DNA of 62,583 bases, counting the filler, from Choristocarpus tenellus KU-1152 (Eukaryota; Protista; Phaeophyceae), in NCBI GenBank assembly GCA_964200185.2. It is 8 parts of 8 records of this genome, joined end to end, with 100 filler letters (N's around TTAATTAATTAA, not from the genome) between each part and the next. Parts side by side here need not be neighbours in the genome. Positions count along the whole stretch, not along the records: positions 1 to 6,492 come from CAXNAD020008007.1; positions 6,593 to 11,528 come from CAXNAD020012465.1; positions 11,629 to 31,599 come from CAXNAD020000426.1; positions 31,700 to 36,578 come from CAXNAD020012691.1; positions 36,679 to 44,689 come from CAXNAD020005272.1; positions 44,790 to 47,840 come from CAXNAD020022672.1; positions 47,941 to 50,555 come from CAXNAD020026256.1; positions 50,656 to 62,583 come from CAXNAD020002064.1. One strand, written 5' to 3'. Shown piece after piece: positions 1-62,583 of this stretch (positions are counted from its first letter, which is position 1; every line of letters begins with the position of its first letter). Under the pieces are notes generated by a model. That model did not search any database. It was not told where the DNA came from and worked only from the letters and a program-made list of their open reading frames with translations. The position numbers were made by a program, and so were the translations under genes.

Positions 1-62
1 GTTGTTTGACCGAAACGGACGTCCCCTCACAAACCACTCCCCCCCCCCAGATACTTCGACCC
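1..62 (-). mobile_element. Terminus (long-spacer end, poly-G TIR) of Sola2-like element family, inserted into a mariner transposase
   Basis: Reverse complement GGGTCGAAGTATCTG(n)AGTGGTTTGTGAGGGGACGTCCGTTTCGGTCAAACAAC matches the end at 36505-36570. It interrupts the mariner ORF right after ...EPGFF. Confidence 0.75.
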
Positions 63-1030
63 AAAGAATCCCGGTTCGTTCATGTTGAGCCCAAATGAGT
101 TGCCTGGCTGGGTCTCTGTAACAATTTCGTCCCCCATCGCCTCCTTAATTGCCTCCATGATTCCTCCCTTGGTGTGTGGCTTTGTCCTGTCCTGCTGCAC
201 AAAGATGATGTGTCCTTCCGGCCTACGCATACAGGTCTTGATTGCCAGGATGGCATCCTTGATCATGAGCTTCTTATAACTCTCCCCGTCCACCGTGACT
301 GGCACAAGCACCTTGGTGTCCTTGGGGCGGTGTTTACTGGAGCGCTGAGTGATCATAATTTCACCATTGGTCAGATCCCGATTTTCCTATCGAACCACAC
401 CTCGTTGGAGAGCTTCCTAGGGCTGTCCATAGCTGCAGGTAACATCACCTTCGTAAAGCAACGCTTATTCTGTGCCTGTGGGGATTTGGGGGGGCCTCGG
501 TGGGGTGCAGGTACACACCTTGCCTATCTTTGAGGATGCAAAACCACTTCTCGTCCACATGCATCCAGTCATATGGATCGTCCACTACTACCCCACTCCC
601 CCCCCCCTGTGAGTATAGCTAATGAAGAAACCCACCCTATTCGCTTTCTGCTGGTCTGAGAGAACTGGTTTAATCTACCTCTTGACCTTCTTCACCTTCT
701 CACGCTTCCAAATATCCCACAGTGAGGAAAGGGAGAACCCAACTTTGGCTGCCCATTTACGGAAGGATATGGGGTGTACCAATGGGACATCCCAAACGTC
801 ATCGTCGAGGATACTTGTACGATGGCCACATCGCTCCTTGCAACGTTGCAGAAGGTCCATGCATTCACCCAGTGCGATCTGGCTCCCATACTCCTTAAAA
901 AGATGGAACGATGTCATATGGGAAATTCTGAAGTTCCTCTGCGATGGGTGCCACTGTCCCCCGAGGAATCCGAGTCTCACACCCTTTCTCGCATCCAGGC
1001 ATTGCGCCACCACGCTGTTCTTCATCGGAA
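63..1030 (-). pseudogene. Tc1/mariner (DD39D plant/oomycete-type) transposase remnant
   Basis: Minus-strand motifs: HTH-like RKWAAKVGFSLSSLWDIWKREKV (ORF 675-1025), WMHVDEKWF (~541-567), FVQQDRTKPH and QPGNSFGLNMNEPGFF (ORF 27-356). These correspond to HIDEKWF / QQDNARPH / QPPNSPDLNVLDLGFF. Frameshifted. Confidence 0.85.
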
Positions 1031-2573
1031 TATTTGAGTCCTGACCCCAGACGAATTTCTAGGTCGAAGAGTTGGGACTGACGAGTGACGACGGGATGAG
1101 CGAGCTACTCGAACGGCTGGGGCCCTTTGTCCTAGGTATCTCAAGAAATACCTGCTTTGACAGTTTCACAAGTTTTTGAACCCTGTCAAATGCGACTCGA
1201 CCGACTTTGCAATGGTAATCCTCCACAGTCACGGCAGTCCACCATCTCAAACTTTGCACGCCTCCCAATCTCTATGATAACTAAGCTTTTTCAAAGGGTT
1301 TATCATGTGGATCATTTCCGGGGGAGAACAGAGTTTACAAATGTTATGTTACATTTAATTCCGAACGGGGGAAGTAGTGTATTATCGCTGTAAATGCTTA
1401 CTTCGAAGTATAATGGAACTTCGTATTTCACTCCCCCACATCTTAGATACACCTTTTTGTCCGGAAAATTGCTTTTTGGGAAAGTCACTCTACTCCTGCT
1501 ACTCAAAGTAGATCGCAAGAAGGTATAGCAGATAGGCATGAACATATCATCGGATATTTATCTTATCGTCTCCTGTGAGGTATACTCTGATTGAGAGGTA
1601 GGGAGGTCTGAAACCTTCTCAGAACTGCATTCTAAGCCATCTTCTTGCCCTGTGAAATGCACTCTATGTCATTGGTTTAGGTTCAAAGTAATGTACGCAA
1701 AATAATATATTCCCCCTTTCCAGATACAAATGGGACACTATCATTAAGCAAATGCTCTTTCTGCAATTGTACAAAATGACGTCTTTTTGCCACTTCTTGG
1801 GATCCTGAAATGCAACCTTGCCTACCCCTCATTTGGTTTGATCCCATAATTTTTTGGTATTCATTAACACAATAGTATTACTATGACTATCTTGATTGTC
1901 TCTACTATCTAAATTGATAATCCATCAAACAAAAAAATATATTTCTTAAGGGGTTTTACTCCATCGGGGATCGATGTACAGAAAGGCCCAGAAGTAGTAT
2001 AATATCACCGAGCTGGTCCAGAAATTCCTTGTATAAATCACAATTTTGTTTTAATGTTTGAAGGGCTACTATCCAAGAACAGGGCTGCTTTTCGCAGGGA
2101 CCCAAATGTTCTGCCAAGTCTGACCATGATGATACCATCATGGAATCAAGATCCTACTGCGAATTCGCATCCAAAGAAAAAGCAATGCTCAATAAATATA
2201 TTTACATGTTAGTAAGGGCAAAAACATTAAGTTGTAAATATATATACTTCGAGGTATGTAAGAAGGGTGATCTCAAGCAATTAACTTCTGAGTAAGTGCT
2301 TGGACCAGATGCAGTTCGGGGGGATCTGTAATGTGACTTTGGCCACAGGGTTCAAGATTCCGATTTAGTGATCCCTGACCTTCACTCACTCTTTGCCGCC
2401 TCCTCTTGGTTCTATCCCTTACCACTACATTGCGCTACTTTGAAACATACTTAGGAAGGGTAAGAGTTGTGGCAATAAAGTGGTGATAATGTGTTGAGAG
2501 TGCTCCGCCTGTGGCATCTATTTGAGTTGGGGATGAGAAAAACACACTTCGAGGAGAGTATAGTTTGTGTTGT

Positions 2574-2831
2574 GCGTGGAAGTATCTTCGAGGGTAGGAG
2601 TTTTGCCCTGTTTGTCCATTTGGTGCTTGGCTTCCCACATTTTTTTAATGACATTTTCCTACTCCAAAATATTTAGGAGTAGTTAAAACGTTTATGCTAT
2701 GAAAAGGTGTGTCCGGAACAAGGATATTGACACTTCCTAACAAACATGATAACCAAAATTACATCAAAATCGCAACATTGGATTTTGGCCCCCAAACGGA
2801 CACGCCTCTGCCGTCTAAGATACTTTGACTC
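2574..2831 (+). mobile_element. MITE family A (~258 bp)
   Basis: TIRs GCGTGGAAGTATCTTCGAGGGT / CCGTCTAAGATACTTTGACTC; 4-bp TSD TTGT. Confidence 0.9.
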
Positions 2832-2965
2832 TTGTATGAATTGAGTCATCATGGCATTCATGATTTTGCTTGACAGCAGGTCAGAAGTGAGGGAACCTGT
2901 CACAGAAAAAGAAACCTTGAATTTCGTCCATGCTGGTGGTTGACCTTGAAACTGTGAGTACTCTA

Positions 2966-3208
2966 GGCACAAAGTAAGCGAGAGTTGCATTTGAAGGATG
3001 TTGACAAAATGTGCAAAAATCGCTTTTTTCCAGTGTGTGTAAGAAATTTTCTGCATTGTGTTGGAAAAGTAAAAAAAATAGAGAAATGAAAGCTCTCACG
3101 TCAAAATTAGAGATCTATCAATAGAAAAATGGGTGAAAAGATAAAAAAAAAAACAGACTTGAAATGCAAATCGGTAAGATCCTGGGTACCTCTCGCTTAC
3201 TTTGGCTC
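2966..3208. mobile_element. MITE family C (~245 bp)
   Basis: TIRs GGCACAAAGTAAGCGAGAG / CTCTCGCTTACTTTGGCTC; homologous to 18495-18733 and 59573-59829. No clear TSD. Confidence 0.75.
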
Positions 3209-3399
3209 TGAGCTGTTTATGTTGGTACTGAATATGTGAGATGTCTAAGGCAGTGTAGGGTAGTAGATGGTGTGCAAGTCACTAGCCATTATGTGTTCAT
3301 CACCAGGGATGATAGGTCTTTGGCATGTGTGATAGTGGTACTTTTTCGGTTGAAGTTTAATGTGTGTCTTTGACTGTGTGAGGAATGGAAAATGGGGTA

Positions 3400-5806
3400 G
3401 TTCGACATGCACTCATTTGTAGGTAATCAACAAAGTGGAGAGGGCAACTACCCAATACGTGCCCGACACATAATACTGTGTTGTAAGAGGTTGATCATTG
3501 TTCCTGTACCTGAATTCCATACCTGTACTGGTTTGCTTGATTCGATTCCTTATCAATTACCAAAGGCTCTCATTCAGTCTTCAAATGTCCACGCATTCTG
3601 GTGTGTTTGTCTGCCACAGTCAAAATGTTCTTGAGATATGTTTGCACAAGTGATCATACAACCCGATGATCTAGTACCTTACAAGTATCACAAAAAACGC
3701 AGCATTTACTGAACAACAGTAGTTACGCAGCAAAAGTATATTTGAGTGTTTGCTGGAACAAGAGAGAAACGTTACAGAACGGGCTCCACCGTTTCCTAAA
3801 AAATAGATTAATGTTAAAGAGTAGATGGCTCTGAGGGCTTGTCTTCGACAATGAACGTTACAGAGTAGTATGTGGTCCCAAGCGTCGTCTAACACAATAA
3901 ATGGTACCGAGCAAGTGACCTTGAGCGTTTGGCATCTAACAGGCATTGCAGGCCGAATGAAAATTAATTGAGTCAAGTGACCGAGAGGGTAGTAGTGAGT
4001 GTCAACTGTTCCTCAGAATTTCTGGACGTGCATGTTCACAGTCCTCAGGTGTTTATTGCCATGTTACATACAAGTAATAAGCCAAAGTATCTGGTTGTGT
4101 GTGTGATTTGCACTGGGGCGTCCGTTTTGACCCTGACGAGGTGGTTAAATTCGTGGAATTTCTGTCTTCAGTCGTGGAGGATTTGTTCGCTCTTGATGCT
4201 ATGTGGCATAGAATGTATTTAGGACCTGTGCTTGCCGCTTGGATCCTTGTAGACTGTGTGATTATGAGTTCGGAAAGCCGCCCTGACGTTCAATTTTTGT
4301 TAGTGTTAGGCGATTAGAGCCATTCCGCCGTGGGTTAGAAGAGTGTTTAACTTTAGTAAACATTTCGCCTAGCGCTTTTATAGCTGGTATATTAGGTATG
4401 AGAGGGTGTTCTGTCTGTGATAGCTTTGCCAACTGTCTACGAATGACCCATGTAACGGATAAACGCAAAGAAGTCTTAGATCCGATGTCTCGGTTCCATG
4501 AACTCAAGGGTGTATCAAGAACGATACCAGTAAGTACAAGAGAAGAAAGGCAGGAAATATAATTCCGCCAAAAATCCGTGTTATCGGGCAAAGAAAAGCG
4601 TGCATACGAGGACATATGTGTACATGAACGATGGTCTAATATTTTCTTTCGAATGGAATAAATGTAAGAAATCTCTTGCATTTAACGAAATCCGACCTCT
4701 CCAACGTACGATGTCCGTGGAGGCATGTACCGCATTGTTCCAGAACAGGTGGTTCCTGGATAGGAACGGCTTAGGTAGCTCCTGAAAGTTGTGTCTCTCC
4801 TAACATTACAGCGATGTGGGACTTGTCCAGAACCAGGCCTGCGCGGGAACGTCTTGTTCTGTACTGTATCGTTCTGGAAGAAGCTGGATATTGCGCAACT
4901 CGCCATTCTCCCATTTAACCTCGTAAGGGTAGCTGACCCGCTCCTCTCCAACTCTCACCGTGTAGTGGGGTTGGTACTTGGTCACAGCCCCTCGCATTCA
5001 ACGATCGTCCCATCTGAAGTACAGCCCCCTGCCTTTCGCACTGCATATAGCGTTTCCCTCTCATCTAAATCAGGCACAGCCCTCAGTGACGGTTCCAGGA
5101 GGATGTATCTCTGGATATCCTCCTCCTCGTTCCTACGCTTCTCCTGACTGACACGCTGGGCTGCTGCAGGCCCATTAACATTGTCCCTCTGCTTCCTCTC
5201 CCGAAGTTGTTGGACTCCCTCCTCGATTTCGTCCTCTGTCTTGTAGAGCTCAGGGGGAAAAGAGTCTTCGCCATCGTCAGGAAGGTAGGAAACAGAGTGC
5301 ATGTATGCCCCCGAATCGTCAAGGTGAACATCATGGACCTCCCCCTGTACGATAACCCCTCCTCCCACGTATAAGACAAAGTATGTGCCTCGGCCGAACC
5401 TTGCATGGGATGTGTTCCCAAGTCGGAGTTGCCTTGATAAGCGAGCAGGTACTCCACCGAGTGATTGTCGGTTGGACTCTGAAGTGAACCTCTGGTATTG
5501 TCCAGGCAGGATTGTGAACGAGTTGTCCAGGTCGTTGTGGTGAAAGTCTGTCAAGTCAGGTATGATGACAGCCTCAAGGGGCACCACACGGGGACTCTGT
5601 TGTGCGTGCTGTAACGCCACCAAGATATTTGTTGTTAGGGTGGGGTTGATGGGGAGGCAGCTGTTAGCATGTTTGCGCAAAAGATGGCGTTGTGTTTTGC
5701 ACGCTGCTATTGTTTGGATTGTTGGAGAAGAAGTGATATTATATACAAGATATATTTTGGAAGTGAAAGGAAGGTATGGGAAAGGTTGTATGGTTCGAAC
5801 ATTCAT
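3400..5806 (-). pseudogene. Decayed TE-like gene with Tudor-like segments
   Basis: 274-aa ORF 4982-5806 plus frameshifted continuation 4806-4997. Two GxV...YxVxY/W-D/E-G segments resemble Tudor folds. Downstream ORFs are broken by stops. Confidence 0.35.
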
Positions 5807-5917
5807 TTCCGTAATTACAAGAAGGTTCTCGATTGTGGTAGAAATGTAGAAGAAACGAATTGAAACAAAGAAATTATACTTAGAGTAGCTGTTTTACGTA
5901 AACTCGTTCAATATATA

Positions 5918-6324
5918 TGTGGAAGTGTCAAAGGTGCCAAGTTCTCTGCTCAAGGGGGCAATTACAATCACCGGAATTAAACTCCTTCACCTCAGAGGGT
6001 GGGACCGAGTTTCAAGGTCTTGGCTCTAATCTCAGAACAGATCAGTAAATCCAGAACAGGACCCTTTCAGAACACGATAGATGTTCCAGAATGACTGAGC
6101 AACGTCACAGCAAAGAAATGGATTTGTCAGAATCGGAATGGTTCATCGTTCTGAGGGTCCATTTTGACTGTTTGGTCAAATTCGGATCTCATGGGTCTGA
6201 TTGTTTCTTTGGACTGGTCGGTATGAATGAGCTCAAATGACGTGGTTGGCGCGCGCAATTGTATATGATCGCGCGTCTTATACATAACGTGTGTGTCGGA
6301 GAAAAAAGGAACCTGTCCCTGACA
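5918..6324 (-). mobile_element. LTR-like repeat (TGT...ACA), inverted homologue of 27523-27935
   Basis: ~410-bp homology to 27523-27935. Preceded on the minus strand by purine-rich GGGCGGAGGCAA (PPT-like). No TSD, so possibly the 3' LTR of an element running into the gap. Confidence 0.6.
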
Positions 6325-6924
6325 TTGCCTCCGCCCAGTGTGGATTCTATTCGACACAAACAAAAAAGTGGCTGGCCAGCACTTCATGTCGGACAGGTCC
6401 ATCTTTGGGAGGAAAAAATAAACAAACGAAACATCCTGGTTGTATCAACTCAGGGTAGGTACACAAAAGGTGGAGCACTAGTGGTGATGAGCNNNNNNNN
6501 NNNNNNNNNNNNNNNNNNNNNNNNNNNNNNNNNNNNTTAATTAATTAANNNNNNNNNNNNNNNNNNNNNNNNNNNNNNNNNNNNNNNNNNNNCTTGTCCT
6601 GTGCCCCCAGCCAACCAGAATTCTCCCGCCCACAAAACTCAGTTTACTTCATAAACTCTCACTCTTGCTCCACGGAACTAGCTTCTAATATGGAAATCGT
6701 AGGAAATGTCATATTTTCTTTCATGTTTGGGATAAACAGGATACGCAATATGTCACATCTCAAAGGAGTATATTGGTAGAAGGCATATTTTTCGTACGTG
6801 CAGGTGGCTTTGACCGGACTAATAGTGCAAGATATCCTGTATGAGCTCTCTGTTAGTATAGATAGGATGGACATGGAACAGAAAAACCTAAACTGAAAAC
6901 TAAAAAAATTATGTAGAAATCTTC

Positions 6925-7320
6925 ATCTTACAGGGTACGAATTTTGCCCTGTTTGTCCATTTGGGGCTTGGCTTCCCACGGGTTATTTATGACATTTTAC
7001 CTACTCCGAAACATTTCAGAGTAGGCAAAATGTATACGTTATGAAAAGGTGTGTTAGTAACAAGGATGTTGATACATCCTAACAAACACAAAGCTAAGAT
7101 TACATCAAAATCGCAATATTGGATTTTGATATAATTTTGACCATCGTGTTAGTTAGGAAGTGTCAATATCTACGTTTCGGACACACGTTTTCATATTGTA
7201 TACATTTTACCTACTCCTAAACATTTTGGAGTAGGAAAATGTAATTAAAAAAATCGTGAGATGCCAAGCCCCAAATGGACAAACAGGGCAAAACGCTTAC
7301 CCTCTAAGATACTTTCACTC
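6925..7320. mobile_element. Two MITE-A halves fused in inverted orientation (~395-bp palindrome)
   Basis: Forward copy 6925-~7130 joined to a reverse copy ending ...GATACTTTCACTC at 7320. Confidence 0.85.
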
Positions 7321-8263
7321 GGATGTCGGGACAAAGGATCGTCACGGACAGTTCTATATATAGGGACCTTATGTTTCTGGTGTGCGTTTGTTTCTGGGGT
7401 GACGAGAACTCCTCTACACAAATGGACTTAAGAAGGTATGTAATGGACTTATAATTGCATTCGTTTGGATTTTTTTTTGTTATGCACTACACACACATTT
7501 CCGAAGCGTGTATATGCAACTCGAATTCTTCCCCTCCACCATCATACCATTGTCAGATGTAGCGCAGAGTATCTTCGGCAAACTCTGAAATTTCTTTCCC
7601 GTTTCATATTGTTTCTTGAACTGCATATCGATACACCATCACACTTACGACTATAACCAATCTGAACTACAAGTTTTTTTTCTTCATTCCTAAAGTAACA
7701 AATAATTCATTGTTCCTCTATCATCTGTCCTTCTATCATGTTGTGATAAACAAAAAAAACACTTCATTGCCTTCATCTTTAACGCTGTTGTTGAGGGCAT
7801 CACCCTTCGAGCATTGGACGATTGCCACGAAGACATCACCCTTCTCCACATTCCTCAACAGTAAAATCCTCCCCACCTTCCAAAATATAGGGGTTGGGTG
7901 GACGTTCTAAGTGAAAAGGGGGTTGTTGTGATTCGAATGGAGTTAGAGTTGTAAGTAAGTCTGGGTATGTTTCGAGTCAAAGGAGGAGACTAACTGTGTT
8001 TAGAGTCGATTAAGAATGGCAACACACAAGAAAGACGAGAGGGCAAACCGCGAACACTTACACAAGTGCCTAATCTGATAGGATATAAGGTGCCTTAGGG
8101 TTTTCCTTGGTGGTGCTTGTGTTCGAAGGGAATTACGCGTGAGCGTCGATTCCGAGCCCATCTTTCTCCTTCAGCTCATTCATGAAAAGCACTGCGACCT
8201 CGAGGACGGCCTCATTTATGAAAACATCTTTGAGGTGCATCCTCCTTAAATGTGCCACCCTCA

Positions 8264-8524
8264 GAGTGAAAGTATCTTAGAGGGGTACGAGTTTTTCCCT
8301 GTGTGTCCATTTGGGGCTTGGCTTCCCATGGGTTCTTTTATTACACTTTTTCTACTCCAAAATGTTTAGGAGTAGGAAAGTGAATATGTTCTGAAAGGTG
8401 TACCCTGAACATGGATATTGATACTTTCTAATAAAAACTATAGCCAAAATTGCGTCAAAATCGCAACATTGGATATTGGCCCCAAAATGGACACGACTCT
8501 CTACCCTCTAAGATACTTTGGCTC
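8264..8524 (+). mobile_element. MITE family A
   Basis: GAGTGAAAGTATCTTAGAGGG...CCCTCTAAGATACTTTGGCTC; TSD TCA. Confidence 0.92.
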
Positions 8525-8807
8525 TCATTTTTTCGTGTCCAATCGAAGGTCTCTCGGTTCTTCACCATCGATATTGTTCTTCTCTGTTTCCACGTCGTGC
8601 ATCCTTTTTTTCTTGCCCTTCAATGCGATTTTCTTGAGTTTGGTATGGTCGTTGTCGCGCTTTTTGTTTTGTACCCCCCTTAATGTCTTCGAGACTACTG
8701 CAGAGGGGAAGTACATGGGGAGTGGTCAAGGACGTAAGTTGTATGTTGTGAGTGTGTTAAGTCATAGTACATAAATAGTTCGGACGGTAGAGTGAGAAGC
8801 GATCTGA

Positions 8808-9065
8808 GAGCGAAATTATCTTAGACGGTAGAGCCGCGTCCATTTGGTGACCAAAATTCAATGTAGCGATTTTGATGTATTTTTGGCTATTGTATTTGTT
8901 GGGAAGTGTCAATATCCATGTTCTGGACAAAAAAAATCATAATGTATACATTATACCTACTCCTAAACATTTTGGAGGAGGAAAATGTAAGAAAAAAACT
9001 ATGGGAAACCAAGCCCCAAATGGACAAACAGGGCAAACCTTGTACCCTCTAAGATACTTTCACTC
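8808..9065 (-). mobile_element. MITE family A
   Basis: GAGCGAAATTATCTTAGACGGT...ACCCTCTAAGATACTTTCACTC; TSD TGA. Confidence 0.92.
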
Positions 9066-9389
9066 TGATCGTTCCTACCCCAGGCATTTGTGCAGAGGGT
9101 TAGACGATTCCAATGAAAATCGGGACTCATCCATTCTTCTGGGAAGATCTCAGTCCTGAAAACATACTACAGGGAGAGCGTGTCACATGCCAATTTACTA
9201 GCTCCCTCCTAGGAAAAGACATGCGCAGCTGCTTCTACGATGTCCTTCCATTCACGGCCTTGAGGAGTGTCCTCTCCAAGGATAGAAGGGCCTTCTCCAG
9301 CTAAGACATCTTTTCACATTCGTGTAAAGTATTGCATCCTTATCTCCTTCTGAATCTATGCAGAAGGAGGGACGAGGATAATCTGTTTT

Positions 9390-10714
9390 GGGTCAAAGCA
9401 TCTCTGGGGGGAGGTGCTGGCGTCTGTTTTTGACCCTTTCTTCGATTTTCCCATTTTGGTGTGATTTGGTTGCGCGTGTGTCGGTTTTTTAATGTGGGGG
9501 GGGAAAAGAGTGCTGTTGGTTAGGGTCAGTTCTGTCCTGGCGTACGCAAGAGGAATGGGAAAGTATGCCACCATATTTTCGGGTTGATATGGAGTTTCAA
9601 CGTTTACATGTGGCGGATTTTGAATGTGTTCAAATAGGGTTATTGTTTGGGGTATGTTGGTCCTATAGTTCGCATGAAGAATGAAAAATATGCCATTGTT
9701 TGTTTTAGGGTTAGATCAATGTTTGTTTGGTTGTTTGAGTGGGATTTGATATGTGGACTAAGAGGGCTATTGGTTGAGGTCTGTTGTCCCAGTGCTTGCA
9801 GGAAGAAGGGTAAAACATAAAAGTTTTTTTTTTTTTTTTAAAGGTTAGCTATTGTGTCTTTGGTTGCATGAGTTGGATTTGGTATGTACACAAAGAGAGC
9901 TTCCAGTTAGGGTCTGTTGTCCCCCAGTGTTTGCATGAGGAATTAAAAAATATACCATGAACTGTTTTGAGGTTATTTTTCGTTTATTTGCTTGCATGTG
10001 TCGTATTTGGTATGTACACAAAGAGGGCTGCCGATTAGGGTTTGTATCCCAGTGTTTGCACGAGGAATTAAAAAATACATCATGAACTGTTTTGAGGTTA
10101 GATTTTTCGTTTGTTTCTTTGCATGAGTCGTATTTGGATGTACACAAGCAGGGTTGTCGGTTAGGGTCTGTTATCCCAGTGTTGGCATGAAGAAAGGAAA
10201 AATGTTTCATCCTTTGCTTTCGGGTTAGTGCAGTGTTTCTTTGATAGCATGTGTCGTCGGATTTTGAATGTTTCAGACAGGGTTATTGGTCAGGGTCTGT
10301 TGTCTTATGTTTCGCGTGAAGAATGTTAAAATATACCGTCCTTGGCTTGGGGTTAGGTTTAGTGGGTTGATTAAACCCTGATGAGCTAGGGTTAGGGTTA
10401 GGTGAGGAAGGTCGACCATGGCACTGGTACGTAATTTGGGTAAGACGCATGTCGACTTTAGGCTGCCATAAGATGCAGATGGACTCAGTGTAAGGGTCAG
10501 GGTAAGGTTATGGCTAGTGTTGGTGTGCAGGGGTGGCGATCCAGGCCATTCGTTGAGTTCATAGTATGTGTTTGTGCTAGGCTCAGGGTTAGTGTTGTGG
10601 TTAGGAGTATCGGATGTGGACTTCGGGAAATGTTCTTTGGAGATTAGAAGGAAGACGAAATCGGCCCTCGTTTGTCGACACTTGGGCAAAGCATGAAATG
10701 GTGCATGGAGTAAG
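9390..10714 (+). mobile_element. Short-spacer terminus and subterminal repeat region of a Sola2-like sibling element
   Basis: GGGTCAAAGCATCTCTGGGGGGAGGTGCTGGCGTCTGTTTTTG... aligns with the reverse complement of 44300-44453. Confidence 0.7.
9770..10330 (+). repeat. Subterminal tandem repeat, period ~127-133 bp, about 5 copies
   Basis: GTTAGGGTCTGTTGTCCCAGTGTTTGCATGAGGAATTAAAAAA-like motif at ~9773, 9906, 10033, 10160 and 10289. Confidence 0.85.
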
Positions 10715-11166
10715 AAGTGAGAGTATCTTAGAGGGTGCGAATTTTGCCCTGTTCGTCCATTTGGGGCTTGGCTTCCCAGGGGTTTTTCATAAGTTTTCTT
10801 CCTCCAAAATATTTCGGAGTAGGTAAAATGTGTATGATGAGTTAAAGTATCTTAGAGGGTACGAGTTTTGCCCTGTTTGTCCGTTTGGGGCTTGGCTTCC
10901 CAAGGTTTTCTAAATGACATTTTCCCATTCCGAAATGTTTCAGAATACATAAGATGTTTACGTTTTGGACTAGGTATCATGTGTATGTCTGGAACAAGGA
11001 TATATTGGCACTTCCTAACAAACACGATGTTAGGAAGTGCCAATATATCCTTGTTCCGAACACACCTCTTCGTAACAAACACAATCGACAAAATTACATC
11101 AAAATCGTAACATTGGATTTTGACCTCGAAACGGACGCGGCTCTACCGTCTAAGATACTTTGTCTC
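10715..11166 (+). mobile_element. Composite MITE-A (5'-half copy 10715-10838 plus rearranged copy 10839-11166)
   Basis: Two successive left TIRs and one right TIR; internal 30-bp perfect inverted duplication at 10991-11057. Confidence 0.85.
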
Positions 11167-11439
11167 TAATGAGAAGAAGGGGGAGCTAGGTAGGTTAAGG
11201 GAATAGTTAGGGGCTCGTAAGAAGATAAGGTATCTATTGCCGGCCTTGGCGAAGCGTTTGGAAACTTAGGCGAAAAGAACGAGAAGAGTTGCTTATAAAA
11301 TGTTACATATTTTAGCAGTCTGAACCTGGGATTGGACACACTTTGTTAAACAAAAAATAGCATAAGTCTACCCCTCAAGATGAGTATCATATACGATGCA
11401 CTGACACCTCTGACTGGTCCGCATGTATCTGATACCACC

Positions 11440-11669
11440 GTGGAAATGTGTACATGGGATGGATAATGTAAGTGCACTTTTGCTGGTTATGATGACCCAA
11501 ATGGACACCCTGGTGTAGACCCCCCCCCNNNNNNNNNNNNNNNNNNNNNNNNNNNNNNNNNNNNNNNNNNNNTTAATTAATTAANNNNNNNNNNNNNNNN
11601 NNNNNNNNNNNNNNNNNNNNNNNNNNNNCCCTGGTGTAGACCCCCCTCCCCCCCCAGATACTTTGGGTC
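11440..11669 (-). mobile_element. MITE family B (poly-G/C TIR), spans an assembly gap
   Basis: Ends CCCCCAGATACTTTGGGTC; internal CCCAAATGGACACCCTGGTGTAGA shared with 31362-31550 and 47680-47840. Confidence 0.75.
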
Positions 11670-12798
11670 TTCAGCCACACATAACAAGATCATTACTAGG
11701 GAACAGGTCAGCCGTGGTAAGGTTATGCAGAACTGAACCTATGTGTCCGTAAGAGTATACTATGTTTTAATATGTATACCAGGAGACAGAAGCGACGCCT
11801 TATAAGTAGAGGAGTTGATTCATTGATTTTTGTTTGGCTCTAACTGAAATGGAAACGGGATCACTCACCATTTCCAGTTATATTTTTTTTTGGGAAAACG
11901 ATGCTTCTTATTTTCCCACTTTTCTTCTCTTACCCTTCTAGAAACTTTTTTTAGGAAAAAACGCGTTTTGGAGATACCCATTTCTAGGTTTGTTAATTTT
12001 ATGACAAGCTATCACCAATGCATGTGATGTACAGACAATAAAATCTCTAACTAGAATGTTCCAATCTACTGCATGCACTGCGTCCAACACGGTCCAGACC
12101 TTCCTATATTTTGTCAAATATAGTATCGTGTGTCTAGTTATTTCTCTGTAGTGTGAGAGAAAAGTCAAGGGGTAAACCACTTGATTGGCGACAACTCTAC
12201 ATTATTGTCGGTGACTAGAACCACAAAAGAATAGAGCATCAAAGTGTACCGCACGAATTACACCATCCATCTTCACCCTTCCTTGCTGCAAAGGGTCAAC
12301 ACGTAAGACATCTCTCAATTTACAGGTTGTATACACGCTTTGTTTTCTCTCCCCATAGTGACTGTGGTGGACGGACTGTGTAATTGAAAGGAACATCCCA
12401 CCCTATTTTGCACAAGGAATCCAGCAGTCAACATCTTCATTCCTCCCCTAGATAAAGATAGTTCAGTAAAGTGGGCAGGACTACCCCAGTTCTGTACCCT
12501 ATCCGTATTATCTGAGTTACTCTACACACTTGTTCCGAATGGTGATATAGTGGCCCAACTATTACCATATACGAAGCTGTATATACTCGAGTATTCACCT
12601 GACATAATGTTAATACCACCAACTACAACATGGTGTGCTAACTATGAGGTATACCAAAAAATACACTATAAGAACAGTATTGTACTGAATGTGGCTAACT
12701 TCTCTCCTAACACTGTGAAAAAGGGTTGAACAAACATCAGAGGATTTGCTACAAGTCACAGGAGGAGGATCAATTTCCACACCAATCAAATTTCTCAC

Positions 12799-15700
12799 CT
12801 CAATGGTGCTGTCTTCTGCCATCACAATGTCATTGCCAAACCTCTTGTTTGCTTGGTCTCCTTGAAAAGCGATCAGTGCCGTGTAAAAGCTACCCGGATC
12901 TGTGTACACTGGGAAAATTCCAGACATGTCCACATTTGCACTGTGACAAAAGCGGAGAGGGTTGCAAATTCCATATGGTGGTCAGGGAATGGTAGGAATG
13001 GAAGAAAGATCTTAGACTTTGGACAGATAACCTCTCCATGTTGTACCATCATTTTTTCCCTAATCCTAGTGATAATGACCTAACCCAGGTACTACTCAAA
13101 CTTAGAATACATTGCAGCAATGATAGTGTCAGGGACATTTCCGACATGCGGACACTTGATATTTCTCTCACTCTGATGAACTCAACCAACAGCAGCATCC
13201 CTACTCAACCTGCCACGGTATACTATCTTCCTCAAAAGCTCACTCAGTAGTTAACGACCATTATCCTCTTGTATAAATTGTAAGGGCTCAAACCAGTTTG
13301 ACACCAGATTTATGTTCAGGGGAAATCTAGTTCGATTATCAAATTCCATGTGGTACGCACTACCTCTGGCAGCACATCTGGACCATCCTATCTATATCGA
13401 CATACTGCCACAAATCCGCTGGAAAACAGAGACGAGGTGATAAACGCTTTGTTGCGGATCAGTGCTAGTGTGGCGGGGTGACTGAAACCAACAACACGTG
13501 AGAAGGAAGAATATAGAAAGTGCAATTAGTCATAGTGCAGCAAAAGTACTTTAGTGTGCGAAGTAGTGAAGGGTGTGGTGTCTTTGGCTGCGGGTTGGGA
13601 CACAGGCTTAAGTTAAGACAACAAACATAGTAGTAATTATCGTCATCATTGTGCAACATAAAATATCTGAAATGTGACTTTTCTGGAGGGTTTAGTATCC
13701 TACGAAAGAGAGGATTTTTTTATTCATATTTTAGTATCTTTTGTGTGGATGGCCATTCTTGTAGGATGAGCTGGGAGATGAGATTTTGGGTAGTGCCTTG
13801 TCAAACACTTCTGTACGTTCTAAAGAGGAGTACATAGTCTCTGCATGCTATACATTTTACTCGCTAAAGAGAAGCAATATGTGGTGCCTAAAAAATATTC
13901 GTAGTAGTTCTAGATACAAACAATTGTTAAACAGGCACAAACCGTACATGTCAGGAATACCATCTCCAAAAGGTCCCACCCTGTATCATGCCCAAACGAA
14001 ATTTCCCGCCTGAGGCAAGAAGGGAGTCAGACGAAGGGGGACAGTATAATCAACCAGGCAATGTCAGGCGAGAGAGCAATTGGGAGCCATTGGAACCCTC
14101 AACATCGTAGCAGTAGGTGAACACTGGGATGGTCAACAGGACGCAGTATTGCCTAGTCATGGTGAACACAAGGTATCTATCATGTGCGACTCTGGTGCAA
14201 AGCCCCATTGGATGCGATGCCACAATTGCATGACTTGATGTCTGTCAGGTCGATTAACTGGGCGTATACATTGGGAATAAGGGCAAGCTCACGGCCAAGG
14301 CTACAGGGGATATGATACTGATGACTGAAGGAGTAAGTGGGGGCCCGACACAGATGGTTTTGAGGGATTGAATATGGGTGACCCCGCCATCTTCTGACCA
14401 AAGGCATAGTATGATGTGATGGCAGGGAATTTGTCAGCTCCGGTACGAGGAGGGCTACCTTAAGGCGGGCAGAAATTTTTAATTTTCTTAAAACCAACCT
14501 GATGCAAGTGGGGGCATTCCTGACAACACACATTTTCATCACCGATGAAGCCCAACCAGGCCCTGTCAGAACAAATGCAACTTACAATAACAACAGGCAA
14601 GGTCTCACCTAGAAAGACTAGCAGAATATTCTAGTTCACATCAACCCATCTACCACCAAACACCTAGAGAAGCAGGACCTTCTCCAGATTAAGGACGACA
14701 GTGTGACTCCTGATATATGCTGTGTGACCTACAAAGAATACACATCTGAAGCAATTAGGTATGCCAGAGCCGGCCGGGGTGAGATGCGAATAGTTGATGT
14801 GGTGAAGGTCGATCTGGAAGACCCTTTCAAGTCTAGATATTATTTGGATGTAGTTACTGCTTATTCATTGATGACATTGTCCGAGAAGTGGCGGCTGTAC
14901 ACTACTAACGGGAATGATGCTGGCAAGTTGGGACGGTCAGTGAAGATTGAGTAAATGCTGGTCAACAGAGGCATCAGGTGTGGAGAAAGTCACCTTGATA
15001 CACACCTCAGAGCAATGGCCTTGCAGAGGGAGCCATTGCATTGCTGATGCAGGGGGCCAGGAGCTAACTGGCTGGATGAGAGTTGGGGGAGGAGTAATAG
15101 TTATTTTCTGTATGGTGGACCTTGCATTCAAGGCTGGTGGAAGAGTAACTCAGAAGGGTCATACCGTACCAACTACTCGCCAGAAATCCCTTGAGCTATG
15201 ACTGGCTTCTGGTCTGCATAGGAGAATCCTTTGTCCATCAGGTGAAGTAGTAGAGACAAGGTTCCTCCAACTTCCACCCTTTCACCAAGCACGGAATCTT
15301 GGTGGAACGTGAGTGTATTTCCCTGTGCTAGCATGTGCCACTTCGACAGGAAGGCAAGCCATTGACCTCAACCTACGTGATTTCTATTCTAACGCTCACA
15401 CCAACTTTGTGTGGTGGAGTCTAATATGGTCAACATGAGTGAGGATGACAAGGACGAGGAAGATTACCTTGTCATCCTTTGAGGAGGTTGATCCGCAGAA
15501 ACCATGGTATTTTTGGTGAGAACCGTTGGGCCCTACAAAGGTGGAAATCTTTGAGGGTTTTTATGGTCGGGCCAGACATGTGGACATGAAGCTGAAGTAC
15601 ACTCGAGAGAATTTAACCCCAACACCAATTTGAGTTGAACTAGGCACCAACTACACAACCAATTGGCAGGCATATATACCGAGCATTTACATAAGGTATC

Positions 15701-18700
15701 AACATCTTCTTTTTCTTAGTCATGTATTATCTCACAACAGGTATGGCCATGTCAGGCATGTCAGGCACACACTGACTGCATGCTCATGGTGTAGTGTGCA
15801 AGATGAACTTGATGACGATCAACACTTTTCAGATTGGTTTAGAAGTGGGGGGGATATACGTGAGGTGTGTGAATTTCGTGTGTGGAGAAGGTATATAGTC
15901 GTTCTATGATTTTGTAGTTGAGATATTGACCATTACTTTGTCAAATAATCCAGCCAGAGTACGTTCTAGCACAACTAATACATCATATTTTTCCGGAACA
16001 AAATGAACCATTTAAAGTATGTCGAGAGATTATTAGGAACGTGGTTTAGGCACACGACTGAGGGACGTGGTGTGCGTGGTTGTTTTCATGCCACGTGTAT
16101 TAGACACGTATTAGACACATATTAGACATGTATTAGACATGTGGGTGATAAGGATCCAAACGAAATTGACAGACCTGCTGTACACAGTTGTTTTCTCCAT
16201 ATATCTTAGATGCGTCAGTAATAGCAACCCTAAACAATATTGACGGATCTGGTAGGTATGATTATCTTTACACACGTAAAACATGCATATCTGTGGGGTC
16301 TGTGTGTACGTTTGAGCTTGAAAGTGGGCAACAGGGAATGAAAAATCTGCAATAGAGGCATCACAGCCCGGGTCCCTACCAGAAGATCACATTTTGGGTC
16401 AACCATTCTGTCCATAGCGTTCAACAAATAGTTGTTGAAACTACGCATGTAGAAGTCAGGGTCAAGGTCAAGACGGAAACAAATGCAAGTAACCTTTTGG
16501 GACAACCATCCCCCAAATTTTGTTCGGCAGAAAATTTGACTAAGGGTAGAATTGATGGAAGGGGGGATCTGACAATCGTTAAAAATATCCAACACTCCAC
16601 ATGGAGTGATAGCTACTAATATGTTTCTCACTTTATGGTATCAACATGTGCTATGTCAAATATAGGCAGCAGAAATTATATTAAATACAACGAAACAGTA
16701 CAAGTAAAGGTGACAATAGTCCCCACTTATGGTCACTCTGCCCTCAACAAAAACAATAATAATTTGAACCGTCTCGTTCTACCTCTAACCAAAGGGTGAT
16801 CATGTGAGACCCTGAACTCCTTTGTCATAGGTATCCCTGTTTAATGCTTATAGTTCGAATAATGTGTGATCAAAACGGAGAAATTGAAACCAGAACTACA
16901 ACTAGAGAGGCCATGGGAAGGGAGAGAGGATAGTGCAGACATCATGAAGGCTGAACGGTGTCGATTCCATCTCTTGCACCCAGCCTTGTGCTGACGACTT
17001 CAAGTCTAGCAAACATACACTTAGTCTTGGTGTATGTGTCCAACGATATTGTTTTTTTGTGATCAGGGGGAGGGAAGGGTAACTACCTGTACTCAGTCCC
17101 ATTTGCTGCCCAGGACATGAAAAATGTGATCCAAGAGCTGATGGGTCCACCAACATGCGTCAAGTTTAACATGGTTGCATCGGTGTCTTGGACCTCCATC
17201 TATCCTCACCATCAGTGGAAAACAAAGCTCTTCAGACTACGGTTCATGACAGTGGCACACAAGGAAGCAAAGGACAAATGATACTTCCAAGGATGGAACG
17301 GATATGGTGAACTGTGATGAGAACAATCTGTGAACAGGAATTGAGAGTCACAAGCTATCTATACTTGAAAACAAGATGATGCAAACGATGGCAGTAGGCC
17401 TCATGTCCTAAGGGAAACAAATATCAGAACTCTATGGGGAGCTGTGGGTTCTGTACTATACCATGATCACATTAAAGTCTCCACACACGAGCCTCAAGAG
17501 ACTCCGACTGGAGTATACAACAAAGAGACCATAACAGGCTTACGGTGATCATGAACAACTACACAGATGGGGTATAGTAGAGACTGGGGAGGGGAGATGA
17601 GCCCTCAGTAGAGAAAGAAGGCTTAGGAGAAAAGAGATATACTTACTTATTCCTATAGGAGTTCTTCGCCATAGGTCAACATGTAGTTTCTCTCTTCCCG
17701 CACAAAGAAATCTTCACATGTAACCTCTATGACATTCCCCCTTCAAAAATATCTCAAAATACACTGAATATTATTAGCACTGTGTCTATGTTACTGGCCT
17801 GGACTGTGGTGTCTGTGTAGTCTACTTTCTGGTAATAGATGCTCAGCGGAATGTAGTCCGAAGTGAAGTCTAAGTCATATGTCCTTGCTGCCTTGTAGTC
17901 TTTCAATTGCGGGGTGGGTAATAGACAGTGTTGGTGCAATCATGGATATGGAGTTGCAGAGAGTTAGAACAACGTGCGAAATTAGTGGAATGAACCCGAT
18001 GGCGAAGAAGACACATCAAGAGAAATCTGGGCAATGGATCGATCATAGTAGCCAGCCCACGTACTGGTCAGTATTGGATAGCGAAAAACATGTCAACATA
18101 CGGTACAAGGAAACTATGGAGGGTAGGCCATCGCCTTGAGACATGTAACAACATGATTGCCATAAAGACATCTCGGTATGACCCTGCTTTCCTCTATTGG
18201 GATTCACTCACAGAATCTTTAACGAGAACAAACCAAAAAAAATGAATAGGGTAAGGTTGGGTTCTGAGGAAGTCGCTGCAATAGTGAAAGGGGTGCTTCT
18301 TGCTCTCTCACATTCTCTTACGTAGGAGTAGTCTGGAACAAGATCCAGCAGATCAAATCCCTCATGAACCTGCATCCCACAGATATTGTGACATGTATGT
18401 GGCATCTGTTGGCCTGGCGTAGTGTGAAAGTGACTTTATATATGCATTATGTCCTTCAAGGTGGCAACACTATCTGTATCTGCTCGGTAGGTCAGAGTCA
18501 AAGTAAACGAGAGGTACCCAGAGTTGATTTTAAGAATGCTGAGAAGTATGTGCAAAAATTGACTTTTATTACAACTGCGTGTAAGATATTTTCTGAGTCA
18601 TGTCCAACTTTTTCTAACAAAAGAGATATATCAACGTTCTCAAGTCAGACTTAGCACTTCATCTATAGAAGTGTGGGTGATTTGTGAACGATAAAAAAAA

Positions 18701-21700
18701 TAACTTAAAATGCAAAATGTTCAAAACCTGGGTAGTGTAAATGTTTCAACAGAAGAAAAGTATGTGAGTGTATGTTCAAGAGCGAGTGCAATCGATAAAG
18801 TAACGATATAAATTACTCTATAAATTAAGGACATAAGCCCCGTCACCCCCAAGAAGGAATTACCATCCTCACAGCATCTTGTTAATAACTGTCTACAAGA
18901 AATAGTGCTCACCTGAGTGACCCCATTTATGCCAGTGCCCAGCAGTGCAGCAGTAGCAGTCAGTACAATCACCTTTCCTGGCTTGGATAGCAACACTGGG
19001 GCATACTTGTTGACCATAAACCTATTGGGAAGTAATCGAAGGAAAATAGTTTGGGTATAAGCTCTGATGATGTGTACACCTCTTCCGATATACCTAGCAG
19101 CACGTATGACTGGAAAATCCATACATTAACTTGGTATAATTGAAGTTGGAACACACTATTTCTGTCCCCTTCTCCTGTTACGCCACACCAAGTTGCCCCA
19201 ACACCCATTGCTGCACTAAGAAGCGCTCACCCTCCAATGTGAGAAAGACGGTTCTTGCTGATAGAATTGTGTGATGGAGCATGTGCCGTTGTCCTAGGCC
19301 CTACAACTACCGTGGCGCTTCCATCTTCACCAGTCTTGACTTCGTCGGACATAGAAGCACACTTATCTGCTTTCAGTACAACAAGCTTTGGGTGACCAAG
19401 CGAGTGAGCCTGTTCTTGACATACACACGGTCATCACATTGCATGGGAATGCCGGGGAAGGGTGATTGTTGGAGGGATGAACAAGCTTCCAGTGGAGCCC
19501 AGTATCATCATGGATCACGATGTTTTATAGTGTGTGACCAAAACTCCACACCAGCATATTCGCAGTGGTTGATGAGAAGGATGTATGATGTAGAAGCTGC
19601 TTCTCAGTCTTCAAAATTTCGCAATAATATACGACAACCCACATGCCTACTACAGTATATTCAATACAATTGGCTTGAAAGTTTATTGCTGAAGGAGCGA
19701 CATATATGCTTGATTATGATGGATTAGCATGTATATTGCTACCTGAGTTCTACCAGTGCAAGCAGCAAATATGTAGGTGAATAGCCCTGAAAGGGTAGGT
19801 TCAAGTCGCCCAAAATGGGTTCTGAAAACACCTGACTTCTTAGATCACAATTGAAGTTCTCATGCCCTCGATTGCAATCTGTGATTCAGTCATACACCTA
19901 ACTTGAGAATTAACTACACGTTTGTCAATATCCTGATAATCACCCATTTCCACAGGTTATATCAGGTTTCGACACATCTAGTTGTGAGACACATTTGTCG
20001 AGCTTCCTTATCAGCCTACAGTCTTGAGGGTTGGGCCGGCATATTCCACCATGGTAAGCTCATCAGTGCGTTGAAATATGGAGTGCTAACAAGTCTACCC
20101 ATACTGTGGAGAAACTCAGCTCATCCCATGGGAATTTTGTTGGCATGTTGGGCAATACTGGAACCAACTTTGGACTCTGGAACCCGATCTACATGGGATC
20201 TGCGTTTCTAGTAGGAATTTGCTCCTCCATTCTCTCCAATGGAGGGCTGCATTGTGGCATGTGCGACTCAAACGCCAGATCATCAAGTTGGGATGATCTT
20301 GCGACCATAAGGCAAACCTGTTCATACTTTGAAGTATTTAGTATTCTAACCCTAACTCTAGCCCTGGCCCTAACACTAGATTGCAGAACAAAATAAATGA
20401 GCGGTCAAACCTATGCACTTGTGCGTCAAGTAGACCTCTCACTTGTTTCCCGTTTCAAATATTATTTTGAAAGTTGTGTACAAATTCATCTTTCTTTACT
20501 TCCCATAGTAATTGATTTCGAGATTTTCAATTCTAGAGATCGACCACAAAAAGAGGAACAATAATACGGAGTAAATAACGGAACAAATATTGTTTTTGTT
20601 GACCATATTGACTACTTATGTTTGAACGGTGGTAAGATTTGTGAGCTGAGATCATGCACTTTGGAAAAAGGGTAAAGTCGTTGTGAGGTTGTGTCCTTGT
20701 GGCCAGATTGAGCTGGGATGGAAGAGGGTGGTGACAGTACACAGGATAGGGAAGGGAGAGCAATAGATGATGGTACAGGACGAAGAATCACTCTAAGAAT
20801 AGTTCGACAGGGTCTACAGCATGGTGATGGTTTTTATAGGAAATGCGTTTCCCACCTCCAACCAGGATGCAAGCTCAAGGAAGGGGACAGGAGAACCCAT
20901 GGGCATCTACTATGGGACTGGAGGAATCACTGAGGCCCGACAGCCAGCCTCCCCCAGTGAGGACCCGAACCTCCACCCCCCTCAGCAATCATGCCCCCCA
21001 ATATTGCAGTCTTGCCCCCTCTGCATTTCCCAAATAGAATGGCTGGTATGCCCTTTCACCTCTCCACAACTCCCTTGACCTAGACTGTTCCTCAGTCCCT
21101 TTACCTCCCCACCACCCACCCCATCCCTTACTCCACCTGCCACGAACTGACTTCCCCAAAAAAATTGCTGCCTTGGAAAGCATTGTCGGACCCAAGCCTG
21201 TCCTCCAATCCATCTACACCCAATCATCCTCTGGCCCTTTCGCCATCCCACCCCTGCCTTACTCTCCATCCCACGCCCTCATCCAACTCTCTCCTCTCCT
21301 TCGTTCCCTCCCTTCCAAGGCTGCCTAGAGCAAATCCCCCCTGGCCATTGGGATGACCTCCCTTGTGGTTTGCTTGCGCCACCTCGCCTGCATGGTTAGG
21401 CTCTGCAAAGATTCAAACCACCCTTTTCACATGTCCTCACTGTGGCACACACTCACTCACTCCCACCCTCTCAGCGATATCTACATCTCCCTCATTAACC
21501 AAATACTCCACCCTAGCGAGCTCATTACCCACTTAAATGCTGACACTACCGGTCAAATTCAACGTTTCCCACCACACAACATTCCAGTACAAAATCTACA
21601 CTTCATCCACCTCACCCCACAGGCCAGGACACCCACTCCCCCACCTTCCAACCCAACCTCAGCATCACTGACTCTGACTCAGAGCCAGACCTGGTCCCAC

Positions 21701-24700
21701 TGTTTGACACCCCAGTCCCTGAGCTCTTTCCCCCTCACCACTCTCCCACCCCCCGTGCCATATACACCACCGCATATGACTGGAATACACAGAACAGTGA
21801 AGGCACCACAGCATCTTGGCCCTATGTCCCCCTCACTTTGAAGCTGTCGGCTCCACCAAATGTTTTCATTTTCTCGAACATGAGCCTTACCAAGCCCTCC
21901 CAGGAATGTGGGGGTATATTGCCAGGTCTGACTAGGCTTGCTCCCGCTGAGACTTCACCCCTGAGGGGGGGGCATTCATATTCTGCCACAACCAAGATTA
22001 CCTCCTGCATACATACTCCCTTGGAGTGACTGAAACTGTTGAGTGGGCAGAGCATAGCCACTATGCCTCCCTCAATGAAAATCCCATCCCTCCTATACCC
22101 CTCTCTCCATCCTACCTACCCTCACACTACCCCCAACAGGGGAATCAATATTTTCCGTCCTTTCCTCCACTTCCTCCTGCCCACCCACCCACCTCTGGAG
22201 AACCAAGGCTGCCTGCCCTAGTTTCCACGCCATGTGAGATTCAGACCCTAACTATTGCTTCTGCCCTGGACTGAGTCCAGATGGAGGTCCTGGAGCGAAT
22301 ATATATCAGCACAGTAAAGGTTCCTTGTAGACTCTGCAATGTCCACGCAATTGCCCTCGTGGCACATTGGATTTCCTGATGCATGAGGTGACCGATCCCA
22401 GGGCTAGAGGGGGAGTCCCACTCAGTGAGAGCTGTTAGAGCTTCCAAGCTCCTCCATCTAGTCTCTGGCCTTTTCTTGGTCAATGATGGAAAGCTCTCCA
22501 GGGAAGAACAGTTCACCCATTTAGTGTCAGGGAACATCCAGGAGCTAACCACCTTGGTACTGGAACGATCCCAGAGGACCAGTAGATGTGGGGATCCCCA
22601 AGGAGATAAATCCACAAATCCCGCCAGGAACGGGTTGTAGCACTCGGCCAACACCATGGAGGTATCTCCAAGAGGGCGAGAGTTCTCCTTGCACAGCTCA
22701 GAGCTCTCAAAACGAACGAGATGTTTAGGGTAGTCGTTCCCAAACACCCCAATGAGAACCCATACTCCGGAGTATGAGCCTAGCTGGAATGGAAGCTAAG
22801 GATGGAGTAGCAACAGACACAGGGTCTGGGGAACAACCATACTGCCCTCATGGGGGGGAATATACCCCCATCTCCCTCCGGATGGATTTCATGCAACCAA
22901 ACAGTAACTCTTCACCAGACCCTAAAGGGATATGCCCCAGCCATATCCGATCGCGCACTACAACAGATGTCGGCCATAGGGTGGCAGAGCCGTTTGGCAA
23001 CCTATGGGAGCTTGCCTACACCTCCCCCGACTGCTTTCCTCCTGAGTTTTGGAAGCTCCACACCATTCCCTGACTGTCAGCAATCGGGGAGAAATGCTTC
23101 TGAGTCACCTGTGGCTCCTTCTTTAGGAGGGCATGTGGCTCTCATCCTTCTGTGAACACTGGTGGCCAAACCTCGAAGAAATGTTTTAGAGTTGTATGGC
23201 AGTTTGGAGTAGGGGCCCCAAATGGAGTTGAGTGTGCCCTGCTGGACAGTCACCCAAGAAGTGATTGTGGCGAATGGTTCATTAGCCTAGATGGCAAGAG
23301 CGACTTTAATCACTTGCGCTACTTGACCATCATTGAGGCCCTTCCTGAGGTCCTACCAGGGCTCCTTGCATATGTGGCCGAGGTATATGGAGGATTCGTG
23401 ATCTGCCTTTCCAGCCGGACGAAGGAGGGATGGAGTCAGTGCCCTCAAAGACAGAGGCACAACAACGTGGCCCCCTACTCCACTGCATGCCACACCGTAT
23501 CGCCCCAGAGCCACTAACCCACGCCCTGGAGAGCTTAGGCTCACAAATGCTGGTTCTGCACCTGAGTAAGGTGGAGTATAGACAGGTTACCTGGCTCCTC
23601 AACTCTTTGTCCCCTCTTCCCGTTTAGGTATGTGGTGAGGGCCATCCCCCCCAACCTAACACGCTCCACCATGGAACAAACTGACAATACCTCGGTGTGG
23701 ACTCTGGAGAAGATAAATGGAGGCAGCAGATTCAGATAGAGCTACCTTCTCTGATGAGGTGTGTGAAAATGAGACACTTTGCCTTGAAACACACCAACAG
23801 GTACAGGCACAGATGCCCAGAAGTTCAGGGGGCCTAGGCCTTTCCTCCATGAGACACTGCCATCACACAGTTATTGTGGGATTGCTAGTGGTCACTCTCC
23901 CTACCCTCCAAGCAAGGCAACAAGGATCCTATGCAGAGGTTTTTTCCCAACCCTTAGAATCGTCGATCCTCACCCTTCTCTCATCAGGAGTCCCTTCGAA
24001 AGACCTTGGCAGGAATTATTGGCTAAGGCCTGGTAGACTGGGCAGGACCAAAACCCCTACCCCTGTCCCAGAGGTCCACATAATAGCAGCTCACGATACC
24101 AGAACCACCATGAGAAAAAGGCACGAGATTGCCTGCCTCCTGCACAGGATCCGTTTCAACTCCTTTCGGGCACAACTGGTTAACCTTCTGGATGATGCAG
24201 AGGAACAAGGGAGGGAATATACTTCGCTAGCACTAGCCAGCGTGGACAAGGGGCCAATGCATGGGCCCCAAAACGACCTTAGAACCACAAATGCTGGATT
24301 CCTCCTGTAGGTTTAGACTCGCCGCCAGCAGATCTGTTGGGAGGGAGGAGGCCCTATCCGAGAGGTAGCTGGGTGCAGGAGGCATAATGTGAACATGCGA
24401 CATGCCTGCACATGTCTATAGCGAAAGGCCTACGCCAACTCTGCAGGAAAGTGGGCACCCCTTGCACTATGGAGGATGGCAGGCCGTTTACAGTGGATGG
24501 ACATCTGCATGGATGTGGTGTTCCATGCTGGGAAACTCTCGGATGCTGACTTGGCTCCCTACTGGGACAAAGGCCTCCTTCTAGATGTTGCTTTTTGCAG
24601 AGGTCCAAGCAGTCCATCATTTACCACGCTCATCCACCAGCAACAGTGTAGCGGCTGCTGCAGACAAGGTGCAAAAGTGAACCCACCAAGAGAGATATTT

Positions 24701-27700
24701 GACTCTCGAAATTTAACCCTAACACCTTCACAGTAGGAACTTTTGGGTGCCTTAAAAAGCAAGCCGAGAGTTTATTGGATTAAATAGTCACCCACGCTGT
24801 AGGGGGGGGAGGGGCCGGAATATATTGTAGGAAAGGGACAGTCAAGTCCCATTTGAGACGGATAAGTGTCTGTCACTGCGCAATTGGCTCTCTCGAGAGC
24901 TACCGTGCATTTCAAGCTGGAGACATAGTTTCGGTTTATCCCTGACAATTTCTGAAAAGTGTTTGAGGGCAAAATAATATAAATATAAATTATTGTGGTA
25001 TCCTGTTGTGTCATGTTCCTCACCATACGAGCTAAGAGATAGGTTGTCATAACCTGACCCGTGTGTGGGAAGAGTGGACCTGTAAATCACAAAAGCTGGT
25101 GAACGGGTTGTTATCTCTAATTAACTTGGCTCAGTCCCTGACAACCATGAAGCATCATTCACTCGAAGGAGTCGAGCTTCCTTCTCACACACCAACACCC
25201 CCCCCGTTTGCTAGTTGCCTACTCACCACGGTGTGCAGATACAGAGACAACGGACAGTTCAATCAACACCTATTTAAGTGTGGATTTACCAATGCAGTCA
25301 GAATTCCTAGAAGGGGTAGAAGATGGATAATTGTTTTGCCTTTTCCTCCTGCACAATGTAGAGTGCTGTAGTACAGGGATTGGTTCGTCAAGTAATAGTT
25401 GGCATGATACAAGAAGGATCACAAGGAATACCTTACTGCCCCTTGCAGAACCAGACCTTGAATCAGGAACAGGTGGAGTGGATAGCTTGAAGTAATCTAA
25501 ACCTTGCCACAGAATTACTTAAAGGTTAAGATATACGAATGTTGCTAGGGTGGTTAAATTGGCAGAGGCAAGTAGAAAATTGTTACAGTAATACAGTAGT
25601 AAGCGGGTCAATATTTGGTTTACCTGTAGGTAAGGCCATAGGATTGAGTACATGTGATGCATGTATGACGAAGACTCGCTAGGAATTGCTCATCACTCCC
25701 TCACGAGAACTCTGTGACTCGTTAAAGCAATACTACATCTATGCCCCAAACAAGTCAGCACCCCACAACAGATTGGGTTGATGACCTTGGCAGAGGGGTA
25801 GACACAAGTTCGCTTCACAACTACAACTTCGGGTCACCCAACGACAAAATTGGTTGATCAGCCTTCAGTGAGGATTTATGATGCTACTTTAAGACAGACC
25901 TAGGAACAGAGGAACATTTGATATAATCTCAATTTCAATATACAGATATGAGCATGTGGTTTGTGTTCTGGATAGAAGGGAAGTTGGGACTCCAAGAGCT
26001 ATGTACCGGATTAAGGATGTTGCACTAGTACTGATGCAGTGATTGAAGCCTGAATGATATGACAGCAATTTATATGGGCATTAGGGTTCAGGGTTCTCCA
26101 TGGCAAGCGACCCTGCTTCAATATTTATCAAATCCTCGAACACTAGGCCTAAGGACTTAACAAGTACCTCAATTAGCATATGAACAAGCGCTGTATCCTG
26201 TAGTCTAGACTTCAATAGTATGGTCTATCAGTGAACTCTCCCAAATTCTTGCGGTGTATACAGCCACATAATAATTACCAGTGAGAATTGACAGGTTGGG
26301 ATTAAGTTCTTCCTCACCTGAACTGTTTGTCAAAGAACTCTTGGGGGTCATAGCAGCACGAGGTGTTCAACCTAACCGTGGCTACTGACTGCTTTGCCTT
26401 AACGTGGTTTTGAAGATCTGCAACCCTAGCTCTCAGGGTCCAAATATAGGATATTCATAGTCCAGAGATCAGGATGCAAAGTGCTGATCGAAAGGTCATG
26501 CTCAAGTGTTACAGGATGCTGGTTTCAAAAACGCCATAATGACCTTGAAGTCCTAGACTTGATATACTTGTACTTCTTGACTATTTATTTATTATTTGGC
26601 CATTATGGCCGGTTCCCCATTGAGATAGGATATTGTTGACCAGTTGCTTTTATATATGATGATTGATACCTATGAAGGGAATAATTGAAGCGAGAGATCC
26701 AGCATACTTGACGACTTGTGCATCAGGAGTCCTGTACGTGCATCAACGCCATCTACAGACTCGTGTACTGGAGCTATACATCCCGTGGAGATAAGCTTTG
26801 GAGCGTGCTATGACACAATCACCAGTTGCACGAGGGGCTGTCATGATCCCCTTACGGAACAAAATCATACGTTACACACAATATTGATAGTTCCCATATA
26901 TAGTATTGTATGTTGCACTTTGAAGTAAGAAAAAATCGTTTGCTTAGAGGTAAGTTAATGTTTGACCTATTACAGAAGATCTGAATGATGCCATATAATA
27001 TTATTCAAATCCTATGTCTTAGATAGTACACAGTGGGTTTCGATATAAGGTGTAGCAATAGGTGAGATCATGTAGTCGAACTGATTTCTCCAGATGATAT
27101 TTTAAGTGATACACCTCACGATGCTCTGCCAAAGCTACTAACTCGCTGCCACTATTAAAATATACAACACAAATCTATCTACTTCTTGTATAGCAGTCTC
27201 CATTACGCACAAGAAAATATAACTAAACGGACAGAATTCCCTCAAACCCTTATCAATAAGTGCCAAATCAGGACCTCAAGGAATGCACAGGATAACCACC
27301 TGAGACGTTTTAGAATATGGTGGACCTGTATCAAGTGAGCGACAATTCAGCTATGGGCAACAAGTACGTCCTCAGAGTCATAGATGGAACGCTTGTACTG
27401 TTCTTAAACCTTCCCTTATAATGTCAAATCACAGCAGTGAACACTTCGAACTTAATTAATGAAATATATTATAAACATGGATAAATAAATACATTTTATC
27501 AAAATCTTCATGGACAAAATTGTGTTAGGGACAGGTTCCTTTTTGGGGATCTCCGACACACACATTATGCATAAAACGCGCGGTCATATACAATTGCGCG
27601 CGCCAACCACGTCCTTTGAGCTCATCCATACCGATCAGTCCAATAAACCAACCACATCAATAAATCCGGATTTGAACAAACAGCCAAAATGGACTATCAG

Positions 27701-30700
27701 AATGAAGAACCATTCCGATTCTGACCGATCCATTTCTTTGCTGTGACATTGCTCAGTCATTCGGGAACGTCTGTTGTGTTTAAGGTTTTTGGTCTGTACT
27801 GGATTTCCTCATCTGTTCTGAGATGTTGAGCCAAGGCCTTTGAAACTCGGTCTCACCCTCTGAGGTGAAGGAGTTTCAGTCCGGTGATTGTGATTGCCCC
27901 TTGAGCAGAGAACTTGGCACCTTTGCCCTTCCACAATTGCAACAATATTTTATTAGAAGGGAAACTTGAGAAGATCTTCGATCGAATGTATATACATTAG
28001 ACCAAATCGGGGAGTGAAAGTATCTTAGAGGGGACAAGTTTTTCCCTATTTGTCCATTTGGGGCTTGACTTCCCACGTTTTTTTTATTACATATCATGTA
28101 CTCCAAAATGTTTCGGAGTATGTAAAATGTGTACGTTATGAAAAGGTGTATTCAGAAAAAGGATATCGACATCTCCTTGCAAACATGATAGCCAAAATTA
28201 CATCAAAATTTTGCAACATTGGATTTTGGCCCCCAAATGGGCGTGGCTCTACCCTCCAAGATACTTTGACTCCGGGGACTTCCAAAGCCATATAACATTT
28301 GAACCCAACACGCAGAAGTAACGAGTGCATGTTCTGATTATGTTAGGTGCAACCTGACTCTGATTATTTAATAACTTTGAACCAATCACCAAAAGGTAAC
28401 AAGTGTATGCATTGATTAGGTCAAGTGCAAGCTGGCTCCGATTATATTTTGTGACTCTTGGATATGACACTCCCAACTGAAGCATAAGTACACTTGTATT
28501 AGTTATAAGGTCACAGGGGTAAATCGGAACTGGGGAATCTATTATTTCAAGTTGGAGATGTACGATTTGTAACTTTTGAATCAGACATTCAGATGTAAAA
28601 AGCAAATGATCTGATTAGGCCAGGTGCAAGCTGACTTTGATTGTATTTATGACTCTTGGAAGACACTACTGAATGTATAATTCAATCAGTTCTGACATAA
28701 TACAGGTAAACTGGAATTGGGGACCCATAAATTTTCATAACACTGAGTATTATCCTTTGTAGCTGATGGATTGACATGTGTATTAGAGCCAAAGTATCTT
28801 AGAGGGTAGAGCCGCGTCCAAATTCCAACGTTGCAATTTTGATGTAATATTGGCTATCGTATTTGATAGGAAGTGTCAATATCCTTGTTCCGGTCACACC
28901 TTTTCATGACGCATACACTGGAGTAGGAAAATGTCATTAAAAAAAAACATGGGAAGGAAAGTCTCAAACGGACAAACAGGGCATAACTCGTATCCTCTAA
29001 TATACTTTCACTCATTACTGAGTATTAGACTAGACCGAGTGATTGTTGTAGAGTGAGTGAGTCGATAAACGACTTCTTTCGAGTTGAGTTGACAATTGCT
29101 TGTTGCAACAATGAAAAATATGACCCGCTTAGTTCACCTTGGGGATTATGTGAGAGACGATTATTGTAGCGTATCCATTGCTACCCCCCCTCTACCAGTG
29201 CAAGCAGCAATTATGCAACCAAATAGTTGTGGAAGAGCAGAATCAAGTCACTGTAGTAACAGAATAAAAACTGCAACTTGAGAATAAGTAAGCAGTTTTC
29301 AGTTGTATTACGGGTTCTGAAAACTGACATTTTAGATTAAAATCAAGTTTTTCATGCCCTCGATTATTTATCTGTGGTTCAGTCACACACTTAACTATGT
29401 GACTGTCTAAGGTACACCCTTATATCACCCATTTCCGCTGGTTATCAGCCATCGACACATTTGTGAGGGGGCATCATCAAGCCTTACAGTCTGTCCACAG
29501 GCTTGAGGATTGGAGCTACATATCCAATTATAGCAAAGTGCTGGGCGTGTTGAAATATACAGTTTTCATTTTGTTAGTCACCAGCAGAGAACAGAATCTC
29601 AACAAACAACAAAATTACATCTTGGTGCTATGTCTCACGTACTGATGTATGCTGCAGGCACAGATTATATGTTTTGAATATGCATTGCAGGCACTGGCAT
29701 GATTTGAGTACAGAAGGCCCTCTGTTACTATCTCAGAACGGTTAGTGTGAACATAAGGGACTGGGACAAACTCCCAGCAGGAGCAGATGAGATAAGGGAG
29801 GGAAAGCAATCGCGAGTTTACTACCCATCACTCACCTCATCAATACCTTTTTCGACCATTTGAGATGAGGAGATGCAGCAGAACCAGTCCCACCTTGCCG
29901 CCTTTTGCCTCCTTCCATCCATTGCTAGGAGTGCTACAAAAGAAGTTACCTATGTGGCACGATGCAATGAAGACCAAGGAGTCAAACTGAAGCACACAAT
30001 GAAGCCTTGCTACAGCATCTTACTAACATATTTGTGTTCAGTTGGAAAGGGCTCCTGGTAGGACAGTGAGAGTTTCGCCTTCAATCACAACTTCATCGTG
30101 CAATCTAGTACTACTACATATTATCATAATATCATTTTTTGGTATTTTAAAGCAAGTTGGGTGTTACTGTTGCTCCTCGTCTTGTGACAGACGCTCCTCT
30201 GGAGTGGATTTCCAAACAATAACAAACGTAGCATATCTCGTAGGTGCAAATTAGTGTCCGTACATCAACTCTTGCCTTAAGTTTGACTCTGATATGTAAT
30301 CTGGAGTAGCGTACAATGTCGTGCATTGTACGTTACATTATATGTATCGAACCTGTAAAAGGTAGTCAAATAGGATAGCTGTGCCAGCATAGAAGCAAAA
30401 ATACTCCACAGCAGGGAGGGAGATCATGCTGCCCAACATGAAAGCCAGGAAGTCCGTGAGGGATGTGTCTTCACAACATGAAACAGCAGTCCAGTGAAAC
30501 ATATGCGCATGCAACCGTACATAGGCATGCACATGTACATCTCAGACAGAGATGAAAGAAATAGAGTATTCCACATTGGGTAGAAGTTCATTAAAAGGTA
30601 ACTAAGACAAAGTTGAAAGCGGCAGAGTGACATAGGAAAGTATGCGAAGGGTTGACGAATGGTATTCCTCCTGGTAACAACTAGCTATCCAAGCTCTCCA

Positions 30701-31191
30701 ACATACGAATTTCTTCCATCTACTATGACAATTTGCAAAGGGACAAATTTCCAAGCTGCAGCAGCACAAAATGATCATAGCTCTACACAGTGACCCAAAA
30801 CATGAGGGAAAACGATACTCACAGGTAATAGAAAGTCCGACCCTAGACAAAGCCTTGCCAACCCTCTCTGGTATTGGTAGGTTGATGTCCATGTGGTCAT
30901 ATGCGGCGACAATGATAATCTGTATCGATTACCCATGGTGATTGGACCCACACAATTGGGTAAACAAAGTGAGTGTTGGTGTTGAGAACGGGGTGACAGG
31001 GGATACAGAGATTCAGATCTAAGTTGGAAGCAATGACCCCTAAGTAATGAATGCAGCTTCAGATATACAACAGAAACCCCCTTGCCAGGTCCTGGTATTA
31101 TCAGTCAAGCAAAGTGCACCCACCATGTCGTCAACTCCAACACCAATGAGGACGAAGGGTAAGATCTGCGATATTGATGTAAATGGAACAC
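12799..31191 (-). CDS. Patched/NPC1-family sterol-sensing-domain membrane protein (partial; 10 exons)
   Basis: Phase-consistent exons: 31124-31191 (VPFTSISQILPFVLIGVGVDDM), 30823-30919 (IIIVAAYDH...RVGKALSRVGLSIT), 30353-30468 (YTSLTDFLAF...PAVEYFCFYAGTAILFDYLLQ), 29836-29949 (VTSFVALLAMDGRRQKAARWDWFCC), 19231-19409, 18913-19021 (FMVNKYAPVLLSKPGKVIVL), 18312-18369 (GFDLLDLVPDYSYVRE), 17799-17899, 17087-17199 (GPISSWITFFMSW), 12799-12940 (FYTALIAF...RFGNDIV). Classic SSD motifs. 5' and 3' exons not located. Confidence 0.9.
13900..15560 (+). mobile_element. Degenerate LINE (RT, probable APE endonuclease) inside host intron
   Basis: IGTLNI-like motif (~14090), PGP (~14560), DLLQIKD...CVTYKEYTS and VVKVDLEDPF (ORF 14703-14954) resemble LINE RT domains 0-3. 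Many stops. Confidence 0.5.
15650..16650 (-). mobile_element. Penelope-like retroelement remnant
   Basis: ORF 16230-16631 DPDFYMRSF...LLVGTRAVMPLLQIFH resembles PSYIKDS...LVTxDVxSLYTNIPH; downstream SRHTLNG...ARTYS resembles the PLE RT C-terminus. Confidence 0.4.
16096..16141 (+). repeat. 11-bp tandem repeat (GTATTAGACAC) x4
   Basis: Directly visible. Confidence 0.85.
18495..18733. mobile_element. MITE family C, right end truncated
   Basis: Starts GAGTCAAAGTAAACGAGAGGTACCCAG and ends CCTGGGTA; homologous to 2966-3208 and 59573-59829. Confidence 0.7.
19816..20040 (+). repeat. Dispersed repeat, direct copy of 29311-29512
   Basis: Shared GGGTTCTGAAAAC...CATGCCCTCGATT...ATCACCCATTTCC...CGACACAT...CTTGAGG. 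Confidence 0.7.
21000..24760 (+). mobile_element. CRE-like non-LTR retrotransposon (RT plus restriction-like endonuclease), degenerate
   Basis: Pro-rich 5' region, CxxC motif near 22325, RT motifs QFGVGAPNGVE and LDGKSDFN...EVLPGLLAYVAEVYG, GGLGL (~23830), C-terminal DL...KGLLLDVA REL-like motif. Stops and frameshifts present. Confidence 0.75.
25400..26560 (+). mobile_element. Penelope-like retroelement remnant
   Basis: GTFDIIS...YTD (~25910-25950) and GFSMASDPASIF (~26090-26125) resemble PLE RT motifs; highly decayed. Confidence 0.35.
27523..27935 (+). mobile_element. Solo LTR-like element (413 bp)
   Basis: TGTTAGGG...CTTCCACA termini with 4-bp TSD ATTG (27519-27522 / 27936-27939). Confidence 0.75.
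28012..28272 (+). mobile_element. MITE family A
   Basis: Full TIRs; TSD CGGG. Confidence 0.92.
28330..28730 (+). repeat. Degenerate tandem repeat, 3 copies of TGATTAGGYCARGTGCAAGCTGRCT...
   Basis: Motif at ~28335, 28413 and 28612; the last two also share ACAGGTAAAYYGGAAYTGGGGA. Confidence 0.65.
28786..29013 (-). mobile_element. MITE family A (internally deleted)
   Basis: Full TIRs; TSD ATTA. Confidence 0.9.
29311..29512 (+). repeat. Dispersed repeat, direct copy of 19816-20040
   Basis: See partner feature. Confidence 0.7.
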
Positions 31192-31361
31192 CTGTGCAAG
31201 CATTGCCATGGGAACAATACATGAGGGCATCGTTTTCAGTAAACCTCTATACCTCTATGTTGTACAGCAAACGACTATAGTGAGGTAACATGTACTCTTT
31301 CATACATGACAGGTGCAGAGGCACCAAGAAGCGTCGCACAATCTGTCAGACCAAAACCAAA

Positions 31362-31755
31362 GGCTCAAAGTATCCGGGGAGGGGTGGTGGTTGTCCAATT
31401 GGAGCTCATATTTCCATATCACGATTTTTGGGTCATTTGGTTGCATGCGTCAGATGGATAATATAAGTATACTTTTCCTGGTCAGGGCCCAAATGGACAC
31501 CCTGATGTAGATCCCCCCCCCCCCCCCCCCCCCCCCTTTTCCCCCCCCCCCCCTATTGTTTCCTTTTCTTCTCTTTTTTTTTGTACTCCCTCATCCATTN
31601 NNNNNNNNNNNNNNNNNNNNNNNNNNNNNNNNNNNNNNNNNNNTTAATTAATTAANNNNNNNNNNNNNNNNNNNNNNNNNNNNNNNNNNNNNNNNNNNNA
31701 TGAAAAAATTGACCCCAAATGGACAGCCGCCACCCCCTCCCAGATACTTTGAGCC
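31362..31755. mobile_element. MITE family B pieces on both sides of a gap
   Basis: GGCTCAAAGTATCCGGGG at 31362 and CCCAGATACTTTGAGCC at 31755; long poly-C before the gap. Confidence 0.75.
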
Positions 31756-33151
31756 CGAAGGCCCACTTAAGTAGATACGACCTGTTACAAGGAATGGTTT
31801 GTTGGCAAGCATGTCATACCCTTATCTCCAGAGATAGGGAGCAGGAACAAAGCGTTAGAGATTCCACAGCCAAGCACTTCTGAAGCGCATGTCATTCACT
31901 ACACTTATCGTATTGGATTTGAGTGTTTACAAACCATGCACCATAGTCTTCGTCGTAAGATGTGCGACTCATTCCCTCCCAAAAAATAATCAGCGGTCAT
32001 TTTCCACCTGTTTATAGACAATGCAACCTCACCCACCTCTAAAAATTGCATTGAAAAAGAAAGTCAGCCCAGCTTGCTCAACTACCCCCCCCTTAACCCG
32101 TACACGTCAATCAGTGTACCTGCAGCGTCATGGCCATCCCTAGGGCCCCGCTGGGACAGCTATGAGTGTCTTCAGCAATGAATCTTTTTCGCCATGCAAC
32201 TCCTCTCCTTGCCTGCATACTCCGCAGGAGCTGCAAGAGAAACACGCCACAAAAAAATTGAGGCAGGAAGGTGGACAGGACTCACAAACTCTTCACACTG
32301 ACTCCTATATCAAACCTGTACCTATACACGTATTGGCATGTCTTGCCATGATTTGTCCTGTGTTGGATGAAGCGACCGTTAAATGACGCAACATACTTCA
32401 GATTTGAAGGCCATCCATCTCTCTCGCTGTCTTGCCCATCTTAAGGCTCAGCAGTTCAAGGGAATCTCACGGACTACTGCCCGCGCCTCAAAGGGGGGTT
32501 GGTTAGTTTGTCTTGAATGAACAGCCTTCATTCAATAGGCGAAGGCATTTTTTTCCTGTAAAAGAAGTGGAATATATTCTTTGGCGCAGATGAAGAAATG
32601 AATACCGCAAGGGCAGGTACTGGGTACACCGCCCCAAGGGAGTCTTGCGAAAATTTACTATTCCCAATTGAAAATTGACGCCTAACACCATTTGGGACAA
32701 GACCTAAGCTTTAAAGTAGGATGACGCATGTGCTCTCATGCGATCCAAACTTTTCGAAAAACACACTGAAATCCTCGGAATATGTACTCCAAGGGAGAGA
32801 GAAGGGCAGTTTTTCTCAGAGAGTTAGGCTGTTGTGACATTGAGCCTCTCTGATATATCGAACAACGCTTGAAATGCCGTATTTGGTAAAGCATTGTTCG
32901 ATGTATATATTATCCCCCAAACAACATCATATTCTCCTTCCACAGCACCTTGGCTTACACCGAAACACTAAGAACTAAGGGGAAGGTACCCTGCATGGAC
33001 GATATCCATGGACATTGCTCAAACTTATTATAGCAATAGGGCCGAATCTTCACCTTTTGAGACAATAAACTTCAAAGTTTCCAGTTTTTATAAATATATT
33101 GTATTAGAACATCTCAAGTTGCCGTAACCCAAGAGATCTATGGGTGACAAA

Positions 33152-33411
33152 GACCCAAAGCATTTATGAGGGTATGAGTTCTGCTCTGTTTGTCCTTTCG
33201 GGGCTTGGCTGCCCATGGGTTTTTTATGCCCTTAGTCGGTTTTCTATGTGAACACAGTTACCTAAAATGTATACAATTATGAAAGGCGTGCTTGGTGCAA
33301 GGATATTGACACTTGCTAACAAACATGACAGTCAAAATTCATCAAAATTGCAATCGTAGATTTATGATCCCGAAACGGACATAGCCCTACCCCTCTTAAA
33401 TGCTTTGACTC
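33152..33411 (+). mobile_element. Diverged MITE-A subfamily copy
   Basis: GACCCAAAGCATTTATGAGGGT...CCCTCTTAAATGCTTTGACTC; body homologous to MITE-A; no TSD. Confidence 0.75.
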
Positions 33412-33926
33412 AGTGGGAGACATCACCAAGTAACACCCTGACATATATGATGTCAGTAAAAGCTCTCAAATTATTCCGAACGGTATTGGAAAAAAGAAAT
33501 TGTACTGCCAAGCCTAACCCTACACCTCAAGAATACAAGTCTTCATCCTTCAAACTTGAGCCTTGAACTGTATTGAACGGGACTGCCATTGCCTATGACA
33601 CACTTAATGGTGAGATGATGAAGCAGAGCACTGCCATTGCGAATTATTGACCAATGGGTCATGGATATAGTGGTGCTGACTCTCTAGAAGTGTTGCGATG
33701 TTGCTAGCTTGAATGAGTATATTTTCTCCAGCCGGGAAATACATAAAACAAGAAGGGCGGGGGACTGTTCATGTCCACAGGCTATGCATTTCTCAGTTCC
33801 ATTCGAGTTCAGTGTTCTTTGGTGATAGCGTTGTTCTCTGCATTTGTATCATAAGTGTGTACTCTCCTTTGAGACGACACTCCCTTGATTTGTCCAAGGA
33901 TGTCCATCGGAGAGGCTCACAGTAAC

Positions 33927-34190
33927 TGGGGGGGGGGGGGGGGGGGGGGGGTACAGAAGGGGGATTGTTGGGGTGCGGACCAGGAAAAGGGCACTAACAT
34001 TTTAANNNNNNNNNNGGGCTGGGGGGGGTTGGGTAGGGGTGGGGAGGGGTCTACACTAGGGTGATCGTTCGGGTCCTGACCATGAAAAGTGCACTTACAT
34101 TTTCAATCCAACGCATGCAACCAAATCACACAAAAATCGTAATATGAAAAAGTGATGGACAGCTGCCCCTCCCCCCAGATACTTTGAGCC
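33927..34190 (+). mobile_element. MITE family B with poly-G and short N run
   Basis: Ends CCCCCCAGATACTTTGAGCC; body homologous to 47680-47840. Confidence 0.7.
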
Positions 34191-36504
34191 AGAGAGAGAC
34201 ACAGACACATACCAAGGCCTTGTGCCCCTCCTCTGCTATTGTCCTCACATAGTTGATATCATATTGGCACTAGCGCAATGCAAGAGCAAATCGCCTATTG
34301 AGCAGAAATCAATTGAAATTAGGGTGCTTTGATGCTACAGCAGTCGAGGAGGGAGTAACACCACAGAAGTATTAAGATGCACCCATGGGATGACGAGGCA
34401 TTATGCTGCAATGTTTGACGAGGTCATAGTAGGAGCCATACACTTGTCCAATTTCACATCACAGATGGTGACACAATGAAAAGAAGGGGGATCCCAGAAT
34501 CCGGTTGTGATAATGGCGAGAAGGTGGGAGTGACCCATGTCTTCACAGAGTAAACACCAAGTAGCACGGTTGATAAGGAGGAGAGTTGATAATAAAAGCA
34601 GCAAACAATATATATGTCAATGAAAAATCGACTTCTTGGGCCAGTCTACTCACTCTGCCTGAAGAGAGGGTGCAACTGCCAACAGCGCTCCCTTTCCTGC
34701 CCCTGCCCTCACCTCCACCACCCCTACACCAATCACTGCTCCAACCAAGGTTGTCTTGATCTTTTCCCCACTCCTCCTCCTCCTTGCCCTCATCCCAGAC
34801 TCTTGAACGGGGCGATGTTGTTGTGGAGGAGGAACAAGAGCGGTGGGAGGGAGGGGAGGCCACACCCGAAGAGGAGGAGGTATGGTCTTGACACATGGAA
34901 GGTGACACCGACTTCATCCCCAGTAAGGATATTCTGTCGCACATCTCCGCCCACAGTACCCTCCGGTCCGGGGTGGAAAAGGCACGAATCTGTTGGGAAG
35001 AACGGCAGTCCAAAGGCGGGAGTTAGAAGAGGTCATAACCATTGCTGCGGAGGCAAACAGGAAGCGGTTTTCCCCCTGCAGTTGTAGAAATAGATTCTTC
35101 CAAGTTGATCTAGATTTCCTCAGTGCACCAGGGGGGCGGAAAGGAAACTGTTCTTTGGCCCTAGCTCCAGCATGGTGCGAATGCAGAAAAGTTGCACAAT
35201 TACTGTAGGAATTTTGAAATATATTGTGTATATGTATATGTGCCAATTGTTTTATGTAGGAGTGTGCATACCCATTGCATATCGTTCATGTTCCATTGAT
35301 CCGCTTCACTAGACGCTGCATTGTCGTTTTTCTCGCCACTGTTACCTCCAAGCTACTGAATTGACACTTTTTGGGGTGAAGTATGTGTGTGTGTGTGGTG
35401 GTGATTGTCAGGCAACGCTCCTGGAGGCACAGGAACGTTTATTTATTGCCAATCATTTAGAGGTCTCTATTGTGAGCATGGGATGTGCTCCCAAGCGTAC
35501 ATTATGCATCCTTTCTTCTCTCTTCATAGCTTCTGAAAAAGTATTGTGCGAACATTTTTTTTCAAGGTTCTCCACTTTTCCCAGGTAACAGAATGATGTG
35601 TGTCAGCTTCCCTCATTGTCATGTTCACAACCAGCACAACATGCGTATAGAATGACCTCATACTTAAAAAATGGTAAGTTTTGTTGGACACTGCACTATA
35701 CCATCACATGTCGATACACTTCCAAACCAATACTTTATATGTCGCCAGGCAGAGACCTCAAACACGAACTAAACAAAAAAATACTCCGGAGTACTCAATT
35801 TCTTCATAGGTCCAGAATGCAAAAGAAGATCATTTTTTTAAATAAATAGTACTACATGTATTTTGGAATAATGACATCATAATTACAACTTACTCCTACT
35901 CACCAGGGTGAGAAGTTCCTGTTGGCAAAGCACCACCAGCAATCCCAGGTCCTCCATGGCTTTTTGAAAACTATGGTGATTCTCGAAGTAGTGGTCTGTC
36001 TCCTTACACCCAATCCAGCCACCATCGCCCTCTTTATTCGATACTCGGTCACTTGTCCACTTAGCAGGTATGTCCGCCACAGGTGCTGGCCCGTCCCATT
36101 TCGTGTTGATCCCACCAACCCTGCTGCCAACATTGGGCCTTTGTGCCTGTCATTCCGAGTGATTTAGTGAGGGAAAAGGTGGGTATGGGGGGCAGCCATC
36201 GAGAGGTTTGCTGTGTTGCTGAAAAACATCTACTTTTGTTTGTTCAAGAGGTTTCTTCAAGAGGATAGTAGTGAACAAAGTCATCAGTGGAGTTACTGAT
36301 ATGGTATTGTTTGCCTCAATGATCAAGCTGGAGCACCGGTACTTGGTGGACTATTCTTGCTGTGCTTCAACCTGGCGACGGTTACAACACCCCCCAATCG
36401 TCACACAACATCACACAACATTTCACCCCCCCACCAAGAGCCGTACGACTCTCCCTTAGCCTCTGGACCATCTGCGACGCGAGTCCCGTAGCCAAGCGGC
36501 AAGG

Positions 36505-36578
36505 GGGTCAAATTATCTTGGGGGGGGGGGGGGGGGTTGTGAGGGGGCGTCCGTTTCGGTTAGACAACAAATTTTTTT
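36505..36578 (+). mobile_element. Long-spacer terminus of Sola2-like element, abutting a gap
   Basis: GGGTCAAATTATCTTG(n)TTGTGAGGGGGCGTCCGTTTCGGTTAGACAAC. Confidence 0.75.
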
Positions 36579-36678
36579 NNNNNNNNNNNNNNNNNNNNNN
36601 NNNNNNNNNNNNNNNNNNNNNNTTAATTAATTAANNNNNNNNNNNNNNNNNNNNNNNNNNNNNNNNNNNNNNNNNNNN

Positions 36679-36739
36679 AAGCAATCCGGCTGGGTTTATC
36701 ACCTTTATCCTCTTTGATGATTTTGGGGATACTTTAACA
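36679..36739 (+). mobile_element. Copia LTR 3' end fragment
   Basis: AAGCAATC..CTGGGTTT.ATCACCTTT...TGATGATTT.GG.GATACTTTAACA matches 55710-55771. Confidence 0.65.
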
Positions 36740-37400
36740 TGGCCCACCTTGTCCGCCCGTGACATGCGAATAGTTGGCACTCCACCAACGAAGCTGGTAC
36801 TGAACACCTCGAAGTCTTCAACGACGAAGACGATCTCATCGCCAGCACTGAACATCCCTCCATAGCTGGACAGTGAACGGCAAGAACTCTAGCCCATTGC
36901 ACTCTGATGGCTGCGTTCGCAGAACTTATATGTTCCCTGCCTCAAGCTGTCCCTTCTCCCTCGACAGCTGACTCCTTAAATACATATCGCCTATTCCAGT
37001 CTCCGTGGAAAATCCGAAGTCTATCTCCTTCAGCAGGGGCACGTGAGTTTGTTGCCACTAACAGTTGACAACGTTGCCGATCGAACACATGGTGCAGTAG
37101 CACGACATCTCCGTATATAACAATGTACAGGAGTCTCCGTTGGTGTGTCGACCAGTGAAAAACCTGTGCATGGACTTTATGCCACTCAAGTTTGGGACAC
37201 ATGGGTCATGTCATCCTGAGCGGTCTATATCCTGTAAGCTGGAAGATGAACTACCTCCAGGGTTCTGAACGTGTCGTTCTGTAGAAGTTTTGCAAATGCG
37301 TTGCTGTGGAGTCTGCCCTCCCTATCTGTCCAAGTCTGAGGGGTATGGTGTGAGTGTATGTATGGAAGGGATGGTGTAAGTCGGAATATATTTGTGTTAA

Positions 37401-37659
37401 GAGTGAAAGTATCTTAGAGGGTACGAGTTTTGCCCTGTTTGTCCATTTCGGGCTTGGCTTCCCATGGGTTCTCTTATGACATTTTCCTACTCCGAAATGT
37501 TTCGAAGTGGGGAGAGTGTATACGTCATGAAAAGTTGTGTCCAGAACATGGATATTGACACTTTCTAACGAACACGATAGCCAAAATTACATCAAAATTG
37601 CAACATTGGATTTTGGCCCCCAAATGGACGCGGCTCTACCCTCTAAGATACTTTGGCTC
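37401..37659 (+). mobile_element. MITE family A (near-consensus copy)
   Basis: GAGTGAAAGTATCTTAGAGGGTA / TACCCTCTAAGATACTTTGGCTC; TSD TTAA. Confidence 0.95.
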
Positions 37660-38611
37660 TTAAGCAGTGTGTAATTAGGGGTTCTCAGATGCGACCACAC
37701 GACTTGTTCTCCCCAGGGTTTAGGCAAGCAATCGTAGTAAGAAGCGTTTCAAATTTAGCGGGGGTGTATGCTGTGAATATAAAACGAATATTTCATCCAT
37801 TTGCGTGTATGCGTCGCTCGGCAAATACGCTTATAATTGAATGTGATGGGTGGTGTGTGAATGGACATATTGCAATTGCTGCAGAATTGCATACAAACAA
37901 GATTCGTGTATCCTGTATATTTTGTTCATGCAAGGACAGGCATGATCGATACGGAATTAGGCCATTAGATCAGCAGCGCTCCGGAGTGCAATATTTATTT
38001 CTTCAGAGCCATATCCTTTGCCCTTGTCACAGAAGTCACATGTGCATGCGCAAGTCCATTGTCCATCATCACCAATGCTTATTCTCGAGTGTACTTTGTT
38101 CCAGTTCTCTCTGAGGCACTGAACCTGAAGGTCACTGGTCATGTGGTGGATGCAAACACACGACCTGTACGGTTTGCGGGATAGGAGCGAGGGAGACGGC
38201 GTGCGTTTGGGGCAGGTGGCGGATGTGTGAGAGTATGGGAGTGTATAGATTGCAGCGATATACAGCATCACAGACTCTTATCGGGATCCTGCATCATACG
38301 TCCCTACTAGTCCTCCTTTGACTCTTTCCATACCACCTTGGCATTGCCTTTGTAATGTAGAACGGTCTCCATTTCACGAATGTTGACAGACAGGGTACTG
38401 GTCCTGACATCTCCTCGAGTTCGAATCTCTCCCTGAAGTTCGCATGGACATTCTCATCTGTCTCAATCTGTATCCTGTTATGACGTGGGTTACATAGTTT
38501 GTCATGCAATTTTTAAACACATGATAAAATATATTTTTGAGAAGGAAGATGTAATGGTGATGCATAACCATGTGTCAATGGCGAATGTTCAGCGCTTGTG
38601 TAGTGATGCGA

Positions 38612-38868
38612 GAGTGTAAGTATCTTAGAGGATACGAGTTTTTTTCTTTGTTTGTCCTTTTGAGGCTTAACTGACAACATGTATTAAATGACATTAGACC
38701 TACCCCAAGAGGAGTACGTAATATGTATACGTTATGAAAAATAGTGTCCGAAACAAGGATGTTGACATCTCCTAACAAAAATGACAGCCAAGATTACAGA
38801 AAAATCCCAACATTGAATTTTGGACCCCCCGAGTGGATGTGCCTCTACCCTCTAAGACACTTTGTCTC
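38612..38868 (+). mobile_element. MITE family A
   Basis: Full TIRs; TSD GCGA. Confidence 0.9.
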
Positions 38869-40260
38869 GCGACTCATTCGCGTGCAATACCTCTGAGGGT
38901 CGTGTTGACACAGTGCATCCGGGTGACACACCCTCTTGTTGGTATCTGGGTCCGAATGGTGTATTCCAGCGGTTGAGTCATGAGACGTGATCGGATCGTG
39001 TGGCATGGCGGTGCTATTGCTCTCCCAGATGGTTATACCAAGGACATGTGTTCCAGGGTGCCGCACGTCGAACTGTTGCGAGGAGCTGTCCCTTGCCATG
39101 TCGAATACCCTTGCCCTATTCTTTTTACTCCTGGAAATAATGGAACATGTGGAATAGGCGTTAGTAGTTACACACTGTGAGACCTAGGAACTCGTAAAAA
39201 TTGTTAAGCGTGACTTTGTAAGGGTAAATAATTGGCTTAGGTACAGCGTGGGTTTTCCCCCTTGATGCTGTCCTGTGCAGCACATACTGTTGACCGCCTG
39301 TGAGTACATACTTTCGTACCTGTGGGTGACGCTTGGCGTAGAGGACAACACAGCGTAGGTGCCAGACATGACAGACCATCCTCTGGCGTCATGTGAAGGC
39401 GCGGCATTGTGATGCTTCTGTTGTTCTATATCACGTATGAATTCCGCGCGTTTCGTTGCGGAAGAACTGAGCGTTTCGACCTTGATGTTGTACATTTTTA
39501 CTGTGTCAGAGAGATGAGGGTGAAAGGTTGAGCTCACCGCATCTTCATGTACCTCAACATCAGGAGCAATGCCCACCAGGATGGAGTTGTATACTTGACG
39601 AGTATAGTCTGTGCTAAGATCTTGCTTGAGATATTCTAGGAAGGTCTTGACCTGAGGATCGGGTGTAGAATCATGTTCTTCCTGAGCCAGCACTAGTCGT
39701 AGGGCGCTTGCCGACGGCACGAACTTCGTTCTCTTGTCCAAGAACCAAGAGGCCAGATCATTCCATGTGTATCCACCCCGTCCGCCCTCGTGTTGACCGT
39801 TATGGTCGACAAGCATGGAGAGGAACAGGTCCATGATCTGGTCAGTCCTATATTTCTTGTGGGATCGAAGGGTACGGGTCTTGGGCGGTGTCTTGAATGT
39901 CCGCCTCCTGAGGGGGAACGAAGATAGGATACTGTGTGGGTTGTGGGACTTTGTTTCCCTCTACATTTGAGTTGTAGATTGAAGATACGAACATGGAGAA
40001 CGTTGCCGCGTTCTTCAGTCGAGGGGGGGCTTAGAAAACATGCTCACGGTGTATAGGATGGTCCAGGGTAAGGTTGGGTGGTACCGAACACCTGTGAGAA
40101 TTGTTATGTTGGAAAGTCAGAGACTGCGCCGACTTTTTATGCCTTTGCTTGTCTATCTTTGAAACATGAGCATCGAGGATTTAGGTTCGATGCAGTGGAC
40201 ATGGAAAACATTTAGAAAGTTTTCTGTAAGCCATGAAAATGACAAATATTTACGTGTTTC

Positions 40261-40717
40261 TGCCGTACGACAGAAGATAGGTGTTGTTGCTTTCTCGGCT
40301 CATGAAGGATGAACGTCTGATGGAAGAGTGTAACTCCAAAAATGTGAACGTGAACATGGACTAAATTTGGTGTCCTTTGTCATATTATGGCAAAAGATTT
40401 TTAAAAGTGTAATAGTATTTCATTTAAGAAGCTGGATGTATGTCTTGTGACTGACTTGGTGTGTGAAGGGCTAGGACAAAAACAAGACGAGTTGACGTAT
40501 TATGTCGTACGACAGAAGACAGGTTGTTGCTGCTTTCTCGTCTCATGAAGGACGAACGTCTTATGGAGGAGTGTACCTCCAAAAATATGAACGTGAACAT
40601 GGACTAAATTTGGTGTCCTTTTTGTCGTACGGCAAAAGATTTTTTTAAGTGTAGTAGTATTTCATTTAAGAAGCTGGATGTATGTCTTGTGACTGAATTG
40701 GTGTATGAAGGGCTAGG
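40261..40717 (+). repeat. Tandem duplication, period ~242 bp
   Basis: CGTACGACAGAAGA...GAAGGGCTAGG occurs twice at high identity, between the two divergent TE genes. Confidence 0.9.
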
Positions 40718-41639
40718 GCCAGTCAAGGTTGTAATGGAAGGGCTTTGAAGAGTTGGGGTTAGGGTTAGGGTTAGGTTAAGGGTCAGGGTATTTGGAGGTA
40801 TCGAAAAGTATCGGAAATTGTGTATCGGATATAATGTTCAACGTGGAGAGGGGTTTGTCGTGACGTTCAATGCTGTCGGTTAGACTGTTTTATTCGTATT
40901 TGGAAGATCCTAGGAACGTTCATCCCTCACTGTCATATTTAGGATACGCTTGGACTATATTTGACGTATGTCTAATGGCGATGGTGGCCTGCGCTTACCT
41001 TTGGGGTGGCGCCAACCTAGCCCTCTGGAGTCCACGAGTCCATTTCCCGTGTTACCCAGTTCCCCCAGTGCCTGTCTGGTGTCCATCCCACCTGTGTCGT
41101 GCGGTCGTGAGCGTCCTCTCCTTCAGTTCCCAACCCTGGACACTCCTACGCACACAGATTACTATTGCGCAACCTTCTCCACTTTTCACCTGTGACACCG
41201 ACATCGCGCACCTAAGCCGAAGCATAGAAATTTGCCATCCAAGTCACACCTCACCATTTCAGACCAGTCATCCTACAAATCTCTTTGGTCCCATTACCGA
41301 TGTCCAATAACTTCGTACCTTTGAATTACGTCCCCTACAACAGTGCGCTTGAATATCCACTCCTAACAAAACTAGGACATGTACCAGAAAACTATAAGCA
41401 CGCCATTATGGGTCCGTGTCACACTAACGCCTAACCCCTCCCACTATTGCTGTCCACTGAACCTCCTGTCGCAGAGTTCACAAAAGTAACAACCATCATG
41501 GTCACGCCATTTGGGAACGTCTAGGCCGTTCATGACCTAGACGACAAGCTAAGTGAAAAGACACGTGTCGACCATGAAAACGCGGTTGCTAACCTACAAA
41601 CCCAGAGGGGAGGCAATGTTATTACGTGCACCGTCCTGG

Positions 41640-43025
41640 GAAATAATCATGACCCGGATCGACTCCAACTCCTGGTCAATAATCTCTCTGAGTTGTGCAA
41701 TTTTGCACTCTCAAATAGCGCTGAAGGCCGGTCTAGTACTGGTGTCTCGTCATCTTCTGAGGAGGATGACGATACAGGCGTGGGGGAAGTGCCAAGTGCA
41801 CCATCAGAGTCTATCACTGGTGGGAATGTTTCTGGAAGATACACAATCATCGATGCGGTGGGTACAAGTGGGGAGGAGTCTGTCCAAGCTGCCCTAACAA
41901 GTGCAAGAGACATAGGTGACGACTTTAGGGGGGGGAATGAAAGCTCCATCCGTTCTTCAACAACTGATCTTTCCAGTAAGAGGAAATCAGACGGTTCTTC
42001 TACTCGCAGAGACGACCCTTCGGCCAAGAAAGCAAAAGTTTGCAAGACCTCGACCTCTGTCGACAAGAAGAAGAATAAGAAGAACAAGGACAAGACTTAG
42101 AAGAAGTCCGCAGTGGTCATTGAAGGGGTCAGACCTGTGGAGAAGTCTGGTGGTGGAAGTGACAGGCCGGAAGGATTGCCAAGTTGCGGGGACGAGTCTC
42201 TCCACTCCACACTTACAGATGGAAGGGACAAGGATGACGCCAGTGGGGGGGGTAGTGGAAGCTCCACCCATGCTACACCAACTACTGTGGCAACCAAGAG
42301 GATATCAGGTTCTTCTCGCATAGACGGGCCTTCTTCTAAAAAGCAAAAGTTGGCAAGACCTTGACCTCTGCAAAGAAGAAGTCCATAGTAGTTCTTGAAG
42401 GGGTGACACCTATAGAGAAGCTTTGTGGAAAAAGAACAGGCAGGACGGACAGCCAACTTCTTTCCTGACCAACATTTTTGCTTCTGCTCGCCCGAGGGTG
42501 GAGGCTAACCCAGCCTCGACGGACAATCCTGCGGATCAGAGAGATCTACGTGTGACAGAGGGAGTAGGTGATGCACTCCAGGAGGAAGAGGGGAACCGTT
42601 CCACAGGTGGTGGTGACCACTGCACCAGACCACAATCGGTCCACTCCGGAGGTCCAATCGTAGAGGGCATAACGGAAGGTTTCATGGAAGCCTGTGTGAC
42701 AGAACTCCTACTACATTCGGCGACCAAGCCGACGTCTGCCCAGTACTGGGTACAAACGCAGATCCTCAGGCAGGTCATACATGATCACGGGTTTCGACAA
42801 ATGAAGGCCAGCAGGGAGGCCAAGAATATTGTACAGGGAGATAACTGCTACATACATGAGGAAATCCTCAATACGCTGGATGGTGGTGTCGGGAAATTGA
42901 AGAGGACTTTGCGTGTGGAGGATCTTGAAGCCCTTCGTGCTAAGAGGGCCATTTTCAAAGCCTCGTTAAGGCAGAAAAATGGAACGTCAAATATTCCACT
43001 ATGCTTAACTTGTGGCACCGACTGA
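41640..43025 (+). pseudogene. Transposon accessory ORF2 (acidic/Ser-rich, Lys-rich repeats, terminal CxxC)
   Basis: ORFs 41693-42100 and 42113-42364 are in the same frame separated by one TAG, then a frameshift leads to 42423-43025 ending PLCLTCGTD. Confidence 0.5.
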
Positions 43026-43966
43026 CTGCGGCCTACCCCAAACTCGTAGACTGGTGGGAGAAGGGCGATGAATGCCGATACCAACATGCCCATGAGTTGA
43101 AGTATAGTCTTCATCGTTTCCCATTGAGCTTGTAGTATGGGTAGTTTTTAGTTTTGTTCAGTTAGGGCCTAAAGGTTTTTGGATGGCCTCCAACTCCTGT
43201 GTGTTCATGTGGATTGGATCTGACAGCTTATTCCTTTTCACAGTGGTGCTGGATCTTTGTTTTTCATGTGGAGCAGTCAGATGTGTTAGTTCACATGAGA
43301 TAAGATACTTGAGATTATTGTCTATGTGACTAAAGTAAAGTATATCAAAGTCAATGCAAGCACTGTCAAAATATAACATTTTTTAACCCACTCTTTTCAA
43401 TCCATTTCGACAAGTTTCCAAGCACTTTTTGACAATGCATGCCTTCGACACCTTCCCTTATCAACGGCTACTTATTATTCTCAATTTCGTAAACCAAACT
43501 CACCATACTAACCTTCCTGCAATTACCAAACCTAATACCAAACCTCAACTTATCCACAACTCTGTTTATACGAGCTCTTCTTCAAATGATACTGGCAACT
43601 ACATCTAACCATGTCGTAAACCCAGGGCTCCAGCTAAATATCGGATTCACTATCCCAACCCGAAGGTCACAAAGCAATCACAGCGTGTACATATACTAAC
43701 CTTGCTACCACAACCACTAGTGGTAATACGTGAATATGTCTTCTCACCAAATCCACTCTTTACACCACAATGTGGACATTGGTCGATTTCTACCCCAATC
43801 CTAAGCGCGATTCCTAAACCTAACCTCAAACTCCTACTTACACTGTATATAATCATTTTTGTTATAAAACCATTACACAAACTGCGATCACATTGCAAGC
43901 AACAAACACGAACCTTAATAATGTCCAATTTCCGTCCCTTTCACACGTACGACCTTCATCATGCTA

Positions 43967-44008
43967 GCCTAAGCCTAAGCCTAAGCCTAAGCCTAAGCCT
44001 AAGCCTAA
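43967..44008 (+). repeat. (GCCTAA)7 telomere-variant microsatellite
   Basis: Seven perfect units (TTAGGC on minus). Confidence 0.95.
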
Positions 44009-44453
44009 TTATTAATAAATATCCAACACAAAAGTAACCTTAAATTAAAATATGGTGCATTTTTAGCGTTGTTCATGAAAATGCAAATCTTAGCACAAAA
44101 ATAACCCAAAACAAAAAATAGTGTGTTACTGCTTTCGAGCCCTAATGTTACCTAAGCCTAACGCCTAACCGTAACCCCAACCCAAAATACATAGTATATA
44201 TACATTTTGCGCTGTTCATCAGCACCCAAGTCTGAACACAAACTAACCCAAAATAAACACATTATGTATTTTAGCGTCATGGAGTATTCTTAGCGCTGTT
44301 CACGACAACGCAGCAGCAACAGAACATAACCACCAGCCCTTTTTGAAAACATTGAAAATCCGACACATGCAAGCAAATCATCCAAAAATCGCCTTTTTGA
44401 AAAAAAGGCACAAAACGGACGCTCGACCCCCCCCCCCCCAGATACTTTGGCCC

Positions 44454-44640
44454 TGTGAGTAAGTGGTGTGAAACTTCCAGTCCTGTCAAAGGCGTAAGAC
44501 CTCGCACACTTTCACCCCATTACCGACAGGACATATGCCTGTCACACGTCCATTTCAACGACTTGCTATTGATCTAGTTAAATATAAGACCACGTCAGTC
44601 GGTGCAAAATACGTACTATCTGTTCGTAGATAGTGCTGCT
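44454..44640 (+). mobile_element. Ty3/Gypsy integrase fragment
   Basis: VSKWC...CQRRKTSHTFTPLPTGHMPVTRPFQRLAIDLVKYKTTSVGAKYVLSV. Confidence 0.75.
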
Positions 44641-44902
44641 GATACACTATAGACACCATCGGTGGAGTAGATTAGGAAATGCAGACACCNNNNNNNNNNN
44701 NNNNNNNNNNNNNNNNNNNNNNNNNNNNNNNNNTTAATTAATTAANNNNNNNNNNNNNNNNNNNNNNNNNNNNNNNNNNNNNNNNNNNNCCAAGTGCAAA
44801 AACAGTTGCAAAAAAAAACTTTCGGTACTTTTTCAAGACCGTTTTCGCAGAACAACCATCCTCATAGCCCCGCTCCATCCTCAATTTTTAAAATCCACTG
44901 TT

Positions 44903-47525
44903 ATGTGGAGATTCCTGTCCACAGTGAAAGGGCTACCATCCTCTGTAGTGCAAGGGATGCCCATCCCCTTGCATAATTGGCTAAGACGTTTGACCATGGG
45001 GGAGTGTTGTCGAACCTTTCCCCCTGCCCTGGGGCAGGTGCGGGCATGTCTGGTAATCGACATTTTGCCTCCTGCACCCTGCCACTGGGTCTATCTATAG
45101 TGTTTTCACGTTTGTGATATTTTATTTATTTAGGGCTTATACTGACGTACGTATAGTTTTCATTTGTTTTCCCCCTGACACATCTGCAAAACGTGAGAGG
45201 GCATAATAATAAATAAAAAGGTGTCACAATCTAAACTGGCTTTTCTATATACTGATTCTTTTGAACTGGCTTTTTCTAGTAGTTCCCATCCTATTTGAAC
45301 TCTCTTACATTCCCCCGACGCTCTGGTTGTAGATAGATATTGCAGGGGACCCACCAGATAACCTCAAGTTGGACTAGTTGTGCTTAGAGATGTGGGCTCG
45401 CACAGTGAAACTGGCGACAGGAGTAATCACAGGAGAACGAACAAGCCTCAGTCGAGCTATTACACTGGGTGAGATATATTATACTGGGTGAGATATAGTA
45501 CTATATACCTATAAGATGCCTTTGCGATTGGGAGTGTGTCATAGAGTGGGGGGCATACAATTTCTAATTATAAAGGACCTCGTAATCTTCTCAGTTTTGT
45601 ACCTTTCTTCGACCTCCGTCGCTGACTTGCCCGGGTCGACAGTGGAGTCCCATCGCCTCGACCATCGTCACCAGGCGGAGTTATTGTTGGATCACGTCCT
45701 GTCGAGGAGACGAAAGGAACGATCACCGTCCGCTTCTCTTCCGACTTTGGGGATGCGAGTGGGGGTCGCGGGGCCGCCGGGAGCTGGAAAGTCCACCTTC
45801 ATCGAGGTATTGTGCAGGGAATGGAGAGTTGCAAACTTTCGCGGGGTGGAAATACAACATACTGGTGGTTGTTAGTGGTAGTTCGACATAGTTACTTTTT
45901 CACCGTGGCTCTCTGGAACGCTCTCCTGTTGTCGCTGTTCAACTCTGATTCGCTAGTTTTTTATATCCTTCTTATCCCTGCCATACCCCATCGAAGGCCT
46001 TGGGCACTAGGCTTACCTCAGACGGCAAGAATGTAGCGGTAATAACCATTGATCCTTCAAGTGTACGAACTGGAGGTTCCATCTTAGGGGACAAGACGAG
46101 AATGGAGCAGCTATCGCGGGATCCGAGGTGAGGGTCTTATCAATTCATGTCCTGTTGGTCATTCTCTTAGACTGACCTTGATATGAGGACTGTGAGCCAC
46201 CTTGAATTCATCACACTTTCTATTGAAATGTTGTAAGGTCGAGGTGCAGGAAAGTTTAGAGAGGCTGGTTGTACGAAATGTGCATTTCTTTTTTTGGCAT
46301 GGAACTCTGGTGTATATGGTCAAGTCAAAGGGTGTCGAACAGCAAAAAGATTGGGTGAATTATACTGAATCTGCTTTTAGACCTGCTTGTGCAAGGCAGT
46401 GACAGCCAGGACCTGAAGCACCAATGTACGCGAGCGGAGGAAGTTTAGCATATATTTCGTAGAAGTGTTGACCCATGCAGATTTCCCTATTTGGAGAGAC
46501 TTCTTTGATACTATATCTCCAGGCGCTATTATGATGCATCTGGAAAACACAAGAGCTATTCCTTGGATATTCGTTGATGATACCCTCCACTGCACTTATC
46601 GCAACTCCATTTTTTGAAGAGTTTCCATTTTGAAGGGTTTCCATGCACGAACACAGATACACACATGTTCATGCGCCCTGAGCTATGCACCAAATTCAAG
46701 TAGGCACCAAACCTAATTATTCTAGAGCAACATATTCACTTTTCATACAAATATGCCCACAAATATCAACAATGCTCCACTACTCAACACCAACAAGCAG
46801 GGCCTTCATCAGGGCATGCCCTGCACGAGGGATCCTTGGGGGGCTAGCCAGATACACCCATGACGTGGTACTGCTCTGTCAAGTGGCAGGTTATGACCCT
46901 GTGATTGTGGAAACAGTGGGACTTGGTCAGAGTGAGGTCAGCAGGTGGGGTCAGATGCTGGGTCACTACTGTAGGTGGATGAAAAGAGGTATAATAACCC
47001 ATTAGGGCACACTGATGTATCCTTGGGTGGAGAGTAGTAGTTAGGGTAATAGAAGGAGGGCATGCAGTTCAAAGCCAGCATGCTCTACCATCCATTGGAT
47101 GCTCATTTTTTTCATTATTGTGTTGCAGGGGATCGGTCTAGTTTGTGAGGAGTGTTTTGTTCAAGTTTGCAATGTGACTGGAAACATTTGATTTGATTGT
47201 ACCAGTGCATGTTTGAATACTCATTTTTTTTATGTTGACTGGAGCTGTAGAGCTCTAGGTACAAGGCATTATGCACCCTATATGCAATACTACTGCTTGA
47301 CTTCACACCTGAAAATATCATATATCACATATATACATATAATGTGCGAGGTTACTGCTGTAGCACTATGTGGGATTTTGATTCATTGTGCTAAGGTTAT
47401 GATGGGTTATTTGTGGGTATTCTCATACATCTCCAACCTGTTACTAAATTTCAAGGTGGAGGTGGAGCAGACAGTGGACATGCTACTGCTCCTGCTCCCA
47501 CCAGCTGGGGGTGACAGCCTGCAAG
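44903..47525 (+). CDS. MMAA: Methylmalonyl-CoA mutase-associated GTPase MeaB/MMAA (partial)
   Basis: Exons ~45378/45388-45468 ([19 protein letters not shown]), 45643-45806 (VESHR...[18 protein letters not shown]-loop), 45997-46127 ([30 protein letters not shown]), 46801-46936 ([16 protein letters not shown]...[11 protein letters not shown]), 47456-47525 ([17 protein letters not shown]). Putative first exon 44903-45037 (MWRFLSTVK..., transit-peptide-like) is less certain. 3' exons not found. Confidence 0.92.
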
Positions 47526-47679
47526 GTGTTGTATTCACTCTATTATAGCACTTGCATCTGTGTTTAATGAATGGGTAGGGCAGTGGATTTTTCTAGTGAA
47601 TCATAATGACGAAAGAGTAGAGTCCTTCTACTCACCTGTCAGGACGGGTCTTTTTTACTGCTTGGTGGAATCAGTCATA

Positions 47680-47840
47680 GACCCAAAGTATCTGGGAGGG
47701 GGGAAGGGGTCTGCACTAGGGTGTCCATTTGCCCCCAAAGCAGGAAAGGTGCATTTACATTATCCGTCCAATGTATGCAACCAAATCACCCAAAAATTGC
47801 GACATGAAAAAATTGACCCCAAATGGACAGCCGCCACCCC
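47680..47840 (+). mobile_element. MITE family B, running into a gap
   Basis: Starts GACCCAAAGTATCTGGGAGGGGGG; internal GTCCATTTG and CCCCAAATGGAC. Confidence 0.8.
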
Positions 47841-47940
47841 NNNNNNNNNNNNNNNNNNNNNNNNNNNNNNNNNNNNNNNNNNNNTTAATTAATTAANNNN
47901 NNNNNNNNNNNNNNNNNNNNNNNNNNNNNNNNNNNNNNNN

Positions 47941-50100
47941 ATCAAACGTTATGACGGGACAACCCCAGAGGGCGAAGCTACTGGTACCACTATACAGTTG
48001 AAATGTTTTGAAGGGCGATGAGGCGAGAAGAGGGGCCCAACCAGAGACGAACTGTTTTTGAGATAATCTTCTCTGAGTATCACCTTTCCACCACTGGACA
48101 CACAAACTTGTCGTGTCCGAGAGACTTGGTTGGCCGAAGAAAGAGGCTGGATAAGCCTTGAAAAATAACTCATTTGCCGCTGACCTCCTCACTCAGACCC
48201 TTCATCCCTCTTTCCGTCCTCCTCTAACTCATGTTAACCTTCCCTCTGCCTGGGAATGGAGCTCTGAAGGTATTTCTCGGACTAGTCGTTGACCAGTGAT
48301 AACCTGATTTGATCTTACAGCTAAAATACTCGCCATTTTCCATACAGATTGTTTGTCGCTAGATTGAGCATCCCCCCCCATACACTCTAAAAAAGGGCCA
48401 TTTATCAGCCCTTGGCCCAACTGGCTTCAATATTTTCCACGTCTTTAGTGCTTCACTCTTCTGCTCGGCCCATATACTTGACGTAGGCCACACAAAGTTC
48501 TGCTGTCTTTTGCTCGCTATCATCCCATCCTTCCTTATCCTTATCACCCTCTGCACGGACAAGGGCATATCCAGGAGATGGGTCAACATCGTAGTCATGA
48601 TGTAGGTCATTACCCAAACCGTCCTTAGAGTACTTGAGCACATTCATGGTTCAAGAAGTCAGAGGTGTTGAATGAGCTTGCTTGTATGGCTTCCCACCTA
48701 TCCATATAGAGATACCACTGTTCCACGAGGGTAGAAAGTCACATATATATCTGATCCTACATAACAGTGGCATCTCAATAATTGAAACCTCCATCCAAAC
48801 ACAACTCTAAGTTAAAGAAAAGTACCTTTTGGTTCCTTGGATATGTACGTCGCTAAATCAATTATTACAAGTGGAATACCGTAGTGATTTGGTCATTACG
48901 ATTCGTAACACTAGAAATCTCGAAAGCATCTAAATTAAAATGCAGATGAAGAAAGTACCTCTAATAGTAACGGCCTGTCAAAGAAGGTTCAACACCTTCT
49001 CCTGTTCTCAGTAGACACCAGAACCAGGGGGAAACAGTACCACCGACACCATCAATAAGTGTCAAATAGTGAGATATGAGTGCCATCAGGATGATAGTAA
49101 GTCGCACAACCATTGGACTTGGTGTGCCATCAAGACTCAAACCCATAACCTCTGATTTGATTAATACTTCAGAGTATTTCACAATCAGTACTACAATACG
49201 TCAATATTCTTAAGAATTAATTCATGCATAGAGTTATCCAACTCTAGATGAGGTAGTAAACCATCCTCCGTTACACAAGCTACTCTCCTCTGTCCCTCAT
49301 CATCCAACATATCGACTAACATATTGTCCAACATACAGCATTCCAGAATGTGATACACGGAACTCTTCTAAATACCCGATGCTCCAAACCCATTGTTCCA
49401 AGAAAATGGAAATAGTAGACAGAAAAAAAAAGTCAAGGTGTACAATACTTCTTTGTTGTATGGACTTTATCTCACACAAGCAATGAAGCATAAACTAGGT
49501 AGCACAGATAATATCCAGCTTTAAAATCTCCAAACAACTGGTATATGACTCCATGAACGTTGAAAACCATAGTAACTCTCACCGGGCCAGTGGATGCAAC
49601 CCAAAAGTAGCCTCCAGTCACAAGCAGTTCATTCCAGAAGGGTACTGAGCTCAGAGCCATGACAACAGAAATAACCAGGACGGCCTTTGCTAAGATTGTG
49701 ATGTCTTCACCACTGATACACTGACACCTCCTGTATTTCTGTCAACACGAAGAGATCACACGGGAAAGCCAAGTGGAGGGATACCATCTTTGATGCTCTA
49801 CTCGAGAGTACTGTTTCCTGTGGGTGCTAGTGATTCAAAAGTCCAGTTCCCTTGATCCGAGGTCCTATGGCGATGAATTTTTCATCAGTAAGTCTCTGAA
49901 GAACTCTGGTGTATGTAATAGAAGGGAGATCGCAGATCCGGTTCATGAGCGTAACATCACTCCTCTACCCTTCTCAAAAGGAGAAAGTCAAGTTCATGAC
50001 ATAAGGTTATCGAAGCCTTTTCCATGACCAGAAGCTGCCGCCGCAACATCTGGTGTTACAGCAGGCACGGTGCTAAGGTAGAGAGAGCTCTAGGATCGCT
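47941..50100 (-). mobile_element. Degenerate Ty3/Gypsy pol remnant
   Basis: APLLASSPFKTFQLYSGTSSFALWG (ORF 47893-48192) resembles the RT-RNaseH linker APLLxxPDxxKPFxLYTDASxFALG; SPMVV...PDGTH RT start near 49080-49125. Confidence 0.5.
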
Positions 50101-52896
50101 CGACTACGTAATTATGAAACAGACGACTCTATTAGCGACTGAGGTTCACCATAATAATACGCAATACACCAATTGAGTATTGATTAAGGTTAGTGATATT
50201 CTGGCTATCTCTTATGACCATTGCTTCCTGTCTGTGTTCATTACTACATCCTCGGTAGCCGTTAAGTTAGACCGGGTATGAATAAGTATGGTCATATACG
50301 ATCTGACTTGGAGAACCTTGCATCAAATTGTAACGGCCCAACCATTGAACAGTGCAGTGTTTTTTTTTGTCAAAGAGGTGAACGGGCTGCCGAATGACTA
50401 CAGTCTGTATCCTCAAAGTTTAAGAAACAGGTTGCCGATGCGGCTCACTTATCAAGAGGGGTAGAAGGAGTTGAACCTCTTATGAGGAAGTAGGAGCACT
50501 AGCATTGCTTTCCCAAACAGTTACATCCTCTTACCTCGTTGATGTGGGCGAGGCTNNNNNNNNNNNNNNNNNNNNNNNNNNNNNNNNNNNNNNNNNNNNT
50601 TAATTAATTAANNNNNNNNNNNNNNNNNNNNNNNNNNNNNNNNNNNNNNNNNNNNGGGCACTATTGCAGAGTGAGGTAGAGGTGCTCAGTGAGGGGACAA
50701 TGACAATCAATAAAATAATAAACAACAATTACTGTACATCTGGGGTCTTATGCATAATGAAAAAGAAAGAACAGAGGTGGGAACAACAACGAAATAGAAA
50801 GAGGAACACAAGGTGTAACAGTGGGACGCACTTGATGTAAGTTCCGAAGTAACTTAGATGACGTTTGCTATGATATTCCTGTGTGTGATGTGGGTCAACT
50901 GAATATCAACTGATGCTATGCTTCTATTTACTGTCGTCGATGTGATGATGAGTTGGAATGCGCAATAAATTAATTGAACACTAACAACCAGTGCAGTGCA
51001 CCAATCAAACGTCAGTACAAGCTGGTGGTATTGTGTATCATATCAACAAAAAACAAATGAGTAGACCATGCTATAACAGGAATTAATCAAGCCATTCATT
51101 TACACAAGTCTTGAGAACATCAGCTTCTTCAACATACTAGCTAGCGTTTCTTATTGAAGTGTGCTAATTTTTAAAGGCTAGCGTAAGTTGATTGGAGGGA
51201 GACTCCTGGTGGAGGCGTCCATCGGTTATAGCAAACGTACTTCGAGAAGAGCGGAGTATCGAGAAACGACGCTTGCAACACTGGTTGAAGATGGTGGAGG
51301 GGTAGTCGAGTCAGAGGACGAAGATGAAGAGGCATTGAGCAGAACCGCACAGCAGACGACTACTACAGGACAGAGAATACGACGGCTGACCCCACTCCCG
51401 TCATAGTTTAATGCTTATAGTGGGGATTATGACGAGGAAGGTTATGCTACTTTCGAGAGAAATGTTATTTCGTGTGCTTCGATCGGAGGATGGAAATATG
51501 TAAGTTGTGACTTTTGTGATTAAGCTAGATGGACGGAGCGAGAAGTTGAAGAAGCGAGCATGTCTATGGCAGCTTTGGTGATGGATTTGGATGAACTAGG
51601 AACATATGTTGCCGATAACCCATGACAGTCCTTCGGGATCATTTCAAGCTTTGAGGAACCATTTTTCCACAAGTAGAATCACTGACAGGGCTACCATGCA
51701 TTCCAAACTTGATTCTCTTCCTCTACCAGTGAGGGAGGATCCGTCCACTGCCATTATGGGACTAGATAGCATTGTGAAGAAGATGGACTTGATGGGTGAT
51801 GAGCCTAGCGAGGCACGATTACAAGTACCATGCACAATTGTTTAACAGATGAATACTTTTTCGAGATTAGCCATGATATTGGAAAGGTCATGCAGCTAGA
51901 CTTGATCTTCAAGAACGACTATTCTCGTTTTGTTTTGTTATATTTCCTTCGTGCTAGGTTGGATGCTGCCGAAGCCTTCAAGAAGTACCTGGCCGATATC
52001 CGGGCTGACGGTACTCTCTCTTGGGTCTTGTGCATGCGGTCTGATAATGGGGGGGAATTATATGGGGGAGCTTTCGGTGCTCTTTGCTGTGATCGCGGGA
52101 TAAAACAGGAGTTTACACCTGGAGACAGCCCTCAATTTGATGGTATTGCTGAACGCATGCTGGGTATTATTGATAAAGCTTCATTAGCTGCCCGCCTTCA
52201 AGCTCCACTTAGTTTCCCTCTTTTCACTATCTCCAAGACAGACTCTCTATGGGCTGAAGCTCAACACTATGTCTGTGACTCACTCAATCGCACATCGACC
52301 ACGGCTAACCCAGGTTGTAAATCATCATATGAAATGTTGTATGGCACCCCTGCACCTGTTGACCTACCAATTTCTTCAACCTGATTTTTGTCGTCTTAGT
52401 AAAACCCGTAAGACTTTCCAAAAGGCTCAAAGGTGCTTTTACCTGGGGCCAGGAATCAATCGCCCCCGTGATGCGTACCGTGTTCTTACTTCGACCAGTG
52501 CCATAGTTAACTACACGTAGCCTGACCTTGCCGTGCACTAAGGACCCTAGTCTTGCCCCAGTAGGAGAGGTTGCCCCTGCTTTGTGAAAGGGGGGGGGGG
52601 AGCTTGATGCAGACCCTCGTTCTGAGGACAAGGTTTCCCATCCCAAAGCAGTTGACTCACCATTAGATGTACAATCTATTTGTTCATTTCACTCCTCCAC
52701 TTCATCCTTCTCTGACGACTCTTCCTGCAGAAAACGGAAGTCAGGACAGTTTGTTCTCGGTGAGAGACCATCCTTTGGTAACAAATGAGAGGATTTGACT
52801 AATGATTACCCACTTGGTGAAGGGAGCGTAGGTCAGATTGTCAAGGATCTGGCTGTTGACCCTTTCCCTGGTGATGAGGAGGGAGGTCAGGTTGAC

Positions 52897-53154
52897 GAGT
52901 GAAAGTATCCTAGAGGGTGCGAGTTTTGCCCAGTTTGTCCATTTGGGGCTTGGAATCCCATGGGTTTTTTTATGACACTTTCCTACACCAAAATGTTTCG
53001 GGTTAGGAATATATATACGTTATGAAAAGGTGTGTCCGGAACAAAGATGTTGACACTTCCTAACAAACACGATAGCCAAAATTACATCGAAATCGCAACA
53101 TTGAATTTTGACCTCCAAATGGACGCGGCCCTACGCTCTACCATACTTTGGCTC
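52897..53154 (+). mobile_element. MITE family A
   Basis: Full TIRs; TSD TGAC. Confidence 0.93.
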
Positions 53155-54023
53155 TGACATGAGTCTGCCCAGAGACACTACCCGAGATGGTGAAGAGAGT
53201 GTAGGATATGTCTCATCCTTGAGTTCACAGCATTTGCCTCAGGCAGGTGCTGACCGAACAGCTGTGTACTGCATCTCGTCAGCTGGAAGAAAAATTCTTC
53301 CCAATCCAGTCCGTGAACCTTGCGTTGAGTTGGTTAGGACTAGACAGGAAACTCATGCCAGAGCTGAGAGCTGAGAGGGAGTGCAGGTGTTGGTAATGTG
53401 GTGTCTCTTATTGCTAGTGTAGAGAGGAAACATGTTGCTTGTGACTTGGCTGTACAGCCCACACCTGAGTCTGTGTTGATGAGTACCCCCTGCATTGTCG
53501 TCTTGTTTCTGAGTTGGGATCAGCACCTCAATCTTATGCTGAGACTCAAAAAGTCTGAATACTGGCTGGTATGAGAAGAGTCCATGTCTAAGGAGTTCCA
53601 TTGTTTGTTGGACATGGGTACCTTCAGTGCTGCAGATGTACCTCTAGGCCGTAAGGTCACTGGTTCCAAGTGGGTGTTCAAGTGGAAGAGTGATCCTTTT
53701 TTGGAATGTTTAATGGGGCTAAGGCTAGGCTAGTTAGTTGCTCAGGGTTTTGGTCAGGAGTATGGGTCTTGAATATTTCGAGAACTCTGACCCCACTCCT
53801 TCCCCCTCATTAGTTAGACTAATGGCCAGTGTGGCATGCGAGTTGGATTTGAGATTGTGGCACCTAAATGTGGAGCAGGCATTTGTTCAACCTGACTTAG
53901 ATGAGGAAGTGTACTTGCGCCTCCGACAGGGATGTGGAATCTCTCCTATACAACCGTACGCCTTTACGGGTCCCTGTATGGTTTAAAACAAGCCTCTAGG
54001 ACTTGGAATACCTACCTGGTTTC

Positions 54024-54282
54024 GAGTCAAAGTATCTTAGAGGGTAGCGCCGCGTCTATTTGGGGACCAAAATCCAATTTGGCGATTTTGACGTAATTTT
54101 GGTATCGTGTTTGTTAGGAAGTGTCAATATTCATGTTCCGGACACATCTTTTCGTAACGTATACATTTTATCTACTCCTAAACATTTTGGAATAGAAAAA
54201 TGTCATAAGAAAAACCCACGGGAAGTCAAGCCCCAAATGGACAAATAGGTTAAAACTCGTGCCCTCTCAAATACGTTCACTC
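54024..54282 (-). mobile_element. MITE family A in Copia RT
   Basis: TSD TTC; removing the element and one TSD restores WNTYLVSTLKRNSFDQCRIDPC. Confidence 0.95.
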
Positions 54283-55934
54283 TTCCACCCTTAAGCGCAA
54301 TAGTTTTGATCAGTGTCGAATAGACCCGTGTATAATTAGACTCAGGAGGAATGGTATTGTGAAGATGATGCTTGCCGTTCATGCAGATAATAATATGATG
54401 GTTTTGGCATCTGGTGATGATTGCAATGATCTTTGTGCCTCCTTGAATAGTTCCCAACCAAAAAACCTTGGCTTATTGTCTCAGTATTCTGGTTGCACGT
54501 ACACAAGAGATTGGAAGCGTGATACCCTCTCCATTACCCAGACTAACTACATTTACAACTTGTGTTCACGGTTTTCCATCCAATCAACCACTCCTATCCC
54601 TGCAGTCTCTTCCAGAAATCTTGGAATTAGGGAGAGGGACAATATCTCAAAGGATTGTCCCTTCCGAAAGGCGGTTGGAGGGTTGATGTGGGTCAACAAA
54701 ATGACCAGGCCAGATGTGGCTAATACAGGAAAAGCTGTTGCCCGTCATTTGCATGCTCCGAGCCAAGTACATTGGAGAGCTGTGACCCAGATCCTCAAGT
54801 ACCTCAAAGGGACGCGAGAGTTGGGCCTTACCTACCGGAAAGGCACAGGATTGGAGTTGATGACCTACGCTAATGCAGATTTTGCCAATGAGTCTCTTGA
54901 CAGACTTTCTGTATCGGGGGGGCAGTGATGTGCGGGGGAGCAGTAGTTGCTTGACTTTCTAAGACCCAACGTGCCATAGCACAGTCGACTGCCGAGGCAG
55001 AATACATAGCCACGGGGGACTGTGAGAAGGAGTTCTTGTTTCTGCGAGGTGTGTTGGAGTTCTTAGAACCTGATAGGACTGGGTCATGTTATGCAGCGTA
55101 TGAGGATAACACAGGAGCTATCCATTTGGTTAACAGCCCTTTGAGTTCTGGCAGGACTAAGCACATAGATGTGCGACATCATTTCCTAGGGGACTTGGTA
55201 GCCAATTGACAAATAAAGAATGTTCAGGTCACGTCAGATGAGCATCATGCAGATGTGTTGACTAAGCCTTTAGCAGAAGAATCTTTTTGGAGGCATGTAG
55301 GGGCTTTGCTAAATATTTAGACTATGTTTGGTGGTTTTTGGTTCTTGCTGAATTTGTTTTTTTTTGTGCTTGTTTGGATTTTTTTCTTCAGTGAGTTCAA
55401 TACCTGGTTGTTTTCTTGTCATACAAGATCGACCTGAGGAGTCTCCTAGGGTCCATAATTGTACCTTGTCAGTTCTCAAGCGTTGTTTGAGGTAGGGAGG
55501 GGGTTCGATTAGACTCTTCCTTCCGACTCTATCGGACACTTGTGGTAAACTGTATATGGAGTAAGAGAACAATCATTAGTGATTAAGTTATCAGAACCTA
55601 TTTCTTGTGATTTGCTATATGAGAACATTTCTCGTATAGAAGGAAATATTTATGATTTATGGGGTTCTGCATGCCCCACTTAACCTTAATCAATCCCTCT
55701 ACAGACATCAAGCAATCTCCCTGGGTTTTATCACCTTTTTTATTTATGATGATTTGGGCGATACTTTAACAACTGACACATCCTGACCCCACCCCAAGAC
55801 ATCACCCGATGTATCAGACATGACAAATAGAATTGTGTCAAGACTAGTTGTTGCCGAGGGGGGGGCAGGGACGGACGTATTCGTCCCCAGAACGGCTGCA
55901 GTAGATATCATCTCGGGGAGGATATCTGAGGTGA

Positions 55935-56300
55935 CTACAATATCAGAGGAAGATATTGTAGCAACAAGTGAGTGTTCACTTGGAGAGGTTGAAGGAGATT
56001 CCATTGTCCCAGAGGGAACTGTTGAGGAGGAGATGCCTACCTCAAGGATGGTCAGAAGCTGATGTCAATGTTGGGAGGTCGACTGGAGTAAGCACAATAT
56101 CAGAGGAGGATGTTGTAGCTACAGGAGAGTATACCCTTGGAGGGGTTGCAGGAGATGCCTTCGACCCAGACCGTTGAGGAGTGGACTACGTCAGAGATGG
56201 TGGGAATGGATAGCGATCTGGAGCGGTCGACTGGAGGGAACACAATGCCAGAGGAGGATGTTGTGGCAACCGATGAGTTGACCTTTGTTGAGGCTGCGGC
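55935..56300 (+). repeat. Three ~150-bp coding tandem repeats (TISEEDVVAT...)
   Basis: ACAATATCAGAGGARGATRTTGTAGC-like motif at ~55937, 56094 and 56242. Confidence 0.85.
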
Positions 56301-58047
56301 ACATATTACTTCCCCGTGGGGGTCGATTGGGGGAATGAGATCTGCTGTGTTTATTGGTATATATCACATGCAATACCAACTGGGACATTGCCCTGAGGTG
56401 ATGGTTAGGAAGTATGCCAAGGGGGGTGCCAATATTTTGACTGGCGAGTGGAAGAAGGATGAACGGAAGATAAGGCATACGTATACTGTGCCTGGAACTT
56501 CTCAACTCAATGGAAAGGTGGAACCGGCCATCGCAGAAAAGTGCTTGGTCATAATGCATGCAGCTGGTCTGGAGGTTTGACCGGGATTGTGGGGTGAGGC
56601 ACACGACATGGCTAACACCATTCCTAACTTGTCCCCCATGTTTGTTAATCCCCGCTGGAAATCCCCATACATGGATTTAGGGAAGTTAAACTAGGTCCGA
56701 GTGGGATTGCGGATGAGTCCAGGCAAGATGCTGCTGAGAATGTTCTGCTAAGTCCCACGACAGCAGAAAATGCAAGGGGGTTGGCTATGGAGAGAGAGGA
56801 GTTGGGTAAAAGGTTGGATACTGTCATCGGTGATGTGGATCCAATGTCACAGCATGGGAGTGGAGACAGTGCAATCAGATGGTGTATCGGATACAGGCAT
56901 GGATGATGTGGATCATACGTCCCAGCAGGGGAGTGGGAAGAATACATTGATGGTGATACTTGGAGATCATAACAGTGATCCTTTACCTGAACCTGACGCA
57001 CCATCCGAGCAACAGCTAAGGTCTATGAGAGAGGCAATGGAGTCGGAGGAGTGGCCCTTGTGGAAAGGGACTGTGGATGAGGAAATAGGCATGCACGGCA
57101 GACAGGCAAAGATTCAGTTTGCTTTCCTATTAAATAGGCACAACATTTTCGGTCGAGGCACATGGATGATAAAGGGAGAGTGCAGAGGTCCAAGGCGGGG
57201 CTAGGACTATAGGATGGCAAAGTTTGATTGAGCAGTGGGATTACAAAAGAAGGTCCTGTGTGGGATAGTCCAGGCGTCTCGGAACTGGAATTTTCAGCTG
57301 GTGAAAGCTTTGCTGGAGCTGGGATTGGAACAATCTGAGGCAGATCCATGTTTTTAACATTGATTGTGGATGGTGAGGCTATGATGATCATGATCGTTCA
57401 TGTTGATGACATGCTGATGGAACCAGGGGCTGGCTATGCTTTGGGTGTCATCGAGGGACTTAATAAGAAGTTCTGAATGGTGAATTTGGGTGAGGTGACC
57501 AAATGAATTGGATACAGGATCAGGAGGAACAGAAAACTGGGACACTTGTTGGTAGACCAGAGCTTGTACATAGGAGACCTGGCTGATAGACATGGAATTG
57601 GCACGACTTACGAGTCACCATCAATCGCAAAGAGGGTGGAGTAGGAGGGACGTGTTCCAGACGGCTCAATGGTTGGAGGTATACAATGGGCTACTATTTT
57701 GACTTGACCAGATGTTTCTTTTGGGGTTAGAGAGTTAGCATATTGTGTGGAGAATCCAAGTTGATCTGATCGGCTGAATGCCAACAAAGTTATTTGGAAT
57801 CTGTTAGGTACTAGAGATCGTGGCACAACCTTTGGAGATTTTGGATTGTATGGGAATGGACCAAGGGACCAGCTAATGGGCTATACAGATGCTGACTATG
57901 CAAACTGCAAAGAGAGTAGGTTATATCATTTTGGAGTTGTTGTAATGTTTGGGGGAGGATGTGCTGACTGGTAGTCTAGGAAGCAGAAAATGGTGACCCT
58001 GTCTACTGCTGAGGCTGGGTATGTTCCACCGTGTGAGTTGGGGAAAG

Positions 58048-58306
58048 GAGTGAAAGTATCTTAGAGGGTACGAATTTTTCCCTGTTTGTCCATTTGGGGC
58101 TTGGCTTCCCATCGGGGTTTTTATTACATTTTCCTGCTCCAAAATGTTTTGGAATATGTCAAATTGTCTACATTATGAAAAGGTCTGTCCGGAACAAGGA
58201 TACTGACAATTCCTAACAAACACGATAGCCAAAATTACATCAAAATTGCAACGTGGGATTTTGGCCCCAAATGGACGCGGCCCTGCCCTCTAAGATACTT
58301 TGGCTC
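58048..58306 (+). mobile_element. MITE family A in Copia RNaseH
   Basis: TSD AAG; removal restores ELGKEVMFL. Confidence 0.95.
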
Positions 58307-59572
58307 AAGAGGTTATGTTCCTCAAGTAGGTGCACATGTTCAAGCAACGACCTGAAATGATTACTCTGTATCAGTGTTTGAGGATAATAATCGTGCAAAT
58401 AAGATTGCTCGGAAAGCTGTATCTGGTGGTAGAACAAAGCACATAGATATAAGGTATCACTATGTACGCCAGTTGGAGAGAGAAAGAAAGATATCAATTG
58501 GATATTTGCCTCAGAGTTCCAACATACTGGTCCTTTTACAAATGGTTTAAGGTTCACTCCATAGGCATTCCAGTATTATCGTGCGTAGGATGAAGTGGGA
58601 TTGATTTTTTGTGTTGAAAGTATGCCCAATAAGTGACTGAAGTGTAATTTTTCACTTGAAGCTCAAGGCATGGGAGTGTGTCAAGAAAATTCATTCAATT
58701 CATGTGATAAAGAAGATATTGTAAGCAACAATCTAAGGATGAAAGAGACCATATTGTGTTCTGAAGAATAGAAGATATGTTTGGGTTCAAGAACTAGAAT
58801 ATGGAAGAGTTCAGGAATAGGGAGCATTGTAGGAAGTAATATGTGATTAGCGATTACTGATCCATAGAATAGGAATGATTTGGTGGCATGGACCCCCCCT
58901 TGGGCATGGATGCTCCCTCCTCCTTTCACCTTCCGTACTTCATCTACAACTTGTTAAACCAAACAAGGAATCAATCAAGATATTTTCATACACAAGTCTT
59001 TGGAGCATCAGCTTCTTTAACAATTCTGAAGTCTCAGTCGAAGTACTGAGCGACTATTTGTCCTGAATATTGTCTCGAAATATCCAGAATTTCCAGCCTT
59101 CTGGTTTCCAAAGTGGACACGGAATACTGGTTGTTTGTGTTTGAATCCATAGTAGAAACGGACAGTAGTGCTATAGAGATACAATACCCACTTGGGCGCA
59201 AGTATGCAATATGAAGGGTATGACTCCAGCCCATAAACGTGCATAGGAAGCACCACTGGTCGTCAAAACAAAGAACAGCAATACCAATATACGTGGGTGG
59301 CCTCACCCTTATCTATGACCCAAGAAGGAGAAAGTGCAGTGTCGCGTTCAACGTATATACAACAACCTTAACGCTGCTATCAAAATACTTACATTCAAAG
59401 CAATATACTCTGGAGTAGTAAGTATGAATAACAACAATTCCACCACCATTGTTTCTACTCTTCCTCCACGCCCAGAGTGCTCATACCTCCCCCACTGCTA
59501 AGTCTGTCGCAGTTTTCACCTTGTGCCGTACGTCACTAAGTGCATAAGATTGAGTCAGGACAAATCAATATC

Positions 59573-59829
59573 GAGCCAAAGTAGACGAGAGGTACCTGGC
59601 GTTCGCCATTTTCCATTATAAGCCAGTTATTTCATCTCTTGCAATTCATTCATATTTCTACGGATGAAGCGCTAAGTTTGACTTGAGAGGTTGATTTCTC
59701 TATTTTTTTGAACTTTTGGACACCATTCGGAAATATACTACACACTTTAGTAAAAAATGCCAAATTCTGAACAAAGTTGTTCGCATCCTTTAAAGTGCAA
59801 CTCTGGGTACCTCTCGCTTACTTTGACTC
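59573..59829. mobile_element. MITE family C
   Basis: TIRs GAGCCAAAGTAGACGAGAGGTACC / GGTACCTCTCGCTTACTTTGACTC. Confidence 0.8.
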
Positions 59830-60180
59830 TTCACCCCACCAATCAAAATGACGACCCCCCACTGACAACTACTTCGAAGTATACTGTACAGAAAGAAAAA
59901 TCTTTTTGTAATCATCTCTTATCATCTATAAAACCTTGCCCAGTCCAACCCTTCAGGAACGGTAAGGGATTAAATGGTAGTATGTCCAACAAGTCAAACT
60001 CATCTTCTACAATTTCCAACACCCTGACCCTAAAAATCGCACATTCTCACTATGAACAACAATGTTTGCCTGCGATTCCAGTAGAGGCGAGTGTTCGTAC
60101 ACATTACTTAGTAGATCAATATCTCCAAGAAAATATATCTCTGTTGTTCTTGGTTTTCAAATAGTAAATATTTTCGGGAG

Positions 60181-60457
60181 GTACGTTAGATGGGCAACTC
60201 TTCTATCCACACAATACCTGTGATGTCAGAGGGCATAATAATATCACTATGTTTATAGATGTGATCTACTCCGTAGTTATTGAAGTACGTTAGGAGGGAC
60301 TACACTTCTATCCACATTGTAGTTGTGATATAAGAGGGCATAATATAAGTACAAGTACATTTATAGATGTGATTTACTTCGTAGTTATTGAAGTACGTTA
60401 GGATCCACAACTCGTCTATCCTCATCATGGTTGTGATGTACTTCTTAATTATTGAAA
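60181..60457 (+). repeat. Tandem repeat, ~105-110 bp x 2.5
   Basis: GTACGTTAG...TCTATCC...TGTGAT...TTATTGAA recurs at 60182, 60285 and 60393. Confidence 0.85.
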
Positions 60458-61176
60458 CAGAGCTTTGGTTAATGTTTTCGATTTGGTAATGACAATATGA
60501 CCATGGTAATGTAGATAAGTATTCCTCTTGTACTCTTACCTTTTTAGCGCATAACGGTTAGGGTTGGGGTTGAGGTGATATGTACATATATATGTGTATA
60601 TTACTATGGACATGGTGTAAAATCTTGGATATTAACGTATCACTTACGTCCTGTTTCAACCTCTCCTTTCCCACCTCCATCACACATTATATGGAAATTT
60701 ACAAAGGCAATATATATGTAATACATCACAATCCTGTTTGAAAGAAGTGGTGATGTCAAACCAGAATAAAGAAATATTCTCGTTGAAATTTCGAAGCTAT
60801 TCCAAATAGTAGAAAATATATGCAATAATATTCGAAATATATATAGATTACAAAATCTCGATATCCTTAATAGTATTCATATCAAGAATAATATACCAAA
60901 ATAGTAGTATACCTTTTCGTTGAAAACATTTTATAATGCACCAACCGTTCAGTGCATGTTCAACGGAGTTGTTACCCTATTGTTACCCTATTTCAGGGAT
61001 ACTTTGTGTCAGGTGACCACCTGACGGTTGAAATTTCCTCCCTAGACTTCACCACACACACATCTATTAACCCTCACTTCTCAAGTATACTCGGACTGCC
61101 AACCTTCACCCACGGATAGCAGCACACAGTAAGGGAATACGTTGATGTGGAATAAGACTCAAGCGTTTCACTACAG

Positions 61177-62400
61177 GATGCGAGGAAGGTCAGTATCGAG
61201 AGATTTACGGACGATCGCCTCCAACATACTTCACACTTGGTGATCACACTAACTTTCAGATGTTCCTCACAGAAATATCAGGCTTAGATCGATGAGGTAG
61301 CCTTCATAGATCGTAAAATATCTCAACCCCTCCTTCGGACGTGTTCGCTCAATATTGCCCTGTTGCAGAGGGGTATTTTTGCACCTAACATCCCAGTCGC
61401 CAGACCTACCCCATCAACCCATATCGTCATCGCACGTTCACCAAACTACTAACATATACGCACTCTGGTACACCCTTACTATCTCTTCTTGCGTAACCGA
61501 CCTTACCTCACAGGATGAAGATAACCACTTCGAGCATCGCTGCATTCCTGCTTTGCGTAAACACCTCCCAAGGGCATTTGTTTCTACTCGAACCTTTCAG
61601 CAGAAATTACCTAAAAACAAAGGCCTTCGAAGGAAGCGGGTGAGCAGGGGTATGGTCAGCAGTATTAATCGCAACTCTTGCCAATCAGACAATTCATTAT
61701 TCCTAAGGACATGCTTGTGGCTTCCGAGCCCCTCTGTTTGACTCTCGTTTGTCTTCGACTCCTTTCCTTACCAGGGCTACCGAGAATTGCCCCCACTGCC
61801 TACAGGGGAGAGGTGTGGGAGCCGTGAGGGCACGTGCTGAGAAGAATACCGACCCAGACTGGTTAGCATCCTACGGAGAAGGCCGATGGCCTCTCAAGTA
61901 CCTCTACGAAGACGGGATGGTAGCTGAAAACGGTAACTACCTCGAGCCCGAGGAGATCGCCGTGAGGCATGGAGTCTGTGGTGATCCATCTCAGGTCAGT
62001 ACGGTGGGAAATATAAAAACGACTGCGATGATGATGTATTATTCAAAATCATTGTCTGCGACAATTTTTCAGAATGAGATATTTGTAGGGTCTGGGTCAA
62101 TATCCACAAAAACAGAATAACTTGAAAGCCCATCTTATCTAGTTTTTTGACCGATACTACCTACTCCTCGCACAATTCTGTTCCAACACAGGGAGCACCA
62201 GAAGGCGACAACCGATATGGGATCGCCAACTCCGACTTTGAGGTTATCGAGAACTATGAGGAAGGATCTATCATTGAGATAAAGACTATGACTAGTACCT
62301 ATCACTGGGTGAGTTCTGTAGATTCTATTAAAATAATTCGAGGCACTCATCCAAATGCCACATCAAAATTAATCTGCAAATAAGCAATCGATTGTACGAT
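61177..62400 (+). pseudogene. Spliced gene remnant of unknown function, probably TE-borne
   Basis: Exon-like blocks 61514-61639, 61775-61995 and ~62133-62308 with GT/AG ends and ~135-bp introns. Frames do not join cleanly. Confidence 0.3.
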
Positions 62401-62583
62401 TTATCAAAGTATAGCCAAGGGCCATGGAGGAGTTTGAAATTTGGTTTTCGATGTTACATGATTTGTGCAGAGCATCGATACTTCGGTCTTGCCAAAACAG
62501 ATCGAGAGAAAATGGATAAGCAAAGTGAACCTATCCCTTCCTGTCTCCCCCAAAACCTACCACACACCTGTCCGACCGAACCC

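Follow-up and report, generated by a model that had tools for sequence, protein, structure and literature searches.

Bipartite transposon ends with a roughly one-turn asymmetry in a likely Sola2 lineage of the brown alga Choristocarpus tenellus

Do the two ends of a DNA transposon have to differ for its transposase to pair them? The question is raised by a stretch of 62,583 nucleotides from Choristocarpus tenellus KU-1152 (assembly GCA_964200185.2; eight parts of eight records joined by filler, hereafter the window), in which the outer TIR of several element families is followed by an inner motif that lies deeper at one of the two ends. A sequence-only reading of the window had proposed that a Sola2-like transposase requires a long end paired with a short one, in the manner of the 12/23 rule. 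It is confirmed here that bipartite ends with a roughly one-turn asymmetry are present in four related families, namely MITE-A, MITE-B, MITE-C and a group of large elements. What such ends imply for the transposase is a matter of graded likelihood.

Anatomy of the ends in four families

The asymmetry is most clearly defined in MITE-A. The inner motif GTCCRTTT begins at position 41 in 13 of the 15 long (GAGTG) ends and at position 31 in 10/12 short (GAGYC) ends, as had been read before; the spacers between the 23-bp TIR and the motif, measured again, have the same lengths of 17 and 7 bp. The exceptions are the long ends at 8264 (motif at 42) and 38612 (43) and the short ends at 8524 (33) and 33411 (32), and the earlier mention of the copy at 8264 as a 42/33 exception is thereby recovered. 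For the long end at 33152, the value of 41 comes from alignment, the automatic pick having fallen on another site. When the MITE-A consensus is used, the top 12-mer common to both subterminal regions matches at 12/12 positions, at 41 and 31, and is equalled by 0 of 2000 shuffles. As a side observation, the inner motif can be read as an inverted start of the TIR with 3-8 of 8 matches, given a free choice among three registers, and this is a lead only.

On the plus strand, with the long end on the left, MITE-A copies flanked by a 4-bp TSD lie at 2574..2831, 28012..28272, 37401..37659 (within the Sola2 gene remnant described below), 38612..38868 (within the Sola2 gene region; motif 43/31) and 52897..53154 (within a copia remnant), and copies with a 3-bp TSD at 8264..8524 (motif 42/33) and 58048..58306. 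Minus-strand copies are found at 28786..29013 (with internal deletions; 4-bp TSD), 8808..9065 (3-bp TSD) and 54024..54282 (within a copia remnant; 3-bp TSD). Further, a diverged plus-strand copy at 33152..33411 (motif 41/32) is without a TSD, and a composite on the same strand (10715..11166) has two long ends, at 10715 and 10839, with one short end and no exact TSD. Overall, the TSDs of the complete MITE-A copies are 4 bp in 6/11 (chance 4e-12) and 3 bp in 4/11, i.e., in four of the remaining five (chance 4e-7), with the sequence TNA in only two of five 3-bp cases.

MITE-B repeats the arrangement, with the motif at 44 in the long end at 47680 and at 32, 32 and 31 in the short ends at 31362, 31755 and 34190. 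The earlier figures of 43-44 versus 31-32 are thus reproduced, with the value for 11669, whose motif falls inside a scaffold gap, counted by hand as 43 from the duplicate at 11506. The corresponding features are a long end at 11451..11669 (minus strand; motif at about 43, duplicated across the scaffold gap), an element at 31362..31536 (minus; short end at 31362, long-end motif at 31498 and long terminus lost in a C run), a short end at 31700..31755 (plus; adjoining a gap), an element at 33914..34190 (plus; 3-bp flank match), in whose low-quality long end the automatic search gave no motif, and one at 47680..47840 (plus; short-end motif at 47828, a gap taking in the terminus).

A further family absent from the first reading, MITE-C, carries a different motif, TTGCATTTTAAG, at 39-40 versus 30. 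With three bases set to majority letters, the common 12-mer reaches 11/12, as it does in 5 of 3000 shuffles; the raw copies have no significant common 12-mer (630-679 of 3000 shuffles being as good), and an automatically built, misaligned consensus gave no signal (1419/2000 shuffles as good). The copies lie at 2966..3208 (minus; long end at 3208 with the motif at 40, and a deletion in the short-end spacer), 18495..18735 (minus; truncated at the long end, short end at 18495) and 59573..59829 (plus; motif 39 versus 30), and no TSD was found for the MITE-C copies tested.

The large elements are represented by long ends at 1..62 (minus; motif at 43), 36505..36578 (plus; 45) and 4079..4135 (plus; 42) and by short ends at 9390..10356 (plus; 33, with subterminal tandem repeats of ~126 bp) and 44334..44453 (minus; 34). 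The values of 43-45 and 33-34 are the same as those read before, and the long end at 4079 is an addition. The ends at 4079 and 44453 have a 12/12 common 12-mer at an offset of 8, which 0 of 3000 shuffles equal. No TSD was seen for the large-end pairs tried, including 36505 with 44453. The end at 1..62 is inserted in a mariner-type transposase remnant (63-1058), which was considered as the transposase of the large elements and rejected as being the insertion site of this end.

The inner motif is thus offset by 10 bp in MITE-A, about 12 in MITE-B, 9-10 in MITE-C and 8-12 in the large elements, partly counted across G runs whose length is uncertain. The one-helical-turn offset originally described holds as about one turn in four families, with a range of 8-13 bp in place of a fixed 10.

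A Sola2-type gene remnant in the large elements

A decayed, spliced Sola2-type transposase gene occupies 36748..39960 on the minus strand, its upstream limit being uncertain. Four Sola2 motifs that flank the catalytic core occur in it, at 38386, 38163, 37895 and 37183, in the order of the published alignment (supplement of PMC3627910), and a GT-AG intron brings the first two to their published spacing. Each motif is expected 0.07-0.9 times per shuffled window, for patterns that were drafted with the window sequence already known. The core motifs DFxENY, SDG and HGK..D were not found in the element, and the core has probably been deleted from this copy, because the stretch from the third motif to the fourth is too short to contain it. 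An HGK at 39100 was considered as the core and rejected on account of its position, upstream of the N-terminal motifs.

The 3' part of the element gene recurs at 4896..5605 on the minus strand (tblastn with P0001-P0003), where it reads toward the long end at 4079 and is contiguous with it. On the 5' side of the gene, the sequence runs without a gap to the short end at 44453, and a scaffold gap separates the gene from the long end at 36505. The gene is oriented in the large elements with the short end 5' and the long end 3'. Sola2 TIRs are short, with 5'-GRG termini; the termini here are GAG or GGG in MITE-A, MITE-C and most large ends and GAC or GGC in MITE-B. The Sola2-like assignment made earlier is backed by four ordered motifs in the gene remnant inside the large elements, with the core absent. 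As judged from sequence, the large elements and the MITEs likely constitute one Sola2 transposon lineage.

Other searches for the protein returned little. No element transposase was recognised by Pfam among 23 + 90 + 7 proteins and six read-through frames of 48001-62582; protein searches with the ORFs at 39187-39840 and 42636-43022, two unrelated ORFs, gave no matches; no ESM Atlas match of P0001 or P0004 reached 0.9; and the predicted fold of P0004 has a mean pLDDT of 36.

Pairing of long and short ends

The reading preferred here, to which a probability of about 0.5 is assigned, is that of a Sola2 lineage with an outer TIR and an inner motif of ~12 bp lying 8-13 bp deeper at the 3' end, whose transposase likely forms a complex that is itself asymmetric and works best on a long and a short end. 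The transposase would then likely pair the one with the other, as RAG does. The catalytic domain would cut at the tip of the TIR and a second DNA-binding module, possibly the Cys-containing C-terminal part, would hold the inner motif. With a difference of one turn, this motif would face roughly the same side of the helix at either end. Symmetric ends would be disfavoured, and intact copies at other genomic sites would mobilise the MITEs in trans. A stricter form, in which long-short pairs are the only ones cleaved, in convergence with the 12/23 rule but in a superfamily unrelated to RAG/Transib, and in which target joining by this uneven complex is staggered by 3 or 4 nt, is a tentative extension that falls somewhat short of even odds.

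Every two-ended MITE copy in the window is long/short (18/18; 12 A, 3 B and 3 C) and none is short/short. The sole long/long structure is a MITE-A foldback at 6915..7320, joined at an internal quasi-palindrome (7106-7128), which lacks its left terminus and a TSD. Since internal deletion of an asymmetric parent yields long/short copies by default, these 18 copies amount to three families rather than 18 tests. In public runs, for which the MITE-A copy at 37401 and the MITE-C copy at 59573 served as baits, flank-bearing contigs at the two termini stand at about 1:1 (X1, at least 857 versus at least 894; X2, at least 1208 versus at least 1298), the runs possibly coming from the same source as the window. 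Among the best 12 of 16 indels in these runs, none falls in a spacer. A metagenome scan with the MITE-A pattern gave no match; a looser pattern gave 22, close to a rough chance expectation, none of them with element-like G-rich spacers, and the repeats among them had common flanks.

It is conceivable, though doubtful, that helical phase is all that matters, such that binding at the inner motif is required and the motif works on the right face at 31 or 41 of either end, symmetric elements would move, and the pairing of long with short is a historical accident. The conservation of the motif at both ends and the clustering of the offsets near one turn agree with this. However, no symmetric family is seen among the four lineages, despite concerted change of TIR and motif at both ends: TIR positions 6-23 match at 17.0/18 when both ends of one family are compared versus 12.2/18 across families, and the inner 12-mer at 10.3/12 versus 7.7/12, with one copy compared per family and end. 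Moreover, no strand change is seen among the best 15 of 230 joints in the public runs, where inverted junctions assemble poorly.

Slightly less probable still is a frozen ancestry, whereby a flexible linker makes distance nearly irrelevant and a single ancestral difference of 10 bp was inherited and drifted by a few bases. The homology of the short ends of MITE-A, MITE-B and the large elements extends well past the start of the motif (0/300 shuffles), so that one ancestral asymmetry was inherited and not repeatedly invented, and in a simulation of neutral drift the four offsets, observed at 8 to 13 bp, remain within that range in 5-62% of runs. The inheritance, the drift result and the inconstant offset tell against the preferred reading as well. 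Yet spacer sequences are near chance identity (5-7/17 for the MITE-A long spacer against other families, 1-3/7 for short spacers) and their motifs are nevertheless held at 30-34 and 39-45; the spacers stay unequal, in length and sequence, though both ends within a family have common TIR and motif variants. Indels are also rarer in the ends of 11 MITE-A copies (4 per 94 positions, all of them +1 or +2) than in the interior (24 per 165), a weak contrast, as many interior indels lie in homopolymers or are possibly common by descent.

Highly improbable is the proposal that a PIF/Harbinger transposase moves the MITEs, with the inner motif as the site of its second, DNA-binding protein and the Sola2-like gene as a passenger or the property of another element: the TnA targets of Ectocarpus Harbingers and their GGGTC, GACCC and GGGCC termini, TNA before 11/44 ends here versus a background of 6.6%, and a resemblance of the inner motif to a Medicago Harbinger TIR speak for it, but the 4-bp TSDs of 6/11 MITE-A copies and the presence of TNA in only two of the five 3-bp ones, the absence from the window of an ordered cluster of Harbinger motifs and from the scanned ORFs of a Pfam DDE match, and the contiguity of Sola2-motif gene pieces with the ends at 4079 and 44453 speak against it.

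We know of no mechanistic study of any Sola transposon, and a literature search found none. If true, a one-turn long/short rule would be a RAG-type solution outside RAG/Transib and P, and would suggest asymmetric synapsis as a general means by which DDE enzymes pair the correct ends amid copies of their own TIRs. Four natural end pairs of different sequence and similar geometry are ready substrates, and copies occur in tens of thousands of contigs. Should the rule fail, the end anatomy of Sola2 and a target duplication of mixed length, 3 or 4 bp, would still be newly described.

Comparison with known systems

The described Sola2 elements (Sola2-1_Ec32 of Ectocarpus, Sola2-1_HM, Sola2-1_BM, DFa-2 and PPa-1) are alike in the order of the core-flanking motifs, in short imperfect TIRs and in a 4-bp TSD, the commonest class here. 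The single Sola2 family of Ectocarpus combines a 26-bp TIR with a 4-bp TSD, and Ectocarpus Sola2-1 starts with GGCGG. As far as the accessible parts of the Sola2 descriptions go, they have no counterpart of the one-turn asymmetric bipartite ends, of the 3-bp class of TSDs or of the great abundance of MITEs seen here. By eye, the dictyostelid DFa-2 apparently has a common AT-rich 12-mer at 25 versus 31, and DFa-1 has none. The literature searched contained no report of asymmetric ends for Sola; Repbase, the founding Sola description and the Ectocarpus sequence supplements lay outside its coverage and may already show the asymmetry.

Ectocarpus PIF/Harbinger elements resemble those described here in their terminal pentamers and in some TNA target bias, and differ in a strict 3-bp TnA/TwA TSD; no Harbinger transposase remnant was found in the window. 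In piggyBac the target is strictly TTAA, and the asymmetry is far larger than one turn. The internal motifs of the Trichoplusia ni element are asymmetric and bound by a Cys-rich C-terminal domain, and two left ends fail to transpose in cells (10.1101/2022.09.26.509586).

The analogy drawn earlier to RAG/Transib and P ends is borne out by the literature. The Drosophila P element combines a TIR with an internal transposase site at unequal distances, 9 versus 21 bp (PMC7776569), but has a 31-bp TIR, an 8-bp TSD and a THAP-domain transposase, with no sequence relationship seen. A 10-bp spacer asymmetry is present in PflRAGL-A (10.1101/2023.08.20.553239) and 12/23-like ends in several Transib families (PMC1131882), and these share with the present ends a conserved outer element, a variable spacer and a conserved inner element. 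In contrast to RAG/Transib, there is here no CAC heptamer, A-rich nonamer or 5-bp TSD, the termini are G-rich and the TSDs are 3-4 bp; the transposase belongs to a different superfamily, and coupled cleavage, proven for RAG, is a prediction for the ends described here. An origin of the asymmetry independent of RAG/Transib is plausible, given that Sola2 and Transib are counted as distinct superfamilies.

Unequal motif spacing in four families

The window consists of eukaryotic DNA rich in repeats, with 44% GC and a number of scaffold gaps, and contains 11 complete copies of the short non-autonomous family MITE-A (~258 bp), together with composites. The inner motif of MITE-A begins at position 41 from the terminus in 13/15 long ends and at 31 in 10/12 short ends, the exceptions lying at 42 or 43 and at 32 or 33, and the two ends of the consensus share a 12-mer at 12/12, a match reached in 0/2000 shuffles. 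The motif lies at 43-44 versus 31-32 in MITE-B, and at 42-45 versus 33-34 in the large elements, which are decayed bigger relatives carrying a gene remnant and include an extra long end at 4079. The end asymmetry that the sequence-only reading had described for these three groups is real; across families the offsets, counted partly through G runs, range from 8 to 13. A motif-free scan of offsets from -20 to +20 against 60 shuffles peaked at +10 (MITE-A), +12 (MITE-B), +8 (large ends) and +10 (MITE-C), with all peaks except that of MITE-C above every shuffle.

The asymmetry extends to this fourth family, MITE-C (2966-3208, 18495-18735 and 59573-59829), in which both terminal inverted repeat (TIR) and inner motif have diverged and the motif lies at 39-40 versus 30. 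The raw copies are too decayed for significance (630 and 679 of 3000 shuffles match or exceed them). Contigs of public sequencing runs carry the long end as TTTTGCATTTTAAG (47 in run X1, 65 in X2) and the short end in a matching form, and a copy edited to their majority letters scores 11/12 at offset 9, a match that 5/3000 shuffles also attain; the similar offset is significant after this correction. MITE-A and MITE-C each measure 257-261 bp, without significant similarity between their interiors, and a size preference for end pairing is possible behind the equal lengths. At large and MITE-B ends, the first TIR bases are similar to the inner motif read in reverse complement (8/8 at 9390, 3-6/8 elsewhere), so that each such end may offer one binding domain two sites that face each other.

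Target site duplications (TSDs) at the complete MITE-A copies are 4 bp in six, 3 bp in four and absent in one (chance values 4e-12 and 4e-7 for the 4-bp and 3-bp classes). One MITE-B copy also has a 3-bp TSD, and 3/5 of the 3-bp cases (four MITE-A, one MITE-B) also allow a reading of 4 bp if a single terminal base has been lost. The mixture is an addition to the earlier description. No TSD was found at two MITE-C copies tested or at the large-end pairs tried. TNA directly precedes 11/44 ends against a 6.6% background, the ends being non-independent and a few end positions uncertain.

A gene remnant linked to both ends

Five database proteins match the large elements, all annotated as Choristocarpus tenellus, a brown alga, which makes a brown alga the probable host. 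A profile-free search with the ORF at 4985-5803 matched three proteins. One homologue of the gene's 3' part, P0001, aligns to both 37171-36748 and 5605-5393, which are therefore pieces of one gene family; both read toward the long end. Four motifs of a published Sola2 alignment (PMC3627910, supplement 2) occur in the same orientation upstream of 37171-36748: S.F...RP (38386), SCVC..H (38163), CM...C..C (37895) and G.KS.H.F (37183). The first two stand at the distance published for them once a GT-AG intron between them is removed. The gene shows none of the core motifs (DF.EN, SDG, HGK..D) and has no space for them, so an internal deletion in this copy is probable. The gene is very likely of Sola2 type, a call kept short of certainty because the patterns were composed after the translation had been seen and it rests on motifs rather than on a profile or tree.

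The link of gene to ends is observed directly, as is the end anatomy: the 3' part of the gene is joined to long end 4079, and its 5' side to short end 44453, by spans free of N, while long end 36505 is separated from the gene by a gap and has no TSD in common with 44453. The earlier guess of a Sola2-like transposase is now better supported.

The predicted fold of the C-terminal part has a pLDDT of 36. P0002, a homologue of the gene's 3' part at 4896-5400 (-), has a weak BRWD_AD match (0.0009, under the curated cut-off), a candidate additional binding module. A second gene remnant, lysine-rich, at 41525-43025 (+) lies between transposase and short end and is divergently read; a search for homologues found none. 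The large elements' short end also contains ~126-bp tandem repeats and telomere-like hexamer runs (9505-10510, 40750-40790, 43966-44330).

Explanations for the geometry

We give roughly even odds (0.5) to an asymmetric transpososome favouring one long and one short end. By analogy with RAG, P and piggyBac, the transposase would bind the inner motif through some domain and would require long/short pairing. Each of the 18 two-ended MITE copies pairs a long with a short end, and the sole long/long structure (6915-7320), a foldback, has neither its left terminus nor a TSD. TIR variants match at 17.0/18 between ends of a family versus 12.2/18 between families, and inner-motif variants at 10.3/12 versus 7.7/12 (one copy per end). 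Spacer identity between MITE-A and the rest falls to near chance; the lengths still form two bands. The 11 MITE-A copies have 4 indels in 94 end positions versus 24 in 165 interior positions. Four public runs yielded 29,291, 42,055, 6,290 and 682 contigs on MITE-A; flank-bearing contigs are near 1:1 between its two termini, with no strand change among the 15 of 230 joints listed and no spacer indel among the 12 of 16 indels listed, figures to be read knowing that inverted junctions assemble poorly and that the runs are possibly the source of the window.

A rule of phase only is a less probable reading, and frozen ancestry is slightly less probable again. The short ends of MITE-A, MITE-B and large elements are homologous past the motif (four pairs, 0/300 shuffles each), which makes the asymmetry a single inherited state, and the long/short state of deletion derivatives follows by default from an asymmetric parent; homology of the MITE-C short end to the others was not significant against shuffles. 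In a rough drift model, between 5% and 62% of runs hold the four offsets to 8-13 bp, varying with divergence and indel sizes. Mobilisation of the MITEs by a Harbinger transposase is very improbable: Ectocarpus Harbingers have the terminal pentamers seen here, and TnA targets (PMC12477816), and the inner motif resembles the TIR of a Medicago Harbinger (PMC2213677), but most TSDs are 4 bp, no ordered Harbinger motif cluster was found and the gene present is very likely of Sola2 type.

Many contigs (bait 37401-37659, runs X1-X4) join a short end directly to a long end: 32 contigs of X1 and 75 of X2 have no base at the joint, and a smaller number have 1-2 bases. Since P-element tandem dimers (10.1101/158386) carry a full TSD at the junction, these joints suggest either that a copy inserted into a resident tip or that two ends fused precisely.

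Neighbouring sequences and known systems

At 63-1058 (-) lies a decayed mariner-type transposase with HVDEKWF, FVQQD and QPGNS motifs; the large end at 62 breaks into it close to the third catalytic motif. A copia remnant at 51500-58000 (+), with weak rve and RVT_2 matches, contains three MITE-A insertions. The region 45492-47520 (+), with a Pfam MeaB match (1e-5), is probably a host gene that encodes a GTPase of the MeaB/MMAA type; MITE-B 47680 directly follows one apparent exon. An unrelated ~410-bp repeat (5918-6324 and 27523-27935, 85% identity) has G-rich short inverted ends and TNA-like flanks and is possibly a Harbinger MITE. Translation fragments at 22800-24310 (+) resemble, by eye, a decayed non-LTR reverse transcriptase and have no Pfam match.

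No description of end asymmetry for Sola was found in the literature searched, in which Sola2 has a 4-bp TSD (PMC3627910) and superfamilies are listed in 10.1101/2021.09.26.461848; an earlier description is possible in the founding Sola work, Repbase or Ectocarpus sequence sets. Asymmetric or unlike ends are already known elsewhere: published reports describe 12/23-like ends in Transib (PMC1131882), a 10-bp asymmetry in PflRAGL-A (10.1101/2023.08.20.553239), 9 versus 21 bp in the P element (PMC7776569) and a requirement for unlike ends in piggyBac (10.1101/2022.09.26.509586). The principle of asymmetric end architecture is known; added here are a case very likely of Sola2 type, a fourth family and the mixed 3/4-bp TSD.
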